Shown: piece after piece, positions 1-64,000 of the stretch
Layout of the letters: each line of letters begins with the position of its first letter
Numbering within the stretch: position 1 is the first letter of the stretch
Source of the DNA: a virus
Lineage: Duplodnaviria > Caudoviricetes
Length of the DNA stretch: 64,000 nucleotides
IMG/VR virus record: IMGVR_UViG_3300014204_000124
Coordinates: 32,001 to 96,000 of that record
Strand: one strand, 5' to 3'
The notes under the pieces: model-generated
Databases searched by the model: none
What the model saw: the letters and a program-made list of their open reading frames with translations, nothing else
Told to the model about the DNA's origin: nothing
Translations under genes and position numbers: made by a program

Positions 1-71
1 AGGCATTATCAGGTGGTGGGGCGTGAGCCAGCGCCAATGAAGCGAGCGATGGAGCGTATTGGAGGTGATTG

Positions 72-398
72 ATGAACCAGTTAGACAGGCTGAGGTTATT
101 GGTGGAAGCCAGTCAGCGGGGGGTTGCTCCTCGTACTGGGGAAGGCAAGGATATTCCGTCGTGGCGTCAGACGCTGAACAACGCACTGACTTATTCGTTT
201 GTGAACACGAATGTTTATCTCATTGTTGACGTTTTCAAGGACGGCGAGAAGGATACGACTGTGTCCGGCAGTGCGTCTAGGCTTTCCAGTTGGCTGGCCG
301 ATTTCCAGAAAACGAGTGGTGATGCTCGGGTCTCGGTTGAGATCAAGGCATTTTCTACGGATCGCAATTGGTCCAGGTCTAAGGCTGACGAGGTGTAA
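72..398 (+). CDS. Putative internal head (cargo) protein with shared N-terminal targeting peptide
   Basis: RBS GGAGG at 61-65; N-terminus MNQLDRLRLLVE|A matches the family peptide. Confidence 0.6.
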   Translation: MNQLDRLRLLVEASQRGVAPRTGEGKDIPSWRQTLNNALTYSFVNTNVYLIVDVFKDGEKDTTVSGSASRLSSWLADFQKTSGDARVSVEIKAFSTDRNWSRSKADEV

Positions 399-403
399 CT
401 CGG

Positions 404-1087
404 ATGATCCGTTACGGGAACAGGGCCAGGAAGGTGTCAGACGGGACGTTGACGCATTGGTCTAGCGTTGGCGGGTATGACCCTTCGATGGCCCAGCATC
501 CGGCTGCACTGAACCCGGCACTCTATACGGACTTTGCTGCGTGTGCGTTCTTTGTCGATAACGTATGCGGGTGGGACGACCTAGTCTTTCCTGCTGTTGG
601 GGTGAATCTGATTGGGCCTGCGGTTGACCCAACGGCAAACTTGACCTATATGACGCTGGATTTTACTGATGCTAAGGACTGCGTTGTTCATGTAACGTAT
701 CAAATGCCGCATAGTTGGAAGGTTGGTTCAAATGTCAACTTCCATATCCATTGGCAACCGTCGAATACGGACGTTGGAAGTTGCAACTGGGAGGTTCGGT
801 ATCAGTGGCGGAACGCTACAGGAGACGTTGCTTCGGCGGCGGTCTCGGCTTGGGCTCTTGTGCCGAAGGCCGTGACGCCTGGGGGTGTGGCGAGAGTAGC
901 GCAAATGGATACCCTTGCCAGCTTCATCGGAACTGGTAAAGGGGTGTCTTCTCTGCTACAGATAGAATTGCGAAGGCTCGGGACGACAGACGCTTTCACT
1001 GGAGATGCAATGCTGGTTTCGCTGGACTTGCACTATCAGATTGACACCGCTGGTTCTGTTACCGAGAGTAGCAAATATGGGTTATAG
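404..1087 (+). CDS. Hypothetical beta-rich protein, possibly virion-associated
   Basis: 227-aa ORF tightly packed between cargo-family genes; rich in Trp and predicted beta strands. Confidence 0.45.
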   Translation: MIRYGNRARKVSDGTLTHWSSVGGYDPSMAQHPAALNPALYTDFAACAFFVDNVCGWDDLVFPAVGVNLIGPAVDPTANLTYMTLDFTDAKDCVVHVTYQMPHSWKVGSNVNFHIHWQPSNTDVGSCNWEVRYQWRNATGDVASAAVSAWALVPKAVTPGGVARVAQMDTLASFIGTGKGVSSLLQIELRRLGTTDAFTGDAMLVSLDLHYQIDTAGSVTESSKYGL

Positions 1088-1137
1088 GTTCAGCATGGCG
1101 GGCCTGGGTTGGCCCTTGAGGATATACGAGGTGTAGT

Positions 1138-2475
1138 GTGGACGTTGTTGATCGATTCCGAATGGTGGTAGAGAGCAAGGCTATTGGGGCCGACAAGTCG
1201 GAAGAGATGGTTCGACGAGGTCTGAACACGTTTTCTGGGATGTACGATATTGCGTTGGAACAGTGGTTCTTGCGGGTGAACCGGCGGGAAGATGGGAAGG
1301 CTCGGAGTAGTCTGTTGCCGGGGAAAGCTAAGAAGGCATTGGCGAAGGTTTCGGCGTCTGTGAAGGCTTCGGTGAAGCCAGGGATGAGTGTGAAGCGGTG
1401 CTGGGGATTGTGGAAGGCAGCGGCGGCGGAAGCGTTTAGCGGGGAAGAGTACAAGAGTTTGTATGATAGCAAATGGGGTGAGTTGAAGCGAGCCAACGCC
1501 CAGTTGGACGCGTATTTTCGAGCCGCCAGTGACGGCGCAACGGAGGGTCTTATGAGAGATTTAGATAGGTTGAGAATGATTCTGGAAGCGGCTGACAAGA
1601 GTGTGACGAGGGTGAGGATATTGGCTCAGGCGCAGTCGGTCGAGGTCTGGGATAAGGACCGTCTTGTCATGGATTCCGAGAAGACCGATTTCCCGTTTGA
1701 GCCGAACTGGAAGGATTTACCAGGACTTGTAAAGCGTTGCCAGAAGGCATGGCCGAAGGCGAAAGTGGAGTTGAACGAATCGTTCGAATCTGACACGTTG
1801 AACCAACTTTTGGATATGGAAGTCGAACCTTCCCTGACAGAAGAGGGTGTCTCTGCGGACGGTTCTGCGATGATCGTCTTGAAGCTGGATTCTGAGTGGA
1901 AGAAGACGCAGAAGGCGTTGGTGGTAGTTGTCACGAAGGGGTTGGCAGCGGTGAATGCTTGGGCGAAGCAGCAGGGGCTGAAGTTCAAGAAGGCAGCGAA
2001 TCTGTTTGGCGGGGAGTACGTTGACGGGGAAGGCAACTTCTATGTGGCGTACCCTAAAATGCTGAAGGATGGTGCGGCTGAAGGCGGGCGTGTTGCTTGG
2101 GCTGAAGATGAGGACCGTGAGCCTGCGAATCTGGACGAAGCATCTGTGCCGCAGAAGTCGGAGGAAGCGTTCATTGCACCTATGGCGAAGGTAACGGGGA
2201 CGAAGTTCAAGTTGGGCCGAACGGTGATGACTGCCGGGGTCAATGCTGAGATTCAGGATACACCGGCTCTGGGTGGCTGGGTGGCTCAGTGTTTGCAGCG
2301 GCACGCCAAGGGCGACTGGGGCGACATTGACAAGGAAGACGAGGGTGAGAACGACAAGGCGTTGCAGAGCGGCGGGCGGCTCTTCTCCGTCTACAAGAAG
2401 GGGCGTGTAAAGATCTGGATTATCACAGAGGCAGATCGTAGTTCGACGACGGTGCTATTCCCGGATGAATACTAG
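1138..2475 (+). CDS. Multidomain putative internal head protein with two targeting peptides; C-terminal conserved plasmid/phage RH..GDWG...TT.L.P.EY domain
   Basis: MDVVDRFRMVVE|S at the start; second copy MRDLDRLRMILE|A at 1552 with its own GGAGGG; acidic linkers LNE|S, LTE|E, LDE|A. Confidence 0.65.
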   Translation: MDVVDRFRMVVESKAIGADKSEEMVRRGLNTFSGMYDIALEQWFLRVNRREDGKARSSLLPGKAKKALAKVSASVKASVKPGMSVKRCWGLWKAAAAEAFSGEEYKSLYDSKWGELKRANAQLDAYFRAASDGATEGLMRDLDRLRMILEAADKSVTRVRILAQAQSVEVWDKDRLVMDSEKTDFPFEPNWKDLPGLVKRCQKAWPKAKVELNESFESDTLNQLLDMEVEPSLTEEGVSADGSAMIVLKLDSEWKKTQKALVVVVTKGLAAVNAWAKQQGLKFKKAANLFGGEYVDGEGNFYVAYPKMLKDGAAEGGRVAWAEDEDREPANLDEASVPQKSEEAFIAPMAKVTGTKFKLGRTVMTAGVNAEIQDTPALGGWVAQCLQRHAKGDWGDIDKEDEGENDKALQSGGRLFSVYKKGRVKIWIITEADRSSTTVLFPDEY

Positions 2476-2483
2476 GGGGTGCC

Positions 2484-4718
2484 ATGAAAGCGATTGACCG
2501 GCTTGTGCGGGTGTTAGGGGAAGCGTTCGCAGACAGGGCAGAAGAGAGGGCTATGGTCTCTAATTTTGAGTCTGCGTTAAAGGCGTGGGTGAAGTCTTCC
2601 CCGAAAGAGTGGGGAGCGCGTGTTTCTGTACTAACGCCCATTATGAAGCGGTACGCTGGCACAGAGTTCCCGTTCTTGGTGATATTCGACGGGATATCTA
2701 GCGAAGGTCGCCCTGTCTCGTTCAAGTTGACGTATATCACAGCGGAGACGGCGGGGGGGTCTGGCGACGGTGGTATGGAGGTTGCTGCCCAGCATGGTGT
2801 TCCTGTGTGGAAGGGCCGTCGTTTCGACCGTTTATTTGTAGGTGACTTCAAGACTATCTGGCCCGAGTGGCTTGCGCATTGGGACGTTCGGATAAAGGCC
2901 GATATTGAGTCTGGGATTGAGGGAGGGAAGTTTGTTCTTGAGTCTTCCGATGACGAGTCGAATCTGACTGAGGCGGCGATAACAGGGGACAGTCTGTATG
3001 GCCCTGGGAAGGCTGCAAGCAAGTTCGTGAGGAAGCTGGATGTAACAGAGGCGGTGTTTCAACTGACCAAGTATTCTCTGCTGAATCCAGGTGTGATCAC
3101 GCTTGGCGGGAAGGCGGCGAAGGCAGTGTTTCGGGTGTCTGGCTACATTTTGATTGGTTTACCAGGGCGGGTGACGTTTTCAGCGGATTTTGACGATGTA
3201 GCGGTTCAAGTTGATATGGTGCTGGACGGGGAGAAGGCTACGGCGAAGGGTGCCACGGTTGCTTCTGGGATAGACTACGGGGACGCTATTGACGCTGAGG
3301 ATCTCATTGAGAAGCATCTTACGGATGGTGATGCTCTGAAGTTCTACGCCGATTTTTTTGATGATATTCAGGCGAAAGAGGTAGCCAAGGCAAGGGACGC
3401 TGAGGCTGCGAAGCATCCCGCACCTAAGTTTCGGGTTGGTGACAGAGTCTGGTTGCTCGACGACAAGTCTCGGGCTAGGGCTATGAAGTCGAAGGGGCTG
3501 TTCCGTATCGCGAAGTATCTGGGGATTAACACCGACATCCGGGGGGATGCTCACCAATATGAGATTGCTCTTCCTGGAGGAGTGCCGACAGCCGAGTACA
3601 CTAAGCGTTACGAAGGAGAACTTCGTGCTGCGACGTATGCGGAGATGAAGGCGTTTGAGAAGTTGAAGAAGGCGGTGAAGGAGGAGTTTGGAGAAGCGTC
3701 GGCAATGGACGTGACGGTGGTCACTCCTGACAACGAGTTGTCCGATTCGGAGTTGGCTGCCAGGATCAAGTCTTACGGCATCGACAGAAGGGCTGCATGG
3801 AGTCAGTTTGTCATAGCGAGGTCTTTGTCTCCACGTATGGATGCGAAGGACTTCATGGCTATTTTCGATGGAGTTTCGGCAAACCCTCACAAGAAGACGG
3901 TTCGGGTGGATTTCGAGCCTACGCATAGGTCAAAAGACAATCAGGGGCTGACGTGTATGGTGACCCAGCGTCTTCCCCAGCAGGTCCGCTATGTCTTGAG
4001 TCACGGGGGAACAGGGGCAGACCCAGTGTCTATGTTTGAAAAGGGGTGGATACCCATTGGTAAGTCTGAGTCCGTTTCCGAATCAGCGCCCAGTCCGAAA
4101 GCTGAGTGTTTCGAGGTGATGGGGAAGTTGTGGGCAGCGGTATTGAAGAAGACAGGTGCGGAGAAGGTTGCCGAGAAACTGAGCGGGGATGGTGCGAAGC
4201 CGTTCCAGGTCAACCTCGTGTTCATGGTTTCGGATCTGGCTGCCGACGTTCGCAATGCACCTATCGGACGGGGCATTCGCCAGTTCGGGCGTGGTCCTGG
4301 AGGGAGGCTCGGGATTGATCCGCCCGAATTGAGTCTGGAGGCTGCGAAGTGGTGGTATGACCAGACGGATGCGGTGCAATACACGATGACACGGGCGATT
4401 CTTGCGGAGTTTGCCAAATCCAAGGGAATCACCTATGACAAGAAGAAGATGATTGAGAGCGAGGACGAGTCTGAGCGGATGTTGATTGTCACCGATCTCG
4501 ACAGTCTGTATGCGAAGGCTCTGGCTGTGGACCGTCCGAAGAATTCCAATGTTCTGGAGACGGTTCGGCAGTTCTTGAAGCGTGTGCCTGGGTCTAAGCA
4601 ATATGAGTCCAGTGCGACGGGGGGGGAGGCTCCTACGGAAGCCGAGTTGACCTCTTGGGTTGGTGTTTTGAAGCGTTTTTTCTCTGACAACGGAGTGGAC
4701 TGCGGCTGCGAAGGCTAA
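2484..4718 (+). CDS. Large multidomain putative internal head polyprotein
   Basis: MKAIDRLVRVLGE|A start; linkers VLE|SSDDESNLTE|A, FGE|A, VSE|S, MIE|S; SH3/KOW-like segment KFRVGDRV. Confidence 0.65.
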   Translation: MKAIDRLVRVLGEAFADRAEERAMVSNFESALKAWVKSSPKEWGARVSVLTPIMKRYAGTEFPFLVIFDGISSEGRPVSFKLTYITAETAGGSGDGGMEVAAQHGVPVWKGRRFDRLFVGDFKTIWPEWLAHWDVRIKADIESGIEGGKFVLESSDDESNLTEAAITGDSLYGPGKAASKFVRKLDVTEAVFQLTKYSLLNPGVITLGGKAAKAVFRVSGYILIGLPGRVTFSADFDDVAVQVDMVLDGEKATAKGATVASGIDYGDAIDAEDLIEKHLTDGDALKFYADFFDDIQAKEVAKARDAEAAKHPAPKFRVGDRVWLLDDKSRARAMKSKGLFRIAKYLGINTDIRGDAHQYEIALPGGVPTAEYTKRYEGELRAATYAEMKAFEKLKKAVKEEFGEASAMDVTVVTPDNELSDSELAARIKSYGIDRRAAWSQFVIARSLSPRMDAKDFMAIFDGVSANPHKKTVRVDFEPTHRSKDNQGLTCMVTQRLPQQVRYVLSHGGTGADPVSMFEKGWIPIGKSESVSESAPSPKAECFEVMGKLWAAVLKKTGAEKVAEKLSGDGAKPFQVNLVFMVSDLAADVRNAPIGRGIRQFGRGPGGRLGIDPPELSLEAAKWWYDQTDAVQYTMTRAILAEFAKSKGITYDKKKMIESEDESERMLIVTDLDSLYAKALAVDRPKNSNVLETVRQFLKRVPGSKQYESSATGGEAPTEAELTSWVGVLKRFFSDNGVDCGCEG

Positions 4719-4725
4719 TTTATGC

Positions 4726-4753
4726 TTGACTACTCTCACGGTTCGATTATGCT
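4726..4753 (+). promoter_or_regulatory. Sigma70-like promoter, variant of the repeated phage promoter
   Basis: TTGACT-N16-TATGCT preceded by GAT. Confidence 0.7.
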
Positions 4754-4759
4754 ATGTCG

Positions 4760-5045
4760 TGAACGGTGAGGGGAAGACGTGATGATAGCGTTATTAGCGG
4801 TTGCGGCGGTCGTTTGGTGGTCCTTGATGGGCTTTCCTACGGCTCCGGTGCTTGCGCTATCACCCCCACTACTTGCCAACCTTCAGCCAATACTGAGCAG
4901 GGAGGGGTCCGTTGCTAGGATAGCAGGGGTGTGGTACAGGAAGTTCATTCTTCCACCGCCCCCTCTGTATGCTACATGTGGTCTTGGGACGCCTACGAAC
5001 GTTAACGGTGCGATTTTGATTGGGGGGGCGGAGAGCCGCCCCCGT
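4760..5045 (+). ncRNA. Candidate structured RNA or long structured leader
   Basis: Three consecutive hairpins after the promoter: TGATAGCG 4783-4790/CGCTATCA 4855-4862; TAGCA..GGAAG/CTTCC..TGCTA 4921-4974; GGGGGCGG-AGAG-CCGCCCCC 5024-5043. Confidence 0.35.
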
Positions 5046-5061
5046 GCTATAGGGGGAAAGG

Positions 5062-5436
5062 ATGTGGTGGTATCTGTTGGTTTCGTTTGGGGTGACTCAG
5101 ATTCTAACGACGAGCAAATTGTTTGGGCCGTGGCGCAATCGATTTCGTGCCAGGGTGGAGCGTTCTATGCGAGCGAGGGGATGTGAGGAGCAAGAGGTCC
5201 AGCGTTTTGCCGGGTATCTGGAGTGTCCGATGTGCGTGGGTGTTCCGGTGGGATTCGTTCTTTCCCAGGTCATGGGTGTCTACGCTTCTTTGGGGGGTTG
5301 GGTGGACCTACTGGGGGAAGGGTTCTGGGGCGAGGTTGTGTTCTTTGGAGTAGGTGGTCTGTTGGCGTCGTTTGCCGTCTCTGGTACAGCGTATGTTTTC
5401 ACGATGCTTGGACGGGTGTTGGAGAACCATGAGTAG
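5062..5436 (+). CDS. DUF1360-like membrane protein
   Basis: Hydrophobic helices with LECPMCVGV motif. Confidence 0.55.
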   Translation: MWWYLLVSFGVTQILTTSKLFGPWRNRFRARVERSMRARGCEEQEVQRFAGYLECPMCVGVPVGFVLSQVMGVYASLGGWVDLLGEGFWGEVVFFGVGGLLASFAVSGTAYVFTMLGRVLENHE

Positions 5437-5743
5437 GTGGTCGAGAGGCATTTTGCGAACTACCTATTTGCTGGCCCGCAGGGATGCAAACCATCCATGG
5501 CGAGTGTATCGGAAGGAGCGGTGGCGTCCGCGCCATCAGATATTGCGTGTGGAGTCAATAGAGGTTCGAGAGTTTGTTGAAGTGACGGATCGTGCTTCGT
5601 GGGACGAGGTTATCCGGTTGCGAAAGTCTGCGGCGAAGTTGAATGAGCAGGCTCGTGCGTTGGTTCGTCGAGTGAAGGCGACAGCAGAGTACGAGGCGTG
5701 GGAGAAGAGCGTTGAACCATATATCGGGAAGAGGCTGCTGTGA
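5429..5743 (+). CDS. Hypothetical protein
   Basis: RBS GGAG; overlaps both neighbours. Confidence 0.6.
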   Translation: MSRWSRGILRTTYLLARRDANHPWRVYRKERWRPRHQILRVESIEVREFVEVTDRASWDEVIRLRKSAAKLNEQARALVRRVKATAEYEAWEKSVEPYIGKRLL

Positions 5744-6372
5744 TTGTTACGATATGCCGCAAGCCTTTATCGGGAACTGTGGCTGCCAATGTCGAGCAAT
5801 GGCAGACGGGTGGGGTCAACGTTGACGGATGCCGTATTGGTACGACGAAGGACATTCCTTGGGGGTCTCCAAAATCAGTTGCTGCCAGTACGCATACCGT
5901 TTCAATGCCAGCGGGACGATTGACGGATAGTGCTTTTGATCCAAACATAGGCAGATGGCCTGCGAACTTCATTTTACAGCATAGTGCCGAATGCACTTGT
6001 GCTGGGGAGATAGAGGTAAAGTCCCAAAATGCAGTATTCAAAAATACAGAGGCGGGTAAAATAAATAACCATATTTATAGTGGGGGCATGAAAAGGAGGG
6101 GAAGGGGGGAGTATGGCCACGCGAACCAGAATGGTCTCAATACCATTCTGGATTGGGACTGCTCTGAGGGGTGCCCTGTGGGGGGGTTGAATGCTCAAAG
6201 CGGGGTTTGTTCCTCGACCTTATATGGGAGGATTCCCTATGGCGAGACAAGGCCAAATCCGGGCAAAACGGATAAGTCTCCCCTAGTTTACGGTGCTGGT
6301 CTTAATGCCCTGGTGTCAAACGTCTATTCAGATTCCGGGGGAGCCGCTCGGTTCTTTAAGCAGGTGAAGTGA
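5740..6372 (+). CDS. Central segment of a phage DNA methyltransferase, without catalytic motifs
   Basis: RKPLSGTVAANV..TGG.N.DGCRI, GRWPAN and GGAARFF segments typical of phage MTases; no DPPY or FxGSG motif. Confidence 0.55.
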   Translation: MIVTICRKPLSGTVAANVEQWQTGGVNVDGCRIGTTKDIPWGSPKSVAASTHTVSMPAGRLTDSAFDPNIGRWPANFILQHSAECTCAGEIEVKSQNAVFKNTEAGKINNHIYSGGMKRRGRGEYGHANQNGLNTILDWDCSEGCPVGGLNAQSGVCSSTLYGRIPYGETRPNPGKTDKSPLVYGAGLNALVSNVYSDSGGAARFFKQVK

Positions 6373-6423
6373 GCGGGTTCGCAACCCGATATTCGGGGCC
6401 GTTTCTTTTCCGAAAATAAATCC

Positions 6424-6486
6424 TTGACTTCTCCGGTGAGCTGATTATGCTGTAAGAGTCTGGTAGAGGAACCGGACATTGACAGC
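6424..6486 (+). promoter_or_regulatory. Repeated promoter-hairpin-TGACAGC element, copy 1
   Basis: TTGACT-N16-TATGCTGTAAG; hairpin GTCTGGT-AGAGGA-ACCGGAC; TTGACAGC; RBS GGAGG. Confidence 0.85.
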
Positions 6487-6500
6487 TTTCGGAGGACATC

Positions 6501-6731
6501 ATGTATGAAGTAGAAAATCTGAAGACTGGGGAATGTCGAGTCTCCTTCACGCTAAAGGATGCGAGGGAGATCGCCAGAGGCAAGACTCACTACGCGATAT
6601 GGGAAGGGGAGCTGGATGAGTTGGATGACGGAGGGTTCTATGGGAATCGTCGTGTGGAGCTTTGCGATCCTTACGAGGGAGACGACGACAGAGTGAAGCA
6701 GGCGTTGGGCCAGTCCGATTCAGTTCGATAA
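6501..6731 (+). CDS. Hypothetical early protein
   Basis: GGAGG RBS, first gene after the promoter. Confidence 0.7.
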   Translation: MYEVENLKTGECRVSFTLKDAREIARGKTHYAIWEGELDELDDGGFYGNRRVELCDPYEGDDDRVKQALGQSDSVR

Positions 6732-6747
6732 CAGCTAGGAGGATATT

Positions 6748-6951
6748 ATGAACAGAGAAATCAGAAATGCTTCTCCCAAGATCCTTCATGCTTTGCGTGC
6801 GTTGGATGCTTCGGAGCATACCGGATACAACGCATTGATCCCGGAGGGCCGTGAGAAGGCTGCGTGGGAACTGCTTTGCAGTGACCCGTGTGTGGTTCAA
6901 GTCGAGGCGATCTTCTACGGAGAGTTGTCTGACTCTGCGATGATGGGGTGA
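6748..6951 (+). CDS. Hypothetical protein
   Basis: AGGAGG RBS. Confidence 0.65.
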   Translation: MNREIRNASPKILHALRALDASEHTGYNALIPEGREKAAWELLCSDPCVVQVEAIFYGELSDSAMMG

Positions 6952-6954
6952 GCT

Positions 6955-7341
6955 ATGACTTTGGACGATGCGAAAAACTGGGTCGTTGAAGCGGTGCGTG
7001 CGGGCCGCTTCGGACGGGCACGCGATCTGTATAAAGAGAATTGTTTCCTGTGTGGCCGGGAAACGATTGAAGCCGTTTGGGCCACGGGTGCGATTTCGAA
7101 GCGGCAATTGAAGCGATACTTCGGCGTGAAGGTCGTTTCTCTGGATGCCGAGGACGCTGTCTGTGAGCACGGGATGTTTGCCAGCGACGTTGAATACTTG
7201 CGTCGTGAGGCGTGGTCGCATGGGATAATGTGGTCAGATGTCAAGACGATTTTTGCTGACAGTGACAGGAAAATTGCTGCGAAAGTGAAACGGTTCAACG
7301 ACAAGTTTGAACGGGAATTGCAGCGTCGTGGAATGTTCTAG
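6955..7341 (+). CDS. Hypothetical protein
   Basis: Packed ORF. Confidence 0.6.
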   Translation: MTLDDAKNWVVEAVRAGRFGRARDLYKENCFLCGRETIEAVWATGAISKRQLKRYFGVKVVSLDAEDAVCEHGMFASDVEYLRREAWSHGIMWSDVKTIFADSDRKIAAKVKRFNDKFERELQRRGMF

Positions 7342-7359
7342 TTGGCTAAGGAGAATGGA

Positions 7360-7728
7360 ATGGGGACAAATTACTACATGGAGCGAGGGGTTTGCCCTCA
7401 TTGCGACAAGTCTGAATTCGAGTTTCACATTGGCAAGTCTTCTATGGGGTGGGCGTTCACGTTACACGTCTATCCGGGGGGTGATTCTGGCTGGGCTGAT
7501 TCTCCAGAGACAAAGGGTTTCCCGCCCCGAACGTGGGAAGAGTGGAAGACAGAGTTGATGGTTCCGGGGACTCGTGTTGTTAACGAGTATGGGGATTGTG
7601 TTGCGTTCGATGAATTTGTGGAGACGGTAGAAGCCAGAGGGACTTCGTTTCGTCGGCATGATATCGGGCAATTTTGCCTGAGCCACGGGGAAGGGTCGTG
7701 GGATAATTGTACGGGGGTGTTCTCATGA
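7360..7728 (+). CDS. Conserved phage hypothetical protein (MGTNYY...HIGKSS.GW.F)
   Basis: AAGGAG RBS; recognisable phage motif and a CPHC knuckle. Confidence 0.65.
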   Translation: MGTNYYMERGVCPHCDKSEFEFHIGKSSMGWAFTLHVYPGGDSGWADSPETKGFPPRTWEEWKTELMVPGTRVVNEYGDCVAFDEFVETVEARGTSFRRHDIGQFCLSHGEGSWDNCTGVFS

Positions 7729-8993
7729 GAAAGCTCTTCATTTTGTTGTTTGTTTTGTCGTGTTCGGAGGGTGCCGAACCGGGCATGGAGGTTGACCCAA
7801 TTGAGGCTGGGATGCCGGGTGGGACTTGTTACGGGAACGGGACGTGCAATGAGGGGCTTGTTTGTAAGGCGTGGGTATGTGTGTATGCTTCGGATGTAGT
7901 GTCCGATTTGGAGGAGGTCGTCGCCCCGGACTTGGCCGAAGAGGTCTTTGTTCGGAAGGATGGGACTGAGGAAGTTGGCGACATACAGCCGAATTGCGAT
8001 TGTGGCTGGAGGGTCTGTGGGCCGGATGGTTGCGGTGGGAGTTGCGGGGATTGTGAGGGTACAGACGAGTGCGAGACGGGGCTTTGCGTTTGCCAGCCGA
8101 ACTGTGCGGGTAAGGAGTGTGGTGCCGATGGGTGCGGGGGAAGTTGCGGAAGTTGTTCGGTAACGGAGTTATGTGATACGGAGATTTGTGTTCCTGTGTG
8201 TGACATCAATGTGTGTGGGCCGAACGGGATGGGGGGGAGTTGTGGGGTGTGCGAGTATGAATGGGAAGAGTGTATTGAAGGGCAATGTGAAGTATACCCG
8301 TCTCCGGTGATTTGGGTTTCGATACCGGGCGGGTCGTTTGAAATGGGGTGTTCGCCGGGGGATACATTCTGCCAGGATGATGAGTATCCGGTGCATGTAG
8401 TGAACATATCATCGTTTGAGATGCAGGCGGCTGAGGTGACTGTGTGGCAATGGGTTTCCGTTTTTGGAACGGTGCCGGTCTGTCCTGGTCAAGGGACGGA
8501 TTCTGCGTACCCTGCGGGGTGTGCGACTTGGGAGAAGGCGGTTGAGTATTGTGAGGCGATTGGAGGCCGTTTACCGACTGAGGCTGAGTGGGAATATGCG
8601 GCACGGGGCGGGACGACGACGAGGTTCTACTGCGGCGATGATCCTGCGTGCGTGTACGATATTGGATGGGGGCGGTGGAATGCGCCGCATGGTGCTACTC
8701 AGAAGGTAATGGGGAAGTTGCCGAATGCTTATGGTTTGTACGATATGATTGGGAATGTTCGGGAGTGGACGGCTGATTACTATGGGCCGTACAATGTTTG
8801 GGAGCAGTATGATCCCAAGGGTCCGAGTGAGGGGGAGCATCGTGTTTCGAGGGGTGGTTCAGCGGCGGAAGGGACTACTGGGGTATCCAAAACTGTTCTG
8901 ATGAGTATATCGACTAGGCTTCCATTGTCCGTGGGACAGGGCTACCATCCCATAGCAAGTATGTGGCAGGGATTCCGCTGCGTGAGGGATTGA
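7725..8993 (+). CDS. Lipoprotein with Cys-rich repeats and a C-terminal FGE/SUMF1 (C-type-lectin fold) domain
   Basis: Lipobox VLSC; three CGxDGCGGSCG-type repeats; RLPTEAEWEYAARGG, NAYGLYDMIGNVREW, RGGS, GFRC. Confidence 0.9.
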   Translation: MRKLFILLFVLSCSEGAEPGMEVDPIEAGMPGGTCYGNGTCNEGLVCKAWVCVYASDVVSDLEEVVAPDLAEEVFVRKDGTEEVGDIQPNCDCGWRVCGPDGCGGSCGDCEGTDECETGLCVCQPNCAGKECGADGCGGSCGSCSVTELCDTEICVPVCDINVCGPNGMGGSCGVCEYEWEECIEGQCEVYPSPVIWVSIPGGSFEMGCSPGDTFCQDDEYPVHVVNISSFEMQAAEVTVWQWVSVFGTVPVCPGQGTDSAYPAGCATWEKAVEYCEAIGGRLPTEAEWEYAARGGTTTRFYCGDDPACVYDIGWGRWNAPHGATQKVMGKLPNAYGLYDMIGNVREWTADYYGPYNVWEQYDPKGPSEGEHRVSRGGSAAEGTTGVSKTVLMSISTRLPLSVGQGYHPIASMWQGFRCVRD

Positions 8994-8994
8994 T

Positions 8995-9258
8995 ATGGAA
9001 AGACTTGAAGAAATCATGAAGTCATTTGCCGAGGAAGTGACGGCGGAGTTGAGGCACAAGGAGTTGCTGGAGGATGATGTCCAGACGGTAGAATTCCATT
9101 TCGAGTACGACAAGGCTGGGTTTAGAAAGCTGGTCGAGTGTCGAGTTCTCCTTGGGCACCGGGGGGAGAATGGCCTTTGTCAGGGTCTGAGAAGTGAGCG
9201 GTTCAAGGTGGAGGACTTTTGGGTTGAGGAGTCGACTGTACACTACGTTGGGGACTAA
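8995..9258 (+). CDS. Hypothetical protein, paralog of 9477
   Basis: EIMKSFAEEVT vs EIVETFARDVT. Confidence 0.6.
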   Translation: MERLEEIMKSFAEEVTAELRHKELLEDDVQTVEFHFEYDKAGFRKLVECRVLLGHRGENGLCQGLRSERFKVEDFWVEESTVHYVGD

Positions 9259-9259
9259 G

Positions 9260-9475
9260 ATGACTGTAAGCGAAGCATTGAAGAAGATTGTGGGGACGAC
9301 GGACTGGGCAAGGCCGGTGACGTGGAAGGGAAACGGGCGTGGTGTGATTGTAGAGCAGGGGCAGTTGTCTGAGGTGCCGTCTAGCAGGGGTGGGAGACAC
9401 TTCGTCCCGTCTTTCAGGGATCTTACCGTGAGGTGGGAAGTTGTGTCGGTTGAAGACATTTACGAGGGGAAGTGA
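9260..9475 (+). CDS. Hypothetical protein
   Basis: Packed ORF. Confidence 0.6.
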   Translation: MTVSEALKKIVGTTDWARPVTWKGNGRGVIVEQGQLSEVPSSRGGRHFVPSFRDLTVRWEVVSVEDIYEGK

Positions 9476-9476
9476 T

Positions 9477-9834
9477 ATGAGCACAAGAGAAATAGTCGAG
9501 ACCTTCGCCAGAGACGTTACTGTGAGAATGAGGACGAGGAGGGAATTACCACCGGACGGAGAAATTTCGTCGGTGACGTTGGAGTTCGACCACGTCGAAC
9601 CCCTAAACGTGTTCTATACGCCAAGACTGACTAGAGTGACGGCTTCTTTCCGTAGTGGTGACTGGCACCGGGGAGATTCTTGCTGCTTCGAGCGGGGGGT
9701 GTACCATCAAGCGAGACGATGATGGTTCGAAGCAGAAATTCTTGTGGTATTCAGTGGTCCCTATTGAGGACCACGGGGAGTTTGTGTGTGGGGAAGAAGG
9801 CGACGTAGTGCCGCCTGTCCGGGTTTCATATTGA
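9477..9834 (+). CDS. Hypothetical protein, paralog of 8995, with an apparent frameshift at G6 (9694-9699)
   Basis: Frame stops at 9722, but the +1 frame stays open to TGA 9832-9834, next to the following RBS. Confidence 0.45.
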
Positions 9835-9846
9835 AGGGGGAGAGAG

Positions 9847-10281
9847 ATGTCTGGGATGTTTGATAGGTACATAGCTCATGTGGAGGTGTTGAAGCGGATT
9901 CGTGCGCATGGTGGCGCTGAGTCGTCGGAAGAGGATGCTCTCCTGGAATCCATGGATGCCATTTGGTCAGTGTTATCGGAGCCAGAGCGGGCTTTGGTGA
10001 GATCTCGCAATGGGGCTGCGCCGGAAGTGGCGACGAGCACTGTTCCCGAGGTCCAGTTACACCTGTTGAAGTCTTCGAAAGAGTGTCCTGTGTGCGGAAT
10101 CATAATGTTTGTCTTTGCCATGGAGAGAGATGGGAAAAAGTTCATCATTCCTGGGTCGGAGCGATGCTTCAACGAGAAAGGCAAGGCCCCGAATGCGAAG
10201 ATCCCTGGACCTTGTGCGAAGGCGCATGAAAGACCCAGCGTGTACAGTTGGGAAATGTACACAGAGGAGATTTTAGAATGA
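9847..10281 (+). CDS. Hypothetical protein with CPVC motif
   Basis: Packed ORF with RBS. Confidence 0.6.
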   Translation: MSGMFDRYIAHVEVLKRIRAHGGAESSEEDALLESMDAIWSVLSEPERALVRSRNGAAPEVATSTVPEVQLHLLKSSKECPVCGIIMFVFAMERDGKKFIIPGSERCFNEKGKAPNAKIPGPCAKAHERPSVYSWEMYTEEILE

Positions 10282-10811
10282 GGATGACAACGATGTGCGA
10301 TACAGTGGCAAGGTTGGTGCGAGAGGCGCTGGGGGAACTCTGTGCCGATGGAAACGTGCGTGAAGAGGGTAGTCCGTTGTATCCGTTCTACACGAACCGT
10401 GTTGAAGGCGGGCAGGATATAGGTATTGCTCGGGTCAAGGATGACATCCCGGAAGAGGCATATGACTTTCCCGCAATCATGTTAGATGTGGTACTGGAAC
10501 TTCCCGGTTGGGCAAGAGACTTGTTTGAGGCATCGGATCTATTCACAGACGATCTGGTGATGGTCTACAACCGGCATATTCTGGAGAAGACGGGGGCTAT
10601 CGTTGTGCCGTCTCGCGATGGCGATGACTATGAGGTGACCTATGTAGGTGGGCGTTGTCCTGAATGTGGAGCCCGAACCATGCGGATGGTTTGCAAGTCT
10701 CCTGAGTGGGAATGGGGTGACGGGGTCCAGGGAAGGTTCGACTTGTGTTTGAACGAGAAGTGTGCGAAGCGGATCGCAGGCGATGGATATACCATGCCGT
10801 GTCGGCCATAG
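10278..10811 (+). CDS. Hypothetical protein with C-terminal Zn ribbon
   Basis: GAGGAG RBS; CPEC...CLNEKC. Confidence 0.6.
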   Translation: MRMTTMCDTVARLVREALGELCADGNVREEGSPLYPFYTNRVEGGQDIGIARVKDDIPEEAYDFPAIMLDVVLELPGWARDLFEASDLFTDDLVMVYNRHILEKTGAIVVPSRDGDDYEVTYVGGRCPECGARTMRMVCKSPEWEWGDGVQGRFDLCLNEKCAKRIAGDGYTMPCRP

Positions 10812-10819
10812 GAGGGAAC

Positions 10820-11365
10820 GTGGAGAAGAAGCAGATTGGTGAGTTGTGTCAGAAGATCCATGACAATGCGGTGGCTCACGGCTGGTGGGAAGGCGGAGTC
10901 AAGGGGCTGAACTTGGACGAGGTGCTGTTGCTCATTGTAGGTGAGGTCTCTGAGTTGCACGAGGCGTATCGGCGGAACAGGTTGGATGCACCGTGCGACA
11001 AGGATACCACTCCTAAGCTGAATTGTTTCCAGGAGGAGGCAGCGGACATTGTGATCCGATTGCTCGACCTAATGGGAGCTTACGAAGTGAACCCGGTCAC
11101 GGTGTCGTTGTGGCCGAAGCCGATGGGGGGGACGTTCGGAGCCCAGTTGTTCTTCTTGGTTCACGAGATTGCAGCGATGCGCCAGGAAGCGGATGATTAC
11201 GATGTAGACGACATTGGTGCTACGCTGTCTGCGTTCGGGGAAGAGATTCTTTCCCAGGTCTGGGTTTTGTGTGAGGCCAACGGTTATGACCTTTGGGAGT
11301 GTGTTGAGGTTAAGCACGCGTACAATGTTACCCGCCCGTATCGGCACGGGAATCTGAAAGCCTAG
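10820..11365 (+). CDS. MazG-like nucleotide pyrophosphohydrolase
   Basis: HGWW, GEVSELHEA, EEAADIVIR, K.AYN.TRPYRHG motifs. Confidence 0.8.
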   Translation: MEKKQIGELCQKIHDNAVAHGWWEGGVKGLNLDEVLLLIVGEVSELHEAYRRNRLDAPCDKDTTPKLNCFQEEAADIVIRLLDLMGAYEVNPVTVSLWPKPMGGTFGAQLFFLVHEIAAMRQEADDYDVDDIGATLSAFGEEILSQVWVLCEANGYDLWECVEVKHAYNVTRPYRHGNLKA

Positions 11366-11367
11366 TC

Positions 11368-11382
11368 CGAAATCGATTGCGC
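11368..11382. promoter_or_regulatory. LacI-type palindromic site
   Basis: CGAAATCGATTGCGC, 16 bp upstream of the -35 box. Confidence 0.55.
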
Positions 11383-11398
11383 CCTTCGAAATAAATTC

Positions 11399-11462
11399 TT
11401 GACATTATTCGCAGTCCGATTATGCTGTAAGGGTCCAGCAGAGGAACTGGGCATTTGACAGC
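11399..11462 (+). promoter_or_regulatory. Repeated promoter-hairpin-TGACAGC element, copy 2
   Basis: TTGACA-N16-TATGCTGTAAG; GTCCAG-CAGAGGAA-CTGGGC; TTGACAGC. Confidence 0.85.
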
Positions 11463-11477
11463 TAATGGGGGGACATC

Positions 11478-11702
11478 ATGAAATGGAGTTGTAGCGGTTC
11501 GGTTCGGGGGAGTTGCGGTATCACTCACGGGAGTTTTGCGGCGGCGTGGAAATGCTGCCAAAAGGATCACCGCTCGGTCACTAAGGGGCAGCGAGGTGGT
11601 TCGTTGACGCACAGCTATTCGGACCGTGCCCCATACCCTGTCGACGGGTGGGATGATGCGGCGGAGAGTGAGCAGGCCGATTTTCTTGCGACGAGGTGGT
11701 AA
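11478..11702 (+). CDS. Hypothetical early protein (GSVRGSCG..H motif)
   Basis: First ORF after the promoter. Confidence 0.6.
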   Translation: MKWSCSGSVRGSCGITHGSFAAAWKCCQKDHRSVTKGQRGGSLTHSYSDRAPYPVDGWDDAAESEQADFLATRW

Positions 11703-11703
11703 G

Positions 11704-12078
11704 ATGGAAGCAGTCAAGTTCGTGTATCTTGTCAACTACCGTCCGATATCGTCGTGCACGGTTCCGCAGAAGGACTGGTTGTATGAGGAGCGAGTAGAGT
11801 TGGGAGTGTGTCCAGAGGGCCGCAGGATAGCGAGGCACGGTACAGTGTCTTACAGCAGGCCGTTGACTGAGGATGAGATACGGAGTTATGAGTTGACGTT
11901 TTGGAGCGGGGACGGGAGCACGGATCGCGAGCGGGTCCGGGCGATGATGAAGAACGGCGTGTACGGGGAGAGTCAACACGTTGTGTATGTTCACTCGATG
12001 ATGGGTGAGCACTCGGTGAATTTTGCCTTTGACGATACGGGTCGGTTTGATTCGGTCCGTGCGAAGGAAGCCCGATGA
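11704..12078 (+). CDS. DarA C-terminal (defence against restriction) domain protein
   Basis: Y....RP....TVP...RHG.V.Y.RPLT.DEI.SYEL pattern. Confidence 0.7.
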   Translation: MEAVKFVYLVNYRPISSCTVPQKDWLYEERVELGVCPEGRRIARHGTVSYSRPLTEDEIRSYELTFWSGDGSTDRERVRAMMKNGVYGESQHVVYVHSMMGEHSVNFAFDDTGRFDSVRAKEAR

Positions 12079-12491
12079 AAAGGGAAGACATTTACTGGAC
12101 CGTGATCCGGGTGACATACGGTGACGGGTCTGTTGTCGAGAACAACGAGACCAACATCGCCTTGATCAATGCTTACACTGGCGAGGGACGAGGCGGAGAA
12201 GTCAAGCGAGAGTACATAGAGCGGGTGGACCCGGATGGGGCGTGTGGAACGAGCCGATGGAAAGGGGTAGGGACGCCTGTAGAGCGTCTTGAAGTGATTG
12301 CCAGGGATATCCGGCAGCGGATTGAAGACAGCACGAGCCCTGTGAGTCTAGACTTTGTGCTGGGGAGACTGTTGGAAGTCGTAACCCCCTTGGTTGACCC
12401 TTCTGTGATGATGATTGGAACCCACAGTGTGAAGTACAAGGATTCTCTACTGTGCGAGGTAGTGGCGTACATGAATTGGAGGGGGATATGA
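12075..12491 (+). CDS. Hypothetical protein
   Basis: ATGA overlap, RBS. Confidence 0.6.
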   Translation: MKREDIYWTVIRVTYGDGSVVENNETNIALINAYTGEGRGGEVKREYIERVDPDGACGTSRWKGVGTPVERLEVIARDIRQRIEDSTSPVSLDFVLGRLLEVVTPLVDPSVMMIGTHSVKYKDSLLCEVVAYMNWRGI

Positions 12492-12778
12492 CAAGGCAAG
12501 AACTGGTAGCGTGGATTGACAAGGCGAAGCCGGAGCGGCTTGGCGTGCCTCATTTTCACGAGGCCAGCTACCCTGGGGATTTCGACCGTGTCGAGGTTGA
12601 ATACGCCGGAGCGAGTTTGCCGGTGCCGAGAGGGAGCCTTTGGCTTTGCGTTTTCAACCACGAAAAGCGTGGGGCCAGCCCAGAGCAAAAGGCCGATAGA
12701 AAGACGCGGATGATCCGAACGCGCGAGCGTTTTGCCCGGTGGGTTTCCGCTTTGAAGTTTGAGATGGGAATGAGATGA
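12488..12778 (+). CDS. Hypothetical protein
   Basis: ATGA overlap. Confidence 0.6.
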   Translation: MTRQELVAWIDKAKPERLGVPHFHEASYPGDFDRVEVEYAGASLPVPRGSLWLCVFNHEKRGASPEQKADRKTRMIRTRERFARWVSALKFEMGMR

Positions 12779-13038
12779 AGCTGAAGCCGAACGCAGGGGC
12801 GAAGATCCGGCAGTTGCGAAAGGACGTGCAAAAGGCTGCGGATGCGTGGCATTTCGCCCTTCGATGCTGGAATGAGGAGGTCTACTTGCATCGGAAGGCA
12901 TTGCGGCGGGGCGTGAAGTTGGAAGACGAGGCAACCGAGCTTCGAGAGAAGCTGACTGCGGCGGTAGCGGAGTTAGGCAAGTTGGGAGTCAACCGGGACG
13001 AACTGTTGCATGTGTCAACGCACGAGGGAGAGAAATGA
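12775..13038 (+). CDS. Hypothetical coiled-coil protein
   Basis: ATGA overlap. Confidence 0.6.
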   Translation: MKLKPNAGAKIRQLRKDVQKAADAWHFALRCWNEEVYLHRKALRRGVKLEDEATELREKLTAAVAELGKLGVNRDELLHVSTHEGEK

Positions 13039-13445
13039 GATGGATTCGGAATAGGTTGAAGAAGCTGTGGCGTTGGATTTGTAGACCGTACAGGCGTTGG
13101 AGAACGCGACGGTTTTATGCTCAGGCGGTAAAGAGAGGAGCCGAACAGATCCGTAAAATGGAGGACGAGCGAATACTTGGAGAGTTGATGGAAGCGGCCA
13201 GAATGGACTTCGCTGTGGAGAACGGGCTTTTGGCGGAGTTGAAGCTTGCGGCAAATAGGCGGGAGGAAGTAGGTGTTTTGGAGCCTGAGTTTAACATAGA
13301 TCCGGTGACGCGCCCGATGTATCGCGAGCCGGGGGACTCTGGTCCACCTCTTCGGTTGGAAGCGGACCCTTTCGACCCAAAGGGATTTTATGTGGCCTCT
13401 CCTACTAAGAGGAAGATTAGATTCAAGTGGACTCCAGATGAGTAG
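13035..13445 (+). CDS. Hypothetical protein
   Basis: ATGA overlap, RBS. Confidence 0.6.
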   Translation: MRWIRNRLKKLWRWICRPYRRWRTRRFYAQAVKRGAEQIRKMEDERILGELMEAARMDFAVENGLLAELKLAANRREEVGVLEPEFNIDPVTRPMYREPGDSGPPLRLEADPFDPKGFYVASPTKRKIRFKWTPDE

Positions 13446-13574
13446 ACCGAGGAAGAAATATGACTAGGCGAATCTGGCCAGAGGAGACGTTCAGCGGTCC
13501 GGACGAATATCGGATTGGTTCGATACGTTGATGCGACGGATGCTTCTGTCGTTACGGATACCGAAGGAGATGAT

Positions 13575-14054
13575 ATGACTGAAAAACGGCAAGACAGTTG
13601 GCTGCGTTGGCTGCAATGGATTGAGTCAGCTTCGGTTGTGTGCCCGAGGTGCGGCGGGAGCGGTCACGATCCGTCTCTGGAGCCTGCTCCTGGTCCGGTT
13701 GCATTGACGAGCGAAGAGCGATGCCATAGGTGCCGGGGAAGTGGGCAGCTTGGAGACGTGGTACTTTTGAAGGCTGCCGCCGTCGAGGTCCGGCGACTGC
13801 GTGCTGAGAATGAACGGTTGAAGGCATTGGTGCTTGTCTGGAATACCGGGACGCCTGATGATGACAGGGAAGTGTTGGTGGCTCGTTCTGGCGAGAGTGG
13901 AGAATGGGTGGAGTTTGCTAGTTTCAGGAGAGACTACGGCGATCCCTACATGGGGATTGAAGGCCTTTGGTGGGCCGAAGAGGTTGGGCAGATCGACGAT
14001 GTGAAGTTCTGGGCAGAGGTTCCGAAGTTCCCGGAGGTTGTTGATGAAGGGTAA
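13575..14054 (+). CDS. Protein with DnaJ-type Zn finger and DUF551-like C-terminus
   Basis: CPRCGGSG...CHRCRGSG; W..GTP...EVLV...V.FWAE.P. Confidence 0.6.
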   Translation: MTEKRQDSWLRWLQWIESASVVCPRCGGSGHDPSLEPAPGPVALTSEERCHRCRGSGQLGDVVLLKAAAVEVRRLRAENERLKALVLVWNTGTPDDDREVLVARSGESGEWVEFASFRRDYGDPYMGIEGLWWAEEVGQIDDVKFWAEVPKFPEVVDEG

Positions 14055-14346
14055 GAATCAGGAGAGCAAGGTGCAGCGGAAGCGTCGTTTGCACCGGGAA
14101 TTGGTACTCAAGCGTGCCCGTGAGGATTTGGGGCGTATGCAGGTGTGTACCGGCGGGATTGGCTACGGGAAGACAGCGGCGATGAAGCTGGCGGGTATGA
14201 TGGACGGCGTAGGTGGTGGGATCTCTGCCACGTTGCTTGGCTCGTACCATGTCATGGCAATCTACGATGATTCTGATTTCAGTTACTCGGAGACCGTAAT
14301 GTCGGTCAGCGAGGTTGGCAAACGATTGTTGAAGGAGTGGAAATGA
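14044..14346 (+). CDS. Hypothetical protein
   Basis: GGAGG RBS. Confidence 0.5.
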   Translation: MKGKNQESKVQRKRRLHRELVLKRAREDLGRMQVCTGGIGYGKTAAMKLAGMMDGVGGGISATLLGSYHVMAIYDDSDFSYSETVMSVSEVGKRLLKEWK

Positions 14347-14594
14347 GTCTGTTTAAGTGCCCCAAGTGCGGTAGCAGTGCGCTGGTCGAACTTTCGACGA
14401 GCCACAAGACTTTTGAGCGGAAGATTTTTTGCAGGAATTGCAGTTGGAGGTCGCCTTCGATACCGGAGGCGATGGAGTATATCGATTCGTTAGAACGAAT
14501 CATCAAGGAACGTACGGCGGCACTGTTTTTTATGGGAGGAGTCTATGTCATGTCGCTTCTGGGTGTCGTCCTTTATGGGATGTTGTGTGGATGA
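14343..14594 (+). CDS. Zn-ribbon protein with C-terminal TM helix
   Basis: CPKC...CRNC; hydrophobic tail. Confidence 0.6.
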   Translation: MSLFKCPKCGSSALVELSTSHKTFERKIFCRNCSWRSPSIPEAMEYIDSLERIIKERTAALFFMGGVYVMSLLGVVLYGMLCG

Positions 14595-14628
14595 GTAGCT
14601 GAAAAGATATAGGGATTGGAGGCTGAAA

Positions 14629-15489
14629 ATGAAGAAGATGGCAGTGGTGTGCATGGGTCATGGTGGCGGTGTGATGATGGACCCGAAGAACGGTAATACG
14701 AATTTCGCATTGGTGCCAGACCCTCAGTACGATTCGGCGCAGAGGCTTTTGAAGAGCCAGCCGTTCGTTTTGATTGACTGTGGTTACGAGACGTTTCGAC
14801 AGTTGGTGGAGTGGGATGCGATTAAGAATCTTATGGGGATCGTTGTGACGCACTGTCACGCCGACCATACCGGTGGACTTGCGGCATTGGGTTGGCGGCT
14901 CCTGTTCGTCGACCGGAAGCAGATCCCATTGGTGTATTCGGAAGAGGCAGAGCAGATGCTCAAGGGGCAGTTGGCGGAGTTGGGCTGTTTGAATTCCGTA
15001 TTGGTCGAGTCTTTGTTTCCTTTCCCCTTCAAGATGTGCCCGGTTGATTCCTGTGAACAGCACTTTGCGTCTATTTACTCCGTGGGTGAGGCCGGTAACG
15101 TAGAGAATGCGCTGACGTTTTCTTTGTTCCAGGTGAACCATGGGATTCCGACGTTGCCGAGCTGCGGTGTAGGTGTGTGGTCCGGGGACCAGCGGATGGC
15201 TGTGTTCTCTGGCGATACGGCGGAGCCGGTGGTTGGGGACGTGCCGATTGTGTTCCACGATGCGCAGTACGCCGATAGGCCAGCGAACAATTCACATGTC
15301 CACTGCCCGATCAACTATTTGGTTGAGGTCTACGTGGGAGAGTACGGGGAAGATTCGCTGAATCGGTTGGTGGTCTGCCACATTGCAGACACGGCGGCGA
15401 TGGTTCCGTACGAGCGTCGAGGCGTGCGACATGCGGCGAAGGGCAGCGTGTTCGTTATCGATATGGAACAGGAGACAGACCATGAATAG
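14629..15489 (+). CDS. Metallo-beta-lactamase-fold hydrolase (RNase Z/phosphodiesterase-like)
   Basis: LIDCG, THCHADH, VNHG, FSGDT, HD, HVH motifs. Confidence 0.85.
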   Translation: MKKMAVVCMGHGGGVMMDPKNGNTNFALVPDPQYDSAQRLLKSQPFVLIDCGYETFRQLVEWDAIKNLMGIVVTHCHADHTGGLAALGWRLLFVDRKQIPLVYSEEAEQMLKGQLAELGCLNSVLVESLFPFPFKMCPVDSCEQHFASIYSVGEAGNVENALTFSLFQVNHGIPTLPSCGVGVWSGDQRMAVFSGDTAEPVVGDVPIVFHDAQYADRPANNSHVHCPINYLVEVYVGEYGEDSLNRLVVCHIADTAAMVPYERRGVRHAAKGSVFVIDMEQETDHE

Positions 15490-16261
15490 GAACAGCGTAG
15501 CGTTTGTCGAGTTTATCCGAGAACTTGTTGCCTCATTAGATGGTGACATTCGTGTCAAGACTGTAGTGGAAAATTCGTGCATTTATTTGGCAGAGCTAGA
15601 CGATCCGAGGACCAGCGAAAATCGTCTAAAGCTGGCCAAAAGTTATCTTGAAGAAGCCAAAAGTTATCTTGAAGAACTGGTCCACTCGATCCGGGACATG
15701 ACGGGCGATACGGTTGTTGGTGTGGACACGGCAGAGCCGGGGAGCGAAGGGACAGCCGTCTGGCAGTACAAGCCAATGACGAGCGAAGAAGTAATACGCC
15801 GGTTGATGGACATGCCGGACCCTCGTGATCCGAATGGTGTGTCGTGGCTGGCTCACGGGGAGATGCCTGAGATTAAGCGTAATGACAGCCATACGATAAG
15901 TGAGGTTGGGAATGCCCTGTTGGGGAAGTCGTTGGTGACACCTCTGGAGGCCCCGGTCCCGAATGGAGGCCGACCTATTTGGGAGATGGTCGTTGAAGAC
16001 ATGAAGGCCAGAGTCATAGGTGATATGAGAGAGCGAGACAAGTTCGGCCGGGACAAGTACGGGGTGCCGCTTCAGGCATTCAATGGCCGCCCAACTATTA
16101 TAGATCTGTATCAAGAGGCGCTTGATATAACGGTCTATATTAGAGCGGAGATTGAGGAGCGGGCTATCCTTGAACGGGAACTGAAAGATGCCAAAGAAGA
16201 AATCGCTCTGTTGAAGTCCCGCATTGCCGAGTTGTCGCCCCTGTCCGGGGAAACCCTCTAA
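15482..16261 (+). CDS. Phage protein with all-alpha NTP-pyrophosphatase-like C-terminal domain
   Basis: R...G..KYG..L...D.YQE.LD..VY; 21-bp tandem duplication at 15635-15676. Confidence 0.5.
   Translation: MNRNSVAFVEFIRELVASLDGDIRVKTVVENSCIYLAELDDPRTSENRLKLAKSYLEEAKSYLEELVHSIRDMTGDTVVGVDTAEPGSEGTAVWQYKPMTSEEVIRRLMDMPDPRDPNGVSWLAHGEMPEIKRNDSHTISEVGNALLGKSLVTPLEAPVPNGGRPIWEMVVEDMKARVIGDMRERDKFGRDKYGVPLQAFNGRPTIIDLYQEALDITVYIRAEIEERAILERELKDAKEEIALLKSRIAELSPLSGETL
15635..15676 (+). repeat. Perfect 21-bp tandem duplication (AKSYLEE x2)
   Basis: GCCAAAAGTTATCTTGAAGAA twice. Confidence 0.9.
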
Positions 16262-16271
16262 AACATTCTGC

Positions 16272-16335
16272 TTGACTTCCGGCCCGCTTCGATTATGCTG
16301 TAAGAGTGGCAAGCGAGGGTGCTTGCCGTGACAGC
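16272..16335 (+). promoter_or_regulatory. Repeated promoter-hairpin-TGACAGC element, copy 3
   Basis: TTGACT-N16-TATGCTGTAAG; GGCAAGC-GAGGGT-GCTTGCC; TGACAGC. Confidence 0.85.
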
Positions 16336-16352
16336 AACTGAGGGGGTGTATC

Positions 16353-16625
16353 ATGCGGATTGACACAACGAAATTCGGGGACTTGACGGGGTGCATGGAA
16401 GGGATGCTTCGCAGGATCACGAACGGGGAACATCGTGAGACAGCCTTGAGCCAGGAGGCGATGAGTCTTGAGGCAGAAATGAACGCGAATAACAAGGACA
16501 AGCCAGACTGCCTTGTCTCGTTCGAGGAGTGCAGACAAGCGATTGCCCAGTGGTGGGAAGTCGAGGAAGACGAGCGGTCCGATTCTGAGGCGTCTCGGAT
16601 GATGGATGAAGAAACCCAGTTTTAG
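16353..16625 (+). CDS. Hypothetical early protein
   Basis: First ORF after the promoter. Confidence 0.65.
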   Translation: MRIDTTKFGDLTGCMEGMLRRITNGEHRETALSQEAMSLEAEMNANNKDKPDCLVSFEECRQAIAQWWEVEEDERSDSEASRMMDEETQF

Positions 16626-16636
16626 CGGGGTGTTTC

Positions 16637-16837
16637 ATGGAACGGTTGGAACTGTATCGATTCGAGGTCCGGTTGGCTCAGTTGGAACGTGCCGAACTGG
16701 GTGTGATCGCGATTGACCGTAACAAGACTTCCGAAGAGATCGTCTCTGTGGACGATATTGTGAAGGAAGCGATTCGCTTTTACCTCGCTGCGCGACCCAG
16801 GAACGGTATGGGGTGCCTGATTCGGAAGAAGCCATGA
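16637..16837 (+). CDS. Ribbon-helix-helix-like DNA-binding protein
   Basis: Strand RFEVRL followed by helix-turn-helix SVDDIVKEAIRFYL. Confidence 0.5.
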   Translation: MERLELYRFEVRLAQLERAELGVIAIDRNKTSEEIVSVDDIVKEAIRFYLAARPRNGMGCLIRKKP

Positions 16838-17058
16838 AAAAGAAGCTGCAATACATGATCGACTTGGACGGGCCCTTTTCTGGAGGGCGATGCTTTGCTC
16901 CGGTTCCGGATGCGAAGCGGTTCGAATCCAGGCTTGTCAAGGGTCGGCTTATCCGGTCTCGGTTGGGCTACACTCCGAAGGAGTTCTGCGCTGTGTGCGC
17001 GGGCAAAGGCAAACCGTGTCCGATGGAAACGATCGTAGAAGCGGAGTGGTTGAAGTGA
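16834..17058 (+). CDS. Hypothetical Cys-containing protein
   Basis: ATGA overlap. Confidence 0.55.
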   Translation: MKKKLQYMIDLDGPFSGGRCFAPVPDAKRFESRLVKGRLIRSRLGYTPKEFCAVCAGKGKPCPMETIVEAEWLK

Positions 17059-17246
17059 GCGTATACGAACAAGTTTTGAAACAGCAAGGTCCGGCTCCAA
17101 AGGGCAGACCGTGGTTCGCGTGGTGTTACGGAGCGCCGGTGACTTGGCATTCGAGTCAAGAGTTGGCCAGGAAGGCTGGGAATCGTCGTGCCAGACGCTT
17201 GAGCCGTGACAATCCTCCCACCGTTTTCGTGATGGGGCCGAAATGA
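17055..17246 (+). CDS. Hypothetical protein
   Basis: GTGA overlap. Confidence 0.5.
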   Translation: MSVYEQVLKQQGPAPKGRPWFAWCYGAPVTWHSSQELARKAGNRRARRLSRDNPPTVFVMGPK

Positions 17247-17461
17247 AAGGGTACATCATCCGGCGGAGCAACGACGGGGCCTGTTTTGTGGGGGCCGGTT
17301 GGCGCTGGTCTCCCAAAGCCCCCAGGGTGTTTTCTTTCGCTACCGATCTACCAGACAAGGTAGAGTCCGAGGGTGAGAAGTGGTATCGCTCCGAAAACAA
17401 GGGGCTTCGCTACCGGGATAACAGGGGCGTTGCCAGGGCGCTAATTCAACGAGTGGGGTGA
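17243..17461 (+). CDS. Hypothetical protein
   Basis: ATGA overlap. Confidence 0.55.
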   Translation: MKGYIIRRSNDGACFVGAGWRWSPKAPRVFSFATDLPDKVESEGEKWYRSENKGLRYRDNRGVARALIQRVG

Positions 17462-17464
17462 ATC

Positions 17465-17737
17465 ATGACTACAGCGGAGAGAATCGGAGCGCACTTGAAA
17501 CGGTTGGATGCGGACGAGTTCGATGCGATGCAAAAATACTTGGCAGCGTTGGGAGACCTGGAGTCGATCTGTGCTGCTGGCCTGGACGCCGGTTATGAGG
17601 AAGTGAGGTTCGCTTGTCGAAAGGCTACGGACCTTGGGCTTCAACTTGAACAAGCCAGTAGAATCGGTGAAGCGGTTCGGTGCGCCTACGTCGAGACCGG
17701 GCATTTGGACGCTCTGACCGGGAAGGTCATACAATGA
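17465..17737 (+). CDS. Hypothetical protein
   Basis: Packed ORF. Confidence 0.6.
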   Translation: MTTAERIGAHLKRLDADEFDAMQKYLAALGDLESICAAGLDAGYEEVRFACRKATDLGLQLEQASRIGEAVRCAYVETGHLDALTGKVIQ

Positions 17738-18117
17738 GGTTCGGCATATACGAATCGGCGGTGCTTGGGCATATCCGCATGATCATGGTTGTGGAGGCTG
17801 ATACGGCGAGAGAGGCGTTCATCCGGTTCGGGTCGTTTCGTCGTGGGAATGGTCCCACAAATGCGCAGTGGGTCCACTGGAAGTTTTTAGGTAAACCGTG
17901 TTGTAGTATCTTCGCAGCGCCAGAACAAGCGGGGTGGGGAATAGGTCATATCCAACAATGGAATGAAAAGCCTCTATATGAGGGCGGCTGCGGAATCTGG
18001 TTCCAACGGGACGGTGGCTACCCTCCAGCTTTCGAGCCGATGCACTGGCACGAGTTGGAGCGAGAGGTAACACTGTTGGTTGCCCCAGTTCAAGCGAGAG
18101 AGGAGAGTGGGAAATGA
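17734..18117 (+). CDS. Hypothetical protein
   Basis: ATGA overlap. Confidence 0.55.
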   Translation: MRFGIYESAVLGHIRMIMVVEADTAREAFIRFGSFRRGNGPTNAQWVHWKFLGKPCCSIFAAPEQAGWGIGHIQQWNEKPLYEGGCGIWFQRDGGYPPAFEPMHWHELEREVTLLVAPVQAREESGK

Positions 18118-18392
18118 ACGGTGAATTTGACGATATGGGTTATGAGTCTGACGATGATGGCGTCAAACTGAATCGTTGGGATCTGGCAGCGTTTCGTCGG
18201 CATGTTCGGGGACTGAACAAGGTGTTGGCGGATATCCGGGGATACTGTCCAGAAGCCAACTTCTATCTCGCATGTGATTCTTTGCACGTAATGTCAGGAC
18301 AGTCGCATGTTGGCCATACTGGAGAGAAGGCTTGCCAGAAGAACAGCATTGTCAGCGAGAGTCTTTTCCATTCTGGTGGTGGAGATTGGTAG
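18114..18392 (+). CDS. Conserved phage hypothetical protein ending in GGDW
   Basis: GAGGAG RBS; ..PEANFYL...GGGDW pattern. Confidence 0.65.
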   Translation: MNGEFDDMGYESDDDGVKLNRWDLAAFRRHVRGLNKVLADIRGYCPEANFYLACDSLHVMSGQSHVGHTGEKACQKNSIVSESLFHSGGGDW

Positions 18393-18413
18393 CGACGTTT
18401 GTGAGGTAAAGCA

Positions 18414-18923
18414 ATGAAAGGGTTGACAGTGATACAGCCGTGGGCATGGCTCATAGCGAACGGGAAGAAGCTGATTGAGACGAGGACGTGGTCGACGGAC
18501 TACCGAGGGCCGCTTCTGATTCATGCGGGGAAGAGATTTGGGAGCGAGGAATCGTATGTTTGCCATTGTTTCCGGGGCACCTATATGCGTTCTTCTCCTG
18601 TGCCTGAGAGTCAAAGGGTTCCTGTACCGTATGATCTGGAGCTTGGGGCGGTGGTCGCTGTTGCCGAACTGGCTGGGTGCCGGTTGTTGCGAGAAGATGG
18701 TCTAAGGTCTGCCGCCGGGTTCTTGGGTGTGGAAGGGGAAGTCCCTGAATACGTCGCAAGGTTCTTTCGCCACTACCATGGGTTTCCCCGGCTTTATGCG
18801 TGGGTGTTGAATGATGTTCGGAAGCTGGAGAACCCAGTCGTGTGCCGGGGGTTGCAGAAATTGTGGACGCCATCGGAAGATGTTTTGGCGAGGGTCAACG
18901 AACAGTTGCAGAAAAATTCTTGA
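18414..18923 (+). CDS. ASCH domain protein
   Basis: LTV.QPWA.LI..G.K.IETR.W.T.YRG.LLIHAG; RG.QKLW. Confidence 0.9.
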   Translation: MKGLTVIQPWAWLIANGKKLIETRTWSTDYRGPLLIHAGKRFGSEESYVCHCFRGTYMRSSPVPESQRVPVPYDLELGAVVAVAELAGCRLLREDGLRSAAGFLGVEGEVPEYVARFFRHYHGFPRLYAWVLNDVRKLENPVVCRGLQKLWTPSEDVLARVNEQLQKNS

Positions 18924-18983
18924 CAATCCCGCCCCCTTGATTATACTGTAAGGGAATTGAGGCGATAGAGCCTAACTGACAGC
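18920..18983 (+). promoter_or_regulatory. Repeated promoter-hairpin-TGACAGC element, copy 4
   Basis: TTGACA-N16-TATACTGTAAG; TT(G)AGGC-GATAGA-GCCTAA; TGACAGC. Confidence 0.85.
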
Positions 18984-18993
18984 GAGGGGAACG

Positions 18994-19293
18994 ATGATAA
19001 CTAGAAGCGAGGTGGTCACGTTTTTGAATGTTCTGCGTGAGGACGGAACCCACGTTGAGGAGTTGCAGGATGCGCCGTGCGGTGCCGCTGTTGCGTCTGT
19101 GGGGGGAGGGAGACGTTGGTTGTTTCTCCCTGAGAGGGTAATCGGTGACACGGGGGAGGTTACGGAAGGGTTTTCGTCGGATTTGTGGCCCGTGACAAAT
19201 TGTGGCCACAACCGGCCTGGGTGTAGAAAAGTTGGTTGTCCGGCGGTGGAAGACCAGGAATGGGCTGCCGCTCAAGATGGGGGTGATAAATGA
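18994..19293 (+). CDS. Hypothetical early protein
   Basis: First ORF after the promoter. Confidence 0.6.
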   Translation: MITRSEVVTFLNVLREDGTHVEELQDAPCGAAVASVGGGRRWLFLPERVIGDTGEVTEGFSSDLWPVTNCGHNRPGCRKVGCPAVEDQEWAAAQDGGDK

Positions 19294-19505
19294 GAAGAGA
19301 GCCAGTTATCAGCAGTAATGTGAAGGCCGTAGGGCATGACGCGAAGACCTCAACTCTGGAGGTCGAGTTCAATTCCGGGGCCGTGTATCAGTACACGGGT
19401 GTTCCGAAAGAAGTCTACACGGCGATGGTGGGAGCCCAGAGTGTTGGCAAATACTTCGGGGCGAACGTGAAGGGGGTGTATCCCTTCGTGAAGATCTCCG
19501 GGTAG
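19290..19505 (+). CDS. KTSC domain protein
   Basis: SSN...G.D....LEVEF.SG.VYQY..VP...Y..M..A.SVGKYF...VK. Confidence 0.9.
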   Translation: MRREPVISSNVKAVGHDAKTSTLEVEFNSGAVYQYTGVPKEVYTAMVGAQSVGKYFGANVKGVYPFVKISG

Positions 19506-19513
19506 TCAGTCGA

Positions 19514-19542
19514 GCCCCCGCAAGGGGGCGCAATCGATTTCG
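19514..19542. promoter_or_regulatory. GCAA-tetraloop hairpin overlapping a LacI-type palindrome
   Basis: GCCCCC-GCAA-GGGGGC, then GCGCAATCGATTTCG at 19528-19542. Confidence 0.55.
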
Positions 19543-19552
19543 GGGTGAGTCA

Positions 19553-19906
19553 ATGACTACCAGAGAATCCATGGAGTGTCCGTTCTGCAAAGAGAAGCTG
19601 GTTTTCGTTCGGGTTACGAACGGGGATTGGGGACTGTGTTGCCCGGAGTGTTGCTTCGCACTGCCGACGTTTCGAACTCAGGAAATGGCCGGGGACAAGT
19701 GTTTTGCCTTGTGCGACCAGATCGCTTTGAGGGTAGCTGCGAAGGTAGAGGGAGCGAGAGCGGAGTTGGCCGAAGAGAAGGCGAAGGTGGCTGCGTTGAT
19801 GGACTTGCTTGATGGCAAGACGGTTGATGCGAAGTTCCTTCTCCCAGCACCGCTGAGGTTCGTGGAGATGACATTCGAGCTACCGAAAGATGGAGGCGAA
19901 TTATGA
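19553..19906 (+). CDS. Lar-like Zn-ribbon protein; N-terminus shared with 23299
   Basis: SMECPFCK..LVF...GLCC..C. Confidence 0.55.
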   Translation: MTTRESMECPFCKEKLVFVRVTNGDWGLCCPECCFALPTFRTQEMAGDKCFALCDQIALRVAAKVEGARAELAEEKAKVAALMDLLDGKTVDAKFLLPAPLRFVEMTFELPKDGGEL

Positions 19907-20241
19907 CAGAGTTTGAGGCGAAGCAGGCTGTTGTGGATGTAGTGGGAGAGCCGTGGGCGGTGGAAGACGTGTTGCTGCGTCCGTACGGTAACGGAGGCTG
20001 GGCGATTATGGCGACGCGTCCGCTTCGTATAGTTGTCGTTGGGAGACAAGTTCTGGAGTGTCACGGCCCGGAAGCGGGGCGTCCTGCGGTGGTCGGTGCT
20101 CTTGTCGAGTCTTTGTTGTCGAGCGGGCGTTCGCTGCCGTATGACCGGGTGCTACGGGAGAAGGCCGCAGCATGGGCCGAAGAGAAGGAAGAGTTGGAAG
20201 GGAAGATTCAGGAACTTGAGGAAGCGTTGCGGATAACGTAG
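19903..20241 (+). CDS. Hypothetical protein, paralog of 24441
   Basis: EAKQAVVDVVGEPW vs EARQRVVDFVGPPW. Confidence 0.65.
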   Translation: MTEFEAKQAVVDVVGEPWAVEDVLLRPYGNGGWAIMATRPLRIVVVGRQVLECHGPEAGRPAVVGALVESLLSSGRSLPYDRVLREKAAAWAEEKEELEGKIQELEEALRIT

Positions 20242-20252
20242 GGGGTGGCAAT

Positions 20253-20858
20253 GTGCAAGGAAAGCAAGTTCAACTTGGTTGGTGGCTAAACCAGATGAGA
20301 CGCGCCTTGAGAGGGGAAGGAGACTACAAGATTACGCAAGAGCAAGAAAGACGTTTGACGGCTTTAGGAGCACGTCTTTGCCGTAATTTTGTACGAGGCG
20401 AAGAGATGTTTCAAAAAACAATCACAGAGTTGCAAGATTTCAAGTCAGAACATGGGCATTTAGAAGTTCCTGACTCTACCAAATTGGGAGCACGGCTTAC
20501 CAGAATTAGAATGGACATTAGGAGAGGCAAGACAATAGCTGGCGGGAATACGCTTTCGCCCGAGCAGGTACTTTGCCTGCGGGATATGGGAGTGCGCCTG
20601 GAACTGAGAAATGGAAGAGGGGGAGAATGGTTTGAGAAGCGTTTTCAGGAGTTGGTGGAATTTAAGTTAGCGCATGGTGGAAATTTGCCGAATGGAGCGG
20701 ATAAAGCCTTGCGGCACTGGGTTTACATAAGGTCGCAGATGATAAGGGGCAATATCGAATGTACGATGACAGAAGAACAAAAAAGCAGGCTGGTGCAGGC
20801 GGGCGTAGGGGTTACAAAAGACAAAAGCCAGGGAAGCGAGGTGCATCCTTGGGCTTGA
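20253..20858 (+). CDS. Helicase-associated (HA) domain repeat protein
   Basis: L.DFK.EHGHL.VP...LG; F.EL.EFK..HG...L..W...R repeats; start codon uncertain. Confidence 0.7.
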   Translation: MQGKQVQLGWWLNQMRRALRGEGDYKITQEQERRLTALGARLCRNFVRGEEMFQKTITELQDFKSEHGHLEVPDSTKLGARLTRIRMDIRRGKTIAGGNTLSPEQVLCLRDMGVRLELRNGRGGEWFEKRFQELVEFKLAHGGNLPNGADKALRHWVYIRSQMIRGNIECTMTEEQKSRLVQAGVGVTKDKSQGSEVHPWA

Positions 20859-20895
20859 ATAGGTAATGCCGCATGGAGCGGGGGAGGGGTGTGAT

Positions 20896-21195
20896 ATGAG
20901 AAAAGCGCACGAGGTTGTTCCGAGACCGGATATGACGCAGTATCTTTACTTCTTTGAGAATGGGTACGGTGCTTCGGTGATTCAGTTCAAGGACGGGCAT
21001 GAAGGGCTTTGGGAGCTTGGGGTTAGGGAGAAGGGGAAGCGTGGGATGTGGTGTCTGACCGATAAATCTCCCATTGGCGACGTGGTGTTTGGAGGGCAGA
21101 CCGAGGCTGAGATTGACGCCTTGCTCGACAGGCTTGAAGCGTTGCCGAAGAGGTTCGGGGCGAAAAGTTCTGTACAGAAAGAGGTGGTAAAATGA
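20896..21195 (+). CDS. Conserved phage hypothetical protein (F.NGYGASV...GL.EL.V)
   Basis: Recognisable phage motif, RBS. Confidence 0.65.
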   Translation: MRKAHEVVPRPDMTQYLYFFENGYGASVIQFKDGHEGLWELGVREKGKRGMWCLTDKSPIGDVVFGGQTEAEIDALLDRLEALPKRFGAKSSVQKEVVK

Positions 21196-21728
21196 GGAAG
21201 CGAGGTAAGCCGAGACCGTTCGACGACGTTGGTGGAAAGTTCGACACGACGCCGAAGCGTGAGAGTTGTCTGCCGACTGTCGAGCCTGTACTGGTTGGGC
21301 ACAAAGGCGACCTAACCATTCACGGTCCGCTTGTTTTCCAGACCCCTATTGGTAGACGGAACAACACAAAGGAGCTTTTCGCAAAAGTGATGGCTGAAGG
21401 AGGATTCGCAGCGGCTGCGGTGAGTGTTCCTCCGATGGAAGGCCCTCCGATTGGTTTTACGTTGATGCTTCAAGCCAATAGGGGAGAATCTCGACGGTTG
21501 CATTTGGACTGGTACGGGCTGTGCCGGACGTGCGCCAATTGGGGCGATAAGGTGGGAGCATGGAAGCGTGGGAGCCTGGACGTGTATGTGTGCGGGTGTT
21601 CCGAGTCTGAGCTTTCCGGGCAGCATACCACGTCTTCCGGGCTTTGCCCGAAGTGGGAGTCATTCGACCCGGAAGTGGAGAGCGAGTTAAAGGCCGAATG
21701 GGATCGTGGCGAGAACCCAGGGGAGTAG
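21192..21728 (+). CDS. Hypothetical protein with Cys cluster
   Basis: GAGG RBS; CRTCANW...C...C..W. Confidence 0.6.
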   Translation: MRKRGKPRPFDDVGGKFDTTPKRESCLPTVEPVLVGHKGDLTIHGPLVFQTPIGRRNNTKELFAKVMAEGGFAAAAVSVPPMEGPPIGFTLMLQANRGESRRLHLDWYGLCRTCANWGDKVGAWKRGSLDVYVCGCSESELSGQHTTSSGLCPKWESFDPEVESELKAEWDRGENPGE

Positions 21729-21731
21729 GTG

Positions 21732-22127
21732 ATGAGGAAGAAGACTGTTCCGAAAAACAATGTCAACAAAGCGTGTGCTTGGGCTGGGATTAGGAGGGTT
21801 CGTCGTAACCTGGACGAGTTTGAAGCGTCGGCATTTGAGACAGATGTCCACCCTTCGCTAGACCTGTCTAGGTGGTCTTGGGAAGGGACGTGCCTGACGT
21901 TCCGGGTTGATGAACGGTCGGTGTTATATTTCTTGTTTGACGGGCCTTCGAAGATGGCTTCCATATTCCAGGTGACTTTGTCGTCTGTTCTGGCTGACGG
22001 CGATGTCATGAATATCGTCTTGTCGGATTTCCCAGGTGGTGATGTCGTTGCACGGGCCTTGTTTGGTGACACGGACGCCTGCGACGGCGTTATTACCGCC
22101 TTGAGCTGGAGGCGGAGACATGAGTAA
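21732..22127 (+). CDS. Hypothetical protein
   Basis: Packed ORF. Confidence 0.55.
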   Translation: MRKKTVPKNNVNKACAWAGIRRVRRNLDEFEASAFETDVHPSLDLSRWSWEGTCLTFRVDERSVLYFLFDGPSKMASIFQVTLSSVLADGDVMNIVLSDFPGGDVVARALFGDTDACDGVITALSWRRRHE

Positions 22128-22416
22128 GGTCTTGTGTTGCTACGAGAGTGAGATAGGTGACCCTGCTGCCTGGAAGGAAGTTGGCGACGTTGACGAAGAC
22201 TGTTCGGAGCGGTGGGCAGTTTCAGATTTCTGCGCAGAGGAGCTGATACGCAGGAACATAGCGGAATGGAAGTTCGACTCGGTGGTGGCCGTGTCTTTGG
22301 ACGGCGGGCAGACGTGGGCGAAGTTCGATTGTTATTACACAGAGGAATGTTGCCCAGACTATAGTGACTGCTGGTGGGCGCTTGAGGCGGAGCGGGTGGC
22401 CGAGAATCGTCCTTGA
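22120..22416 (+). CDS. Hypothetical acidic protein
   Basis: GGAG RBS. Confidence 0.6.
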   Translation: MSKVLCCYESEIGDPAAWKEVGDVDEDCSERWAVSDFCAEELIRRNIAEWKFDSVVAVSLDGGQTWAKFDCYYTEECCPDYSDCWWALEAERVAENRP

Positions 22417-22440
22417 CTTCGCCCCTGATTGTGCTATAAC
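22413..22440 (+). promoter_or_regulatory. Sigma70-like promoter with extended -10
   Basis: TTGACT-N16-TATAAC with TGn. Confidence 0.65.
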
Positions 22441-22464
22441 GCCATGGACGGCAAGGAGGCTGCA

Positions 22465-22668
22465 ATGGACGGGTTGGTGGGCAAGAAGGGCGACAATCTG
22501 TTGAATGGCCGGTGCATCCTGGTCATGCCCGGTGGGGTGACGCTCGTCATCGGGCAGGTCCAGTATATTGGTGGGCAAGCGGTAGAGATTGCAGACGCTT
22601 GCCCGGCTCAGTTGTTCAAGTTCCAACTTGACGACAAGCGGACCTTTGACTTGAAGGTAAAGGAATGA
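22465..22668 (+). CDS. Hypothetical protein
   Basis: AAGGAGG RBS. Confidence 0.6.
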   Translation: MDGLVGKKGDNLLNGRCILVMPGGVTLVIGQVQYIGGQAVEIADACPAQLFKFQLDDKRTFDLKVKE

Positions 22669-22931
22669 AGTACGTTGTGCGCCTTCCCCTTGAAGTGGAG
22701 GCCATGCAGCTTCGGGCTGATTCGCCGGAAGACGAAGTGAAAGCCTTTATTGGCAGCGAGCGTTTCCGAGGGTTCGTCCACGACGAGAATGGGATCAAAG
22801 AAGTCATTGTCTGGATAACCTCTGGGTTCGTTATCGGTGTCAGACCTTCTATGTTTTTGGTGAAGGATGGCCGCGGCGTGACGGTGTACGAGTGGGCAGA
22901 ATTCGACCGCTTGTACAAGGAGAAGCTATGA
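22665..22931 (+). CDS. Conserved phage hypothetical protein (P.EVEA.Q...F...Y)
   Basis: ATGA overlap. Confidence 0.6.
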   Translation: MKYVVRLPLEVEAMQLRADSPEDEVKAFIGSERFRGFVHDENGIKEVIVWITSGFVIGVRPSMFLVKDGRGVTVYEWAEFDRLYKEKL

Positions 22932-23302
22932 ACAAGGTAACGGGATTGGTAGTGAGGTTCTTCGGGCTGCCTGCTTCGGCTGTACGGGAACCGCTTTGCC
23001 ATTGGCTCCACGCATTTGGTCCCAGTACGGCCAGATATTTAACGATGGCTGCGAAATGGGAAGGGTTTGGAACTAGCTTGATAATACAGACTAGGCCCAA
23101 AGGGGCTGTGGCCCGGTTCTTTTTGCAGATGAAAGACACGGCGAACTGGAGCGAACCGTGGCCTGTGATCAAGGCGAAATTCGAGTCTGGGCAGTATACC
23201 GGGTACAAGTTGGTGGAGTTCGACCCGGCGTTTGACAAAGAGAAGCGGTTGACGGCGATAGCGATTCTGATTGAGCACTTGTGCAAGGGGAGGGCAACAT
23301 GA
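22928..23302 (+). CDS. Hypothetical protein
   Basis: AAGGAG RBS. Confidence 0.6.
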   Translation: MNKVTGLVVRFFGLPASAVREPLCHWLHAFGPSTARYLTMAAKWEGFGTSLIIQTRPKGAVARFFLQMKDTANWSEPWPVIKAKFESGQYTGYKLVEFDPAFDKEKRLTAIAILIEHLCKGRAT

Positions 23303-23532
23303 TGGTTCCTGGAAGGTCTATGGAGTGTCCATTCTGTAAGGGGGAACTTGTTTTCGCCAAGGCCGGGGCTGGGGTTGGCCTTTGCTGTCTCGGGTGCGGA
23401 CTCGTAAAGCCATTGATTGAAGAGTACGAGCGGTTGAGGAACGAGGTGGGGAGCGTGAGGGGGCTTCTTGGGGCGTCTGCTTTGCCGACTGCTGCGTGGG
23501 CGGAGCGGGTGGCCGAGAATCCAGGAGAATAG
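23299..23532 (+). CDS. Mosaic Zn-ribbon protein
   Basis: N-terminus like 19553, C-terminus like 22120 and 21192. Confidence 0.55.
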   Translation: MMVPGRSMECPFCKGELVFAKAGAGVGLCCLGCGLVKPLIEEYERLRNEVGSVRGLLGASALPTAAWAERVAENPGE

Positions 23533-23537
23533 GTGTC

Positions 23538-24014
23538 ATGATGGATTTAAGAATGTCTTTGGGAGATGTCATTGAAAGGTTTCGTCTGGCGAACGGATTG
23601 CCCTCGATTGCTTCATGGGCTCGGGATGGCCAGGGATGGGTGACGCTGCGAATTGGTCGGATGACCCTCACAATGGGCAATGAGCAAAGATGGCACGCAA
23701 GGAGTTGGGGAGGGATCGCCGACAGTCCGTCTGGAACTCTCCAGGATGCCGTGGAGTGGCTGAAGGCACATGGCTTGGACGTACGTCCCGAGCCAGAACG
23801 GTTCGGGTTGATTGGCTCGAAAACGAATGTCTCCGAGCATGGAGGGATAAGTTGGAGTTGGCGTGGGCAGGATGTTCAGTTGCACTACTACCCGTTGGCT
23901 CCAAAGCCGTGGTCTGTTGTTTGGGATTTTGGCGAACAAGAGAACGATTTTGTTTCTTGTTCTGAGGCATGCAAATGGATGATCTCCACCAAATCGGGAG
24001 TATGGTGTCGATGA
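23538..24014 (+). CDS. Hypothetical protein
   Basis: Packed ORF. Confidence 0.55.
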   Translation: MMDLRMSLGDVIERFRLANGLPSIASWARDGQGWVTLRIGRMTLTMGNEQRWHARSWGGIADSPSGTLQDAVEWLKAHGLDVRPEPERFGLIGSKTNVSEHGGISWSWRGQDVQLHYYPLAPKPWSVVWDFGEQENDFVSCSEACKWMISTKSGVWCR

Positions 24015-24436
24015 ACAACAAGTTTAGATATAGATTATCAGAACATGCACAAAGCAACGTCGAGAGATGTCGGTGTGGCGGTGAGTGCATTGTTCGTGAC
24101 AGCACGGCGTTTTGCGATACCGGGAAACGGTATGATGGTTTCGAGTGCAACAGCCGGGACTTTGGGTCTGGCTATTGGTACCGTTCGCCGGAATGCGACA
24201 TGAGGTACATCGCGAAACTAGAGTACGAGAATAAATCTCTTATTGAGCAATCGGAGAAAGCCTTGGCTGAAGTTTCCAGACTACGAGTCGCGCTTGCTGA
24301 GGCGTATGAAGCGGTGCATGAGCATTGCGGCATGATGGCAATTGATCCTGGCCCGACCTATGGGTGGGTGAAGGTAGAGTGTAAGGACTGTCAGAGAACA
24401 CAGTGTGTTGTGCAACGATATCCGTTGGAGGTTTGA
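24011..24436 (+). CDS. Hypothetical Cys-containing protein
   Basis: ATGA overlap. Confidence 0.55.
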   Translation: MNNKFRYRLSEHAQSNVERCRCGGECIVRDSTAFCDTGKRYDGFECNSRDFGSGYWYRSPECDMRYIAKLEYENKSLIEQSEKALAEVSRLRVALAEAYEAVHEHCGMMAIDPGPTYGWVKVECKDCQRTQCVVQRYPLEV

Positions 24437-24440
24437 CGAG

Positions 24441-24821
24441 ATGAAGGACGTTATGACCATAGAAGAGGCGAGACAGCGGGTAGTGGACTTCGTCGGTCCG
24501 CCGTGGACGCCGGATGATGTGATCATTGGTGAGACGGGCACAAAGGGGTTCTTCTTTGCAAAAACGAGAGTTCCCGACGTTTCCGTATCGAGCAGAGGGA
24601 TTCAAGACTTCCACGGGCGGGAAGTGACGAAGGGATATGTTGCTTCTCGGCTGGTCGAGGCTCTATACAAGGCGGGGCAGATACTCCCGTGGGAGCGTGA
24701 GCTTGCCGGGTCGGAACATAGCCGGGAGACACTGTTCGAGGTATGCCATTCGCAGGAGAAGAAACTCGATAGCCTGGAGAGGCAAGTCGAGGAGTTGAAG
24801 GCATTGGCCGGAGGAGGATGA
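24441..24821 (+). CDS. Hypothetical protein, paralog of 19903
   Basis: GGAGG RBS; visible alignment with 19903. Confidence 0.65.
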   Translation: MKDVMTIEEARQRVVDFVGPPWTPDDVIIGETGTKGFFFAKTRVPDVSVSSRGIQDFHGREVTKGYVASRLVEALYKAGQILPWERELAGSEHSRETLFEVCHSQEKKLDSLERQVEELKALAGGG

Positions 24822-25252
24822 TGATGAATAGGTTCGATGTTGTAGCCGAGAAGTTCGAGGCGTTGTGTCGGCAGTACGCCATGCCTGTTCCGAGGGTCGT
24901 GCCGTCGTTGGCGACTGACCCGTGCGACTTCACGTCGGCAGAAGAGGTTCGGTTGAACGTGGAAGCTGCTGGGGAGATTGACGCTGACTACCATGCGAGG
25001 CATGTGTTCGGGCATTACCTATGTGATCTCCACTGTTCGGAGCCGAGCGGGAATCAGGATTGGGCAGACCCGATTGCCGATCTGATAGCGCAGTGGACGA
25101 CGAGCCATGATTCGATGGTCCGTTTGACCAGAGTATTCGAAGGGGCACGGTCATGTTCATCATCGGGAAGCATTGTAAGGATGTCCCTGGTGCAACCGAT
25201 GTCAGAAGGGGCGAATTTGGCATTTTGGCATGAGGGAAAGGAAGATGATTGA
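24818..25252 (+). CDS. Hypothetical protein with His cluster
   Basis: GGAGGA RBS; HARHVFGH. Confidence 0.55.
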   Translation: MMMNRFDVVAEKFEALCRQYAMPVPRVVPSLATDPCDFTSAEEVRLNVEAAGEIDADYHARHVFGHYLCDLHCSEPSGNQDWADPIADLIAQWTTSHDSMVRLTRVFEGARSCSSSGSIVRMSLVQPMSEGANLAFWHEGKEDD

Positions 25253-25574
25253 GGTAGGTCAGAAGCTATGGTTCGTGCCGTACGAGCCGCACAGGAATCC
25301 ACCGTTTGAGGTGGAGGTGGTCAAGGTCGGAAGGCGGTATGTCACGGTGAGTCGGTGGGAAGGCGACACCAACTTATTGAAACTGGAGAAGGATTCTCTC
25401 AGGCAGGCAGGTAGTGCCGGAAGCAAGGCATACGTGAGCAGGGGCGCGTATGATGATTGGGTTGCCTGCGAGCGTGCGTGGAGTATGTTGCGGGAAGCGG
25501 TATGCTGGTCAAGACCAGAGAGTGTTACGATGGACCGGATCATGGGAGCTTTGGCCTTGCTTCGGGGTGAATAA
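25245..25574 (+). CDS. Hypothetical phage protein with SH3-like N-terminus
   Basis: EVGQKLW...VVKVGRRY motif. Confidence 0.6.
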   Translation: MIEVGQKLWFVPYEPHRNPPFEVEVVKVGRRYVTVSRWEGDTNLLKLEKDSLRQAGSAGSKAYVSRGAYDDWVACERAWSMLREAVCWSRPESVTMDRIMGALALLRGE

Positions 25575-25807
25575 TGGGAGCCATGAGGGTGCGTGGGAGA
25601 AGATTCGTTGTGTGTGACACTGCCGGGATGTTCCGGGGGTGTGCCAAATGTGAGTTTTCTGCTCCTCAATGGAAGGAGGCATTCTGGGCTCCTCCGAATA
25701 GGGCATATGATGTTTGGCATTCAGGGAGGATGCAGTGCCCGTTTGGGCGAGAGATTGGATGTTATCTAGCTGTCAGGCTTTTCGAAGTCTCAGAAATAAA
25801 TTCTTGA
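25574..25807 (+). CDS. Hypothetical Cys-containing protein
   Basis: TAATG overlap. Confidence 0.5.
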   Translation: MGAMRVRGRRFVVCDTAGMFRGCAKCEFSAPQWKEAFWAPPNRAYDVWHSGRMQCPFGREIGCYLAVRLFEVSEINS

Positions 25808-25866
25808 CATTATCCGCAGTCCGATTATGCTGTAAGGGTCCAGCAGAGGAACTGGGCATTGACAGC
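25804..25866 (+). promoter_or_regulatory. Repeated promoter-hairpin-TGACAGC element, copy 5 (near-identical to copy 2)
   Basis: About 85-bp direct repeat with 11388-11474; 1 substitution and 2 single-base indels. Confidence 0.9.
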
Positions 25867-25880
25867 TAATGGGGGACGAG

Positions 25881-26612
25881 ATGGCTATTAGAGTTATGGT
25901 CCGCTTTGAAAGCGACGCGGAAGCATTGGCTTCCGGTCGAGACATCAAAATAGTGAGGGACCATCACTTACACCGGGAGGGAGTGCGCCATGCTGCGGAT
26001 TGCCCGTGGTTCAAAAGCGGTCGTCCGGACGGGGAAGATAAGGAGTTGACGAAGGAATGTACGCGGTGCGAAAAGGTCGGCCCGTTGTATATGGAGACAA
26101 CGCACAAGGGGCTGGTTGTGGCGACGGGTGAGCACAACCACCGCGACGATTCTGATTTTTATGCAATCATTTGGAGCACTTCAAAGGGGTGCCCCGTTGA
26201 AATAACATACGCCACTACACGGGCATGGACATACCCGAATTCGGCCTGTGTCGATGCTCCGCCGGAGATCATGGCCGCATTCAACGAGTGGAAACTGGAG
26301 GAGTATGAGGGGAGACGCCGAGCGGCGGATATAGCGCAGGCGCAAGTGGCCCTAAAGGGCCGCAAGGTGAGGGTTAAGGGAGGGAAGTGGGCGGGGCGTT
26401 CCGGGATTGTCTTTTACAGGGAGGAGCGAAAATCCAAGTATGGAACTTGGAGCTATGGATTCCGCCTTGGGATATCCCCGTCCGGCGTACGGGATTCTTC
26501 CGGGTACTTGGATGCTATTTGGGTGGACGAAAAACTGGTGGAGGTTGAGTGGCAACTATATCTGAAGGACGCGGTCAGTGCGGAGTTGCTTCTCGAATCT
26601 GTAGGAGAGTAA
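25881..26612 (+). CDS. Conserved phage hypothetical protein (DDSDFYA..W...YATTR.W), KOW-like C-terminus
   Basis: First ORF after the promoter. Confidence 0.65.
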   Translation: MAIRVMVRFESDAEALASGRDIKIVRDHHLHREGVRHAADCPWFKSGRPDGEDKELTKECTRCEKVGPLYMETTHKGLVVATGEHNHRDDSDFYAIIWSTSKGCPVEITYATTRAWTYPNSACVDAPPEIMAAFNEWKLEEYEGRRRAADIAQAQVALKGRKVRVKGGKWAGRSGIVFYREERKSKYGTWSYGFRLGISPSGVRDSSGYLDAIWVDEKLVEVEWQLYLKDAVSAELLLESVGE

Positions 26613-26613
26613 T

Positions 26614-26826
26614 ATGACATTCGATGCTGTATTGTCAGAAGTTGAGGCCAGGGCGTTGCAGGCGAGAGTTTACTTCGAAAGCCGTGATTGGGAGCGGGCC
26701 GGAGACAGGGAAGGTCACGCTGCCGCTATGGCCCGGCTTTCTGCGCTGGAATCGCTGCTCAAGTGGATGCTTGAGGAGCTCGACCGCAGCCTGTGCGAGC
26801 AGGCTAAGAGGCAAAATGAAAACTAA
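26614..26826 (+). CDS. Hypothetical protein
   Basis: AGGAG RBS. Confidence 0.6.
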   Translation: MTFDAVLSEVEARALQARVYFESRDWERAGDREGHAAAMARLSALESLLKWMLEELDRSLCEQAKRQNEN

Positions 26827-27118
26827 CCGGGGCAGGGAAAAGGCGGAAGAGCGCATTGCAATGATCCGTCAGATGGCGCGCCTTGTCGCAGACAATCATG
26901 TGGCTCAGGCGGAGGTGGCAACTATGTTGGCAGAGTATTATTCGGGCGTGGTCTCCGAGTTAATACGTTCTCATGGGTGGACGGAAGAACGTGTGAAAGA
27001 GGTTTTGAGCAATCCAGAGGTGACGATGTTCGTTGATGGGGCATTCCGGTCCGAGAAGCCGGTCTCGATGGTGGCAATGGGCGTCGTTTCTGTTGAAGAC
27101 AATCTTCTTATGTGCTAG
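26816..27118 (+). CDS. Hypothetical protein
   Basis: GAGG RBS. Confidence 0.55.
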   Translation: MKTNRGREKAEERIAMIRQMARLVADNHVAQAEVATMLAEYYSGVVSELIRSHGWTEERVKEVLSNPEVTMFVDGAFRSEKPVSMVAMGVVSVEDNLLMC

Positions 27119-27127
27119 GGGGATTGT

Positions 27128-27391
27128 ATGTCAGAATTTAGAGACATACAGCGGGGGTGTCCGTATCGTGTCCAGAGCGAGAGACTAGGGAGGCAGCTTT
27201 GGGAATTGCGGCTTGTGGCGGAAGAAGAAGTGGAACAGATCACTCATTTTTGTATTAGGCGTGGTGGGCTAGGGTTTATGGGGGTCGAAGGTGTTGCCGA
27301 ATTTAGTGGATTTGGCCGTTTAGGAGATCCCTGTATGGAGGGCGTGTGTGTGGAGTTGAGGGTAATGAGGGGTGAGGCCGTAAGTATATGA
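27128..27391 (+). CDS. Hypothetical protein
   Basis: RBS, packed ORF. Confidence 0.5.
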   Translation: MSEFRDIQRGCPYRVQSERLGRQLWELRLVAEEEVEQITHFCIRRGGLGFMGVEGVAEFSGFGRLGDPCMEGVCVELRVMRGEAVSI

Positions 27392-27398
27392 GTATAGA

Positions 27399-27512
27399 GC
27401 GCAATCGATTGCGGGACCTTCCCGGACTGGAATTGGGATTGAAGAGTAGACGACAATCCGAAAACATCTTGCATAGGTAAAAAACGGCGGGTATCATGGG
27501 CCTAACTTAGGC
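27399..27512 (+). promoter_or_regulatory. LacI-type palindrome, promoter and 5' hairpin
   Basis: GCGCAATCGATTGCG at 27399-27413; TTGCAT-N17-TATCAT at 27469-27497; GCCTAACTTAGGC. Confidence 0.55.
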
Positions 27513-27523
27513 GAGGAGTTGGT

Positions 27524-27703
27524 ATGCCCGACCTAGAGAAGGACCAGGAATTGGTACTCAAGTTTGGGGGAACCGCTTCAGCGGGTTTCATGGTTATCGC
27601 TATTTCTACTTCGGCTTGGGAAATTGCCCGGAAGAAAGCGGAAGAGGAAGGGACGAAACCGAGCGATATTGTTTCAAGAGCATTGGTAGCTTACTGTTCG
27701 TAG
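27524..27703 (+). CDS. Small ribbon-helix-helix-like protein (59 aa, not in the ORF track)
   Basis: GAGGAG RBS; ...VIAISTSAWEIARKKAEEEGTKPSDIVSRALVAY. Confidence 0.55.
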   Translation: MPDLEKDQELVLKFGGTASAGFMVIAISTSAWEIARKKAEEEGTKPSDIVSRALVAYCS

Positions 27704-27712
27704 GAGGATACA

Positions 27713-28069
27713 ATGGGAAGATATTTGGAAGCATTGGGGTCTATTGTTATGGCAGAGGATAATCCTTGGCATACCGACACCGGGGAGTTCGGGCTGAACC
27801 CAAAGGGGCCAAGCACCTATTCCCTTTTCTTCAAAAAGAAGGGGGAGCCCAGGTACACTGCGTATCCGTCGAAGTCTGGTGAAAAGTACGCTAAGGCGTC
27901 GAAGATCAAGACGTTATGTGGCCGTTCCGGCCCCGCCCTATGTAAGGGCGGCGGAAAGTTTGCCAAGGCTGGCGAACGAGCTAAAGAAGCTGGAGCCGAG
28001 ACAGATAAGCGCGAGCGCAGAAAAGCCCCTGTGAGTGGGGGAGGTTTCAGAAAGGGTTCTGGTAACTAG
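27713..28069 (+). CDS. Basic putative head-associated protein
   Basis: AGGAGG RBS; short leader ending MAE|D, then NPWH..TGEF motif; K/R-rich. Confidence 0.5.
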   Translation: MGRYLEALGSIVMAEDNPWHTDTGEFGLNPKGPSTYSLFFKKKGEPRYTAYPSKSGEKYAKASKIKTLCGRSGPALCKGGGKFAKAGERAKEAGAETDKRERRKAPVSGGGFRKGSGN

Positions 28070-28120
28070 AGGCCGCAGTTTTCCTACGGTCTCATTCTAT
28101 AGACAGCGAGGAGGGTTCCC

Positions 28121-29443
28121 ATGAAAGTGACTTTGACTGCGGTAACTGCCTGTGAGTTGCCGAAACCGTTCGGGGGGAAATTAGCCGTTGGTGAGTCCAC
28201 GCCTGCGACAAACATCCGGTTTAAGGATGTATTATCGGATGACTGGTTGGGGATTGTACGTCTTCGACAGCAGGGCATAGTGACGATGACGGTACAGGTT
28301 GATGCAGTCCCTGTATTTGACGACGAGTGGTTCATTGCCGAGATGGGCAAGGTTCGCGATAATGCTGCTGCTCCTGTGACCACTCTGGCTGCTCTGCGGG
28401 CCGTCCCGCAGAGTTTGCGAACGGATCGCCAACTCCGGTTGGTTGAGTCCGAGAACACGCTGTACAGGTTTGACCTGGGCACGCTGGTTGGTGGAGAAGC
28501 ACCGGATGACGAGGTAGATGGCAATTGGTTCAATCTTGGAACTGTGGCTGCTGTTTGGGGCGTTGTTGGTGAGTTGATTGCTATGGGGCCGGATGTTGCC
28601 GCTGGTGCTGGCGTTGTTTCCAAGATGGCTAGAATAGACCATACCCATGCCGTGAACACTGCGTTGGTTGCTGCCATCACCGATGTAGCACCGGATGCTG
28701 TAGCTGCTGCTGGCGTGGCGAACAGTTATGCTCGTGGCGACCACGCCCATGGTATCGCTACGTCGGTCACGGCATCGACGCAGGCTCCTGGCGATGTTGC
28801 TGCTGCTGGTGTTGCTGCGGACGTAAGCCGTGGCGACCATGTTCATGCCATGACTACTGGTCTGGTTGGTGAACTTGCTGCATTAGGGCCGGATGTTGCG
28901 GCTGGTGTGGGTGCTGTAGCCAAGTTTGCTGAGATTGCTCATACGCACGCCGTGAACACCGCTCTTGTCGGCGCTGTGGCGGATGTTGCTGCTGTAGCTG
29001 CTGCTGGCGTGGCGAACAGTTTCGCTCGTGGCGACCACGCCCATGCCATTGGTGCTGGCGTGGTGAAATCGGCGGATCTGGCTGTACAGGCGGCTGTAAC
29101 CGGTGGTATTCCGTTTGTTGTGGTGTTTACGCTTGCTGGTGGTGGTGCTGCCGAGGGTATGTTATGGAACGCCAATTGCCCCATGAAACTCCGTTTCATG
29201 GATGTTGGAATAATGGCAACCGTCGGAAGTGTGGGTGGCACTGTGACGCTGTATGATGACGACCCTTCGGGTGCCGGTGTCCCGCTGACAGATGCCATAG
29301 CCATGGATACTGACAAGGCGGTTACGCGCCTTGGTTCGGTTGAAGGCGACCCCACTGTTCTTGCTGGCGGGTCTCTGTGGTACAAGAAGAACGCTGCTGC
29401 CGATGGTGGCCACGTTACTCTTACGTGTGTTGCTGTGGCATAA
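28121..29443 (+). CDS. Ala/Val-rich fibre-like virion protein with HxH repeats
   Basis: Five [DA]H.H motifs (DHTH, DHAH, DHVH, AHTH, DHAH); ~60-aa internal duplication. Confidence 0.6.
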   Translation: MKVTLTAVTACELPKPFGGKLAVGESTPATNIRFKDVLSDDWLGIVRLRQQGIVTMTVQVDAVPVFDDEWFIAEMGKVRDNAAAPVTTLAALRAVPQSLRTDRQLRLVESENTLYRFDLGTLVGGEAPDDEVDGNWFNLGTVAAVWGVVGELIAMGPDVAAGAGVVSKMARIDHTHAVNTALVAAITDVAPDAVAAAGVANSYARGDHAHGIATSVTASTQAPGDVAAAGVAADVSRGDHVHAMTTGLVGELAALGPDVAAGVGAVAKFAEIAHTHAVNTALVGAVADVAAVAAAGVANSFARGDHAHAIGAGVVKSADLAVQAAVTGGIPFVVVFTLAGGGAAEGMLWNANCPMKLRFMDVGIMATVGSVGGTVTLYDDDPSGAGVPLTDAIAMDTDKAVTRLGSVEGDPTVLAGGSLWYKKNAAADGGHVTLTCVAVA

Positions 29444-29449
29444 TCGGAG

Positions 29450-29773
29450 GTGCCGGTGACCTACCTTAATCTACTGAAGAGGGTAGCGGTGCGGGGGTTG
29501 ATGGAAGGTCGGCTTTCCCCCCGTACCGGTCTCACTGGTAAGAGTCCGGTTTCTGTTTTGCTTTTGCTTACGTCATTAGCATCGGCCCCGGAAGAGTTTA
29601 GTGTTGATGTAGCTGCGAAGGACATTCTTTCGAAGTTTAGAGTCAGCAAGAAGACGCGTGGATTGGTGAACAAGAAAGCCGAGAAAGAACGTGATGTAAC
29701 TGCGGCGTCGAGAATGGCAATGATGGGCGGGGGAATGGGAGGACAATATCCTGAGCCTGAGCCCGAAGAATAG
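29450..29773 (+). CDS. Hypothetical protein
   Basis: GGAGG next to a GTG start. Confidence 0.55.
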   Translation: MPVTYLNLLKRVAVRGLMEGRLSPRTGLTGKSPVSVLLLLTSLASAPEEFSVDVAAKDILSKFRVSKKTRGLVNKKAEKERDVTAASRMAMMGGGMGGQYPEPEPEE

Positions 29774-29785
29774 AGGAGGTGACAT

Positions 29786-30193
29786 ATGCGTTGGATAGTT
29801 GTGCTGGTTATTTTGTTGTTTGCGAGTGGGTGCGATTCTGGAGAGGTTTGGGGCACTGTCCTGGAGAATCTTTTACCTATAGTAACGGCGGTGCTTTTGC
29901 CGGTGCTGCTAGTTCTAGTTCGTAAGTTTCTCTTGTGGCTAGAGGTCAAGCTAGATTTCGACATGAACGAGGCTATTGAGCTGAAGATTCTCTCATTGAT
30001 TGAAGAGGGGATTCTTTATGCTGAGGAGCAGGCGTTGAAGGCTTTGAAGGATGGGAAGAAGTTGGGGTCAGACGACAAACTACGTCTAGCTATTGAATAC
30101 GTAGTAGAGCGTTGTAGAGATCTTGGTTTACCAGAGTTGGCAAGGGACAAATTAGTTAAGTTGGTCGAGTCTAAGGTCGGTGTAACCAGATAG
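29786..30193 (+). CDS. Holin, LL-H-like
   Basis: TM helices, then I.YAEEQ...K.G.DKL..A pattern. Confidence 0.6.
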   Translation: MRWIVVLVILLFASGCDSGEVWGTVLENLLPIVTAVLLPVLLVLVRKFLLWLEVKLDFDMNEAIELKILSLIEEGILYAEEQALKALKDGKKLGSDDKLRLAIEYVVERCRDLGLPELARDKLVKLVESKVGVTR

Positions 30194-30201
30194 GTGTATC
30201 G

Positions 30202-30492
30202 ATGGCGAGTGTATGGGAATGGCTAAAGAAGTGGGGTTGGGTTGTGATATCACTCGCTGTTGTAGTGATAGGTTTTCTGTTTCTAGGGAGGCGTGTTGGG
30301 GCTCAGTTTTGGGATGGTTTGAGTAATCGTTTGGCGGAGAAGATCCTGGATGCAGATGCTAGATATGTGGAGGCCCGGACGAGGGCCAAGGTTGTTACTG
30401 AAATTGAGCGGGCCAAGATAGAGTCGTTATCGCAGATTCCAGATCCCAGGGAGCGTCGGGACAAGATTGCCGAGATGCTGAAGGATCTGTAG
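30202..30492 (+). CDS. Membrane-anchored coiled-coil protein, i-spanin-like
   Basis: N-terminal TM and helical domain directly after the holin. Confidence 0.45.
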   Translation: MASVWEWLKKWGWVVISLAVVVIGFLFLGRRVGAQFWDGLSNRLAEKILDADARYVEARTRAKVVTEIERAKIESLSQIPDPRERRDKIAEMLKDL

Positions 30493-30520
30493 CCTCATCT
30501 ACCATTGGGTAGAAGGAGAT

Positions 30521-30550
30521 CCGCCGTCCCTACGGGGTCGGTGAGTTTTT
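30521..30550 (+). terminator. Probable intrinsic terminator
   Basis: CCC-TACG-GGG hairpin with extended stem, then T-run. Confidence 0.45.
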
Positions 30551-30605
30551 GCCTTGAATTCAACGACAGAACGGTATACTATAATCGCAACAATGGAGGT
30601 GTATC

Positions 30606-30842
30606 TTGCGGAAGCGGTTCATGTTTTGCGAGGTGGCTGGCAAGTCAGTTTTGAAGGAAAAGTGCAAGGGGTGTTCGACATTTCCCAAGCTGAGTCCAGA
30701 GTTTGCTGCGTTTCGGGATTCGTGTCCTGTATGGCAGGAGATTTTGAGAGTAGCGAAGGAATCGAAGGCAGAGCGAATGTCAAGGGTTATAGAGAACCCA
30801 TTTACTCTGCCCACAGACGAAGACCCTGGTGTTGCATATTGA
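30606..30842 (+). CDS. Small Cys-rich protein
   Basis: GGAGG RBS before a TTG start. Confidence 0.55.
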   Translation: MRKRFMFCEVAGKSVLKEKCKGCSTFPKLSPEFAAFRDSCPVWQEILRVAKESKAERMSRVIENPFTLPTDEDPGVAY

Positions 30843-30859
30843 TATCTTGAATAGGTCTG

Positions 30860-31204
30860 ATGGTTCGGTTAGAGTGTGGCAGTCGGAGGTTTGTCATGGA
30901 AAGTCTGCTGCTGTTTCTGGAGAGTGTATTTGAGGTTGAGGTTCCGGCGGATGTAACGAGTATTGTGTTGGTGCGGAAGACAGGGAAGGCTCGTGGGGTT
31001 GTGAGACGGGGCGGTGACCGTGTTTACGAGGCGAAGGGTGGTGCATTCCAGGCGTTATTGAGGGAGTGTGTGGAGTGGAGCGGGGAGGGGGATGTTCCGG
31101 TTGTCGAGGTTGACGACGGGTTTGTGGAATATGCGTTTGTGTCCGGGGCTTGGCGGAAGGTTGTCGAGTCTGGGACGAGGCGTGTCGTATATGCAGGAGC
31201 GTAA
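30860..31204 (+). CDS. Hypothetical protein
   Basis: Packed ORF. Confidence 0.55.
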   Translation: MVRLECGSRRFVMESLLLFLESVFEVEVPADVTSIVLVRKTGKARGVVRRGGDRVYEAKGGAFQALLRECVEWSGEGDVPVVEVDDGFVEYAFVSGAWRKVVESGTRRVVYAGA

Positions 31205-31205
31205 C

Positions 31206-31787
31206 ATGGACGTTATCGATAGATTGAAGTCGTTGGTTGAGTCTGCCCAAGTCGATGTACCCGCTGCGCAGGGAAATACGTTTGGGGAGTCTGCTGGATG
31301 CGACGATACGGCGGATGCCATTGGTGGGGCAGAGCACTATCGGGTGACGTGTCCAGTGTGCGGGGGTGTGACGCAGTGCCGGTGCAATTATGCGCAGCAC
31401 GAGGGCGTTGAGGTATTCGAGGCTTCGGTGGTCTGCGAACGATGCAAGGCCAGCGTTGGGGAGTCGGTCGATGGGGCGCAATCGGTTGCAACTGAGATTT
31501 TGCGACAGCTTGGAGGCCAGAAACTCAGGGCAATGCTTGGCATGAAGGGTTATTTGGTGGTGGATGCTTCGGAAGGGTTCAGTGGCGGTGTGGACTTCAA
31601 GTTTCCTAACAAGACCAAGACGGCTCCGAACAGGGTGGAGATTCTGTTGGCAGACGACGACACCTATACGGTGCGGTTCTACCGGGATTCGAGGAAGTTG
31701 AAAGAACACGACGGGATTTACGCAGACGGTCTCATAGATGTATTCGAGTCAGAGACGGGGCTGTATCTGGCGCTTTCGAGGAGGTAA
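31206..31787 (+). CDS. Putative internal head cargo protein: Zn-finger module plus conserved phage domain (ILRQLGG...DTYTV.F...IY.D.L..VFE..TGL)
   Basis: MDVIDRLKSLVE|S; linkers FGE|S and VGE|S flank the CPVC..CRC..CERC module. Confidence 0.7.
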   Translation: MDVIDRLKSLVESAQVDVPAAQGNTFGESAGCDDTADAIGGAEHYRVTCPVCGGVTQCRCNYAQHEGVEVFEASVVCERCKASVGESVDGAQSVATEILRQLGGQKLRAMLGMKGYLVVDASEGFSGGVDFKFPNKTKTAPNRVEILLADDDTYTVRFYRDSRKLKEHDGIYADGLIDVFESETGLYLALSRR

Positions 31788-31788
31788 C

Positions 31789-32187
31789 ATGCGTACATGG
31801 GCACAGGTAGAGCAGGATATTTCAATCGAAGAAGCGAAAGCTCCGAAGCTCACCAATATGGCGACACTTATCACTGCGGGTCTGGACGAACTTATTTCCA
31901 GAGTGATCAATCAGTTGCCAGCGAGAGTGGTTGGTAAGGGCAGAATCCGGGCTTTTGTTGACGACGCGTTGAAGGTAGAAGCGGACGGCGAAGGGACATC
32001 TAAAGGCGACCTCCCCTTGAAGTGGTACATGGTTGCTTGGTGGACCCCGAATTCTGGGGATGGCCGGGTAACATGTTCTTTCACGGTCCCCGATCGTGGC
32101 ACAGTCGAGTTGAAGTATGACTTCGATTTGGACACGGATTTGGGCAAGGTCGTCGGGCAGGTCGTGTCGGGTCTAACATCGGTATGA
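31789..32187 (+). CDS. Putative cargo protein with divergent leader
   Basis: GAGGAGG RBS; MRTWAQVEQDISIEE|A; lies inside the cargo cluster. Confidence 0.5.
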   Translation: MRTWAQVEQDISIEEAKAPKLTNMATLITAGLDELISRVINQLPARVVGKGRIRAFVDDALKVEADGEGTSKGDLPLKWYMVAWWTPNSGDGRVTCSFTVPDRGTVELKYDFDLDTDLGKVVGQVVSGLTSV

Positions 32188-32195
32188 GGTAACGA

Positions 32196-32600
32196 ATGAA
32201 TACGATAGATAGGTTTGGCCTGTTGGTCGAGGGGACGTTGACTGAGGCCACGAAGTTGCCGTTGACGATGGATGAGTCGGTGGTGGCGACGATGACGGAG
32301 CTGTTGAAGGCGAGCATTGCTGCTTTGCCTGGGCCGTATCTGAAAAAAGAGATCAAGGTTAGCGAATACCGACCAAATGCGCGTATAGCTTTCGCAGCGG
32401 GCAAGACGACGACGAGGTCTGACATTGAGGCGGATGTGACGGTGTCCATAGGTTTTATTGGGCCGTACTCTTACTCAGCTACGGTTGAGGTAGACGGGAG
32501 CAAGCGTGAGTACGAGTTCAAGGGCAGCAAGCCTTTATCCGAGGTTTCGAGGACGATAACGGATATCATTGCCCAGATGACTGGGTGGACGGGGGCGTAA
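32196..32600 (+). CDS. Putative internal head cargo protein
   Basis: MNTIDRFGLLVE|GTLTE|A. Confidence 0.65.
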   Translation: MNTIDRFGLLVEGTLTEATKLPLTMDESVVATMTELLKASIAALPGPYLKKEIKVSEYRPNARIAFAAGKTTTRSDIEADVTVSIGFIGPYSYSATVEVDGSKREYEFKGSKPLSEVSRTITDIIAQMTGWTGA

Positions 32601-32601
32601 A

Positions 32602-33126
32602 ATGGGGACCATTGAACGATTGAGGGCGTTGGTTTCTGAGTCTTCGGGCGACTCGGTTTTTTCCAAGACGTGGTTGCAGAAGTCGGTGTATTTGCCGTTT
32701 GCCACCATGATAGCCAAATTGGTGCGTGCTAATCTGCAAGACTACCTGGGGAACAATACGGGGCTGAAGGTGGAGCGTGCGGTCGGCGGGGATGTTTATG
32801 TCCATGTGGAGTTCTTCGCTGAGAGCAATCATGGGTCGAAGGCTCATCCTTCGCTTCGCGGGTCTTCGACCTATAGGGCGATGCTGTTTTTCCATGGGCT
32901 GGATGAGGACAAGGCGGAAGTCAGGGCTGTCGGGTTGTCTATAGCGATGCCTCTCGTGAACGAGAAGGGACGTGTTGCTGCGATTGAGAAGTTGGAGGTA
33001 GAGTTAAAAGGGCAGAAGCTGACCAGCGAATGGTTCAACAAGGCGTTCAAGCCTTTGTTTCAGGAGCTTCGGGTGAAGGCAGCCGATTTGAGTTCGGATG
33101 ATACGGGGTGGGATTATGAGGACTAG
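32602..33126 (+). CDS. Putative internal head cargo protein
   Basis: MGTIERLRALVSE|S. Confidence 0.65.
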   Translation: MGTIERLRALVSESSGDSVFSKTWLQKSVYLPFATMIAKLVRANLQDYLGNNTGLKVERAVGGDVYVHVEFFAESNHGSKAHPSLRGSSTYRAMLFFHGLDEDKAEVRAVGLSIAMPLVNEKGRVAAIEKLEVELKGQKLTSEWFNKAFKPLFQELRVKAADLSSDDTGWDYED

Positions 33127-33532
33127 CGTATTGGCTTTGGCTCTGTTGTGTTCGTGTGCGACTTCGCAGGTGGCTCCTGTGTTGCCGAAGGTTGTAGTGG
33201 AGTCTATTCCTGTTCCCGGACCTATAGAGGACGGGGAGGATTGGGTTGCTTCATACGAGTCTTGCGACGACATTGACAAGCCTGGGATCATCATGGGTGC
33301 TGGGAAGGCATTGCGTTGCAAGTGGTACAAGGTCGAGTTCGAGCATTTTTCTGCTCTGTATTTAGCAGAGGCGAACATGCGTGCGGCGGAGCACGAGGCG
33401 ATTGAGTCGTACATGGCGGGTCTGGGTCGGGGGACGTGGTTTGAGGAGAACGAGTTTTGGATAGGTGGCACAGCTGGTGTGGTGTTTGGGGTCGGGTTGA
33501 CGGCTCTGATAGTCTACGCCCTTGGTCAATAA
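33116..33532 (+). CDS. Lipoprotein with C-terminal TM (u-spanin-like architecture)
   Basis: Lipobox LCSC; C-terminal FWIGGTAGVVFGVGLTALIVYALG. Confidence 0.55.
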   Translation: MRTSVLALALLCSCATSQVAPVLPKVVVESIPVPGPIEDGEDWVASYESCDDIDKPGIIMGAGKALRCKWYKVEFEHFSALYLAEANMRAAEHEAIESYMAGLGRGTWFEENEFWIGGTAGVVFGVGLTALIVYALGQ

Positions 33533-33541
33533 GGAGATATC

Positions 33542-34009
33542 ATGGATATGATTCAAAGATTTGCAAGGCTTCTTAGCGAAGAGAAAATTGTCATGAAATT
33601 CTATGGCAACTCTTTTCTGGCGAAGTATTCTTCGGAAAGGGGATACAAGCCATGGATGCAAGCCATTTCTGACATTGTTGCCAAACACTTCGGGAAGAAG
33701 GTAGTTATAGAAGACATATACGAGGGCCAGCCTGGGTATGATTTCTGTCGGTGGAACTTCGATATAAGAGGGGACGGAATACGTTTCTTCGGGTCGTTGG
33801 TTTTCAAAAAGAGTCCGGTAGACGATTTCGGGACTGTGTCTGTTGGTTTGAAACGCCTTGGGACTCCTGGAGTGGATGAAGATGTCTGGCTGTTCAGGGA
33901 CAAGGAATTCCCGTTGTCGAAGTGGGAAGACGAGTGGGACGTTGACAAGGCTGCTCTGGCCAAGGTCGAACAGTTGGTCCGTTCTTCTCTTAAGAAGCTC
34001 AAGGCTTGA
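33542..34009 (+). CDS. Putative internal head cargo protein
   Basis: TAAGGAG RBS; MDMIQRFARLLSE|E. Confidence 0.65.
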   Translation: MDMIQRFARLLSEEKIVMKFYGNSFLAKYSSERGYKPWMQAISDIVAKHFGKKVVIEDIYEGQPGYDFCRWNFDIRGDGIRFFGSLVFKKSPVDDFGTVSVGLKRLGTPGVDEDVWLFRDKEFPLSKWEDEWDVDKAALAKVEQLVRSSLKKLKA

Positions 34010-34025
34010 TCTAAAAGGAGATACA

Positions 34026-34526
34026 ATGGATACGATTAATAGGTTTCGAGGGATTCTGACAGAGGCTACTGAAGGGTCGGCGTTCGTGAAGAAGTGGTTG
34101 GGGAAAAGCCTGCGTATGAAGTACGAGGGCGAAGCGATGCAGTTGTTGGCTGATGGATTTGGCGACGGCGAAGTGAAGGCCGGGGATATTCGCAACTCTG
34201 TCGAGGGTCCGGGGCCAGCCAATTTGGGAGCTGACGGTGCTGAGCGAACGGTTACTTCCACGTATCGTTTTGAGAGCAAGGGATTGCGGGTCGAGGCCGT
34301 GTTCGAGTGGTTCGGAGCCGGGAACACTGAAGACCAAGATGATGCGGACCAGATTGGGTTTGACATTACACTTTCAACGGGTGGCAAGGTGCTGGACCGG
34401 GATGGGGCGCAAGTTCAGTTCAAGACTGGCAAGGAGCCTGGGGCGAAGTTCATAAGTGCGTTCAGTAAGGTCTACAACAAGATGGCGAAGGATTACCTAA
34501 AGACATCTCTTAGCAAAAAGGTGTAA
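34026..34526 (+). CDS. Putative internal head cargo protein
   Basis: AAGGAG RBS; MDTINRFRGILTE|A. Confidence 0.65.
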   Translation: MDTINRFRGILTEATEGSAFVKKWLGKSLRMKYEGEAMQLLADGFGDGEVKAGDIRNSVEGPGPANLGADGAERTVTSTYRFESKGLRVEAVFEWFGAGNTEDQDDADQIGFDITLSTGGKVLDRDGAQVQFKTGKEPGAKFISAFSKVYNKMAKDYLKTSLSKKV

Positions 34527-34548
34527 TCCACTTAGAGTGAGGTGCGGC

Positions 34549-35513
34549 ATGGATACCATAGGTCGGTTGAAGGTTCTGTTGGAAGGTTCTGATTTGGCTT
34601 CGGCCATGACCCGTTGGGCAGACTGGTGGGGCAAGCAGGGTCCGAAACTTCTCAAGGAATACCAGGACATGATGGATGGGATGGACATGCTCGTAGTGAG
34701 GTCGAAGTACATGCCCGCCGTGGTCAAGGGTGAAGAGGCGGAGGACAATCCGATGCCACGAAAGGTCCGTTGTATGATGGTGGAATTTCGTTTCGGTTCA
34801 AGGGGTCATCCAAGGCAGACTCTGTAAAAATCATGAAAAACACATGGCCATCGCAGGACAAGCTAGTTGTCTATGACATGTTCTTCATGAAGAAAGGCCG
34901 TGTGGTACGCTCATACACGGAGGTCGTCGCAGCAGCTCTTATACCCTATTTTACATCAGTAACCGGGTTGAAGATTGGTGGGCAAACAAGGCCATGGGGG
35001 GAGAGTCTTGGCTTTGACGTGGTAGAGGGAACGGTCTCCGACGAGTCCAGGAAGACTTTTGTCAAGTGGTTGCTCAAGACATTCCCTGACTACGAGAAGG
35101 TGGCGTTTGAGATTTTGACAAAGGAGCTTGGGGCGTTGGTTGCCGGTGGGTTCAAGCAGACGGACAGTACCAGGGACGAAAACGGGTTGGGGTTCGAGTA
35201 CGAATCTGTTGCCAAAACGAAAATAGGGAAGACTCCTGGGGCGGCCCCGGAAGACGACATGCTCATTCGGCACATCATAGGTGACACGCTGCCGACGTTT
35301 AGGCTGGAGTTGTATGGTGAACACGGCGACGACGCTGCCGGGCACACTCTGGGTTGGACGATGGACATGTATTCGAGGGGCAAGAACGTCGAAGAGGACG
35401 GGATAATTGAGTGGGATGAGGTTGCACCTACTCCCGAGCGATTCGGGAAAGCCTTTGCTATTACAGCCAAGAAGTTCGGGGATGCTGTACGCACCAAGCT
35501 GGCCAAAAAATAA
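34549..35513 (+). pseudogene. Two-domain cargo protein with a -1 frameshift near 34750 (possibly a sequencing error)
   Basis: MDTIGRLKVLLE|G; one extra C at 34750 joins ORFs 34537 and 34770 (EDNPDATKGPLYDGG); domain 1 resembles the C-terminal domain of 31206, domain 2 resembles 34026. Confidence 0.6.
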
Positions 35514-35527
35514 TCTATACGCCACGC

Positions 35528-35589
35528 TTGACATTTCCCCTCTCCCCGATTATGCTGTAAGGGTTCGTTACCGAACCGGAGGTTACAGT
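35528..35589 (+). promoter_or_regulatory. Repeated promoter element, copy 6 (variant)
   Basis: TTGACA-N17-TATGCTGTAAG; GGTTCG-TTAC-CGAACC; GGAGG; TTACAGT complementary to GCTGTAA. Confidence 0.8.
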
Positions 35590-38167
35590 GGGGCACGTTA
35601 TCGATTTATTCGGTGTTTTGGGGGGACAGAGGGAAGATGAGCGTGAGCGGAATATGGCGAAGTTTGCCATTCCCGTAGAGTCTCCCCGTCCGAAACCTGC
35701 TCCCATGCCTGAGAGGCCGGGGTTTCGGCCCGATGGCGTCTGGATTGAGGGTAACGAGATTGTGGTGAAGGCTGCGTACAATCCTGATTCGCTAGCGCCT
35801 GCGCGAGACATTGTTGGGCGGCGCTGGGATTCGGCTGCGAAAGTGACCCGGTTTCCACTATCTTCGAGGGACGCTGTTCGGGCCTGGGTGACACGCTTTT
35901 GGCCCAAGTTGAGTGTGAAGGCACTTGACACAATCGGGGCCGTAGAGCCGAGGATCGAAGTCAGGGAAAACGGGGCATTTCTGTATATTAAGACGCCTTA
36001 TGCGAAGGCATTTGTGGATGGGATGCACGAGCTTCCAGATTGTGAGTATCAGCGTGACGGGTCGAAGGAATGGAAAGTTCCGAGGGACAGAGTTGCGCAG
36101 CTTGCGCAGCTTGCGGAGCGGGTGTACGGGGCGAAGTCGAAGGTTTTGGAAGCCGTTGTTCGGGAGAGTCAAGAGAAGCTGGCTCTGGCCACGGCAGTCA
36201 AGGCAAGCGAGACGATTGAACTGCCCGGCGGGACACTATTTCCATTCCAGGTTGCCGGAGTACAGTTCATAGAAAAGAACAAGTACGCTCTTATAGCGGA
36301 TGAAATGGGCTGCATTGACGGAGACGCTGTAATCAGTTATAGCCGTGCCAGCGTAACTCGCAAATGCACGCTTGCAGAGTTGTATGTGAAGTTCAACCGT
36401 GGCCGTTTCCAAGACGGAATCCCGACTTTTGTGAAGTCTATGTGCGATGGGATTTTGAAGTTGAACCGGGTCGTTTCGGTGCTTGACAAGGGGACTCGCC
36501 CGGTTGTTTTGTTGACACTGGAGAGTGGGAAGACGTTGCGACTGACTCCCGATCATGAAGTTGCCGTGTCTCTCACGGAATTTGCAAGAGTGGACTCGTT
36601 GTCCCCAGGGGACATTGTCTTGACAAAACTCAAAGAAGGCAAGTTCGTTGACAGGGAAGGGGGCACGGCGGGAACTGGGGGCAAGATTGTTTTTATACCG
36701 AAAGAAGATCGTGTTGTTTCAGTCCGAGACGACGGTGTCGCCCATGTTTACGATATCGTGATGGCAGATCCGTACAGAAATTTCGTTGCCGGGGGAGTTG
36801 TCGTTCACAATTGCGGGAAAACGGTCCAGTCAATCGCATACATGTACAGGAATCCCCAGAGTCTTCCGGCGATTGTCGTGTGTCCTGCTAGTGTGAAGGA
36901 AAACTGGAGGCGTGAGATTGAGCATTGGGGTGGAGGCAAGTTGAGTGTGGCGATTGCGGTGCCGAAGAGTTTGGATGGGCAACTTGCAATGAATCCGCCG
37001 AACGTCTTGATCATCAACTACGATCAACTTGGGAAGCTAGTTCTTGAAGACGAGGACATTGTCACGGGGAAGTCAAAACTTTCGGTGCGGCCCAGCGTGT
37101 TGAGGTGGGGGCCGAAGCTAGTCGTGTTCGACGAGGCTCATTATCTCAAGAATTCGAAAGCGAAGCGGAGCAAGGCAGCGGGTGCTATTGCCGAGTTGAC
37201 GGGGCGTCGGGTGATTGAGCTGACAGGGACTCCGGTATTGAATAGGCCGGAAGAATTGTGGCATTTGCTTCACTTGATAGACCCGGAAGCGTGGGGAAGC
37301 GAGAGCAAGTTCAAGTACCGATATTGCGACTGGGAAAAGGCTTGGCACGGTCACGCCGTACGCGTGGGGGCGCAGCGCCTGGACGAGTTGCACAGTCGGG
37401 TGACGGGGCATTACATGGTCCGGCGCTTGAAGAAGGATGTGCTGAAGGAATTGCCAGACAAGATTCGTTCCTGCGTTCCGTTGTGTCTGGAGCCAGCGTT
37501 TGTCGCGGCGTATCGGAAATTGTTTGACAAAACGGCAGCGAAGATCCTTTCGGAGACGGGCGGGCACTTCTCTGCACAGAACTTGGCAGTGGTGAAGGCC
37601 GCTGTAAACACGTTGCGGCAGGAAATTGGGTTGTTGAAAGCCCCCCTCGCGGCAGCGTGGGTTCAAGAGGCTTTGGAGAGCACGGACAAGGTTGTGATTT
37701 TCTCATATCATCATGCGGTGACGGACAAGATCGTCGAGGTGTTGTTGCAGGCCGGGGTGACTGTAGCGAGGATGGACGGGCGCGATTCGTTGGAGAGCAG
37801 ACAGATTGCTGTTGATGCGTTCCAGAACGGGAAATTACAGGTTTTGGCTTGCGGTATCTTGGCAGCGGGTGTTGGCCTGAATCTTACGGCTGCGGATCAA
37901 GTGGTGTTTGCCGAGCGTGCCTGGAGACCGGCGGACCACGAACAAGCGGAAGATCGACTTCACAGAATCGGGCAGAAACGGTGTGTGAATGTGTGGTTTT
38001 TGGATGCCGAGGGGACGATAGACGAGGATGTTCGGGACTTACAGCGCGTGAAGCGAGAGGCTATTTCGCAAACGATAGATGGCGGTGATTCGAGCCATGG
38101 GATGGAAGAGTCACTGGCTGTTCAAGTAGCGTTGCGCATGTTGCGCAGATTCCAAGAGAAGGGGTGA
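35588..38167 (+). CDS. SNF2-family helicase with N-terminal HARP-like domains and an intein
   Basis: ADEMG[intein]CGKT, VCPAS, INYD, DEAH, LTGTP..N, RRLK, G.GLNLT, QAEDR.HRIGQ. Confidence 0.92.
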   Translation: MGHVIDLFGVLGGQREDERERNMAKFAIPVESPRPKPAPMPERPGFRPDGVWIEGNEIVVKAAYNPDSLAPARDIVGRRWDSAAKVTRFPLSSRDAVRAWVTRFWPKLSVKALDTIGAVEPRIEVRENGAFLYIKTPYAKAFVDGMHELPDCEYQRDGSKEWKVPRDRVAQLAQLAERVYGAKSKVLEAVVRESQEKLALATAVKASETIELPGGTLFPFQVAGVQFIEKNKYALIADEMGCIDGDAVISYSRASVTRKCTLAELYVKFNRGRFQDGIPTFVKSMCDGILKLNRVVSVLDKGTRPVVLLTLESGKTLRLTPDHEVAVSLTEFARVDSLSPGDIVLTKLKEGKFVDREGGTAGTGGKIVFIPKEDRVVSVRDDGVAHVYDIVMADPYRNFVAGGVVVHNCGKTVQSIAYMYRNPQSLPAIVVCPASVKENWRREIEHWGGGKLSVAIAVPKSLDGQLAMNPPNVLIINYDQLGKLVLEDEDIVTGKSKLSVRPSVLRWGPKLVVFDEAHYLKNSKAKRSKAAGAIAELTGRRVIELTGTPVLNRPEELWHLLHLIDPEAWGSESKFKYRYCDWEKAWHGHAVRVGAQRLDELHSRVTGHYMVRRLKKDVLKELPDKIRSCVPLCLEPAFVAAYRKLFDKTAAKILSETGGHFSAQNLAVVKAAVNTLRQEIGLLKAPLAAAWVQEALESTDKVVIFSYHHAVTDKIVEVLLQAGVTVARMDGRDSLESRQIAVDAFQNGKLQVLACGILAAGVGLNLTAADQVVFAERAWRPADHEQAEDRLHRIGQKRCVNVWFLDAEGTIDEDVRDLQRVKREAISQTIDGGDSSHGMEESLAVQVALRMLRRFQEKG
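36311..36811 (+). mobile_element. Mini-intein (167 aa) in Walker A of the SNF2 helicase
   Basis: C1 CIDGDA; block B LRLTPDH; block F VYDI; C-terminal VVVHN followed by Cys+1; no LAGLIDADG. Confidence 0.9.
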
Positions 38168-38170
38168 GAT

Positions 38171-38614
38171 ATGGCGAAGAACCGGGTTGAATTGATCGGT
38201 CGTTTGGGTGCAGATCCAGAGTTGAAGTGTACGACGAGCGGGATTCCTGTGGCAAGGTTGAGTGTTGCCACGACTGAGTATTCCGGTGTTGGGGAGAACC
38301 GAAAGGAGACCACGGAGTGGCACTCGGTTGTCGTATGGAGGGAGAAGGCAGAGTGGTGTGGGAACGAGATGCGCAAAGGCGACGAAGTTGCGATTGAGGG
38401 CAAGTTGGCGAGCCGGAGTTACGAGAACCGGGACAAGGTCAAGGTCAAGGTGACTGAGGTTGTGGCGTCGGAAGTGTATCGGGTGAAGAGCCCGGTGAAG
38501 AGTTCTCAGCGTGACCAGCGGAGTTCTGGCAAGCCGAGCGACGTGGTGACCGATCTTAGGACGGGCAGGGAACCTAAGCCGAGCGAAGAGAAGGATGATT
38601 TTCCGTGGTTATAA
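38171..38614 (+). CDS. ssb: Single-stranded DNA-binding protein, bacterial type
   Basis: NRVELIGRLG.DPE, TEWH.VV.W, KGD.V.IEG.L; acidic tail DDFPWL. Confidence 0.93.
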   Translation: MAKNRVELIGRLGADPELKCTTSGIPVARLSVATTEYSGVGENRKETTEWHSVVVWREKAEWCGNEMRKGDEVAIEGKLASRSYENRDKVKVKVTEVVASEVYRVKSPVKSSQRDQRSSGKPSDVVTDLRTGREPKPSEEKDDFPWL

Positions 38615-38637
38615 TAGGTGTTACACAGGAGGAGAAC

Positions 38638-39939
38638 ATGACAGAGCAGGAATTGAAGTCGAGGTCGTTTCAGTTTGGGCATGAGGCATTGCAGGAGCTT
38701 GCGGGCGTCTTTGCCCGAAAGGGCGTAGGTCTGCCGGGAAAGGTTCTGGAGGAGGCCCACGCCCTGTTCCGTAGCATGTACGAGCATGGCTACGAGGCAC
38801 GTCGGCAGGAGATTGGTGGGGCGTTGGGGTCCGCTGGCATTGCCGATATATGCCGCCGGGCAGACGAGTACCTGCATGGTGTAAAGCAATTGACGACCTT
38901 TGTTTGTGACGGTGTCGAATACGTGAACTTCGGGAGGGTATGCGAAGCTGTCAGGACGGCTTTCAGGGACGGTGTCCTCGCTGCTGGTGAAAGCGGGCTC
39001 GATTCTCCGAAGGGCATGAACATGACCCTTTCGCAAGAGTATGTCTTGCGGAAGGACCATGCCGATTTGACGAGAAAAGTGGGTGAGGTCCGCGAAGAGA
39101 ATGACCTTCTGAAGCAGGAGAATTCCCGGCTGAAGGACCGGCTGAATGCTATCGGAACGGCATCGAAGCCATTCACTTTTATCCCGAGCTACGTCGACAC
39201 CCCCGCGTTCAGCCCGTTGTACGGGGCGGCCAAAGAGCTTGACATGCTCAAAAAAGAGAACGCTGGCTTGAAGAAGATGATTGACGAGATTGTGGCTTCG
39301 CTTGACAAGCTGCGTGACTCCGACTTTACGTTCACTATGCCCCCCGTGGAGTTCGCCGAGCGACTTGTCGAGCTTACGCTGTGCAAGATAGGTGGTCTCA
39401 AGGGTCGTGTTGATGAACTTCGTGGCGGCATTGACGGCTTATGGGGAAAGAACAAGGGGCTCATACGGGACCACGATAGGGTGTTCGCCACTGCGGTCAA
39501 CACCCTTCCAGGTCTCTCTGTCCATGGGAGTGAGACAGACTATGTTGTAGCTGCAATCAGGCAACTCGCTGCGATGAACGCTACGCTTAGTCAGCATCTC
39601 AAGGAGGCCAGAGACCAACGACGGGACGAATGCTCCGAGAGCAATGGGCACAGGAAGGTGGAAGATCGCACCCGGATTCTGGACGATGTGATGGGTATTC
39701 TGGGTTGTACCGGATGTCTGTACACCTCTGCGCCTGCTATGGCGAGAGCGAGGATTGAAAAGTTGCAGCAGGAGGCAGTGGCTCCGGTGTTGCAAGAAGT
39801 GAGAAATGCGGTGATCCCGTTTTCCACGCCGGATGAAGAGAAGGTGCTCAATAACGAGCCACTCACCTTGCTGAAGCTCGTTCTCGACCGTATGAAAGCC
39901 AAAGCCAAGGCGGAACGTTTGCAGAAGGCAAAGAAGTAG
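38638..39939 (+). CDS. Coiled-coil hypothetical protein
   Basis: AGGAGGAG RBS; heptad-like segments. Confidence 0.7.
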   Translation: MTEQELKSRSFQFGHEALQELAGVFARKGVGLPGKVLEEAHALFRSMYEHGYEARRQEIGGALGSAGIADICRRADEYLHGVKQLTTFVCDGVEYVNFGRVCEAVRTAFRDGVLAAGESGLDSPKGMNMTLSQEYVLRKDHADLTRKVGEVREENDLLKQENSRLKDRLNAIGTASKPFTFIPSYVDTPAFSPLYGAAKELDMLKKENAGLKKMIDEIVASLDKLRDSDFTFTMPPVEFAERLVELTLCKIGGLKGRVDELRGGIDGLWGKNKGLIRDHDRVFATAVNTLPGLSVHGSETDYVVAAIRQLAAMNATLSQHLKEARDQRRDECSESNGHRKVEDRTRILDDVMGILGCTGCLYTSAPAMARARIEKLQQEAVAPVLQEVRNAVIPFSTPDEEKVLNNEPLTLLKLVLDRMKAKAKAERLQKAKK

Positions 39940-40021
39940 TCTCGTGCGTGCGTGATTCCTGTTCTGCTAGGCCCTGTTCTGGGGATTCGCTAGGGGTCTG
40001 AAAAAACTTTCAATTTTCCGC

Positions 40022-40086
40022 TTGACTTCTCCGGTGAGTCGATTATGCTGTAAGGGAGTTGGCGAGTTGCTGGCTCGTTTGACAGC
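40022..40086 (+). promoter_or_regulatory. Repeated promoter-hairpin-TGACAGC element, copy 7
   Basis: TTGACT-N16-TATGCTGTAAG (spacer nearly identical to copy 1); GAGTTGGC/GCTGGCTC stem with G-U pairs; TTGACAGC. Confidence 0.85.
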
Positions 40087-40101
40087 CCAAAGGAGATTCA
40101 A

Positions 40102-40662
40102 ATGGAAAAGAGTTTTGACGTTGTTGCTTCCGGGTTCGAGCTTTCTCAGGCTTTGATGACGGCAGACATTTCTGGCCAGTCTACCGAGACGGCTTCCCAG
40201 GTTTACGGGATTCTGAATGTGATTGGCAAGGCGGTTGCCCATCGCCTGGACAGTCTCAAGGATCTTCTCAGGGAGAAGGTCAGTGGTGATCCCGATTCAA
40301 AGAATTCCACGGACAAAACTAAGGAGTTCGTGTTTGACGGCGGCTCTGCGACAGTGACTCAACCGGAGACTCCGGCCCCATCCCTTGACAGGATGAAGCT
40401 GGCGGAGATCCTGCTGGCCGAAGGGCTAAAGAAGGGTGAATTGTTCGATCGGAAAGTGGAGACGGTCTGGGTGCTGAACGGCGAGAAGCTCGACCAGCTT
40501 TTGGCCGCCCAAAAGATCTCGGCGGAGCAGATAGCCAAGGCTACTGTCACGCCCCCCGCCCCCACCGCTCGCCTCACGATCAAGCTCGACAAGGCCGTCG
40601 AAAGAGCGCTGGCACGGCGCTTGATCGGGATGGACTCTATCCCCTCTCCCAAGAAGAAGTAG
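40102..40662 (+). CDS. Hypothetical early protein
   Basis: AAGGAG RBS after the promoter. Confidence 0.7.
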   Translation: MEKSFDVVASGFELSQALMTADISGQSTETASQVYGILNVIGKAVAHRLDSLKDLLREKVSGDPDSKNSTDKTKEFVFDGGSATVTQPETPAPSLDRMKLAEILLAEGLKKGELFDRKVETVWVLNGEKLDQLLAAQKISAEQIAKATVTPPAPTARLTIKLDKAVERALARRLIGMDSIPSPKKK

Positions 40663-40706
40663 TCGGTTTCATGGGCCGGATCTGCCCGGCCCGTCTGAGG
40701 TCATCC

Positions 40707-41264
40707 ATGGCAGTCAAGACTCACTTTTTCAATGGAAAGCTCGTGTATCTGGACAAAAAGATGTGTTTCAGTTGCAACGTGAAGTGCTGCCTGCGAATCA
40801 CGGGGATAGCGTTGCCGGACGATTTTCCGACAAAGGACTCGTTGACCGAGGCGTTCAAGACAGGGCGCTGGACGATTGACTACGGCCCGTTGCCGAGGGG
40901 TGGGGAGTCACCCTTCCCCAGAGCCGCGGCAAAGGGTTTCGAGGGTATGGCGGAACATCGTTGGCCGTTCCCTGCGGAGTTGGAATGCACGTTTCTTGGG
41001 GAGAAAGGGTGCGAGTTGAAGCCAGGGGACAGACCCGCCGGATGCCGATATATGATTCCGAGGACAATGCCGTGTCTGGAGCCAGTGACATACGCTGTGG
41101 CAGCGGAGACGTGGCAGTCGAGGGCGGGCGAGTTGATGGAAGCGAGCTTGGGGGTTCCGAAAGTGTTACCGTTGGGTAAGAATCCGACTTCGTTGCCTGC
41201 AAAAAATAAACGTGTGAAGAATGGCGCAATTGATTGCGCCGTCGTGCCGTTTAGGCGGAGTTAA
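40707..41264 (+). CDS. YkgJ/CxxCxxCC-like cysteine-cluster protein
   Basis: CFSCNVKCC...CTFL...GC.L....RP.GC. Confidence 0.7.
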   Translation: MAVKTHFFNGKLVYLDKKMCFSCNVKCCLRITGIALPDDFPTKDSLTEAFKTGRWTIDYGPLPRGGESPFPRAAAKGFEGMAEHRWPFPAELECTFLGEKGCELKPGDRPAGCRYMIPRTMPCLEPVTYAVAAETWQSRAGELMEASLGVPKVLPLGKNPTSLPAKNKRVKNGAIDCAVVPFRRS

Positions 41265-41470
41265 AAACCCCCCAATGCGTGTGCGCGTGTCAATATGTAC
41301 GCGCTTTACAAGTTCCCCCCCCTGTTTTGTTCTACTCTACGATCCTACGGATCTCCGAGCCGAAAAAACAGAGAGAGACTAGCGCGCGTACGCGAGGCTT
41401 TTTAGCACAGTCTTAGGCCAAGGCAAAAACAAGCGGCCTTTTCACAGGAGAGGGGAAGTCTTCATTTCTC
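41265..41470. other. Non-coding region with nested inverted repeats
   Basis: C/A-rich, against the local G skew; GTACGCGCT..CTGTTTTGTTC..GATCC/GGATC..GAAAAAACAG..AGCGCGCGTAC. Confidence 0.5.
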
Positions 41471-41550
41471 TTCAATGTCAAAACAAAAACGGTTGGTTTT
41501 TTTGACAGAGGGTTGGAACGTGGTAAAACGAGATCTAACGGAGGTTGAAT

Positions 41551-41799
41551 ATGCGGTGCGAATTATGCGGAGTGGAGAAGAGCGACAGGGAGCGGTATTG
41601 TCATCCATGCTGGGAATTGAAGTATTTTGTGGAGGGGAAGCCTGGATTAGCCGGGAAGGTTTTGTGGGGGATAGTAGTGAAGCGGGTGGTCGCCTTGTAT
41701 GATGCTGGGCGTGGGAGTGTTGCAGGAAGGGTTTTGGGGTGGTTTTGTGCGATGGCGGTAGTTTTTGCCACCGTCGTAGTCATGCTGGTTTTGGCTTGA
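41551..41799 (+). CDS. Zn-finger membrane protein
   Basis: GGAGG RBS; CELC..CHPC; C-terminal TM; promoter TTGACA-N16-TAAAAC at 41502-41529. Confidence 0.6.
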   Translation: MRCELCGVEKSDRERYCHPCWELKYFVEGKPGLAGKVLWGIVVKRVVALYDAGRGSVAGRVLGWFCAMAVVFATVVVMLVLA

Positions 41800-41849
41800 C
41801 AGGTCGTCATCCCCCCATTATGCTTCAAAGGGTTGGAACGGAGTGGGGA

Positions 41850-42743
41850 ATGGCAGAGTTGGAATTGTACGTTGCAGAGAAAGATCATCCGTTGCCGGTT
41901 CCAGAGCGAACAGAGGGTCGAATCATCGGGCTACTGTCAGAGCGATACGAGGGGCCGGAGTGGGAGTTCATCCCGCACTTTCACAGCTTTCGCCACGACA
42001 GAACGGCGGATGCTATAGCTATCAATACGTGGCGCAGCAAGGGATGCCATCGTGTTGGGTTCGAAGTGAAGATTTCCAGGGCAGACTACAAGCATGAGTT
42101 GGAACAACCGGAGAAGCGAAAGTGGTTGGAAGAGTTTTGCCACCAGTTCTACTTTGTGGTTCCCGCAGGTTTGGTGAAAGTGGACGAGGTCCCAGACGGC
42201 TGCGGGTTGATCTACGCTACGGCTGGCGGTCTTCGCCAAGCGAAGTTGGCGAGACAGCGGAAGGTCGAGAGCGTATCGAATCCGATGCTGGCTGCGGTTG
42301 CGCGGTCTGTAGGTAAACGCGCTGCGATGGGGAACTGGAAAATTTTCAAATACGCTGGCCGGGACCTATCGAGAGACGAGTTGGTTGGGATTCTCATGGA
42401 GAACAAGGACCAGATTTCCGGGAATATCCGAGAGGCGTTCATTGGTGCGGAACTACGCTCCAGAATGAGTGCGGAGAGGGAACAGTTCCAGAAATTCCAG
42501 GATGCGTTGGTCTCTGCCTTCGGGCGGAAGGCGCTGTGGAGTGTTGCGGATTTGGAGAGGATCGCTAAGGATAGGTCGAGCGTGTCTCCGAAGGTCGAGG
42601 AAGAGATTGAGTTGTTGCACCGGCTGGCCAGGGATTCGGCGCAGGGGTTGGCAAATAGTCAGACTGCATTGACCCATATACAGAACAGGACGGTGCAGTT
42701 ATTGGCGCTGATTCAGGAGAAGAAAAGTGAGAATAACGACTGA
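41850..42743 (+). CDS. MmcB-like PD-(D/E)XK nuclease
   Basis: R.ADA.A...W.S...GFEVK.SR.D...EL..PEK...C..FYFV.P; promoter TTGACA-N17-TATGCT at 41796-41824. Confidence 0.75.
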   Translation: MAELELYVAEKDHPLPVPERTEGRIIGLLSERYEGPEWEFIPHFHSFRHDRTADAIAINTWRSKGCHRVGFEVKISRADYKHELEQPEKRKWLEEFCHQFYFVVPAGLVKVDEVPDGCGLIYATAGGLRQAKLARQRKVESVSNPMLAAVARSVGKRAAMGNWKIFKYAGRDLSRDELVGILMENKDQISGNIREAFIGAELRSRMSAEREQFQKFQDALVSAFGRKALWSVADLERIAKDRSSVSPKVEEEIELLHRLARDSAQGLANSQTALTHIQNRTVQLLALIQEKKSENND

Positions 42744-43182
42744 TAACAAGTTGATAAGTGAGGGGCACGATCCGGTGGCTGCCATGGAGTTGCGAGCGAC
42801 TGGGCTGCTTGGTCGCATCAATAGGATGCTGGCCGATGCTGAGCTTGCGATAGTGTTTGTTTATGGTGAGGGAGTTTCTCCCACAACATCAGGTCCGATG
42901 GAGGTTCGGATAGAGAAGGTTCGCAAGGCATCGGCAGTTACCAATGAGGTAATCGATTTGGGCATAGGTGTTGTTGCCAGTATTCCGACTGCCCACCCAG
43001 ACGTGAACACGGAGTGGGGTGTTGTTGGGGACGATGGTATGATTCCGATTCCGAGGGGGTTTGTGGTTTTGAGCAAGGAGGAAGTTGCAGGAGAAGTTCT
43101 CTGTATTTTGGGGCAGATTGGGGGTCAAGGTAAGAAGTATAGTGTGCCTGATTCCGATCTTTCATTGGTTAAGTTTATTTAG
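42727..43182 (+). CDS. Hypothetical protein
   Basis: AGGAG RBS. Confidence 0.6.
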   Translation: MRITTDNKLISEGHDPVAAMELRATGLLGRINRMLADAELAIVFVYGEGVSPTTSGPMEVRIEKVRKASAVTNEVIDLGIGVVASIPTAHPDVNTEWGVVGDDGMIPIPRGFVVLSKEEVAGEVLCILGQIGGQGKKYSVPDSDLSLVKFI

Positions 43183-43191
43183 GGGGATATA

Positions 43192-43509
43192 ATGCCTGTA
43201 GCGATGGAACTTCCATTTGGATTTGAGCCGATGCACGATTGGGTTGTATTGCGACCTATTGAAGATCCGACATCGGAGACGGGGCGTTTGGTCACGATAG
43301 ATAGGGGGAAGGGATTGGCCTATCTATGGGGGGAGGTTCTCCAGGTAGGAGAGGGTAGCATGTATTTTGGGGGCAAGATCGTTCCTTTGGACGTGAAGAT
43401 TGGCGACAAGGTTATGTTTGGCCATGCAGCGGCTGTTTCTATTCAGCGAGATGGCGAACTTCTGTATATCGTTCAGGAGACTTACATCGTGCAGGTTTTC
43501 GAATCTTAG
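43192..43509 (+). CDS. groES: GroES/Cpn10 co-chaperonin
   Basis: P.HD.VV..P, GEVLQVG.G, P.DVK.GDKV.F, I..DGE...IV.E..I. Confidence 0.85.
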   Translation: MPVAMELPFGFEPMHDWVVLRPIEDPTSETGRLVTIDRGKGLAYLWGEVLQVGEGSMYFGGKIVPLDVKIGDKVMFGHAAAVSIQRDGELLYIVQETYIVQVFES

Positions 43510-43529
43510 TTTTCCCCGAAAATAAACCC

Positions 43530-43640
43530 TTGACTTCTTTGGCCGCTGGATTATGCTGTAAGCGTCCAGTTGGAACTGGGCAGCTTACGGGAGCAACCCC
43601 GACGAGGCTAACTGGGGCCTAAACCAGATTTGGAGGAGAA
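43530..43640 (+). promoter_or_regulatory. Repeated promoter element, copy 8, with extended multi-hairpin leader
   Basis: TTGACT-N16-TATGCTGTAAGC; GTCCAGT-TGGA-ACTGGGC; GCTTACGG complementary to CTGTAAGC; two further hairpins. Confidence 0.8.
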
Positions 43641-43643
43641 ACC

Positions 43644-44696
43644 ATGAGTAGCGGTATACTTGAAAACGATACGATCGCTTGGTGGGGGAAAATGCCCTGG
43701 CACAAGTTAGGGACTCCTATCCCGGAGTTACTTCCCGCTAGGGAGATGATCATCATGGCTGGCTTAGACTGGCAAGTGGAAAAGTGGCCGCTCGTGGCTA
43801 CCGAGAAATTCGGGGCCGGGGCTTCGGACGCTGCGAAGGAAGTCGTGTTGGGCCAGCGTGCCCCGATTATCACGACGCTCCAGAATGAGGTTGCGACGAT
43901 TCGCCGTTTGGGCGATGGAACGGCGTTGGCTCTGGGCGTGGTTGGAAAGGGTTACACGCCCGTCCAGAACGTTGAAGCGTTCGATTTCCTTGACGGGTTG
44001 GCCGAAGAGGGCCGTGTCAAGTTCGAAGTCGCTGGGTCGCTCAACAACGGAGCGAGAGTCTGGGCACTGGCGAAAGTGGGCAGTTTCTCCATTCCGGGGA
44101 CGGAAGACGAGTCGCTGCAATACTTGCTTTTGTGCAACGATCACGCCGGGAAGATGGCTATGCGGGCGTTTTTCACGACAGTTCGTGTTGTGTGCGCAAA
44201 CACGATGAACATTGCGTTGTCGAAGGGCCGTGGCGAAGGCGTTACGATTCGGCACTGCGGGGATGTGCGGGTCAAACTGCAAGAAGCGCAGCGAGTTCTG
44301 GCCGCGTCGAGCGATGTGTTTGTCGACTGGCAGGCGAAGGCAGAGTTGTTGGCCCGCAAGCAGTTGAACGATGCGGTTCTCCAGCAAGTCTGGCTTTCGT
44401 TGATGCCAGATCCGAAACCGAAGAAAGACGACAAGGGCAACGAGATCCCGGTGTCGAATTCGAGGGCGAAGGGTGTGCGGGCCGAACTGACTCGGTTGTT
44501 CGACGAGGGCAAGGGCAACGAACTTCGCGGCGTCAAGGGTACGGCGTGGGCAGCGTTGAACGCGGTGACTGAGTTCATCGATCATGGTCGCAACGAGGCC
44601 GGGGCTCAGGACAAGAGATTAGCGTCAGCATGGTTTGGGCAAGGTGCTCAGATCAAACAGGACGCTGCTGATTTCCTCTTCCAGGCTGCTGTGTAG
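43644..44696 (+). CDS. DUF932 (phage/plasmid TIGR03299-like) protein
   Basis: PWH.LG, AGLDW.V, LG.VG..Y.P.QN.EAF, AGSL..G..VW, VRVVCANT, GTAWAA.NAVTE..DH. Confidence 0.9.
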   Translation: MSSGILENDTIAWWGKMPWHKLGTPIPELLPAREMIIMAGLDWQVEKWPLVATEKFGAGASDAAKEVVLGQRAPIITTLQNEVATIRRLGDGTALALGVVGKGYTPVQNVEAFDFLDGLAEEGRVKFEVAGSLNNGARVWALAKVGSFSIPGTEDESLQYLLLCNDHAGKMAMRAFFTTVRVVCANTMNIALSKGRGEGVTIRHCGDVRVKLQEAQRVLAASSDVFVDWQAKAELLARKQLNDAVLQQVWLSLMPDPKPKKDDKGNEIPVSNSRAKGVRAELTRLFDEGKGNELRGVKGTAWAALNAVTEFIDHGRNEAGAQDKRLASAWFGQGAQIKQDAADFLFQAAV

Positions 44697-44720
44697 CATC
44701 CTGGTGGCTGTCAGTGTTTT

Positions 44721-44758
44721 AGGGGCGTGGACCCGAGAGGGGAAGCGCCTTTTTTTTT
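44721..44758 (+). terminator. Rho-independent terminator
   Basis: GGCG..CCC-GAGA-GGG..CGCC followed by T9. Confidence 0.8.
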
Positions 44759-44806
44759 GCTTGCGTAACGCGGCGAGGCCCGTTATAGTACAACACGGGG
44801 GTTGTT

Positions 44807-45382
44807 ATGGAAAAGAGAATTCGATTATTTTTCCCAAACGGAGCGGAAGTTGAGAAGGGCACGGTAGTCCAGAGTGTCCCGCAGCACGGTCCGTTTGCGT
44901 GGAGGGGCGTTGTTGCGTCGTTTTTGGCTTTTGACGGGGTTTTCAACGATAGCGTTAGCGTTTTTGTTGACGTGGAACTCGACGTGGAAACGGAAGTTGT
45001 CACGCTGCTTTCCGGCATCCAGTTGGGCGACGAAGTTTTCCTAAACAACGAGTACAGGGTGTCGGGATCTGTGAGGGGGCCAGTCGTTGTTGTGACATTT
45101 GGCGGTGTAGTTTTCGCTGAGTGGAGTCCTGGGAATGGGACGCGATACACTGCGATGGCGAGCAAGATCGGGCATTGTTGTTTGTCCGATGGGGTAGGGG
45201 GTCTTGGTTTATTGGACGATGGAATCGTCCTTACCTTGGGCCATAATAAGGTTTCGTACTTCGTAACTGGGGAGATGCTTCACTCCAGTTATGTGAAGGA
45301 AAAATGGGGTGTGAGGGATGCTGACCTGGAGGGCTCTACCGCTGTGCTGAGCGCTGCTGTAGCGGGGGTCCAATTACCATGA
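44807..45382 (+). CDS. Hypothetical protein
   Basis: Promoter TTGCGT-N17-TATAGT at 44761-44789. Confidence 0.6.
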   Translation: MEKRIRLFFPNGAEVEKGTVVQSVPQHGPFAWRGVVASFLAFDGVFNDSVSVFVDVELDVETEVVTLLSGIQLGDEVFLNNEYRVSGSVRGPVVVVTFGGVVFAEWSPGNGTRYTAMASKIGHCCLSDGVGGLGLLDDGIVLTLGHNKVSYFVTGEMLHSSYVKEKWGVRDADLEGSTAVLSAAVAGVQLP

Positions 45383-45591
45383 AAAAAAATGTCGTGGACA
45401 AAATTACTGAGGCGTTTATGGCAACAAACGAAGGACGTGGCGTGCCTTATGTAGTGGCGTCTGTGGCGATTGAGTTTACGTTATGGGAGCTCCAAGACTC
45501 TGGTGTTATAGGGGACATTGAGGAGTGTGAGTGCGGGTTACTGAGGGCGGCGACAGATGGGTGCCCCCACCAAGGAGAAGGCAATGAGTGA
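45379..45591 (+). CDS. Hypothetical protein
   Basis: ATGA overlap. Confidence 0.55.
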   Translation: MKKNVVDKITEAFMATNEGRGVPYVVASVAIEFTLWELQDSGVIGDIEECECGLLRAATDGCPHQGEGNE

Positions 45592-45844
45592 ATTAGTAGA
45601 GAGGATAGAGGCTTTAGAAAAGCGTGTGGAGCATTTTTTGCCGCTTCCTGAGACGAAGGAGTGTGAGTGCGGCAAGAAGATGGTTCGGGTTAGGACTGGA
45701 ACGGCGTTGATGACCCATCCTGTCCGGTATCGCACCATGTTTTGGTGCAAATGTGGGAGAAAAGAGGATGCTGGTTTGGAAGTAGCCAAGTCGGCAGACG
45801 ATTATTTTGAGGAGCTTTGGCTTAAGGCAAACTGGGAGGTATAG
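45584..45844 (+). CDS. Zn-ribbon protein
   Basis: AAGGAG RBS; CECG...CKCG. Confidence 0.6.
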   Translation: MSELVERIEALEKRVEHFLPLPETKECECGKKMVRVRTGTALMTHPVRYRTMFWCKCGRKEDAGLEVAKSADDYFEELWLKANWEV

Positions 45845-45847
45845 AAT

Positions 45848-46795
45848 ATGTTATTGAAGTACGGGGATCGCAGACCAGAAGTTGAGATTTTGCAGCGTGC
45901 GTTGAAGGCGAAGGGGTTGTATCGGGCCAAACTGGATTCGATTTATGATGTACGAACGCAACGAGCGGTTTCGGAGTTGCAAAGGCATTCGGGGCTACCT
46001 ATAGATGGTCAGGCAGATGAAGCGGTTTTGCGGATGTTGGGGCTGCTCGACAGACCGAAGTCAAATAAGGACGACAAGACCTCTTTGCTGTCTATAGGAC
46101 CGCTGACGCGAGCTGACAAGGCGGACATAGTGACGGCTGTCTCTGCATTTATCGGCGATTTTACAACCTGCGGTAGGGGTAGTTCTTTCAGCCGAGGGGA
46201 TGAAGCGGTTCCATGGTATACTGGGCTGAGGTTTGGATTATTCCAGTTTTCTCAGGATAGTGGGGATTTGGGTTGTCTTTTGCGCGCTATGAGAGAGAGG
46301 AAGCCCACTATTTTTGATCGTACGTTCGGTATGTCTTCTTCTGAGTTGGTGCGGGTAACGAATCTTCCGGGTCTGCCTCTTCGAGTTGAGGATTCCACGT
46401 CTTCCACCGGATTCGTCTTGAGGTCTCCACGAGTTGTTCCCATTGAAGGTGCCGACTTGTGGAAGGAACCGTGGTTGAGTGCTTTCTCGAAGGCGGGGGA
46501 AGATCCCGATTTCCAGCAGGTTCAGGTTGATGTTGCCATTCAGTTGTATTTCGACCCGATGTTGGAGAGGGCGAAGGGGGTTATGAGCGAGAAGGGTCTA
46601 GCTATTCTCTTAGATAGGTATGTTGATTTGGGCAAGAAGGGATATGGGGCGTTATTCAGGAACATGCCATCTTGGTCTTCCGAGAGGGAGTGGTTTGAGC
46701 TTTTGTACGAGCGCAATTCCACGAAGGAATGGGCGTTTCGACTTCGTACGCTGCTTGATAGCGAGCAGGTGTCTTGGTTCAAGCGTTTTGAGTAA
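45848..46795 (+). CDS. Peptidoglycan-binding domain plus lysozyme-like domain (endolysin-like)
   Basis: L..GD...EV..LQ..L...G.Y...D.IY...T..AV..LQ...GL..DG; GL.FGLFQF.QDSG.LG.LL. Confidence 0.7.
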   Translation: MLLKYGDRRPEVEILQRALKAKGLYRAKLDSIYDVRTQRAVSELQRHSGLPIDGQADEAVLRMLGLLDRPKSNKDDKTSLLSIGPLTRADKADIVTAVSAFIGDFTTCGRGSSFSRGDEAVPWYTGLRFGLFQFSQDSGDLGCLLRAMRERKPTIFDRTFGMSSSELVRVTNLPGLPLRVEDSTSSTGFVLRSPRVVPIEGADLWKEPWLSAFSKAGEDPDFQQVQVDVAIQLYFDPMLERAKGVMSEKGLAILLDRYVDLGKKGYGALFRNMPSWSSEREWFELLYERNSTKEWAFRLRTLLDSEQVSWFKRFE

Positions 46796-46801
46796 GGAAC
46801 C

Positions 46802-47449
46802 ATGGGGCGATGTTCCTTTGCCGCTGCTTTTACGGCGTGTCAGGGGGAGCAGAACTGTTTGGTCGCAACTGTGGGAGTGGTTGTGGAAGATCGTCGATTA
46901 GAGCAGATAGGTAGCGATTTCTACGAGACCCCGCCTGAGATTTTCTTGCCATTGAAGGACGAGTTTGGGTTCACTGTGGACGTATGCGCCACGAAGTGGA
47001 CTGCGAAGTGTCCCCGATTTTACACGCCAAAGGAAGACGGTTTGAGCGTATCCTGGGCGGGGGATATAGTGTGGTGCAATCCGCCATATTCCAATGTTAC
47101 GAAGTGGGTGAGGAAGGCGTGGCAGGAGTCTCAGAATCCTGGTACTGTCGTAGTAATGTTGCTATGGGCGCGTTTGGATTCTTCATGGTGTGAGGCATAC
47201 GTGCTCCCCGATTTGGACGGGGCATCGGAGCGGCGGGTTCATAATGCTGCCGAGTTGAGGTTCCCTCGTGGGCGTGTAACGTATTTATTGCGAGGCGAGC
47301 GGCAGGGGAGTCCGATGCTTCCTGCGATGGTCGTCGTGTTTCGGTATGGCCACATTGGTTCTCCTGTGGTTTCTTCTATCAGGAAGGCCAGGAGTTTTGT
47401 CCCTCTAGCGAAGCGTAAGAAGTTGCCTGTTGCTAGGATTCTTTTGTAA
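46802..47449 (+). CDS. dam: Phage DNA N6-adenine methyltransferase (T1 Dam-like)
   Basis: ETP..IF...F.VDVCA, DGL..SW, VWCNPPYS; true start probably further downstream. Confidence 0.85.
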   Translation: MGRCSFAAAFTACQGEQNCLVATVGVVVEDRRLEQIGSDFYETPPEIFLPLKDEFGFTVDVCATKWTAKCPRFYTPKEDGLSVSWAGDIVWCNPPYSNVTKWVRKAWQESQNPGTVVVMLLWARLDSSWCEAYVLPDLDGASERRVHNAAELRFPRGRVTYLLRGERQGSPMLPAMVVVFRYGHIGSPVVSSIRKARSFVPLAKRKKLPVARILL

Positions 47450-47459
47450 GGGGGTGTTT

Positions 47460-47723
47460 ATGTCTACTGCTATTCAGATTCCTCATCTTCGAAGTCCATT
47501 GGTGTGTTTGGCACAGGGTCCGAGGCCCGTCTACGTTGTAGTTGGGTTTATTGTGCATCACGAGCGGAAGATGGTTGTTATCTCCGATGAGGCTGAGAAG
47601 CCAGACGAGGTAGAGGCTGAGATTTTTGTGAGGTTATCGTCGTTGTCTCCTGCTGTTAGGGCTGCCGTTCGTGAGGATATTCAGAATACGAAGGGAGTCA
47701 CGTTGCCAGGGGTTGGGTCATGA
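47460..47723 (+). CDS. Hypothetical protein
   Basis: RBS, packed ORF. Confidence 0.55.
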   Translation: MSTAIQIPHLRSPLVCLAQGPRPVYVVVGFIVHHERKMVVISDEAEKPDEVEAEIFVRLSSLSPAVRAAVREDIQNTKGVTLPGVGS

Positions 47724-48064
47724 AGTGGGGTGAGCGTAGGCGGCTGTCGGTAGACAGAGACTCAATAGTCCACGAGTTTGATTTTATGGGGATGTGCGGG
47801 ACTATCACAGTGGGGTTGTATGAAGATGGGACGCCGGGGGAAATTTTTCTTCGGGTTGATAAGGGGGGGGATTTCACCAATGGCATGTGCAATGCTTTTG
47901 CAATAGCTTTCAGCACGGCGTTGCAGCATGGAGCACCTCTGGGTGTTATGGTGAAGCGAATGCGTTATATGCGGTTCGGTGCTGAAGGGATAGGTGAAGG
48001 GACTTCTCTGATAGATTATTTGATGAGGTGGTTGGAGTCTAAGTTTCCGCAATCAATTGCGTAG
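47720..48064 (+). CDS. Stand-alone TSCPD domain (class II RNR C-terminal-like)
   Basis: G.ITVG.YEDG.PGEIF....K.G....G...AFAI.FS.ALQ.G.PL; S..DY..RWL. Confidence 0.8.
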   Translation: MKWGERRRLSVDRDSIVHEFDFMGMCGTITVGLYEDGTPGEIFLRVDKGGDFTNGMCNAFAIAFSTALQHGAPLGVMVKRMRYMRFGAEGIGEGTSLIDYLMRWLESKFPQSIA

Positions 48065-48093
48065 TTGACAAACGATGGTTACCAGACTATCGT
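48048..48093 (+). promoter_or_regulatory. LacI-type palindrome abutting a promoter
   Basis: CGCAATCAATTGCG at 48048-48061; TTGACA-N17-TATCGT at 48065-48093. Confidence 0.6.
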
Positions 48094-48111
48094 GTAATCG
48101 GTGGAGGGACT

Positions 48112-48435
48112 ATGTGGTACGAAGTTTTTTTTATTGATCCAGCGCATGTTTGCGAGATTCCGATGGTTGTAGGCCAGGGGGAGATCGTGAGTGTAGAACG
48201 CAGGTGGTATAAAGAAATGGGGCAAGTGGAGGCTGAATCTCCGATGCAGGCATGGCGATTACTCCATTCGTTAGAATCTTCAGAGGTTGGCGGTGGTGAG
48301 CCAGTGTGTTCGGCGCTAGGTCCGGGCAGAAGGGACTGCCAGTTCGGGGATGTATTGGAGGATTCAGACGGCGGTTTGATTGTTTTTACGTTGCAGCAGG
48401 GCGGAAGCAGTCCTGGGAAGTGGGGGAGTTCATGA
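48112..48435 (+). CDS. Hypothetical protein
   Basis: GGAGG RBS. Confidence 0.6.
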   Translation: MWYEVFFIDPAHVCEIPMVVGQGEIVSVERRWYKEMGQVEAESPMQAWRLLHSLESSEVGGGEPVCSALGPGRRDCQFGDVLEDSDGGLIVFTLQQGGSSPGKWGSS

Positions 48436-48617
48436 TAGGTAGAACGGTACAATTGAGTCCATCAGATGTGGCGACGGTCAAAGAGTGGTTCGAAGCTGCG
48501 TTGTTGGCGTCTCCTACGGGGAGTGCTATGCCGGGGATGGAGTTGGCAAGGCAGTTGGGTTTTATAGAGAAGGGGAAAGATGAGGCGACGAACCAGGGCA
48601 GCGTCATCGGAGTGTGA
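48432..48617 (+). CDS. Hypothetical protein
   Basis: ATGA overlap. Confidence 0.45.
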   Translation: MIGRTVQLSPSDVATVKEWFEAALLASPTGSAMPGMELARQLGFIEKGKDEATNQGSVIGV

Positions 48618-48862
48618 CCATCTTCTCGTACAAGATCTTCTTTTGTCCGGGATGAGTGTAAAGACTTTATTACGGACTGTCTGTGAAAGTCCCGCCCGCG
48701 GGGAAGATTTTTTCATTAGAGTTTTGGTCGGTCGGTTGACTTCTCTTGAGCGCAGGAGGATGTCAGCATTGCTTCTAAAAACCGTGATGTCACGCTAAAA
48801 GTTTATTGAAGTCATCGGCATATCTGTTACTATGCGATAGGTGGTATAACGGAGGGGCCATT

Positions 48863-49132
48863 ATGGGAGAAGATTTTGTTGTTGTGTGGGTTGAGCAGAC
48901 GGTGAAGTTGCTGGTTGATAAACCCGAAGAGGTTCTTGTGAAAACTTATGAAGTTGCCAGTCGCACCATTATAGAGGTGACTGTGGCACAGGGGGAGACG
49001 GGAAAGATCATTGGTCGTGGAGGGGAGACGGCTTTTGCCATTCGTAAATTGTTGACTGCTTTTTCGGGGCGGGAAAAGCGTCACTACCAATTTGAGGTTA
49101 ATGACCCGACGCGAGAACGCCCTGTGATGTAG
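48863..49132 (+). CDS. khpA: KH-domain RNA-binding protein, KhpA/YlqC-like
   Basis: VK.LVDKPEEV.V, IEV.V...ETGKIIGRGG.T..AIR.LL. Confidence 0.85.
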   Translation: MGEDFVVVWVEQTVKLLVDKPEEVLVKTYEVASRTIIEVTVAQGETGKIIGRGGETAFAIRKLLTAFSGREKRHYQFEVNDPTRERPVM

Positions 49133-49164
49133 CCCTGTGTTTTTGTTCCTGCGGATCTTTTCGC

Positions 49165-49230
49165 TTGACTATATTCCAAACCCGATTATGCTGTATTCGA
49201 GTTCGCTGGTATGCGACTATTGCTGACAGC
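49165..49230 (+). promoter_or_regulatory. Repeated promoter-hairpin-TGACAGC element, copy 9
   Basis: TTGACT-N16-TATGCTGTA; AGT(T)CGC-TGGTAT-GCGACT; TGACAGC. Confidence 0.8.
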
Positions 49231-49246
49231 TTTTGCGGGGGTCGTA

Positions 49247-50506
49247 ATGAAAATTGAGTTGACACTGAGTTCCAAGTATTGCCAGAACTGGGGCGTTTGG
49301 GAAGGGCTTAGGGAATTCGCTCAGAATGGTATGGATGCCCAGGATGAGGGCTTCCCGTTCACGGTAGAGCGTAAGAATGGCAGGGTCAGGTTTTTCTCTG
49401 CCGGTGCCAGTATCACAACAGATTCCCTCTTGCTGGGGGAGAGTAAAAAAGGTACAGACGCCCGCGGGCGTTTTGGTGAGGGGTACAAAGTCGGGGCTCT
49501 TGCTCTTCTGCGGTCGGGCAAGAGGGTAACCTTGCGAACGGGGGTGGAACGGTGGAAGTTCGGGTTCCAGAATTCTAAGGCTTTTGGAGCCAAGGTATTG
49601 TGCGTTACCACATCCCAAAACAAAAGTGTGGTGGATGGTGTTGAGATAGTGGTGTCTGACGTGAGCCAGGAGGAGTGGGACGCGTTCCAGGAGCGGATAT
49701 TGCCCCCATCCGGGGAAGAGATTTTCGAGGTCCCTTATGTGGGACGGCTTTTATTGAAATCGTGTTTTCGGGGCAAGCTTTTTGTGCGTGGTATTTTTGT
49801 GCAGGGGTTGGAAGAAGGCTACAGATTTGGGTACGATCTCCCTTTGGTTTTAGATCGGGACCGCATGATAGCACGGGATTTCGATATACAGTATTCAGCT
49901 AATCGCCTGCTAGAGGCGGCTATTGTCGCTGGTGTTGTAGAAGAAGACATGGGATTTTCCATGTTGGAAAGTGAAGCACCCGAGTTCGCTCCTATTACCG
50001 AGTGGACTCCGTTTTATGAGTGTTCCCGCCGAGAAGTGGCGGGGAAAATTGGCGCATCTTTTATTGAGCGCTATGGCCAGAAAGCCGTTCCTGTTTCGGA
50101 TATGGAAATGGCAGACAATATCCGTTCTATCGGCTATGTGCCGGTCATTGTGCCCAAGGCGCTAAAAGTATATTTAGAAAATTCTTCTGTTGTTCCCCCT
50201 GCCAGGGGGCTTTTAGAGTGGGCCTTGGAGAAGGTATACTTGTATGAGGAGTTGTCAGCAAACGAGCGTTCTGTTCTGTCGTGGTGCCTAACATCATATA
50301 AGACGGCGAAGGAGAGCGCCGAACCTGTTGAAGTTGTTGATTTCCACGAGGGGGCGCTGAAGGTGCTTTCCAACGGGGGAAAAATCCTCATAGCGAGGGG
50401 GTTGTTATCGGATGCTTCTCAGTTGTTATTGCGTTTAATGAGGAACATTGATTCTGGGATTCGAGACGAGTGTTGGCTGCGTCTTGTCGTTCCAGTTGGG
50501 GTGTAG
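49247..50506 (+). CDS. GHKL-family ATPase domain protein
   Basis: REF.QN..D, LLLGES.K, G.FGEG.K.G motifs. Confidence 0.75.
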   Translation: MKIELTLSSKYCQNWGVWEGLREFAQNGMDAQDEGFPFTVERKNGRVRFFSAGASITTDSLLLGESKKGTDARGRFGEGYKVGALALLRSGKRVTLRTGVERWKFGFQNSKAFGAKVLCVTTSQNKSVVDGVEIVVSDVSQEEWDAFQERILPPSGEEIFEVPYVGRLLLKSCFRGKLFVRGIFVQGLEEGYRFGYDLPLVLDRDRMIARDFDIQYSANRLLEAAIVAGVVEEDMGFSMLESEAPEFAPITEWTPFYECSRREVAGKIGASFIERYGQKAVPVSDMEMADNIRSIGYVPVIVPKALKVYLENSSVVPPARGLLEWALEKVYLYEELSANERSVLSWCLTSYKTAKESAEPVEVVDFHEGALKVLSNGGKILIARGLLSDASQLLLRLMRNIDSGIRDECWLRLVVPVGV

Positions 50507-50507
50507 T

Positions 50508-50768
50508 TTGAGGAACCATGGCGATTTCGGTATTGGGGACAAAGTGAAAACTCCCAAGGGAGTCGGAACAGTTTTGGGGCGTTCCGACTATAAGGAATAC
50601 TTATCTGTTTTGCCGGAATTTATGGTTGAGGGCGAACTCGCTCGTATACGGTCGGCGTACGGTGATGAGTGGCGTCGGTTGTTTTCCAATTATTCTGTTG
50701 AGGTAGGAGAAGGGGTAGAGTTTTTTGAATCTGGCAAGTTGGAGGCCGCAGATGAATCGGGTTATTGA
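50508..50768 (+). CDS. Hypothetical SH3-like protein
   Basis: F.IGDKV.TP.G.G.V. Confidence 0.5.
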   Translation: MRNHGDFGIGDKVKTPKGVGTVLGRSDYKEYLSVLPEFMVEGELARIRSAYGDEWRRLFSNYSVEVGEGVEFFESGKLEAADESGY

Positions 50769-51588
50769 GGTTCCGGTGAGTTTGGTAACGGATACTACGG
50801 TTCTTTCGCCAGAGAAGGTGTTGATCATGGCTCTAATCGCTGCTCCGGGGCGAACTGCGAGTGCCGAGTGGTTATCAGACTTCTTGACGTGGGGATTGCC
50901 CCGCGTGGAGAAAGCCCTGCGAGGGTTAAAAGCTGCGGGGCGTTTGAACTATGAGGAGGGGATTGCCTCTTTTGTGGTTCGCACTGCGCCCCCCGTACAG
51001 GCGGTGGTAGACCGTTGTCGGGGGGGAAGTGGAGAGGCGGCGGTGTTAGAGCATAGCAGGGAGCGTGCTGCCATTGCCAGCGAGAAGCGGAAACTCAGCA
51101 GAACGAGACGCGAGAACGAGTTGTTCGGCAACAAGGAGTCTCGTGATCTAGCCGAGGTATCGGAGGTTAGGAGAGAGAGGAGCGAGATCCCAGAACTTAC
51201 GGAGAAAGGTCGTAAGCGGGAACTCCGCGGTATAGGTGCTAAGATAAAGAGCGGAGCTTTTCAGGTTGAGGAGTGGTTTCGTACGTGGGTTCGGGAGAAT
51301 GTAGACGCTGCATCTGCATCAGTATATGAGCCATGGGACGGGGCTTCGCTGAAGTTGGCAGCGACGATGATTCAGTTCCATGGTATGGAGACGATGGAGA
51401 GGTTGGTGCTTCATTTTTTGAAGAACCATCCTTCGTATGGGATAACAGGGTTCCCTAATATGCGACAGCTTTACGGTTTCAGGGAGCGTGTGGCCAGTGA
51501 GATGGTAGGATACAAGGGCAAGAAGAAGGTTAAGCAGGGGGACTTCAACCCGGAGACGGCGGCGAAGTGCCCAAAGGTTGGGTGGTAA
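50752..51588 (+). CDS. Putative replication initiator with N-terminal winged HTH
   Basis: LS..EK...AL...S...L...V.KAL..L...G.L; directly upstream of DnaC and DnaB. Confidence 0.55.
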   Translation: MNRVIEVPVSLVTDTTVLSPEKVLIMALIAAPGRTASAEWLSDFLTWGLPRVEKALRGLKAAGRLNYEEGIASFVVRTAPPVQAVVDRCRGGSGEAAVLEHSRERAAIASEKRKLSRTRRENELFGNKESRDLAEVSEVRRERSEIPELTEKGRKRELRGIGAKIKSGAFQVEEWFRTWVRENVDAASASVYEPWDGASLKLAATMIQFHGMETMERLVLHFLKNHPSYGITGFPNMRQLYGFRERVASEMVGYKGKKKVKQGDFNPETAAKCPKVGW

Positions 51589-51589
51589 T

Positions 51590-52261
51590 ATGGAACAGGA
51601 TTTGGGGGTGACCCCTCTTGTGCGAACGAGACGGGGCTTGACTCAAGAGGATCTTGAGAGGATGCGGATACCCAAGTTGTATTGGGAGGTTTCGGAGTCC
51701 GGCATCCTTCTTGAATCTGGCAAGCCGGAAGTGTTGGGGTTTGTGGAACGAGTTTGCGAAGTTGTCGGCAGAGGTTACGGACTTTTGTTGTGGGGCACCA
51801 ATGGGGTGGGCAAGACTGCCTGTGCTGCTTTGGTTGCGAAGGAGGCGTGTCGGTTTGGGTGGACGGTTCTTTTTATCCGAGTCGCCGACCTATTGGCGTG
51901 GGAGACGAAGAAGGAGTTTTTTTGTGTGAGCGACGGCGAGACAGTCTGGAACCGCGCTCGTAGGGTTGACCTGTTGGTGTTGGATGATTTAGGGAAGGAG
52001 AACCTAGACGCTGGTGGCAAAGCGTTGAAGGAATTGGAAGAGTTCATCCGGGAACGTGTTTCTATGAAGCGGTCGACCATATTCACTACCAATCTGAGTA
52101 TACGGGATGATATGCCGGGCATTTATATGGAAAGCATGATGAGTGTATTGAAGGAATCTGTTCTGGCTGTTTGCTGTGAGGGACCGGACCACAGGCAGCA
52201 AAAGGCAGACGATGTCAAGCAGTTTTTGGTGGGTGGTACGGACTTAGGGCGGGGTGCATAA
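51590..52261 (+). CDS. DnaC/IstB-like helicase loader ATPase
   Basis: GLLLWGTNGVGKT, LLVLDDLGKE, TIFTTNL. Confidence 0.88.
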   Translation: MEQDLGVTPLVRTRRGLTQEDLERMRIPKLYWEVSESGILLESGKPEVLGFVERVCEVVGRGYGLLLWGTNGVGKTACAALVAKEACRFGWTVLFIRVADLLAWETKKEFFCVSDGETVWNRARRVDLLVLDDLGKENLDAGGKALKELEEFIRERVSMKRSTIFTTNLSIRDDMPGIYMESMMSVLKESVLAVCCEGPDHRQQKADDVKQFLVGGTDLGRGA

Positions 52262-53601
52262 TGTCAGAATCGAAGGAGAGGATGCGTAGGCTGGCGTGGA
52301 CTTTGCTTTCGTTGGTGGCCCGTGGGGGGAACAGAGTTTACCGGAAGCTGGTTAAGCGGGGGGTGTCGCCTCTGTTTTTCCCTGACGAGTACCTGGATAT
52401 CTGGCGGTACTATGCGAAGGTTATGGATGAGGAGGGTCGGGTTCCGTCTTTGGACGAGATTGATGATCGTTTCAACATACCAATGGATGGTGAAACGTCT
52501 CCGTCGAGACTAGATGAAATTGTGCAATCGATTGCGGCGGGGCTGGCGACGAGCGTGTTTGGAGAGGGCATGGAGCCTGCTCTTGCTGCATGTCGAGCTG
52601 GTGATTTGAATGGTGCGTTGACTGCGGCTGAGAATCAGATACGTCGGGCGAAGAGTTTGCACAGTGGAGGTGTCAAGGCATCTCCGTTGTATTCCTTTTC
52701 GGATGAAGTTGTGGCGCTTTACGAACGTGCTAACAGGGGCGACCTCGGCGTGCCGTTCCCATGGCCTACGATGAATTCTTGCACGATGGGAATGTGGGAA
52801 CGTACGCTGACGCTGTTCGTGGCTCGGCCCGGTGTCGGCAAGACAATGAGTTCTCTGATTGTTGCCAAGAACGCAAGGGAGCGGGCTGATGTTGATATCC
52901 TCTATATTTCGCCTGAGATGTTCAAGTGGGAGATAGCGGAGCGAAATCTTGCGATGGAGTCTCGTGTCAACTACGGTCGTATGATTCAGGGCCGTTTCCG
53001 GGAAGATGAGGAAGTGCGGTTCCGGGAAAATGCTACGAGGCAGAAGGGAGATTTAGACAACGGTTGGTGGATTGTTGACCGTGCTGACATCATTTCCGCC
53101 AAGGATGACCTGCTGGTGTTGGAGGGGCTGATTGAGGAGCACCGGGAAAGGTCGGTTTTGCGTGGTCGCCGATTGTTGGTGATAATGGATGCTTTATATA
53201 AATTAGGTCGGGGCGGGGACCGTCAAGTTCAGATGGTAGAAAACATTCTTTGGGCCGTCCGAATGGGGATTCAGTTTAATGTTCCTGTGTTAGCTACTAC
53301 GCAGTTCAATCGAACGGCGGGGGCGGGTGGGAAGGATGCTTCTTTGGAGTCGTTAGGTCTTACTGATGTCGCTGCATGGGAAGCGCACCAGATATTTGCC
53401 TTGATCCGAGATTCGGATGCTATTGCGGCGAAGCAGATGATTTGGAAGTTATTGAAGGTGCGGCGTCTTGCGGCTGGCGGTGCAAAGGAGTTTCGATCGT
53501 TTTGGGATTTTGATACGATGTCGTTTGGAGAGGTGGCGTCAGCGTCGGAGTTCAAGGCTGAGGATTATACCAAGGTGGTAGATCCCGATGTCAAATACTA
53601 G
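52261..53601 (+). CDS. DnaB-like replicative helicase
   Basis: ARPGVGKT, SPEM, IMD, VPVL..TQ.NR, K.R. Confidence 0.85.
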   Translation: MSESKERMRRLAWTLLSLVARGGNRVYRKLVKRGVSPLFFPDEYLDIWRYYAKVMDEEGRVPSLDEIDDRFNIPMDGETSPSRLDEIVQSIAAGLATSVFGEGMEPALAACRAGDLNGALTAAENQIRRAKSLHSGGVKASPLYSFSDEVVALYERANRGDLGVPFPWPTMNSCTMGMWERTLTLFVARPGVGKTMSSLIVAKNARERADVDILYISPEMFKWEIAERNLAMESRVNYGRMIQGRFREDEEVRFRENATRQKGDLDNGWWIVDRADIISAKDDLLVLEGLIEEHRERSVLRGRRLLVIMDALYKLGRGGDRQVQMVENILWAVRMGIQFNVPVLATTQFNRTAGAGGKDASLESLGLTDVAAWEAHQIFALIRDSDAIAAKQMIWKLLKVRRLAAGGAKEFRSFWDFDTMSFGEVASASEFKAEDYTKVVDPDVKY

Positions 53602-53609
53602 GAGGCAAC

Positions 53610-53750
53610 ATGCAAGTAGTAGAAGTTGTTCTGAAGGATGGCCGAATTGTTCGCGCCACTGTATCTGCGGGTGTTTATATCCAGGAGTCTACGGGGCAAC
53701 CTATTGTGGCTTCTGAGGTTGTTGAGGTCCGAGGATTATTGTTAGAATAG
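53610..53750 (+). CDS. Small hypothetical protein (46 aa, not in the ORF track)
   Basis: AGGAGG RBS; MQVVEVVLKDGR...RGLLLE. Confidence 0.55.
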   Translation: MQVVEVVLKDGRIVRATVSAGVYIQESTGQPIVASEVVEVRGLLLE

Positions 53751-53775
53751 GTGGTCCTTGCGTGGGGGTTATCAG

Positions 53776-54468
53776 ATGGAATACGGGTTTGAAACGCCGA
53801 GCGAGTGGAGTCGCAGGTTTGAGGCTCTCGCTCTTGTTGGGGAGAGATTGTATGCGTCGAAGATAAGGTTCAAGGACGAAAGTTTTTGGATGCGTTTGTT
53901 GGGGATGCTGCTATTTTTCAACAAAGATTTTTTGACGAGGTATACCACGACGCTTTTCCGAACTGTTTGGTTTACATCTCGTTCGGAGGTTCAGGATTCT
54001 CCTGAGTTTGCGTTCCGTACTTTGGCCCACGAATTAGTTCATATCGATAGGTGCGGTGGGAAGTTCCACCGTTGGCTATGGTTCTCGTTGAAGTATTTGT
54101 TTCCGCAGAGTCTATCCTTATTGTCATTGGGTGCTGTGTTGGCGTTTTGGGTTGGGCCTTGGGCGCTGCTGTTTCTGCTTTTTTTATGTGCTCTATTGCC
54201 CTGGCCTGCGCCATTCCGAGTTGAGGAGGAGGTTTGGGGTTATTCGATGAGTCAGGTTGTTATTTATTGGTGTCGTGGGAGGCGATGGACGGGGGTGGTA
54301 AACAGCGATTGGGCAGCAGAATTCACAGGTTGCGGGTATTACTGGATGGCCCCAGAGTGGGAGCCGGTGAGAAAGCGTATTGAAATGAGAGCTGGGTGGA
54401 TGGAGGGGGAAACTCATTGGCCGTTGGGGTCGGCAATCAGGAGCATTTGTTTCGGGGTGAGATTATGA
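53776..54468 (+). CDS. Membrane-associated zincin-like metalloprotease
   Basis: LAHELVH, TM hairpin, downstream E.E..Y. Confidence 0.65.
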   Translation: MEYGFETPSEWSRRFEALALVGERLYASKIRFKDESFWMRLLGMLLFFNKDFLTRYTTTLFRTVWFTSRSEVQDSPEFAFRTLAHELVHIDRCGGKFHRWLWFSLKYLFPQSLSLLSLGAVLAFWVGPWALLFLLFLCALLPWPAPFRVEEEVWGYSMSQVVIYWCRGRRWTGVVNSDWAAEFTGCGYYWMAPEWEPVRKRIEMRAGWMEGETHWPLGSAIRSICFGVRL

Positions 54469-54704
54469 GCGTTTCCTATGACAGCGACAGCGAGGTTCTG
54501 TCTTTGGGGCCGGGTGCGGATGTACCACTGGTTAAGATTCGTGAATTTGCAGCGGCTGGGAAGGGTGTTCACGACGTGATAAGGGCCATTGCTCTTTATT
54601 TGCACGCCACACTTGCGGAAGAGACCATAGATGCTCTTTTCGCGGTTCTTGAAGAGATTCGTGTTGAGGAGCGGGTGTGTGGTTTGTACAGGGGGGATGT
54701 GTGA
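54465..54704 (+). CDS. Hypothetical protein
   Basis: ATGA overlap. Confidence 0.5.
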   Translation: MSVSYDSDSEVLSLGPGADVPLVKIREFAAAGKGVHDVIRAIALYLHATLAEETIDALFAVLEEIRVEERVCGLYRGDV

Positions 54705-55015
54705 AATCAAGGGCGCTGACAATGGTTCGCGGCGAACCTATGTTTATTGTCGGCGTTCACTCGGGAGAGCGAGTGTCAGAAGTTGCAGATATTGACCCTG
54801 ATTATGTTGCGGGGTTGATGAGCCTGGATATGTGTGCGGAAGAGCGTGCTGCGTTAGAATCTGTGTTATCCCGTTCTTCGCAGCGGGTGTTCGAAATGGT
54901 TTTGGGGGACGATGGTGTGTATCGCATGAATACCATGGTTTATGATAAGCGGGAAGAGGCTACGGATATTTCGGTTATGATGAGCGGGTTGTTTAGAAAA
55001 CTGAGGGGTGAATAA
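54701..55015 (+). CDS. Hypothetical protein
   Basis: GTGA overlap; G.HSGE.V..V...DPDYV. Confidence 0.5.
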   Translation: MKSRALTMVRGEPMFIVGVHSGERVSEVADIDPDYVAGLMSLDMCAEERAALESVLSRSSQRVFEMVLGDDGVYRMNTMVYDKREEATDISVMMSGLFRKLRGE

Positions 55016-55375
55016 ATGAAGTTCTCGACGACAGGTGGGAAAGTTGTTATCGAATTGGATGAGGTATTGGAACGCAAATTGACGATGGAGGGGGAGAAGG
55101 ATATAGGTGGTGGCAAGAAACTGTTCTTAGTGAGGACATCGGGAGTAGAAGGACCTGCTATTATCCCGCAGATGCGTGTAGGTCGGATTGTTGGGTTGAG
55201 CCGTGGGATGTGGAGGAAGGTGTGTGGGCGTGACCAATTCTTCGAGATGCCGAAGACATTAGTTATAGGAATGCTGGTTTGTGTTCCGCCGTTCACCCTG
55301 GCTGTTTTTGATGTTGGAGGGCGGAAACTGGTTGCGGTCAATCCTCATGCGATAATGGGCCGTGTGGTCGAGTAA
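55016..55375 (+). CDS. Hypothetical protein
   Basis: Packed ORF. Confidence 0.55.
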   Translation: MKFSTTGGKVVIELDEVLERKLTMEGEKDIGGGKKLFLVRTSGVEGPAIIPQMRVGRIVGLSRGMWRKVCGRDQFFEMPKTLVIGMLVCVPPFTLAVFDVGGRKLVAVNPHAIMGRVVE

Positions 55376-56430
55376 TGACTCTTGAGGATATACGGAAGTT
55401 TTGTGAGATGATGGGCGGTGTTTGTCAGGAGCATGGCGAGACAGTCCGTACCAATTGTCCATTTGCTGAATGGGATCATGATTCTGGGGTGAACACTAAG
55501 CCTGCTTTTGCCATAAAAGTAGTGGAGGAGGGAGGCGGTAGTCCGTGTCAGTGCTTTTCATGCGGTTATAAGGGCACCATGTGGGGTGTAGGTCGGGATC
55601 TTGTGGAACGTGGTGGGAAGCGGTTCGAACCCGTGCGCAGGTTTTTGCGTCGAGTAGCCGATTGCAAGGGGGGGGAGCCATATGAGACGACGCCGGAGAC
55701 GCTGCGGATAGTGCAGTCTAAGAAGTCCCTGGACGGGCCTATTGTTGAGTATCCAGACGATTTAGTTATGGGAGAGGAGTGTTACCGCGACTATTCTGGG
55801 GCCGTCCCTCGCTACGCGCTGGACCGTGGACTGAAGCTGAGCACTTGCAGGGAGTGGGAGCTGGGGCATGATCCTTGGATGAAGCGGTTATTATTCCCGG
55901 TTCGGGATTACAGAGGTCGGCTTGTTGGTGTGAGTGGCCGCCTTTATTATGCTGGTTGTGCCAAGTGTTTCAGGAGTATTCCAAGGGATTCCAAACATCG
56001 TGTATGCGTAGGTTGTGGTTGGCCGGTAGAAGGCAAGTACAAGCATACCGAGGGGTTCAAAAAGGAGTATGTTTTGTTTGGCGAGCATAAGATCAACGGT
56101 AATCTGGACGTTGCCATTATTGTAGAAGGACCGTTGGATGCCTTGCACTTGTGGCAGTTTGGATATGACAACGTGCTTGCTTTGCAGGGGTCGGACCCTT
56201 CGGTGAAGCAGTTGCGCAAGTTGATTCATTTTTTTCGGAGCATAGTAGTGTTCGTAGATGCCGATAAAGCCGGGAAGAAGTTGGGGGAAAAGATGGCACA
56301 GAAGTTGTGGGATAAGATGGAAAACATATGGGTCGTTGGCGGTGAGAAGGATGATGGGAAGGACCCGGCTGAGCGGTCTCAGGCTGAGGTTTTCAATATG
56401 CTTCGTGGTTATGTTTCTCCAGTGCGATAA
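55375..56430 (+). CDS. DNA primase (Zn finger plus TOPRIM)
   Basis: CPF..H...C.CFSC; RLLFP; VEGPLDA; DADKAG; KDP. Confidence 0.88.
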   Translation: MTLEDIRKFCEMMGGVCQEHGETVRTNCPFAEWDHDSGVNTKPAFAIKVVEEGGGSPCQCFSCGYKGTMWGVGRDLVERGGKRFEPVRRFLRRVADCKGGEPYETTPETLRIVQSKKSLDGPIVEYPDDLVMGEECYRDYSGAVPRYALDRGLKLSTCREWELGHDPWMKRLLFPVRDYRGRLVGVSGRLYYAGCAKCFRSIPRDSKHRVCVGCGWPVEGKYKHTEGFKKEYVLFGEHKINGNLDVAIIVEGPLDALHLWQFGYDNVLALQGSDPSVKQLRKLIHFFRSIVVFVDADKAGKKLGEKMAQKLWDKMENIWVVGGEKDDGKDPAERSQAEVFNMLRGYVSPVR

Positions 56431-56437
56431 TTTAGGC

Positions 56438-56465
56438 TTGACTCTGTGGGGAATGGGATTATACT
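56438..56465 (+). promoter_or_regulatory. Promoter, variant of the repeated motif
   Basis: TTGACT-N16-TATACT in the context GATTATACTGCAA. Confidence 0.65.
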
Positions 56466-56491
56466 GCAATGGAGAGTAGAGGAGGGCAGAG

Positions 56492-57187
56492 ATGTCGACT
56501 TGGAGTAGGACAGGGTTTGAGTTTGTAGGTGAATTGATGCGCCTTAAGATGATGCAGAACCTACAGCCGCCCAGGCTGGTGTTGCGGAAGGGAGACGAAA
56601 AGCACTTGGTGTTTCTCGATGGTGATGGGTCTAGCGCCCCTTTTGTGACGGTAGAACATCGCAAAAAGGTGAATGGGGCATGGACGTTTCCGGTTTGCCA
56701 GAATGCCGAGATCATTCTTGCAGGCAAGGCTGATGGGTTTGTAGAGTGCTACGGATGTGACGAAGCTTCTCAGCGCCATTTTGTTGGGATGCTTACTGTC
56801 ATTGATATTGAGGGGTACGCTGTAGAGGGGAAGGAGCATCGTGGCTTGCGCCGGATATATCCTGGGGACGAAACAGCCTTGCAGAAATTGGATGAGATTC
56901 GTGTTCGGGAATGTGGTGGGGACTTAGCCGGTGCAATAATTGTAGTAAAAGAAGATATAGGTGACTGGGGGTCGGTGGGGACATCTTTTACGTTCAAAAA
57001 GAAGATTCCGAAGGGGAATTGGGCAGCCGCTGCTAAGAAGGCAGGAGGTGATATTTCTAAGAATCCTTGGGAGCCCTTCAACTATGCTTCGTTTGTGAAA
57101 TTGGTATCAAACGACACCATGAGGTCGATATGGGCGGGGAAAGTTCCCGAGTCAGGTCCGGCAACGGATGATGTCATAAAGTATTGA
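56492..57187 (+). CDS. gp32-like single-stranded DNA-binding protein
   Basis: H...C...C..C Zn ligands; OB-like strands; acidic C-terminal tail. Confidence 0.6.
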   Translation: MSTWSRTGFEFVGELMRLKMMQNLQPPRLVLRKGDEKHLVFLDGDGSSAPFVTVEHRKKVNGAWTFPVCQNAEIILAGKADGFVECYGCDEASQRHFVGMLTVIDIEGYAVEGKEHRGLRRIYPGDETALQKLDEIRVRECGGDLAGAIIVVKEDIGDWGSVGTSFTFKKKIPKGNWAAAAKKAGGDISKNPWEPFNYASFVKLVSNDTMRSIWAGKVPESGPATDDVIKY

Positions 57188-57194
57188 GGTCGTC

Positions 57195-57395
57195 ATGGTC
57201 GTTATGGCTGTACTATTGGTATTGACTCTTTTGGGGCAAGTGAATGTGGTCTTGTATTTGATTCGTTTGGATAGAAGAGTGGCCAGGGTCGAGGCGATGC
57301 ACGGGCGGTTGAACGCGTTGTGCGATGCGTACGGGATTGAGGAGGACGGGGTTGTTCCTGTCGTCCTGTCACGGATAGGTGATGAAGATGAGTGA
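57195..57395 (+). CDS. Small membrane protein
   Basis: GAGG RBS; N-terminal TM. Confidence 0.55.
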   Translation: MVVMAVLLVLTLLGQVNVVLYLIRLDRRVARVEAMHGRLNALCDAYGIEEDGVVPVVLSRIGDEDE

Positions 57396-57642
57396 AGAGA
57401 AGAAGGTGCGGGCTGGTAGTAAGGCTCTGGGTTGGGGCATGTTTGTCAGTTTGAATGGTAATGTTGTAGAAACAAGGATGGTTGGTCGGGCCTGTTCTAC
57501 GGAGGACGTTCTTGCCGTGGTCAAGGAAAGCCTTGTGGCCAAAGGGAAGGAGTCTGAGTTTTACGGAGCTGTCATAGAGGTGTTCGCTATAAAGGCACGC
57601 CGAACTCCCGTGGTGGAGAGTAAGACGGTGGTGACGCTATGA
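57388..57642 (+). CDS. Hypothetical protein
   Basis: Packed ORF. Confidence 0.55.
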   Translation: MSEEKKVRAGSKALGWGMFVSLNGNVVETRMVGRACSTEDVLAVVKESLVAKGKESEFYGAVIEVFAIKARRTPVVESKTVVTL

Positions 57643-58079
57643 CACTCAAGATAGGTTCTCTTGTTTTCGGTATTGCGAGGCGTCAGAGCAATGTTCCGCC
57701 GCTCTTTGTAGTGCATAGAGGGCTTGTGAAGGGGGTGGATGCGAAGGCTGGCATGGTAGAAATTGACGATGGCGGGAAGTCTCTTGTTATCGTGATGCTG
57801 CGGCATGTGTATCTTGCCGAGGCGAAGGCTCGGGCGGTAGTGAAGGCTCTGTCGTTGGAAGGTCACAAGGCTTTTCAATTGGCAAATGCGGAGGCTCCTG
57901 ATAAGGCACCTGAGCGTATGGTAGATATGTGGCAGCGGCAGGTGGAACTTGTAGAGTCGGGGAAGATTCCCGTTGTAGGATACTACGATGAAACCGGGAA
58001 ATTGTTTTCTCCGCGACAAAGGCGAAAGCTCCAGCGGCAGATGCGCGAGATTTTCGGCAAGGGGGTTGGCGACCGGTGA
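57639..58079 (+). CDS. Hypothetical protein
   Basis: ATGA overlap. Confidence 0.55.
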   Translation: MTLKIGSLVFGIARRQSNVPPLFVVHRGLVKGVDAKAGMVEIDDGGKSLVIVMLRHVYLAEAKARAVVKALSLEGHKAFQLANAEAPDKAPERMVDMWQRQVELVESGKIPVVGYYDETGKLFSPRQRRKLQRQMREIFGKGVGDR

Positions 58080-59578
58080 TTATTGGTAAAGACATGATGG
58101 TTATGGATCGCATGGCTTGGTTCGATAAGTCGGCGGTCTCTGATACTGAGTTGAGGAGGTTGCGGGTTCTGCTGACCAAAACGCCTAAGAGAATCGCCGA
58201 GTTTGCTATGTTCGACGACGATGACGACGATAAGGAGGTCGCATTGTTTGAGGAGCATGGCAGGTGGTTTGGGGTGCCGCGAGCGTATTGGGAATCAGAG
58301 CTTCGGCCCAAGATGAAGCTGAGGGAGTTCTCACGGTTCTCCGATGTTGTGGCGGTCCCGAACGATCGGTTACGGCTTTCCGGGCTGAGTAGTGACGGAC
58401 CGTACGCTGAGCAGGCGGAGATGGTTGAGACGATAGTCTCCTACTTACGGGACGGTAAGGGTGTAGGTGGCATCTTCCGAGCGGACCCAGGGTATGGGAA
58501 GACAGTCGTGGCGCTTCGGGCGATAGCAGGGCTGAAGGTCCCGACGATTGTCGTGGTTCACAAAGAGTTCCTGATGAACCAGTGGTATCGACGTATTCAG
58601 AAGTATCTACCGGATGCTAAGGTCGGGTTCATTCAGCAGGAACGGGCCGAGTTTGTTGGTTGTGACATTGTGATTGCGATGCTTCAGTCGTTAGCGCAGC
58701 GGGAGTATTGTCCAGAGTTGTTCAATTCGTTTGGATTGGTCATCTCCGATGAGTGCCATCGACTTGGAAGTTGTACGTGGGCTCCTGTGATCCGTAAGTT
58801 CCGCTCGAAGTGGCGGCTTGGATTGTCGGCCACGTTGCGTCGCAAAGACGGCATGGAAGACGTTTTCCGGTGGAATATCGGTCCGGTGATTGCCCAGGCG
58901 AAGGTAGGGTCAAAGATTCCATCGTTGAAGCGAATCAGGACCTCTGCGAAGTTGCCGTCTATGGCAAAGTTTGAGGGGAACTCCAGGGTAGCGATGACGG
59001 ACAAGGAACAGGGGAAGAGTGTCATGACCCCGACCGTGTTGCGTTACCTATGCAAAGATACGGCTCGGAATGCTGTTATTCTGGAGCAGGTGTATTTGGC
59101 GGCGACGAGTTTGAACCGGCGGAAAGTGATTGTGTTGAGTGAGCGGAAGGAGTCGCACCTTCACATTCTGCGTGGAGTGTTCGAAGATATGTGCCGCAGG
59201 GGGGGGAAGGATATCACGACATCGTTCTACTATGGTGGGAAGAGCGAGCGGGATTTAGCTTTAGCAGAGCGTGCTCAGGTGATATTCAGCACGTTTCAAA
59301 TGGTGAGTGAGGCGTTGGATATTGAGGCGCTCGACATGGTTGTTTTGGCGACACCTGTGTCAGACGTAGAACAGGCGATAGGTCGGGTTAGACGGCACTG
59401 TTTGCCGAGCGAGGAGAAGTGTGTTCTGTTGTGCCCATGGAGAGCCGGAATGTGCAAGGGTAAGCCGGAACCTATCGTTTTGGACGTGATGGACCCATTG
59501 GTGGAGAAGTGCAACAGCAAGGCTCGTTGGCGGCTTGCGTTATATAGAGAGATAGGGATGTTGGGAAAATGTCCTTGA
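58076..59578 (+). CDS. SF2 DEAD/DEAH helicase (UvsW/ResIII-like)
   Basis: PGYGKT, DECH, LGLSAT..RKDG, EALDI, EQAIGRVRR. Confidence 0.9.
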   Translation: MIIGKDMMVMDRMAWFDKSAVSDTELRRLRVLLTKTPKRIAEFAMFDDDDDDKEVALFEEHGRWFGVPRAYWESELRPKMKLREFSRFSDVVAVPNDRLRLSGLSSDGPYAEQAEMVETIVSYLRDGKGVGGIFRADPGYGKTVVALRAIAGLKVPTIVVVHKEFLMNQWYRRIQKYLPDAKVGFIQQERAEFVGCDIVIAMLQSLAQREYCPELFNSFGLVISDECHRLGSCTWAPVIRKFRSKWRLGLSATLRRKDGMEDVFRWNIGPVIAQAKVGSKIPSLKRIRTSAKLPSMAKFEGNSRVAMTDKEQGKSVMTPTVLRYLCKDTARNAVILEQVYLAATSLNRRKVIVLSERKESHLHILRGVFEDMCRRGGKDITTSFYYGGKSERDLALAERAQVIFSTFQMVSEALDIEALDMVVLATPVSDVEQAIGRVRRHCLPSEEKCVLLCPWRAGMCKGKPEPIVLDVMDPLVEKCNSKARWRLALYREIGMLGKCP

Positions 59579-59607
59579 CAATCCCGTGTTACTGATTATG
59601 CTGTAAG
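59575..59607 (+). promoter_or_regulatory. Repeated promoter, copy 10, lacking the hairpin and TGACAGC
   Basis: TTGACA-N16-TATGCTGTAAG directly followed by AGGAGG and ATG. Confidence 0.85.
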
Positions 59608-59622
59608 AGTCAGGAGGTTGGC

Positions 59623-59943
59623 ATGAGAATGGTAAGAGCGAGAAAGCCTGTAATGATGGAGTACAGAGGTATTCTGTACACAGTGTTCAGGGTGGGAGAT
59701 TTAGCAGCGGCGGTCGGTAAGGCTAGTCAGACGGTGTCATATTGGCATCGTAATGATATCCTTCCTGAGCCCCCGTTCCGAAACGAGCGTGGAACTGGTG
59801 GTGACCGGTTTTATACGAGTGAGATGATCGCTGCGGTACAGACAGCGGTTGAGAAACGTGGTCCTAATGGGATAAAGGATTCCCAGGTTTTCCGTCAAGA
59901 AGTAGTCGATGCTTGGCGGGCGTTGGGTTTTGATGTGATGTAG
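59623..59943 (+). CDS. MerR-type HTH DNA-binding protein
   Basis: VGDLAAAVGKASQTVSYW....ILP.P...G.RFYT. Confidence 0.75.
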   Translation: MRMVRARKPVMMEYRGILYTVFRVGDLAAAVGKASQTVSYWHRNDILPEPPFRNERGTGGDRFYTSEMIAAVQTAVEKRGPNGIKDSQVFRQEVVDAWRALGFDVM

Positions 59944-59952
59944 GAGTTGAGT

Positions 59953-60492
59953 ATGCGAAACAATCCGCAGTGTTTTTTCACGGTTCGGGAAGAAGACAAA
60001 AAGAATCTGCTCTCCGAGGATCGTGGTGTGGTTATCCCGCCCTTCCCATTGGTGGCATTCCCAACGGCATACCTATTCGTGGACATGAAGTACACGAAGT
60101 GTCTGGCACCGTATCGTTTCAGAAAATCAAGTGTGGGGCTGGGCATACCGTTTGACCAGAAGGAAATAGAAACTGTGTGGGAACAGGTTCAGCCCTGGAT
60201 CTCCCGTAGGTTGAAAGAACTGTCGGTCAGGCAGCTTTTGGCGGATGAGGCGTATACTGGTCTTGTTGTGGCCGGGCCTGTTCCAGCCGGGCCTGTCGTA
60301 CATGTCCCCGTTTCAATGGGGGACACGGTCCCTCTCGAAAATTTCGAATCAGTGAGTCTTGATGTAGGGTTGACGTTATTGGCGGACCCGGACAGGGTTC
60401 TGGATACGTTCAACTGGGGTGCTGATTGGTGTATGGGGAAAGTCACATCAGTTGTGGCGGCGATAAACGGCGTGAAACAAGCAAACAGATAG
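59953..60492 (+). CDS. Hypothetical protein with internal duplication
   Basis: AGGAG RBS; L.PY.F.K..VGL and L.NFES..LDVGL halves. Confidence 0.55.
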   Translation: MRNNPQCFFTVREEDKKNLLSEDRGVVIPPFPLVAFPTAYLFVDMKYTKCLAPYRFRKSSVGLGIPFDQKEIETVWEQVQPWISRRLKELSVRQLLADEAYTGLVVAGPVPAGPVVHVPVSMGDTVPLENFESVSLDVGLTLLADPDRVLDTFNWGADWCMGKVTSVVAAINGVKQANR

Positions 60493-60499
60493 GTGCGTT

Positions 60500-61882
60500 A
60501 TGGCGAAGAAGGAAGTCGCGCCTCTGCCGACGAAGGCGGAGCGGTTCCGTCTGAATCAGATGGCTCTGTCCGATAAGTTCGGGGAAGGGTCTGCGTACAT
60601 TCCAGGCGGGGGTGTGCTGCATGTTCCGAGAGTGCCTACCGGGTCGCTCCGCCTAGATTACGCCACGGGGGGCGGGCTCGTCGTGGGTAAGACGATCACA
60701 ATCTACGGTGGTGAGTCGAGCGGGAAGACATCGTTGGTTCTGCGGTTCATAGCGAGTGCGCAGCGGTACTGCTCAAACTGTTGGCGGGTTCCGGTCACTG
60801 CGACGTTGTTGACGTTGGAGAGCGGGGCAACGGTGGTTTCTGCTCCTGACGGTGTTGGTGGTTATGTCGACCTTTTGACGGGGAAGAGTGTGCCTCTGGA
60901 GAAGATCGAACAGACCGTGGGGACGATTCCGTTCTGCGATTGCTACAAGCAGAAGCTGTTTGTGCCCAAGATGCTTCCTGGGGAGAAGGATGACTTCGAG
61001 CCGAAGGACGATTTTGAGCGGCGTGTGGAATTATACCGGATCAACTCGTTTGAACCGGTTCTGGCGACATACAACGACGTGGAAGGGGATCTGGATGTTC
61101 CGTGGGCGAGGACATTGGGCGTTGACCTGGACCGTCTTGCCATAAGCACGGGGGACACTGGGGAGGAAGTTGCCGATGTAGTGGCTTACCAGATTCAGTC
61201 GTGCAACACCGATATTGTCGTGGTTGATTCGCTGGCGATGATGACTCCCACTACTGAGTTGGAGGATTCGGCTAATGATTCGAGGGTGGGGGTTCAGCCC
61301 CGGCTGTTGAACCATTGCATGAGGGTGTGGACGCAGGCTAGAGTGAACGCATGGAGGAAACACGGTCGCAGGGTGACGGTAATTTTGGTGAACCAGTGGC
61401 GAATGAAGATCGACAAATTCGGCGGCGGTCCCCAGGTTGTAGGTGGCATGGGGCAGCGTTTCGTTGGTTCGATCCAACTGAGGTGCTGGGAAGGGAAAGC
61501 CGGAGTCAGCGATTTTGACGTTGGGAAGAAGGGGTCTGAATTCCAGATGGCCCGGACGGCCCGGACCTGCTTCAAGGTCGAGAAGAACAAGACGTTTGGT
61601 TCGAAGGGTGTCGAGGGCGAGATAGACTTCTATGTCCGCAACTGTGCGGACGGCAAGATAGGTGAAGTGGACGAGTTTGATGACATGTGGCGATTGGCCA
61701 AATATTTCAAGGTTGTAGATAAAACTGAAAAACCGGTGAAGTGGGTTGTTTTTGGCAGGGAGTTCGAAACTGAAACGGCGGGGAAAGCGGCTGTTCGTGC
61801 CGATGCCGAGTTTAGGTTTGCGATGCGAGAGCATCTTCTAGGGCTCATGCTTAGGAAGATAGATATGGAAGGAGCGAAGTAA
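60500..61882 (+). CDS. recA: RecA/UvsX recombinase with a ~95-aa Cys-containing insertion
   Basis: PTGS..LD.A.GGG, YG.ESSGKT, LGVD, VVVDSLA, NQ.R.KI, KNK. Confidence 0.9.
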   Translation: MAKKEVAPLPTKAERFRLNQMALSDKFGEGSAYIPGGGVLHVPRVPTGSLRLDYATGGGLVVGKTITIYGGESSGKTSLVLRFIASAQRYCSNCWRVPVTATLLTLESGATVVSAPDGVGGYVDLLTGKSVPLEKIEQTVGTIPFCDCYKQKLFVPKMLPGEKDDFEPKDDFERRVELYRINSFEPVLATYNDVEGDLDVPWARTLGVDLDRLAISTGDTGEEVADVVAYQIQSCNTDIVVVDSLAMMTPTTELEDSANDSRVGVQPRLLNHCMRVWTQARVNAWRKHGRRVTVILVNQWRMKIDKFGGGPQVVGGMGQRFVGSIQLRCWEGKAGVSDFDVGKKGSEFQMARTARTCFKVEKNKTFGSKGVEGEIDFYVRNCADGKIGEVDEFDDMWRLAKYFKVVDKTEKPVKWVVFGREFETETAGKAAVRADAEFRFAMREHLLGLMLRKIDMEGAK

Positions 61883-62433
61883 TGGTGAGCAAGCTGTTTC
61901 GGGAACTGAACGGGAACGGGGTGGTAGTTGGCAAAAAAGCTCCGGTGAAGCAGGAGTCGTCTATCGCGAAGCGAGAGGGCGGGAAGGTTCACAGAAGGTC
62001 GGGGGCTGGCATTGTGAAGTGGGATGGGAGCAGCAAGGATAAGGTCTGGGATGCGAAGCATACGGATGGTGACACGATCCGTCTCCCTCGTGCGATGCTT
62101 ACAGAGATCAACGCTACGGCGTGGGCGAAGGGGAAGTGGCCGTTTTTTGAGCTTGAATTCTCGAAGGCAGACCGGGCGTTTGGGACCCATTGGTTCTTGC
62201 TTCCGCTGCCTGTCTATCATGATATCGGCGGGGTTAGTATTGACGGCGTCTACTTCCACCGTGTCCCGACGAAGGGGCCGAGCCTCGGGGTTTCGCTCCC
62301 GTTGTTGAGGCGTGCTTCCGAGCTTGCGAAGGGAGACGGGAAGTTGCTTTGGCTCGTCTGTTACGAAGATTCTTTAGGTGACAACTGGGTTCTCATCGGT
62401 CGTGAGTTGAAGGAGAAGTTGCGATGGCAATGA
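61882..62433 (+). CDS. Holliday-junction-resolvase-like PD-(D/E)XK nuclease
   Basis: QE..IA...GG....SGA...K.D......[DE]AK.T. Confidence 0.6.
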   Translation: MVSKLFRELNGNGVVVGKKAPVKQESSIAKREGGKVHRRSGAGIVKWDGSSKDKVWDAKHTDGDTIRLPRAMLTEINATAWAKGKWPFFELEFSKADRAFGTHWFLLPLPVYHDIGGVSIDGVYFHRVPTKGPSLGVSLPLLRRASELAKGDGKLLWLVCYEDSLGDNWVLIGRELKEKLRWQ

Positions 62434-62876
62434 GTAGGAAGGAAAAGTTGTTGAGAATGATCAACGGGATGGTTGAACAGGTTCGGGTATCAGTTCCAGA
62501 ACATACTAGGTTATCTGAGGATAGGTCAGGCAATGTAGTCTTGGACCAGATTATCAAGACCGGGCTAGATTGGTTGAAGAGCCATGGGATAGAACGTCCG
62601 TTAGAACCTCTTGCGCTTGCGTTGCAGGAGGATGAGCGATATGAAAAGGTACGCGGTGTAGAACCTGGGCAGCATTGGCCATACTTATTGGTGGCGATGC
62701 GTGTCATTGAGTTGTTGGGAATGGTGGGATGGTGGAAGATGTTCAATGACAATCCAAGCGACGATATTGAGCCGCCATTATGGTTGACTCGAATCGGGAA
62801 GAATACTAGAGAGGCAGCGCAGGATTATTGTCGCCTTATGTTGGAAGATGCGGGACTTTTGAAGCGGTTGAGGTGA
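62424..62876 (+). CDS. Hypothetical protein
   Basis: AAGGAG RBS. Confidence 0.6.
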   Translation: MAMSRKEKLLRMINGMVEQVRVSVPEHTRLSEDRSGNVVLDQIIKTGLDWLKSHGIERPLEPLALALQEDERYEKVRGVEPGQHWPYLLVAMRVIELLGMVGWWKMFNDNPSDDIEPPLWLTRIGKNTREAAQDYCRLMLEDAGLLKRLR

Positions 62877-62881
62877 GGGAA

Positions 62882-63862
62882 ATGGTAGAATCATTAGTAG
62901 ATGTCGTCTCCGAAATTTTGGGAGTGAGAGGCGAACCTTCTGTTCGCACGGTAGATTTTGCTGATTGTTTGGCCACGTCTACTACCAGAACCAGGATTAC
63001 TAAGCCCATACGGTCGGATTCGATATTGGGCACTTACGATTTCGGGAAGTTGTGCGTGTGGGAGGAGATTCTGTGTGCGAGGCATGGAGTGACGCGTACG
63101 CGTAAGGAAACGGCCAAGGACAGGTGGACATTCGGGATAGGCCGTGCATATCACTGGATGTTTCAGAATGCGATGTTCGTGGCACCAGGGACTTCTACAA
63201 CAACTCGTGACGAGAATGGAAGCCGGGTAGACGTGTATGACTCTCGGGAGTCAATGTTTTTGGGATGGTGGAAGTGTGAAGGTTGTGCCAGGGTAGAGGC
63301 GGGGACTCTTGACGATGGTTCGGGGGGAAGGGCTATTGCCAAGGGTGTGAACAGTTGGATATCTAGGCCCCTGAAGTGTCCGAAGTGTGGTTGGGGTGAG
63401 TTTACGTACTTTGAACCAGTCCATGTCCGGGAAGGGTTCAAATCGCATAGTGACGGCGGTATTTGGTGGAAGGGGAAGGTTTACCACCTTGAATTCAAGT
63501 CGACGAACAAGTTCAATTTTGGTCGGATTTGTACGGCGCCCATGCCGGAGCATTTAGTCCAGGTCGCCCTGAATCAGCTCACGAGCGGGGCCGAGCAGAG
63601 CTTACTAGTGTATGTATGCTATGATGATCCTGTATGGAAAAATGCGGTAAAAACCTACGAGGTACAGCGGGATGAGGACTTTATTCGAAAGCAACTGTTC
63701 AAGGCCCGGCAGATCCGGGAGTGGATTGGTGAAGGGCGGAAGGGGCTCCCTAAAGGAGGGGGAATCTGCCTTGCTGCCTCTGTTCCGGCGGCTTGCCCAA
63801 GAGCCAAAGGGTGTGCTGTTGCCGAGCACTGCCCCGTACATAATGGGACTAGATTTGTCTGA
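62882..63862 (+). CDS. Cas4-like PD-(D/E)XK exonuclease with Zn-ribbon insertion
   Basis: G..YH, H.DG, LEFKS, H..Q; C-terminal C..C...C Fe-S-like cluster. Confidence 0.75.
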   Translation: MVESLVDVVSEILGVRGEPSVRTVDFADCLATSTTRTRITKPIRSDSILGTYDFGKLCVWEEILCARHGVTRTRKETAKDRWTFGIGRAYHWMFQNAMFVAPGTSTTTRDENGSRVDVYDSRESMFLGWWKCEGCARVEAGTLDDGSGGRAIAKGVNSWISRPLKCPKCGWGEFTYFEPVHVREGFKSHSDGGIWWKGKVYHLEFKSTNKFNFGRICTAPMPEHLVQVALNQLTSGAEQSLLVYVCYDDPVWKNAVKTYEVQRDEDFIRKQLFKARQIREWIGEGRKGLPKGGGICLAASVPAACPRAKGCAVAEHCPVHNGTRFV

Positions 63863-64000
63863 GACGGCGACGGGGATTACTGTGATTGACGATTGTGCCA
63901 GAGTTTGCTATGAGGATACTACCGGGTTTGGGCTGTCTCGGGATGCGCCTGAACCGGCCAGGGTCCAGAGAATTTGCACGATACGAGATTCTGTTCTGCG

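What the first reader, a model, noticed from the sequence alone, without database searches (positions are those of the whole stretch)
1138..4718. Cargo polyproteins: domains strung on acidic x-x-E|[AS] protease linkers
Seen: in the long members, globular domains of about 80-150 aa are separated by acidic linkers that repeat the ending of the targeting peptide. 1138 has LNE|S, LTE|E and LDE|A. 2484 has VLE|SSDDESNLTE|A, FGE|A, VSE|S and MIE|S. 31206 has FGE|S and VGE|S flanking a Zn module. 34770 has WGE|S and VVE|G. The domains include ones that normally occur as stand-alone mobile-element proteins: the RH..GDWG..TT.L.P.EY domain and the ILRQLGG..DTYTV.F..TGL domain. Inference: a single targeting peptide loads a polyprotein, and the maturation protease then cuts it into several small effectors, so new effectors can be added by gene fusion.
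Basis: partly seen in the sequence, partly recalled or inferred. Interest (0 to 1): 0.8.

Follow-up and report, generated by a model that had tools for sequence, protein, structure and literature searches.

The report
Phage head-cargo polyproteins with protease-site linkers
An uncultured 130-kb phage with a T4-type head puts one short "load me into the capsid" peptide on eleven unrelated proteins, and in the two longest it joins swappable modules at the motif its head protease cuts, so they are probably packed into the capsid and cut into small proteins, though no cut or packaging has been measured.

Summary
No cleavage or packaging has been measured.

- **Host genome.** The window is bases 32001-96000 of a 129.6-kb phage. 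It has a gp20-like portal, a gp21-like (Peptidase_S77) prohead protease with conserved His and Ser, and a gp23-like capsid protein. The capsid protein's L-T-E| site aligns with the known Glu65 maturation site of T6 gp23.
- **Shared tag.** Eleven otherwise unrelated genes start with M-x-x-[ILV]-x-R-[LF]-x-x-[LIV]-[LV]-(x)-E|[ASGE]. A twelfth copy, with its own ribosome-binding site, lies inside the 445-aa gene.
- **Motif count.** Hydrophobic-x-E|[AS] is not more frequent in the 445-aa and 744-aa proteins than chance allows.
- **Motif position.** Placement is non-random: 8 of 9 module junctions defined independently of the motif have one within 8 residues (P about 8e-5).
- **Relatives.** A complete syntenic relative (IMG/VR, 133.7 kb) and a metagenomic protein carry the same modules in other combinations, joined at the same motifs. 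A third phage encodes one module alone, with its own tag cut site at the same spacing.
- **Domains.** Three domains occur elsewhere as stand-alone phage proteins or inside giant polyvalent proteins.

Caveats: one junction has no motif, several motif matches lie inside folded domains, and expression timing is unresolved. The scan has noted the same theme in at least eight other uncultured T4-type phages.

The parts
1138..2475 (+). 445-aa tagged multi-module protein: tag 1, helical module, tag 2, small alpha/beta module, module 3, GDWG domain
   Evidence: ORF; motif map; comparison with P0002
1138..1173 (+). N-terminal tag MDVVDRFRMVVE| (GTG start)
   Evidence: Tag HMM score 19.0 bits; coordinates checked
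1552..1587 (+). Complete internal tag MRDLDRLRMILE| (residues 139-150) with GGAGGG 6 nt upstream of its ATG; marks an in-frame fusion of two tagged genes
   Evidence: (20.5 bits)
1771..1782 (+). Candidate cut site LNE|S (E214), at the end of a small alpha/beta module
   Evidence: (weak model)
1834..1845 (+). Candidate cut site LTE|E (E235); in P0002 the N-terminal tag is joined to module 3 at this point
1843..2139 (+). Module 3 (residues 236-334), 84% identical to P0002 residues 18-122 and present twice in tandem there
2131..2142 (+). Candidate cut site LDE|A (E334) in the acidic linker; conserved as LGE|A at the copy1/copy2 junction of P0002
2197..2472 (+). GDWG domain (residues 354-445); elsewhere a stand-alone protein of about 90 aa in phages, or the C-terminus of diverse mobile-element proteins (e.g. 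DUF6094 proteins)
2484..4718 (+). 744-aa tagged multi-module protein
   Evidence: ORF
2484..2522 (+). N-terminal tag MKAIDRLVRVLGE| (one extra residue); modelled as a helix, residues 2-14, pLDDT 87-89
2934..2975 (+). Acidic linker VLE|SSDDESNLTE|A (E153, E163); the relative P0021 joins its N-terminal peptide to the following module about here
   Evidence: region not confidently modelled
3687..3698 (+). Candidate cut site FGE|A (E404), between helix 370-402 and strand 406-413
   Evidence: equivalent to SIGE|E in P0021 and to the tag cut site of the stand-alone homologue in L086
3696..4082 (+). Domain 405-533 (pLDDT 96-98); most of the 96 database hits fall here, as stand-alone proteins of 110-140 aa or as parts of proteins of 1200-5300 aa
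4074..4085 (+). Candidate cut site VSE|S (E533) in the low-confidence gap 528-543
4083..4457 (+). Domain 534-658; 8 homologues, stand-alone or part of larger proteins (P0041, P0047, P0050, P0060, P0087, P0098, P0107 and others)
4449..4460 (+). Candidate cut site MIE|S (E658) in the low-confidence gap 657-659
4458..4715 (+). C-terminal helical bundle module (659-744, pLDDT 81-96); also the last module of P0021
72..398 (+). Tagged 108-aa gene (MNQLDRLRLLVE|A)
   Evidence: 27.6 bits
31206..31787 (+). Tagged 193-aa protein: tag, FGE|S, Cys-rich Zn module, VGE|S, ILRQLGG (phrog_9437) domain
   Evidence: the G001 orthologue lacks the Zn module and has an extra C-terminal module after the linker ANLSE|G...LVLE|A
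32196..32600 (+). Tagged 134-aa gene
32602..33126 (+). Tagged 174-aa gene
33542..34009 (+). Tagged 155-aa gene
34026..34526 (+). Tagged 166-aa gene (weakest tag, 10.5 bits)
34549..35513 (+). Tagged 92-aa ORF overlapping a tagless 247-aa ORF in another frame (WGE|S, VVE|G); possibly one gene broken or shifted

Best explanation
The 445-aa and 744-aa genes encode capsid-cargo polyproteins of a phage with a T4-type head.

Proposed mechanism:
1. The shared N-terminal amphipathic peptide acts like the capsid targeting sequence (CTS) of the T4 internal proteins. It takes the protein into the scaffolding core of the prohead.
2. The gp21-like prohead protease cuts after Glu in [L/V/I]-x-E. It removes the tag and also cuts the same kind of motif in the short acidic linkers between modules.
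3. This releases pieces of about 6-26 kDa that stay in the head with the DNA and enter the host cell with it.
4. New cargo is added by in-frame fusion or by insertion of a module into a linker.

Shown here: the protease, its conserved site in the capsid protein, the shared tag on unrelated proteins, the coincidence of motif and module junctions, and module shuffling at these junctions among relatives.

Inferred: targeting, cleavage at the internal sites, retention in the virion, injection, and any function of the modules.
For: 1. **T4-type head machinery.**
- Portal PF07230, protease PF03420 (42.9 bits against a cut-off of 27) and capsid protein PF07068 (204 bits) are present.
- The protease aligns with T6 gp21. 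The GE-x-x-HP His, the GVSSRG Ser, the N-terminal LLIE|T and a C-terminal L-x-E|A are conserved.
- The N-terminal domain of the protease matches 2169 phage records.

2. **Protease specificity calibrated in this lineage.** L-T-E| in this capsid protein and in two relatives aligns with L-T-E65| of T6 gp23. This fits the 65-residue propeptide and the L/I-X-E rule reported for T4 (PMC9026906).

3. **The tag.**
- There are 12 copies at 10.5-27.6 bits, and the next best hit in six frames scores 6.9. Eleven sit at ORF starts behind ribosome-binding sites.
- Synonymous codons vary between copies.
- The protein bodies are unrelated to one another, with BLASTP E above 0.1.

4. **Junctions.**
- The AlphaFold2 model places FGE|A, VSE|S and MIE|S between folded parts.
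- The ends of HMMER hits agree with these boundaries.
- Eight of 9 independent junctions have a motif within 8 aa, P about 8e-5.

5. **Relatives.**
- P0002 is a tag, module 3, a second copy of module 3 and the GDWG domain, with L-x-E|A kept at the junction.
- P0021, in the syntenic locus of G001, has three of the modules of the 744-aa protein, with SIGE|E at the same junction.
- The 274-aa protein of G001 rearranges the modules of the 193-aa protein around ANLSE|G and LVLE|A.
- L086 has the 405-533 domain as a single tagged gene. Its tag cut site lies 9 aa before the conserved P-D, against 10 and 11 aa in the two polyproteins.

6. **Contrast with foreign homologues.** Linkers in the giant homologues are rich in Pro, Thr, Glu and Ala and mostly lack the motif.

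7. **Scaffold-like tail of the protease gene.** It carries [LIV]-x-E-[AS] 9 times against 2.4 expected, P 0.001. T4 gp22 is likewise cut into many pieces.
Against: - No proteomic or biochemical data exist for this uncultured phage.
- The tripeptide is not enriched in these proteins.
- The tripeptide also occurs inside conserved or folded parts: IITE|A of the GDWG domain, VTE|A at 189, and VFE|A in the Zn module. It cannot be sufficient by itself.
- One junction, near residue 305 of the 744-aa protein, has no motif.
- The N-terminal 400 residues of the 744-aa protein and the whole 445-aa protein are poorly modelled. LNE|S, VLE|S and NLTE|A therefore rest on comparison only.
- P1' and P3 are looser in the linkers (F, M at P3; E at P1') than in most tags.
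- Both cargo clusters lie in the part of the genome that is studded with host-type early promoters, and no late promoter was recognised. A terminator-like hairpin just before cluster 1 is only suggestive.
- The junction list was assembled after seeing the data.
Confidence: 0.6

Rival explanations
1. Packaged but not cut apart. The tag loads the proteins into the head and is removed, but the multi-domain proteins stay whole, like unprocessed polyvalent proteins such as the N4 virion RNA polymerase. The acidic linkers are only flexible spacers.
For: The tripeptide count is at chance level. Matches also occur inside folded domains. Some polyvalent proteins are delivered unprocessed (PMC5512222).
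Against: The motif coincides with 8 of 9 junctions. A hydrophobic residue sits at P3 in otherwise hydrophilic linkers. L-x-E|A is conserved while neighbouring residues change. An internal site is positionally equivalent to a tag cut site in L086. A complete tag lies inside the 445-aa protein. Linkers of foreign homologues mostly lack the motif.
Confidence: 0.2
2. Long disposable propeptides. As in phiKZ and SPN3US, the N-terminal parts are targeting or scaffolding propeptides that are cut at several sites and expelled. Only the last domain remains as mature cargo.
For: In SPN3US, all identified cleavages except the protease's self-cleavage produce N-terminal propeptides, and the long ones are cut at several sites (PMC10052503). 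The first modules after the tags are helical orphans with no homologues.
Against: The middle modules (405-533 and 534-658) are well-folded domains with many stand-alone homologues, and they also occur in polyvalent proteins. The parts after the tags are not paralogous to one another.
Confidence: 0.1
3. The shared N-terminal peptide has another role, such as an oligomerisation helix, a localisation signal or a regulatory leader peptide. The proteins are not virion cargo.
For: The clusters lie among early-type promoters. No direct evidence of packaging exists.
Against: The tag ends in the protease's motif in all 12 copies. It is conserved at peptide level, not at DNA level. One tagged gene (genome position 184) lies inside the structural module. 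The relatives G001 and G002 have tag sets of their own next to head genes.
Confidence: 0.07
4. Artefact. The long ORFs are fusions created by assembly or sequencing errors that removed stop codons between small tagged genes.
For: The internal tag has its own ribosome-binding site and ATG in the 445-aa ORF. A nearby pair of ORFs looks frameshifted.
Against: Only one of about ten junctions carries a start signal. Independent assemblies (P0002, P0021 and G001) also encode multi-module proteins joined at the same motifs.
Confidence: 0.03

Closest known systems
T4 internal proteins IPI, IPII, IPIII and Alt: capsid targeting sequence plus gp21 processing (PMC9026906, PMC3012670)
   Same: A short N-terminal peptide is shared by unrelated proteins. 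It ends in the L/I-x-E motif of a Peptidase_S77 prohead protease encoded by the same phage. The head genes are homologous, and the capsid protein's maturation site is conserved.
   Different: The tag sequence differs from T4's. In T4, each protein carries one cargo domain. Here, two to six unrelated modules follow one tag (or two tags) and are separated by tag-like cut motifs, and the modules are reshuffled between relatives.
Polyvalent proteins of phages and conjugative elements (Iyer, Burroughs, Anand, de Souza, Aravind 2017; PMC5512222)
   Same: Many unrelated small domains sit in one polypeptide of an invading element that is predicted to travel with the DNA. Two domains found here also occur in giant proteins of that kind (e.g. 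P0038, with SNF2 helicase and topoisomerase IB). The authors already drew the analogy with viral polyproteins.
   Different: That paper proposes release by peptidase domains embedded in the protein. Here no peptidase domain was found in the proteins. The proposed cutter is the trans-acting head protease, and the address is a T4-like tag. No Pfam polyvalent-protein-associated domain matched.
Head and ejection proteins of phiKZ, 201phi2-1 and SPN3US processed by gp175/gp245 (PMC10052503, PMC5694885)
   Same: A diverged gp21 homologue cuts after Glu in a three-residue motif at several sites within one substrate.
   Different: In those phages, the multiply cut part is an N-terminal propeptide that is discarded and one mature fragment remains. 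Here the parts between sites are independent folded domains with stand-alone homologues.

Membership tests
T4-type capsid targeting sequence / gp21 processing system | A Peptidase_S77 (gp21-like) prohead protease is encoded by the same genome | tested here: met
   PF03420 at 42.9 bits against a cut-off of 27, and phrog_207 at 3e-36. tblastn hits to gp21 genes in 2169 phage records.
T4-type capsid targeting sequence / gp21 processing system | Catalytic His and Ser of gp21 are conserved | tested here: met
   In the alignment with T6 gp21, His82 (GE-x-x-HP) and Ser139/140 (GVSSRG) are invariant. That these are the catalytic residues rests on my knowledge of T4 gp21.
T4-type capsid targeting sequence / gp21 processing system | Cleavage after Glu in L/I-x-E, as at the maturation site of the major capsid protein | tested here: met
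   L-T-E| in this capsid protein and in two relatives aligns with L-T-E65| of T6 gp23. The rule and the 65-residue propeptide come from PMC9026906. This is by sequence only; no cleavage was observed.
T4-type capsid targeting sequence / gp21 processing system | A short N-terminal peptide shared by otherwise unrelated proteins and ending at a protease site | tested here: met
   Twelve copies, 11 at ORF starts. Conserved at peptide level but not at DNA level. The protein bodies are unrelated.
T4-type capsid targeting sequence / gp21 processing system | Proteins are found in proheads and virions with the tag removed | not testable with these tools
   The phage is uncultured and no proteome is available.
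Polyvalent proteins (Iyer et al. 2017) | Two or more unrelated domains in one polypeptide of a phage or conjugative element | tested here: met
   The modules are delimited by homology and by the model.
Polyvalent proteins (Iyer et al. 2017) | Domains are shared with recognised polyvalent proteins | tested here: inconclusive
   The 405-533 domain occurs in proteins of 1200-5300 aa, one with SNF2 helicase and topoisomerase IB and one with a zeta-toxin-like kinase. The GDWG domain ends DUF6094 proteins. No Pfam polyvalent-protein-associated family matched the window's proteins or 74 homologues.
Polyvalent proteins (Iyer et al. 2017) | An embedded peptidase domain for self-release (present in a subset only) | tested here: not met
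   Pfam, PHROGs and NCBIfam gave no peptidase match in either protein. Orphan modules remain unassigned.
phiKZ/SPN3US-type long N-terminal propeptides | The N-terminal region is discarded after multiple cuts, often in paralogous families | tested here: inconclusive
   The regions after the tags are not paralogous, and the middle modules are independent domains. The fate of the fragments cannot be tested.

The most novel reading that the evidence does not exclude
T4-type phages have a general plug-and-play cargo system. One capsid address peptide, together with copies of the head-protease site used as linkers, lets any small protein be added to the injected arsenal by in-frame fusion. The head protease then turns each polyprotein into a set of separate small proteins inside the capsid. 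This phage shows the process at several stages: a fusion that still keeps its second tag and ribosome-binding site, a module duplicated in tandem together with its linker, a module inserted into a linker, and the same domain as a single tagged gene in another phage.
Probability: 0.5. Interest if true: 0.75.

Novelty: new variant of a known kind. Interest (0 to 1): 0.62.

Why it matters
Proteins injected with phage DNA act before any phage gene is expressed, so they are prime candidates for counter-defence and host take-over. If head proteases process multi-module cargo, three things follow.

- Many long 'hypothetical' phage ORFs should be read as sets of small injected proteins.
- The cut motif gives a rule for predicting mature cargo from sequence alone.
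- The design offers a natural template for loading several foreign proteins into T4-type capsids with one tag.

It would also link two known ideas, the T4 capsid targeting sequence and polyvalent proteins, through a mechanism that I found described for neither in the papers searched.

Tried and rejected
- **Family searches.** Pfam, PHROGs and NCBIfam gave nothing for the two proteins, apart from a weak phrog_3032 match. Pfam on 74 homologues of the 405-533 domain found no family for it.
- **Fold searches.** The 744-aa model was searched with Foldseek against PDB and BFVD and with VIA-align wide. Only generic helical-bundle matches to the last module appeared (Z up to 7.4). Nothing was found for the 405-533 domain, which was barely tested because the whole model was used.
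- **ESM Atlas.** It confirmed stand-alone GDWG proteins but gave no function.
- **Searches for relatives.**
  - The two proteins, the capsid protein and P0002 found nothing in IMG/VR.
  - The one metagenome scan returned only GDWG domains from human gut contigs.
  - The neighbour-gene alignment found one unrelated low-GC phage.
  - Searches for short homologues of residues 13-340 of the 445-aa protein and of the 329-aa tagged protein found none.
- **Promoters.** The T4 late-promoter motif TATAAATA is absent, so expression timing is unresolved.
- **N-termini of homologues.** An anchor-based survey of the N-termini of all homologues matched too few sequences to be of use.
- **Simple enrichment.** I considered simple enrichment of the tripeptide as support and rejected it.


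Full report
**Setting**

The window is bases 32001-96000 of a single 129,634-bp phage contig whose ends overlap. All plausible genes lie on the + strand, and GC skew is about +0.28 along the whole genome.

Outside the window the genome carries a T4-type head module:
- a gp20-like portal (PF07230), interrupted by an intein with an HNH nuclease;
- a 565-aa protein whose first 190 residues are a Peptidase_S77 prohead protease (PF03420, 42.9 bits against a cut-off of 27; phrog_207, 3e-36);
- a gp23-like major capsid protein (PF07068, 204 bits).

The protease domain aligns with T6 gp21. The GE-x-x-HP histidine, the GVSSRG serines, the N-terminal LLIE|T and an L-x-E|A at the end of the domain are conserved.

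**Specificity of the protease in this lineage**

The literature gives L/I-X-E as the gp21 rule and a 65-residue propeptide for gp23 (PMC9026906).
- T6 gp23 has L-T-E with Glu at position 65. This tripeptide aligns with L-T-E| in the capsid proteins of this phage and of two relatives. The site used on a bona fide substrate is therefore conserved by sequence.
- The scaffold-like coiled-coil tail of the protease gene holds [LIV]-x-E-[AS] nine times against 2.4 expected from shuffles (P 0.001). T4 gp22 is likewise cut into many pieces. Heptad periodicity may contribute to this count.

**The tag**

I built a profile from the N-terminal peptides and ran it over all six reading frames.
- It finds 12 copies at 10.5-27.6 bits; the next best hit scores 6.9.
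- Eleven copies are the first residues of ORFs, each behind a ribosome-binding site. The codons differ synonymously, so the peptide is what is conserved, not the DNA.
- The consensus is M-x-x-[ILV]-[DEGQN]-R-[LF]-x-x-[LIVM]-[LV]-(x)-E|[ASGE].
- With the tag removed, the proteins show no similarity to one another (BLASTP E above 0.1).
- In the model of the 744-aa protein the tag is a confident helix (residues 2-14, pLDDT 87-89).

This is the pattern of the T4 capsid targeting sequence: a short address shared by diverse internal proteins and removed by gp21 (PMC3012670, PMC9026906).

**The observation**

- The 445-aa protein also holds a complete second tag at residues 139-150, with GGAGGG six bases before its ATG.
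- The same tripeptide occurs inside conserved or folded parts: IITE|A in the GDWG domain, VTE|A at residue 189 of the 744-aa protein, and VFE|A inside the Zn module.

The number of motifs is not above chance. There are 7.5 per 1000 aa in tagged proteins against 6.0 elsewhere, and shuffles give P of 0.15-0.26. Any case must therefore rest on where the motifs are.

**Position of the motifs: the 744-aa protein**

A full HMMER search of 1.84 billion representatives gave 96 hits besides the protein itself.
- Most hits cover residues 405-530. They are stand-alone proteins of 110-140 aa or parts of proteins of 1200-5300 aa. One of the large proteins has an SNF2 helicase and topoisomerase IB, and another a zeta-toxin-like kinase.
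- Eight hits cover residues 530-660.

The AlphaFold2 model built with these sequences is confident for residues 1-40, 405-527 (pLDDT 96-98) and 660-740.
- FGE|A (E404) sits between helix 370-402 and strand 406-413.
- VSE|S (E533) lies in the low-confidence gap 528-543.
- MIE|S (E658) lies in the gap 657-659.

Residues 44-368 are mostly poorly modelled (pLDDT below 50 over 44-71, 75-286 and 312-368), so VLE|S and NLTE|A cannot be judged from structure.

**Position of the motifs: the 445-aa protein**

The single-sequence model was useless (pLDDT 43.7), but a relative, P0002, is informative.
- P0002 (330 aa) starts with a tag-like peptide joined directly to module 3, at the point where the 445-aa protein has LTE|E.
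- P0002 then repeats module 3 in tandem, with L-G-E|A at the junction where the 445-aa protein has L-D-E|A. It ends in the GDWG domain.
- Across that junction P3, P1 and P1' are kept, while P2, P2' and P3' differ.
- Stand-alone GDWG proteins begin at residue 354, twenty residues after LDE|A.

**Orthologous loci**

P0021 (385 aa) lies on a complete 133,713-bp IMG/VR genome, G001. G001 has the same strand bias and a protease 75% identical to this one. Its cargo locus is syntenic with this one.
- It has the same Cys-rich neighbour gene, then three short tagged genes, then P0021 in the place of the 744-aa gene. There is no counterpart of the 445-aa gene.
- P0021 carries three of the modules of the 744-aa protein, joined at SIGE|E and at an acidic stretch with VVSE|V.
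- Relative to P0021, the 744-aa protein has one module inserted upstream of the FGE|A site and another inserted between VSE|S and MIE|S.

The 193-aa protein at 31206 is tag, FGE|S, Zn module, VGE|S, then the ILRQLGG domain.
- The G001 counterpart is tag, ILRQLGG domain, the linker ANLSE|G...LVLE|A, then an extra module.
- Homologues of the ILRQLGG domain in 34 phage records start at residues 90-95, just after VGE|S.

A third phage fragment (G002, locus L086) encodes the 405-533 domain as a single 131-aa gene with a tag of that phage's own type, ending in YLVE|K.
- That cut site lies 9 residues before the conserved P-D.
- The corresponding distance is 10 residues from FGE|A here and 11 from SIGE|E in P0021.

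An internal linker site is thus positionally equivalent to a tag cut site.

**Statistics**

I listed nine junctions defined without reference to the motif, using BLAST or HMMER ends, model gaps and breakpoints between relatives.
- Eight have a [LIVMF]-x-E|[ASGE] within 8 residues.
- In 20 multi-domain homologues of the 405-533 domain (P0021, from the related phage G001, is among them and gives one of the nine positives), 9 of 37 junctions have one within a wider window of 12 residues either side.
- With that generous background the binomial P is about 8e-5.
- The junction list was drawn up after seeing the data, so this number is indicative only.
- The exception is the left end of the module near residue 305 of the 744-aa protein, which has no site. 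The piece from 164 to 404 (26 kDa) would therefore stay as two modules.

**Mechanism**

The most likely reading (about 0.6) runs as follows.
1. The tag loads the proteins into the prohead core.
2. The protease removes the tag and also cuts the linkers.
3. This yields pieces of 6-26 kDa, plus short acidic peptides, that remain in the head and enter the cell with the DNA.

The internal tag with its own start signals shows one route of growth: fusion of two tagged genes. The tandem module in P0002 shows another, and the inserted modules of the 744-aa protein show a third.

None of these steps has been measured, and the function of every module is unknown.

**Rival readings**

- The proteins are packaged whole (about 0.2).
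- The N-terminal parts are disposable propeptides, as in phiKZ and SPN3US (about 0.1; PMC10052503).
- The tag has another role (0.07).
- The long ORFs are assembly artefacts (0.03).

**Points against the main reading**

- Both cargo clusters lie in the region that holds 19 copies of a host-type promoter, TTGAC-N17-GATTATGCT.
- The T4 late-promoter motif is absent from the genome.
- A good terminator-like hairpin at genome 30380-30403 precedes cluster 1. One tagged gene, at genome position 184, lies within the structural module. Timing remains open all the same.

**Comparison with what is known**

- The system shares the T4 capsid targeting sequence and gp21 logic. It differs in placing several unrelated modules behind one tag with tag-like sites between them.
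- It resembles the polyvalent proteins of Iyer et al. (PMC5512222), who also compared them with viral polyproteins. That paper proposes embedded peptidases as the releasing agents, and none was found here.
- In the papers I could search, the only multi-site cutting of T4, phiKZ or SPN3US head proteins described is of scaffold or core proteins and of discarded propeptides; I found no head protease described as cutting a multi-domain cargo protein into retained pieces. The library is incomplete.
- I class this as a new variant of a known kind.

**Earlier notes of this scan**

First-stage notes on this genome list the same tags, the internal fusion and the 744-aa linkers. I had found these independently before I read the notes.

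Follow-up reports on at least eight other uncultured T4-type phages describe the same theme. They are unchecked AI notes and are not evidence. If they hold, the phenomenon is widespread and this phage is one more instance, with unusually clear comparative support.

Noticed in passing
whole window (and whole 129.6-kb genome): GC skew is about +0.28 in every 2-kb window, and all plausible genes are on one strand. The relatives G001 and G002 show +0.21 to +0.22.
   Followed up: partly
outside the window: genome 104646-106343: The prohead protease and a 375-aa coiled-coil scaffold-like region form one 565-aa ORF, with L-E-E|A at the joint. In the relative G001, the two parts match in separate stretches with a TAG stop inside the first. 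The head protease gene itself looks like a small polyprotein.
   Followed up: partly
window 34537-35513: A tagged 92-aa ORF overlaps a tagless 247-aa ORF in another frame across a TTTCGTTTCGG repeat. This may be one cargo gene with a frameshift, either real or a sequencing error.
   Followed up: partly
P0050 (687 aa, homologue of the 534-658 domain, from another lineage): Its modules, including a pentapeptide-repeat block, are separated by a recurring S-x-K-T-A-M peptide. Its N-terminus is a different helical peptide, and P0047 has a similar one. This may be the same design with another protease's site.
   Followed up: no
L086 9968-14809 (G002, 77.9-kb IMG/VR fragment): There are two different N-terminal tag families just downstream of the head genes. 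Four genes start M-N-L-R-x-R-G-Y-L-x-E, and four start M-x-L-x-K-[VI]-N-E-L-L-x-[ED].
   Followed up: no
window 29450-29773 and L085 16411-16728: A small protein with a hydrophobic middle segment has a clear tag-like start in G001 (MRQLRRLERLVE|S). In this phage the start is degenerate (ending GLME|G). It may be a further, diverged member of the tagged set.
   Followed up: no
window 35588-38167: The SNF2-family helicase has a sub-threshold Intein_splicing match at residues 293-408 (33.6 bits against a cut-off of 35.8). The portal gene outside the window has a clear intein with an HNH nuclease.
   Followed up: no
window 4726-4753 and 18 other places in the genome: The promoter-like unit TTGAC-N17-GATTATGCT occurs 19 times between genome positions 11361 and 91575, and never in the structural module. 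One copy lies directly after the 744-aa gene.
   Followed up: partly
L005-L084 (human gut metagenome contigs): The GDWG domain is very common in human gut mobile elements. Eighty loci were returned from a single 8-residue pattern.
   Followed up: no

Follow-up and report, generated by a model that had tools for sequence, protein, structure and literature searches.

A multi-copy transcription unit in the 64,000-nt stretch of phage DNA analysed here (the window) appears, from its sequence, to be of a kind already known among phages, and we consider it likely that it represents a PeSL-like (promoter-early stem-loop) early cassette with a 5'-terminal stabilising hairpin. Each unit would consist of an A-rich UP-like tract, a promoter of the host sigma-70 family (TTGACW, 16 nt ending in GAT, TATGCT), a phage-specific discriminator (GTAAG), a leader, and an SD sequence with its start codon. 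New in comparison with known cassettes, and moderately supported, is a 7-base leader motif, TGACAGC, with the potential to base-pair with the promoter upstream of it. The phage genome (130 kb, precisely 129.6 kb, with direct terminal repeats) encodes T4-type Gp23, portal, gp19, prohead protease and baseplate proteins, indicating that it probably belongs to an uncultured, distantly T4-like myovirus; given these structural genes, the closest known system is the PeSL cassette of T4-type phages. The late promoter TATAAATA was not found in this phage. Neither its T4-like nature nor the PeSL precedent in that group had been noticed in a first-pass annotation of the window, whose observation is confirmed and whose interpretation is partly supported.

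The ten promoter copies listed in that annotation are all present at the coordinates given. The core reported for them, TTGAC[AT]-spacer-TAT[GA]CTGTAAG, is exact in nine, whereas copy 49165 carries the discriminator GTATT in place of GTAAG; the spacer measures 16 nt except in copy 35528 (17 nt). A pattern search of the window allowing spacers of N15-18 returned TTGACW-N16-TATRCTGTAAG as an exact match nine times, compared with none in 100 shuffles. The A-rich tract upstream of the promoter was likewise borne out, and the assignment as a predicted multi-copy sigma-70-type promoter with such a tract is supported. Ten proved too low a total, since both window and genome hold more copies. In the window these are two hairpin-less promoters (4726 and 56438) and two less certain ones, of which that at 48065 is possible but weak and that near 22410 doubtful. 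The principal copies are as follows (window coordinates).

4726..4781, + strand: extra promoter, TTGACT-N16-TATGCT, discriminator ATGTC, without hairpin, ATG 4782
6424..6500, + strand: full cassette, -35 6424-6429, -10 6446-6451, hairpin 6458-6477, TGACAGC 6480-6486, ATG 6501; read-through fold -18.0 kcal/mol, z -3.5
11399..11477, + strand: full cassette, -10 11421-11426, hairpin 11433-11452, TGACAGC 11456-11462, ATG 11478
16272..16352, + strand: full cassette, -10 16294-16299, hairpin 16308-16327 (GGCAAGC/GCTTGCC, -12.8 kcal/mol), TGACAGC 16329-16335, ATG 16353; read-through fold -20.4 kcal/mol, z -3.3
18920..18993, + strand: TATACT cassette, -10 18942-18947, 4-bp hairpin 18960-18973, TGACAGC 18977-18983, ATG 18994
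25804..25880, + strand: full cassette, -10 25826-25831, hairpin 25838-25857, TGACAGC 25860-25866, ATG 25881
35528..35590, + strand: variant with 17-nt spacer, -10 35551-35556, hairpin 35562-35577 (GGTTCG/CGAACC), TTACAGT 35583-35589; read-through fold -12.9 kcal/mol, z -0.45, not significant
40022..40101, + strand: full cassette, -10 40044-40049, hairpin 40056-40076 (arms GAGTTGGC/GCTGGCTC, three G·U pairs), TGACAGC 40080-40086, ATG 40102; read-through fold a near-continuous stem of ~16 bp, -19.5 kcal/mol, z -3.4
43530..43643, + strand: variant before DUF932, -10 43552-43557, hairpin 43564-43581, GCTTAC 43583-43588, long leader, ATG 43644; read-through fold a stem of ~13 bp with one bulge, -22.0 kcal/mol, z -3.0
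49165..49246, + strand: GTATT-discriminator cassette, -10 49187-49192, weak hairpin 49200-49218, TGACAGC 49224-49230, ATG 49247
56438..56491, + strand: extra promoter, TTGACT-N16-TATACT-GCAAT, without hairpin, ATG 56492
59575..59622, + strand: short-leader promoter without TGACAGC, weak stem overlapping the SD, ATG 59623

Across the whole 129.6-kb genome we counted 18 good promoter copies and one doubtful copy (17-19 across counts), exclusively on the + strand with none on the minus strand, spanning 11-92 kb of the genome and all situated in its early/replication region. Each copy lies either between genes or across the stop codon of the preceding gene, with a start codon 25-92 nt downstream; the -35 of copies 18920, 25804 and 59575 contains the stop of the upstream ORF, which is a TGA in copy 18920. 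Across copies the spacers diverge and GAT-TATGCT-GTAAG is retained. Thirteen of the 19 cassettes fall within an ORFan-rich region (11-58 kb) that has few genes in common with G002, the one relative (~50% identical) on which the whole-genome comparison rests. As for the cargo named in the first pass, Pfam confirmed the DarA_C, DUF932, SNF2 and SSB genes, and the gene called 'GHKL' (49247-50506) gave no Pfam match. Copies 11399, 25804 and genome 11361 are near-identical, yet they stand ahead of unrelated genes, and copy 6424 is a mosaic, as its spacer matches that of copy 40022 and its leader those of copies g11383/25804. On the strength of such near-identical and mosaic copies in front of unrelated genes within one genome, we infer that the cassettes spread and were reshuffled via recombination between copies.

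By standard promoter geometry, transcription would start ~7 nt past the -10. The hairpin begins 5-8 nt past the -10 (offset 11-14 from its start), at the predicted transcript 5' end, and in about two thirds of the copies a 6-8-bp hairpin would thereby lie 0-3 nt from the end of the RNA. Nine of the ten copies had been credited with a hairpin; a stable 6-8-bp stem (dG -8.3 to -12.8) is present in seven, whereas the stems of 18920 (4 bp), 49165 (-6.0) and 59575 (-3.7, overlapping the SD) are weak. Over the whole genome, a dG of <= -8.3 within 26 nt is attained by 11 of the 19 copies as compared with 4% of random windows (binomial p ~3e-11, the copies being partly non-independent). The claim that sequence varies and pairing is kept holds: G·U pairs occur in most stems and A·C in none, and a seven-member cassette family shares a 6-bp core in which every pair is intact and two positions show double compensatory changes. 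One double compensatory change lies between orthologues (G000 at 29.4 kb and metagenome contig L073), and G002 carries hairpins of unrelated sequence at the same offset of 11-14. Structural conservation of an RNA hairpin at about +1 is supported by these data, and the hairpin would most likely shield early mRNA from 5'-end-dependent decay.

Beyond the hairpin, at ~+22 to +28, the leader carries TGACAGC, a motif under selection and particular to this lineage. It is found in seven of the ten copies and in nine copies genome-wide, 34-37 nt from the first base of the -10 and 17-24 nt from the start codon. Of its 13 occurrences on the + strand the remaining four all lie within genes, and it accompanies nine of the 12 copies with a hairpin and none of the seven without. 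The first-pass annotation had described the motif as an inverted repeat of GCTGTAA in the -10/discriminator; this complementarity does not extend to the full 7 bp and comprises five contiguous pairs (GCTGT/ACAGC), an A x G mismatch and one or two further pairs. Folding with the real 14-nt left arm gave a sum of -98.8 compared with -56 +/- 14 for permuted arms (p 0.015), and for the TGACAGC copies alone the outer pairing yielded p ~0.01, a modest value for a pattern noticed post hoc; the ten copies without TGACAGC showed no excess outer pairing over permuted arms (p 0.18). One cassette family lengthens the pairing by TAAT/ATTA, and in copy 11399 the outer stem at its full length reads ATTA(T)GCTGT / ACAGCTAAT.

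Complementarity had been proposed to be what is conserved, and the variant copies are indeed still pairing-compatible: CTGTAA/TTACAG can pair in copy 35528, and GCTTAC pairs with the discriminator GTAAGC in copy 43530. TTACAGT at 35583 doubles as a plain SD-to-start-codon spacer and overlaps the GTG at 35588, where the SNF2 gene probably starts. Other findings speak against the proposal. Copy 18920, with the -10 TATACT and hence the left arm ACTGT, leaves TGACAGC unaltered and the terminal outer pair an uncompensated A x C, which argues against pure selection for pairing. G002 has neither TGACAGC nor outer pairing (permutation p 0.24 and 0.78) and retains the -10 TATGCT and the 5' hairpins, so that promoter function alone accounts for the left arm. 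Covariation of the outer stem was not seen among the copies, both arms being nearly invariant, and the stem itself is absent from G002; missing covariation figured in the refutation clause of the first-pass annotation, which largely anticipated this outcome. Taken together, the match of TGACAGC to the promoter has moderate support as pairing back onto the -10 region.

The same arms bear on the proposal of an element acting at the DNA level, be it a split operator bound by a dimeric repressor, a cruciform, or an open complex whose non-template strand pairs with nascent RNA. Such an element would account for an inverted repeat centred near +10 and roughly fixed relative to the promoter, but G·T wobbles without A·C in the stems imply pairing that works only in + sense RNA, and this strand specificity disfavours both cruciform and operator. 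The arm spacing moreover shifts from 34 to 37, variant copies use another register, and the half-sites lie 29-31 bp apart, which is atypical of operators. The R-loop version found no support, and we regard the whole class as highly improbable.

Sole among the mechanisms proposed earlier, a stem confined to read-through RNA is compatible with the data. The genes are all co-oriented, terminator-like sites are fewer than in shuffles and the space ahead of the promoters is too small for terminators, so that read-through is expected. The corresponding folds are irregular 11-17 bp stems that an internal loop interrupts (-17 to -22 kcal/mol, z ~-3, in 9-10 copies), and the composite stem is no canonical intrinsic terminator, as a U-tract is missing in seven of nine copies. 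We tentatively prefer, as a possible reading, that TGACAGC forms the 3' arm of an outer stem arising solely in read-through RNA. Its 5' arm (GCTGT of the -10/discriminator) would be transcribed only by polymerases arriving from the upstream operon, and the full 40-nt structure would be confined to their RNA, acting there, in PeSL fashion, as an attenuator, an insulator or a site of processing and leaving the cassette's own transcripts unaffected.

It is rather unlikely, in our estimate, that TGACAGC is instead a single-stranded recognition site in its own mRNA whose match to the promoter is coincidental. The factor recognising it, an RNA-binding protein of phage or host or else a nuclease, would then govern how the first cistron is translated or degraded, comparable to the action of T4 RegA or RegB on early messages. 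This would explain why the 7-mer is perfectly kept in nine copies and the L073 orthologue while hairpins and flanks differ, why its distances to promoter and start codon are fixed, and why it persists in copy 18920 where pairing is lost; in the primary transcript the motif is also largely unpaired by prediction, no downstream partner common to the copies having been found, and the phage has genes for a KhpA-type KH protein and a ProQ-C-like protein. However, the KH gene is conserved in G002 although TGACAGC is not, and the TAAT/ATTA extension and pairing-compatible variants are left unexplained.

Cutting of the composite stem is a further reading of the read-through RNA: an RNase III-type site at each cassette would divide long early transcripts into operon segments ending in a 3' hairpin and starting with a common leader, as precedented by T7 and SP82 early RNA. 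The irregular stems, co-oriented genes and scarce terminator-like sites fit this scheme, but the duplexes do not reach the length of about two helical turns that RNase III substrates typically have, the ORFs scanned include no phage gene for RNase III, and G002 lacks the element; we judge cutting improbable. Very unlikely in our view is a nut- or rrn-like antitermination signal, in which a boxB-like hairpin and TGACAGC as boxA-like linear motif would load a factor on RNA polymerase and carry early transcription past downstream terminators. The bipartite layout, a motif occurring only alongside the hairpin and several purine-rich loops recall such signals, and T4 middle expression partly relies on early-transcript extension (PMC2988021). 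Yet an Rfam search was empty even at E <= 10, terminator-like sites are rarer than shuffles predict, none of the 208 ORFs scanned matched an N-, Q- or NusG-like family, and the hairpin sequences and loops vary too much for one RNA-binding protein to recognise.

The cassettes share features with several known systems. T7 early RNA contains RNase III processing sites and lambda nut sites combine a hairpin with a linear motif; both resemble the present element in that structured RNA signals recur ahead of early cistrons or between them, and the nut sites are bipartite as well, but RNase III sites have longer stems than those described here, and neither sequence or Rfam similarity nor a cognate factor was found. 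Stabilising 5'-terminal stem-loops are known from the E. coli ompA leader and from B. subtilis 5' stabilisers, including the SP82 early-RNA element, and the present hairpin, as far as its sequence predicts, likewise lies a few nt from the 5' end with its structure kept and its sequence free. T4 early promoters are 'uber' UP/-35/TGn/-10 promoters (Hinton 2010, PMC2988021); host-polymerase use, excellent -35/-10 elements, a UP-like tract and conserved positions beyond the sigma-70 elements are common to both, whereas the promoters described here lack TGn, have TATGCT rather than TATAAT and a 16-nt spacer, and place their extra conservation in GAT before and GTAAG after the -10. PeSLs are known from the T4-type phages RB49/phi1, T4/PST and KVP40/nt-1, where stems may overlap the -10 or follow it and include G-T pairs (Arbiol et al. 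2010, PMC2839356; Comeau et al. 2014, PMC4122927). Our cassettes differ in being two-tiered, with the inner hairpin at the 5' end of the cassette's own message and a possible outer stem linking the -10/discriminator to the conserved +22 motif TGACAGC, in lacking a G-run/C-run in their stems and in residing in a phage only distantly T4-like. They agree with PeSLs in being multi-copy units in which an AT-rich tract and an early sigma-70 promoter close to consensus are joined to a G-T-containing stem-loop, which may overlap the -10 or sit immediately 3' of it, and to an SD with start codon; in clustering within the plastic, ORFan-rich parts of a T4-like genome; in a consensus particular to each phage lineage; and in a probable role as recombination seams, suggested here by mosaicism inside one genome.

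All ten copies of the promoter cassette claimed in the first-pass annotation were present in the window (positions 32001-96000 of an IMG/VR virus record that is 129,634 bp long and carries direct terminal repeats), but the number was an undercount: the whole genome holds 18 good copies and one doubtful copy, which range from 11 to 92 kb with none on the minus strand. The pattern TTGACW-N15-18-TATRCTGTAAG was matched exactly by nine copies in the window as compared to none in 100 shuffles, and the shorter pattern TTGACW-N16-TATRCT was found 17 times in forward orientation, never in reverse and never in the control. The assignment as a multi-copy sigma-70-type promoter is solid. All plausible genes likewise lie on the plus strand, a markedly G-rich strand (G 33.8%, C 19.2%). 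The column consensus reads g.aA..aaat.C-TTGAC-(14 variable)-GAT-TATGCT-GTAAg, and because the spacers have diverged, the conserved blocks are under selection and not merely a sign of recent copying. In the A-rich stretch before TTGAC (g.aA..aaat.C), most copies have 12-17 A+T in 23 nt, compared with 47% genome-wide. The start codon follows the promoter at a distance of 25-92 nt, with a Shine-Dalgarno (SD) sequence and ATG after the stem. A second promoter starting from the downstream TTGACA was rejected by inspection, as no -10 element lies at the proper distance. Five cassettes have a -35 hexamer (T-TGA-C) whose TGA doubles as the stop codon of the upstream open reading frame, so that coding sequence reaches into the promoter and leaves no room for a terminator there.

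Stop codons located inside the -35 hexamer
Window 18921-18923, plus strand: TGA of the upstream open reading frame
Window 25805-25807, plus strand: TGA of the upstream open reading frame
Window 59576-59578, plus strand: TGA of the upstream open reading frame
Genome 15146-15148, plus strand: TGA of the upstream open reading frame
Genome 26516-26518, plus strand: TGA of the upstream open reading frame

In 11-12 of the 19 copies, a stem of 6-8 bp (inner hairpin) starts at an offset of 11-14 nt from the first -10 base. Both here and in G002, a whole-genome relative, this places the hairpin start at about -1 to +3 of the start site inferred from sigma-70 geometry. Folding energies of -8.3 kcal/mol or lower within 26 nt were obtained for 11 of the 19 copies, but for only 4% of random genomic windows. 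The hairpin position is filled by at least seven unrelated stem sequences; in the largest family (seven members) the 6-bp core contains no broken pair and shows double compensatory changes at two positions, and one compensatory pair separates the 29.4-kb copy from its orthologue (about 77% identical) on the metagenome contig L073. G·U pairs occur in most stems and A·C in none, indicating that pairing works in the plus-sense RNA and not symmetrically in DNA. The DNA-level ideas put forward in the first-pass annotation, a cruciform or single-stranded promoter switch and a split operator among them, are therefore disfavoured, and a single-stranded DNA promoter of the Frpo type was rejected because the -35 element never lies within the stem and the carrier is a double-stranded DNA tailed phage. 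In G002 the hairpins are found at the same offset of 11-14 nt with other sequences (e.g. GGTTGGC/GCCGACC), and the matching offset in the two genomes indicates that a 5'-terminal hairpin is conserved at the early promoters of this phage group. The claim of an RNA hairpin at about +1 is solid. In 5'-terminal mRNA stabilisers, the stem lies within about 0-4 nt of the 5' end and the hairpin lengthens the half-life of the mRNA; the cassette stem similarly starts within about 0-3 nt of the inferred 5' end, and protection of the 5' end is the simplest function one can infer for it.

The motif TGACAGC occurs 13 times on the plus strand: nine occurrences sit 34-37 nt after the start of a -10 element and the other four are intragenic. 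Among the cassettes it is restricted to hairpin-bearing copies, and it is kept in L073. The first-pass annotation had read it as a complement of the cassette's own -10 region. Pairing with the promoter (putative outer stem) would comprise a 5-bp GCTGT/ACAGC duplex and, beyond an A x G mismatch, 1-2 more pairs; in one cassette family ATTA/TAAT is added. When read-through RNA was folded from -15 to +36, composite stems overlapping the -10 element and reaching -17 to -22 kcal/mol (z about -3) were predicted in 9-10 copies. The contribution of the left arm was tested by permutation of its 14 nt, with the gain in folding energy added up over copies.

Left-arm permutation
All 19 copies of the genome: -98.8 observed vs -56 +/- 14 permuted, p 0.015
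Nine copies with TGACAGC: p 0.01
Ten other copies: p 0.18
G002 promoter class A: p 0.24
G002 promoter class B: p 0.78

Given a MAFFT alignment, RNAalifold predicted the outer stem along with part of the inner stem; the former showed no covariation because both of its arms are invariant. Individual copies speak in both directions. In favour of the outer stem, TTACAGT departs from TGACAGC at two positions, each in a way compatible with pairing, and GCTTAC at 43583 extends the inner stem into GTAAGC (-22 kcal/mol). Against it, copy 18920 combines TATACT with an unchanged TGACAGC to give A x C, TTACAGT at 35583 also serves as the spacer between SD and GTG start, and G002 uses a TATGCT -10 without a downstream complement, no leader TGACAGC being found in that genome. 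The proposed complementarity is thus suggestive in this genome (p about 0.01) but, with no covariation and no counterpart in G002, not established, and we regard the outer stem as possible but somewhat doubtful. A search for a trans partner of TGACAGC returned 11 GCTGTCA sites on the plus strand, all intragenic or in one ribosome-binding site, and no sRNA-like candidate. One GCTGTCA (genome 18189-18195), exactly complementary to TGACAGC, lies between SD and ATG of a hairpin-less cassette (promoter 18130), probably by coincidence. The pattern GCTGTAA-N19-27-TGACAGC gave at least 118 single matches in IMG/VR, all due to chance and none with the cassette promoter.

Since its 5' arm precedes the start site, the outer stem could form only on RNA arriving from upstream. 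Such read-through is expected, because terminator-like sites are below the shuffled level (10 in 20 kb vs 15.5 +/- 4.2, Rho-dependent sites lying outside this count) and the upstream stop codon frequently lies too close to the -35 element to leave space for one. In the proposed mechanism, the cassette's own -10/discriminator would act as the 5' arm and TGACAGC at +22 as the 3' arm, so that the full structure would arise on upstream read-through RNA but could not form on transcripts started by the cassette itself. A single unit of 80 bp would then combine a promoter for a 5'-protected message with an origin-selective attenuator or processing site, and each early operon would be insulated without a separate terminator. 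That the cassette discriminates in this way between its own and read-through RNA we consider unlikely. If the modest outer-stem signal were real, the cassette would be a compact natural design that starts its own transcripts and selectively marks those from upstream, of interest for phage gene regulation and for synthetic insulator parts. Overall, the observation made in the first-pass annotation is confirmed and extended, and its interpretation is partly supported.

Some copies are near-identical and others mosaic. The copies at genome position 11361 and window positions 11399 and 25804 have a common spacer (92-100%) and leader (68-97%, the value for 11399 being depressed by a 1-nt insertion), and the genes behind them are not paralogous. 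Copy 6424 has a spacer like that of copy 40022 (85%) and a leader like that of the 11361/25804 family (76-79%). G002, the only whole-genome relative (133.7 kb, about 50% protein identity), is syntenic with the phage studied here, and in both genomes promoters are found at matching junctions, namely before DUF932, SNF2 and the 186-, 419-, 231- and 106-aa open reading frames. The consensus differs by genome, and the cassette class is replaced at conserved promoter positions. The G002 promoters fall into two classes with discriminators ACAAC and [GA]TG, which may represent two temporal or regulatory classes.

Promoter classes of G002 (examples from loci L064-L070)
Class one, at 7952, 9676, 13552 and 24403: TTTCCCTC-type upstream box, 17-nt spacer, [AG]TG discriminator, 5' hairpin
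Class two, at 29732, 52594, 58272 and 64505: 16-nt spacer ending GAT, ACAAC discriminator, no hairpin

Judged from sequence comparison, the concerted lineage-specific consensus together with the mosaic copies would fit recombination between cassettes, which is thereby only indirectly supported. Further relatives were sparse: a 10-kb megablast query had no match among INPHARED phages, the exact promoter pattern had no match in IMG/VR, and a metagenome pattern scan gave three matches, with L073 as the sole relative and L071 and L072 as unrelated promoters. Related-locus searches found nothing with the 419-aa open reading frame and, with DUF932, relatives above 40% identity in G001 and G002 only; homologue searches with two cassette-adjacent open reading frames returned the query itself only.

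Pfam scans of 208 open reading frames revealed a T4-type structural module (Gp23 major capsid, Portal_T4, Phage_T4_gp19 tube, Peptidase_S77 prohead protease, T4_baseplate), replication and recombination genes (DnaB, primase, helicase loader, SSB, RecA, SNF2) and, in the early region, the anti-defence families DarA_C, Anti-Pycsar Apyc1/metallo-beta-lactamase and Tad2-like (Thoeris anti-defence). The early region (window 72-27388 and genome 1-32 kb) also encodes KTSC, ASCH and pyrophosphatase-like proteins. No match to sigma factor, RNA polymerase, NusG-, N- or Q-like families was obtained among the 208 open reading frames. The cassettes are located in the ORFan-rich early region and the replication module, with none in the structural module, and 13 of the 19 copies lie at 11-58 kb, a stretch in which few open reading frames have G002 homologues or PHROG matches. 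The structural module lies outside the window (loci L074, L076, L077), at 96-129.6 kb and 0-11 kb of the genome. The T4-type late-promoter motif TATAAATA is absent from the whole genome, so late transcription must rely on another signal. Two genes for putative RNA-binding proteins were noted next to cassettes: a KhpA/KhpB-type KH-domain RNA-binding protein (89 aa, window 48863-49132, E 3.9e-16) directly 5' of the 49165 cassette and kept in G002, and a 109-aa protein with a Phage_ProQ_C_like domain (window 25245-25571, E 4.3e-14) just 5' of the 25804 cassette, with a second, weaker match to this domain in genome 0-32 kb. In the SNF2 helicase gene (window 35588-38167), residues 293-408 match Intein_splicing below threshold, the RecA-like gene (window 60500-61882) matches its family in two stretches about 100 residues apart, suggesting an insertion, and the late region gives Intein, LAGLIDADG and HNH matches. 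A 422-aa protein (window 7725-8993) carries a C-terminal FGE-sulfatase (formylglycine-generating-enzyme-like) domain (E 5.7e-40), whose homologues in a scan of bacterial genomes are taxonomically scattered and at most 48% identical.

In lambda nut and rrn signals, boxA is bound by NusB/NusE and the boxB hairpin by a dedicated factor. The nut-like antitermination reading of the first-pass annotation is unsupported: in contrast to nut-type systems, downstream terminators that would have to be overridden are not in excess in this genome, and the element had no Rfam match at E <= 10. RNase III sites of the T7 type lie in polycistronic transcripts and have a duplex about two helical turns long that often contains an internal loop; the composite stems of 11-17 bp do have an internal loop but are shorter than typical. 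The closest likeness is to the promoter-early stem-loop (PeSL) cassettes of T4-type phages, small units that combine a strong sigma-70-like early promoter and its AT-rich tract with a stem-loop containing G-T pairs and SD/ATG, and in which the stem can lie between the boxes, over the -35 or -10, or just after the -10 (PMC2839356, PMC4122927). PeSLs terminate or attenuate transcription that arrives from upstream and serve as seams for recombination in hyperplastic regions, where exchange between copies shuffles genes, with cassette-bounded indels and mini-circles; their consensus varies between phage lineages (PMC2839356, PMC4122927). T4 early promoters also have a consensus beyond the sigma-70 elements (PMC2988021). 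The cassettes described here share the multi-copy sigma-70-like consensus, the AT-rich tract, the G·U stem-loop and the SD with start codon, and their carrier has T4-type structural genes and most of its copies in an ORFan-rich stretch. They differ from PeSLs in that the hairpin lies inside the message and in the possible half-in, half-out outer stem; a U-tract after the stem is absent in seven of nine copies. At the level of sequence the cassettes qualify as PeSLs, and they are a variant of this type of element, a kind already known in T4-type phages. No long-standing question is opened by this comparison. Even without the outer stem, the range of PeSL-type mobile promoter-hairpin cassettes is widened to a distant, uncultured T4-like branch from a non-enteric environment, whose early promoters have retained a 5'-terminal hairpin while proteins diverged by about 50%.

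Follow-up and report, generated by a model that had tools for sequence, protein, structure and literature searches.

In bacteriophage T4 the internal protein IPI* is ejected and acts in the host against GmrSD, and diverse internal proteins with only a targeting tag in common are already described for T-even phages. Both IPII and IPIII of T4 begin with MKTYQEFIAE followed by A; in the IPIII tag, targeting requires residues 4 and 7, and processing requires residues 8 and 10 (PMC9026906). The T4 internal proteins are described as basic, IPIII affects head assembly, and gp21, the T4 protease, has L-I-E at residue 9 (PMC9026906). T4 gp21 and the gp21-like proteases of phiKZ (gp175) and SPN3US (gp245) all cut after Glu within a short motif (PMC9026906, PMC5694885). 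In the giant phages some paralogs among the processed head proteins have identical N-terminal 15-mers (PMC5694885), and in P1 the N-terminal signal of DarB suffices to load this large anti-restriction protein, or a reporter, into the head (PMC9024508).

The DNA described here belongs to an uncultured phage represented by a 129,634-bp record (∼130 kb), a stretch of 64,000 nucleotides of which is called the window; positions are those of the window unless given as genome positions. Across the whole 129.6-kb genome, 11 genes carry 12 copies of a tag of 12–13 residues with the consensus M-x-x-h-[DENQG]-R-[LF]-x-x-h-h-(x)-E, the copies outnumbering the genes because the one at 1552 is internal to the 1138–2475 ORF. 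M1, R6 and the final E are invariant, and positions 4, 7, 10 and 11 are hydrophobic. Each tag closes with [LIV]-x-E, which is followed by S, A or G in 11 copies and by E in the remaining one. The tagged genes make up about 6.9% of the genome and are located in two islands plus one single locus, with two of the copies, at genome positions 184 and 31083, falling outside the window. We consider this shared N-terminus most likely to be a capsid-targeting propeptide of the T4 type.

An earlier note on this DNA had quoted ten N-termini as sharing one pattern. The ORFs are present at all ten positions (the tag-bearing entries in Table 1, other than the weak one), and a strict regular expression applied to the six frames of the window returns exactly these ten, all on the + strand and each directly 3' of a start codon. 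On the full 129,634-bp record the same expression gives 13 matches in six frames, 12 of them right after ATG or GTG. The called proteins contain 12 matches, compared with 0.34 expected from 500 residue shuffles (shuffle maximum 3), and one match is found in reversed proteins as a control. An HMM built from the 12 tag peptides scores the tags at 16–23 bits and the next six-frame match at 7.5 bits; when each tag is left out in turn, 10 of the 12 are regained within the top 12. The prediction that the motif would occur only at protein N-termini was borne out in both types of search, with the addition of one internal Met that has its own ribosome-binding site. This copy, at 1552, is either a translation start within the ORF or a place where the protein would be cut internally. 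Three borderline starts were left out of the count: 24818 (one residue short), 29450, and genome position 13051 (Lys for Arg, GTG start).

The DNA beneath the tag is much less constant than the peptide. Codons for Arg and Leu, and also Glu, vary freely between copies, and the 60 nt upstream are unrelated among copies; the tag is therefore conserved at the peptide level, and selection acts on the tag peptide. Mosaic breakpoints in related DNA do fall on tagged start codons, as they might if a translation-initiation region, an RNA structure or a recombination site were the conserved element; given the codon variation, the unrelated upstream DNA and the fact that the DNA cassettes repeated in this genome are other elements, lying outside the tags, such a nucleotide-level element is almost certainly not the explanation. 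A nucleotide-level repeat as the cause of tag conservation was likewise rejected on codon variation. A degenerate DNA pattern for the tag gave 15 singleton matches across IMG/VR compared with ∼17 by chance, with no clusters, so that the tag in this spelling is limited to a small clade.

Table 1. Tagged genes and neighbouring features in the window, by island
Feature	Position	Strand	Remarks
Tagged ORF, 108 aa, island 1	72..398	+	tag is the first 12 codons
Tagged ORF, 445 aa, island 1	1138..2475	+	GTG start; tag is the first 12 codons
Second, internal tag copy within 445-aa ORF	1552..1587	+	in-frame ATG, GGAGG 5 nt upstream
Tagged ORF, 744 aa, island 1	2484..4718	+	13-residue tag class
Possible variant-tag ORF, 107 aa	29450..29773	+	weak; its G001 ortholog scores as tagged
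Holin-family match	29786-30193		just below Pfam cut-off
Tagged ORF, 193 aa	31206..31787	+	tag, linker, CxxC...CxxC zinc ribbon, ∼100-aa phrog_9437-type domain
Untagged ORF, 132 aa, inside island 2	31789..32187	+	homolog looked for, not found
Tagged ORF, 134 aa	32196..32600	+	orphan
Tagged ORF, 174 aa	32602..33126	+	ortholog P0002; distant paralog of 34026 ORF
Untagged ORF, 144 aa	33098..33532	+	lipoprotein-like leader; conserved in G001 (48% identity)
Tagged ORF, 155 aa	33542..34009	+	orphan; 13-residue tag class
Tagged ORF, 166 aa	34026..34526	+	paralog of 32602 ORF
Tagged ORF, 92 aa	34549..34827	+	end lies inside the frame of the next ORF
Open frame, -1 relative to 34549 ORF	34734..35513	+	part of phrog_9437-type domain, then ∼180-aa extension
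Promoter-like cassette TTGACA-N17-TATGCT(GTAAG)	35528..35556	+	closes island 2 ahead of helicase gene

Island 2 is set among membrane, holin-like and lipoprotein-like genes, with the conserved untagged ORF at 33098 as a fixed landmark within it. The earlier note had placed the genes next to structural and lysis genes; the support for this is weak, the sole match of that kind being the sub-threshold one to the holin family. The 29450 ORF is 48% identical to its ortholog in the relative G001, with h-h-E/G (the slash marking a possible cut) at residues 15–19 in both. At the far end of the island, the C-terminal two thirds of a phrog_9437-type domain are encoded from 34752, before the first start codon of that frame (TTG, 34770), and the frame probably continues the tagged 34549 ORF, split from it by a -1 frame overlap. 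Contigs from an independent groundwater study have the very same overlap sequence (34734–34827); an assembly error was ruled out, two runs of that study being identical and without indels. A cassette similar to the one that closes island 2 follows island 1 at 4725, and a promoter and terminator scan places both islands in units headed by sigma-70-like promoters, the same that head many non-structural genes. The T4 late-promoter box TATAAATA was not found on the coding (+) strand, and one copy is present on the opposite strand. Comparison of the island with 50,697 phage records by blastn gave zero matches.

Behind the tag the proteins diverge. Their mature parts are mutually dissimilar in pairwise comparison except for two paralog pairs, so that the earlier description of unrelated cargo holds mostly, and only in part. 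The proteins at 32602 and 34026 are 28% identical across their full length (Z 5.2), and the 31206 protein and the 34770–35513 ORF have one ∼100-aa domain in common. Several small proteins of island 2 are also given alike helix-sheet-helix outlines by AF2, at low confidence; for the 32602 protein, modelled from three sequences, the pLDDT is 52. These likenesses could suggest one old paralogous family, whose N-terminal helix is its slowest-evolving part and has no addressing role. We find this very improbable: the proteins are between 92 and 744 aa long and otherwise dissimilar in pairwise comparison, the tag precedes a domain that is widespread without it, one related protein has an unrelated module between tag and domain, and the first 12 residues alone are rarely the core of a family.

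The widespread domain, of the phrog_9437 type, occurs without the tag in 5,761 protein clusters. Its AF2 model has a pLDDT of 91; Foldseek found nothing under E 0.1 for it in the PDB, only uncharacterised phage proteins matched it in BFVD, and in VIA-align its top Z of 7.2 is at the background level. No Pfam family was found in eight long proteins bearing the domain. Apart from it the cargoes are orphans; searches of Pfam, PHROGs, the ESM Atlas and folds gave no lead to their function.

The only sizeable relative found, G001, is 75% identical in the protease domain, 70% in the capsid protein and 57% in the helicase, with head genes 42–75% identical. It has tagged ORFs in both syntenic islands, with conserved genes on the flanks, and when an HMM from the tags of the present phage (G000) alone is run against its six frames, ranks 1–3 are N-terminal Mets. 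The G001 tag is more degenerate, with K for R and extra residues, so that the definition of the tag across the clade is soft. Nearly all of the cargoes differ: only 2 of the 11 tagged genes have any tblastn match in G001. Two modules of the 744-aa ORF recur in G001 at 28606–29358. In G001 the tag is also joined directly to the phrog_9437-type domain. The related protein P0004 has the same tag, an extra ∼150-aa module, and then the zinc ribbon and domain of the 31206 protein. A landfill contig has the P0004 tag and different sequence until 31286. In a groundwater contig the change falls exactly at 32601/32602, where the tag of P0002 begins, a protein 46% identical to that of 32602, with the 13-residue tag kept. 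Neither the 440-aa upstream protein nor the capsid protein by itself led to related loci in IMG/VR, a search with the capsid alignment gave only the same two relatives, and a metagenome scan with P0004 gave no locus.

Across these phage lineages, cargo modules appear to be swapped, inserted or fused while the tag in front of them stays the same. A more tentative extension, which we regard as possible though less likely than not, is that the tag is also the joint of a cassette system, with recombination at the tag codons, or just behind them, exchanging, adding and joining cargo modules. A phage population would then contain a shifting stock of effectors delivered from the head, among them multi-module polyproteins that are cut into several proteins in the capsid, and the tag might be portable as a delivery handle to other T4-type heads.

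A gp21-type prohead protease elsewhere in the genome had been predicted, and one was found. It matches Peptidase_S77 (PF03420, 5e-11, above the cut-off; MEROPS S77) and phrog_207 (3e-36), aligns to the T4 gp21 structure 5JBL (4e-7), and adjoins genes for a gp20-type portal (PF07230, Portal_T4, 5e-42) and a gp23-type capsid protein (PF07068, Gp23, 5.9e-60). Its 'DHP' and 'SSRG' align with what we take to be the catalytic His and Ser positions of T4 gp21. The protease is fused to a coiled-coil, scaffold-like tail of ∼370 residues, and we infer that the scaffolding core consists of this tail and two small charged proteins encoded after the portal. The protease itself begins with a 12-mer ending L-I-E in the same register as the tag, conserved in G001. 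Candidate cut sites that match the tag end are kept in both G000 and G001: L-T-E/D-V in the capsid protein, ∼25 residues before the PxLIA block, with further ones in each of the small core proteins and close to the C-terminus of the protease.

These features suggest how a propeptide of this kind would work. During head assembly the tag would dock each carrier onto a prohead core built around the protease and its coiled-coil tail. Once the shell had closed, the gp21-family serine protease would cut after the terminal Glu of the tag, and the mature protein, freed inside the head, would remain alongside the DNA until its probable ejection into the next host.

The same peptide could be a head propeptide, removable by the protease, on proteins of another kind: accessories of the prohead core or scaffold, comparable to gp67 and gp68 of T4, or to IPIII in its morphogenetic role. 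Such carriers would be degraded or remain as structural filler and would not be injected effectors. Related N-terminal h-x-E peptides on the protease and both small post-portal core proteins fit this reading, as do the effect of IPIII on T4 head assembly (PMC9026906) and the nature of the cargoes, which are not basic and have no enzymatic or inhibitor domains recognisable in Pfam or PHROGs. Assembly proteins, however, are normally conserved, whereas tblastn gave no match in G001 for 9 of the 11 tagged genes, and the insertion and swapping of modules behind the tag fit dispensable, fast-evolving cargo. Scaffold accessories are on this evidence an unlikely identity for the carriers.

The tagged gene at genome position 184 and its positional counterpart in G001 both lie between tail and baseplate genes, a setting that fits a tail-associated role too. 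Together with the neighbourhood of island 2 and the invariant Arg6, which has no counterpart in the T4 tag, it might mean that the peptide sends its carriers elsewhere, for instance to a chaperone of the phage, to the tail or baseplate or to the membrane, and that its terminal Glu motif is coincidental. That is distinctly improbable, since every copy ends in the exact type of motif that gp21-family proteases cut, the protease has its own 12-mer in the same register, and none of the tags has a long hydrophobic stretch of the signal-peptide type.

Some properties of the tag and cargoes run against the propeptide reading. The earlier note's term 'amphipathic' proved loose: the helical hydrophobic moment is above shuffles in only 2 of the 12 tags, and the AF2 model draws the tag as a separate helix but with a pLDDT there of only 27–44. 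The mature cargoes have ordinary pI values of 4.9–8.9, whereas those of T4 are described as basic. The softer tag of G001, the promoters that the islands have in common with non-structural genes and the tail and baseplate setting of the gene at genome position 184 count on the same side.

If the capsid-targeting propeptide is confirmed, T4-type heads would have a second targeting tag defined by sequence, and one whose natural set of cargoes is unusually large. The T4 tag principle would then be a general, evolvable trait of the T4 capsid superfamily that reaches well outside the T-even phages. A sequence rule for finding candidate injected proteins in uncultured phages would be gained, and with it a second tag-and-protease pair for packing foreign proteins into phage heads. 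The cargoes are ready candidates for roles in anti-defence or host takeover.

Among the described systems, the head ejection and inner-body proteins of giant phages resemble this one in that many are internal to the head, some form paralog families, and cleavage takes place behind the Glu of a three-residue motif. Their propeptides, in contrast, are mostly longer than 100 residues, the motif is A/S/G-x-E, and no one short tag is common to unrelated proteins. P1 DarB has a capsid-targeting signal at its N-terminus as well, but the Dar proteins have no common consensus, P1 belongs to another head lineage and the signal is not described as a 12-mer released by a protease.

The closest likeness is to IPI, IPII, IPIII and Alt of T4, where a short N-terminal propeptide common to diverse proteins likewise ends in h-x-E before a small residue. 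Both tags are hydrophobic at positions 4 and 7, with P3 and P1 two residues further on here; a gp21-family (S77) protease occurs in both phages together with a gp20 portal and a gp23 capsid protein; and in both the gene sets vary between related phages. The T4 genes ipII and ipIII adjoin the lysozyme gene e, and island 2 stands behind a holin-like gene. Unlike the 10-residue T4 tag, that of this phage has 12–13 residues, another sequence and the invariant Arg6. Sequence similarity between the two was not found, with only M1, T3 (in 5 of 12), the hydrophobic residues 4 and 7 and the terminal E corresponding, a point that also counts against the propeptide reading; the tag is analogous to the T4 targeting sequence, not homologous. 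There are 12 tags on 11 genes here and four or so in T4, two of the carriers are long multi-module proteins (one with a second, internal tag), and the mature parts lack a basic character. The coiled-coil tail here belongs to the protease, whereas T4 has a separate gp22. With these differences, the system looks to be an enlarged form of the internal-protein loading of T4, with its tag spelled in another way.

All ten of the N-termini listed in the earlier note were found where it had placed them. A strict regular expression for the tag, run in six frames, returns the same ten matches in the window and 13 genome-wide, and 12 of these 13 lie immediately after an ATG or GTG, in agreement with the prediction that the motif occurs at protein N-termini only. 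The called proteins contain 12 matches, compared with a mean of 0.34 (maximum 3) across 500 residue shuffles, and reversed proteins give one match. A profile built from the 12 peptides scores the tags at 16–23 bits, against 7.5 bits for the next six-frame match, and a leave-one-out test recovers 10 of the 12 copies within the top 12. Two near-miss starts, at window 24818–25252 (one residue short) and genome 13051 (Lys for Arg, with a GTG start), are left out of these counts.

Within the tag, M1, R6 and the final Glu are invariant, positions 4, 7, 10 and 11 are Leu, Ile, Val or Phe in every copy, and an extra residue precedes the Glu in four copies. The copies encode their invariant Arg, Leu and Glu with different codons and the DNA upstream of the copies is mutually unrelated; we conclude that the constraint acts on the peptide rather than on DNA or RNA. 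The term amphipathic, previously applied to the tag, is a loose label, since the helical hydrophobic moment exceeds that of shuffled versions in just two copies.

The source record (129,634 bp, of which bases 32001–96000 form the window) has a GC content of 53% and short direct terminal repeats at its ends, and all ∼180 genes called with a simple codon-usage caller are on the + strand. Both tagged islands are directly followed by a promoter-like cassette, TTGAC-N17-TATGCT. Genome-wide there are about a dozen copies, all on the + strand; 11 match the core exactly, and looser variants occur as well. With blastn, none of 50,697 deposited phages proved to be related.

Positions of tag copies, cassettes and head genes in the phage, and of tag-like ORFs in its relative G001
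Feature	Position	Strand	Description
Extra tag copy outside window	gene start at genome 184		
Extra tag copy outside window	gene start at genome 31083, gene end at window 72		
TTGAC-N17-TATGCTGTAAG cassette	window 4725 (looser variant), 6446, 11421, 16294, 25826, 35551, 40044, 43552, 59597, others	+	
Portal	genome 100075-102837		T4 gp20-type, split by an intein with HNH nuclease (Pfam/PHROGs)
Two small charged proteins	head module		
560-residue protein	genome 104661-106343		first ~190 residues (genome 104661-105230) Peptidase_S77 (T4 gp21) domain (Pfam/PHROGs)
Major capsid protein	head module		gp23-type (Pfam/PHROGs)
G001 tag-like ORF starts	G001 27195, 27786, 28110, 33080, 34926, 37099, 37920, 112599		

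The head module, recognised with Pfam and PHROGs, lies just past the right end of the window, and it is here that the gp21-type prohead protease predicted to be elsewhere in the genome was located, as a Peptidase_S77 domain. When the protease is aligned to the solved structure of T4 gp21, its DHP and SSRG motifs fall at what we take to be the catalytic His and Ser positions of gp21. The rest of the protein, ∼370 residues, is a long, charged, helical coiled-coil region that is scaffold-like, and the two parts are fused in one ORF both here and in G001, the only sizeable relative of the phage. In T4 gp21 and gp22 are separate, whereas the arrangement seen here is like that of protease-scaffold fusions. 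The capsid protein shares at most 31% identity with that of any deposited phage, and the phage represents a remote branch within the T4 capsid superfamily.

T4 gp21 and its giant-phage relatives cleave after Glu within a three-residue motif; the T4 internal proteins carry N-terminal capsid targeting sequences (CTS) of 10–19 residues, and in IPIII residues 4 and 7 serve in targeting and residues 8 and 10 in processing (PMC9026906, PMC5694885). The N-termini of IPII and IPIII, as read from the T4 genes, are MKTYQEFIAE followed by Ala. In T4 a change of the Glu to Asp blocks cutting. Like the T4 sequences, the tag is hydrophobic at positions 4 and 7, in every copy, and its [LIV]-x-E end falls two residues further along than theirs; the residue that follows is Ser, Ala or Gly in 11 of the 12 copies. 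The protease itself begins with a 12-mer ending in L-I-E that shares the register of the tags and is kept in G001, and T4 gp21 has L-I-E at residue 9 (PMC9026906). Further candidate h-x-E sites kept in both phages are found in the capsid protein (L-T-E before D-V, just upstream of a conserved PxLIA block), at the start of each of the two small core proteins and close to the C-terminus of the protease. Judged by sequence, the tag looks like the expected substrate of this protease, and these positions are candidate cut sites.

IMG/VR holds only two related records, G001 (133,713 bp, complete) and G002, a fragment of a near-identical phage. Between G001 and the present phage the helicases are 57% identical, the protease domains 75% and the capsid proteins 70%. 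The tag-like ORFs of G001 occupy the same places: in both phages island 1 has a conserved gene with a CCGGKCG motif on one side and a conserved gene for a membrane protein on the other, island 2 is bounded by a conserved lysis-like block and the helicase, and the single tagged locus separates the last tail gene from the first baseplate gene. The proximity to lysis genes that the earlier note described comes down to a holin-family match slightly below Pfam's cut-off. A profile made only from the present phage ranks three of these N-terminal methionines of G001 at positions 1–3 in a six-frame scan of the whole G001 genome, and the G001 tag is less strict, having Lys in place of Arg and additional residues. 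Nearly all the cargo differs: just two of the 11 tagged genes have a tblastn match in G001, one through two modules of the 744-aa protein and the other through the domain of the 31206 protein. An untagged lipoprotein-like gene within island 2 is 48% identical in G001, and island 1 spans 5.6 kb here compared with 2.5 kb there.

The SNF2-type helicase that follows island 2 (window 35588–38167) contains an intein-like insert of ∼167 residues (C...HN|C, residues 242–408); its G001 ortholog gives a match ∼230 residues shorter, and the insert appears to be absent there. In island 1, the first ∼44 residues of an untagged 227-aa ORF (window 404–1087) resemble a small baseplate-module ORF at genome 8774–8899 and G001 121204–121464 (60% identity), and the 227-aa ORF may encode a protein resembling a tail fibre, attached through a shared N-terminus.

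The modular use of the tag is also apparent in a search of 5.8 billion proteins. One match, P0002, is 46% identical to the 32602 protein and keeps the 13-residue tag. Another, P0004, is 66% identical to the 31206 protein and shares with it the tag, zinc ribbon and C-terminal domain, but has ∼150 additional residues between the tag and the zinc ribbon. This C-terminal domain is phrog_9437, which phages very often encode untagged; G001 joins its tag straight onto a domain of this type, with a C-terminal extension behind it. In a profile search the domain occurs in 5,761 clusters, either alone or within long proteins without a Pfam family. Its confidently predicted fold (pLDDT 91) comprises two helices, a five-stranded sheet and a helix, and no informative structural neighbour of the model was found. 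Two unrelated members of the family, P0023 and P0085, have tag-like N-termini, one a 10-mer with I-D-R-V-R-A-L-L-E following Met and the other an M-D-A-L-T-R-L-R-K-L... start on a 1,122-aa protein; these starts hint at related tags in other, unsampled phages.

Contigs of four public runs were mapped to window 30800–35700, and two groundwater runs from a different study contain long stretches identical to the window. In a landfill contig, unrelated sequence comes after a P0004-type tag, and the match to the window resumes at 31286. A groundwater contig matches the window to 32601 and then runs into the P0002 tag, so that the switch coincides exactly with the start codon of a tagged gene. Natural islands are thus mosaics whose joints lie at the tag or immediately after it.

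The description of the cargoes as unrelated stands only in part: the proteins encoded at 32602 and 34026 can be aligned over their whole length (28% identity, Z 5.2), and the 31206 protein shares a domain with the ORF at 34770–35513 (E 2e-4). This 247-aa ORF is shifted by -1 from the frame of the tagged 92-aa ORF at 34549, and the two frames overlap at 34734–34827. The -1 frame has no stop codon from 34734 onward, and similarity to the domain can be followed from 34752, upstream of the first possible start codon at 34770. Assembly error as the source of the overlap was ruled out by two runs of the independent groundwater study, whose contigs carry the identical overlap without an indel. No classical slippery heptamer was seen. 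The two ORFs are probably one gene expressed through a -1 (perhaps programmed) frameshift, or a split gene; a dead gene is a further possibility. The mature cargoes have pI values of 4.9–8.9, an ordinary range, whereas the T4 internal proteins are basic.

In T4 a 10-residue CTS suffices for packaging foreign proteins in the head, and gp21 cleaves it off. According to reviews, the T-even internal proteins form a highly diverse set with the CTS as their sole common part, and the CTS may be an evolutionary device for loading varied proteins (PMC3012670, PMC9026906). Every feature of that system that can be tested in sequence is found here, except similarity of the tag itself. A T4-type mechanism, in which the tag would direct loading and be cleaved by the protease, is fairly probable; an anti-defence role for injected cargoes is a plausible guess. 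The loading principle is already established for T4. What differs here is the tag, longer and differently spelled than the T4 CTS; the carriers, many more than in T4 (∼6.9% of the genome), some of them long multi-module proteins and one with a second, internal tag; the fusion of the protease to a scaffold-like region; and a lineage distant from the T-even phages.
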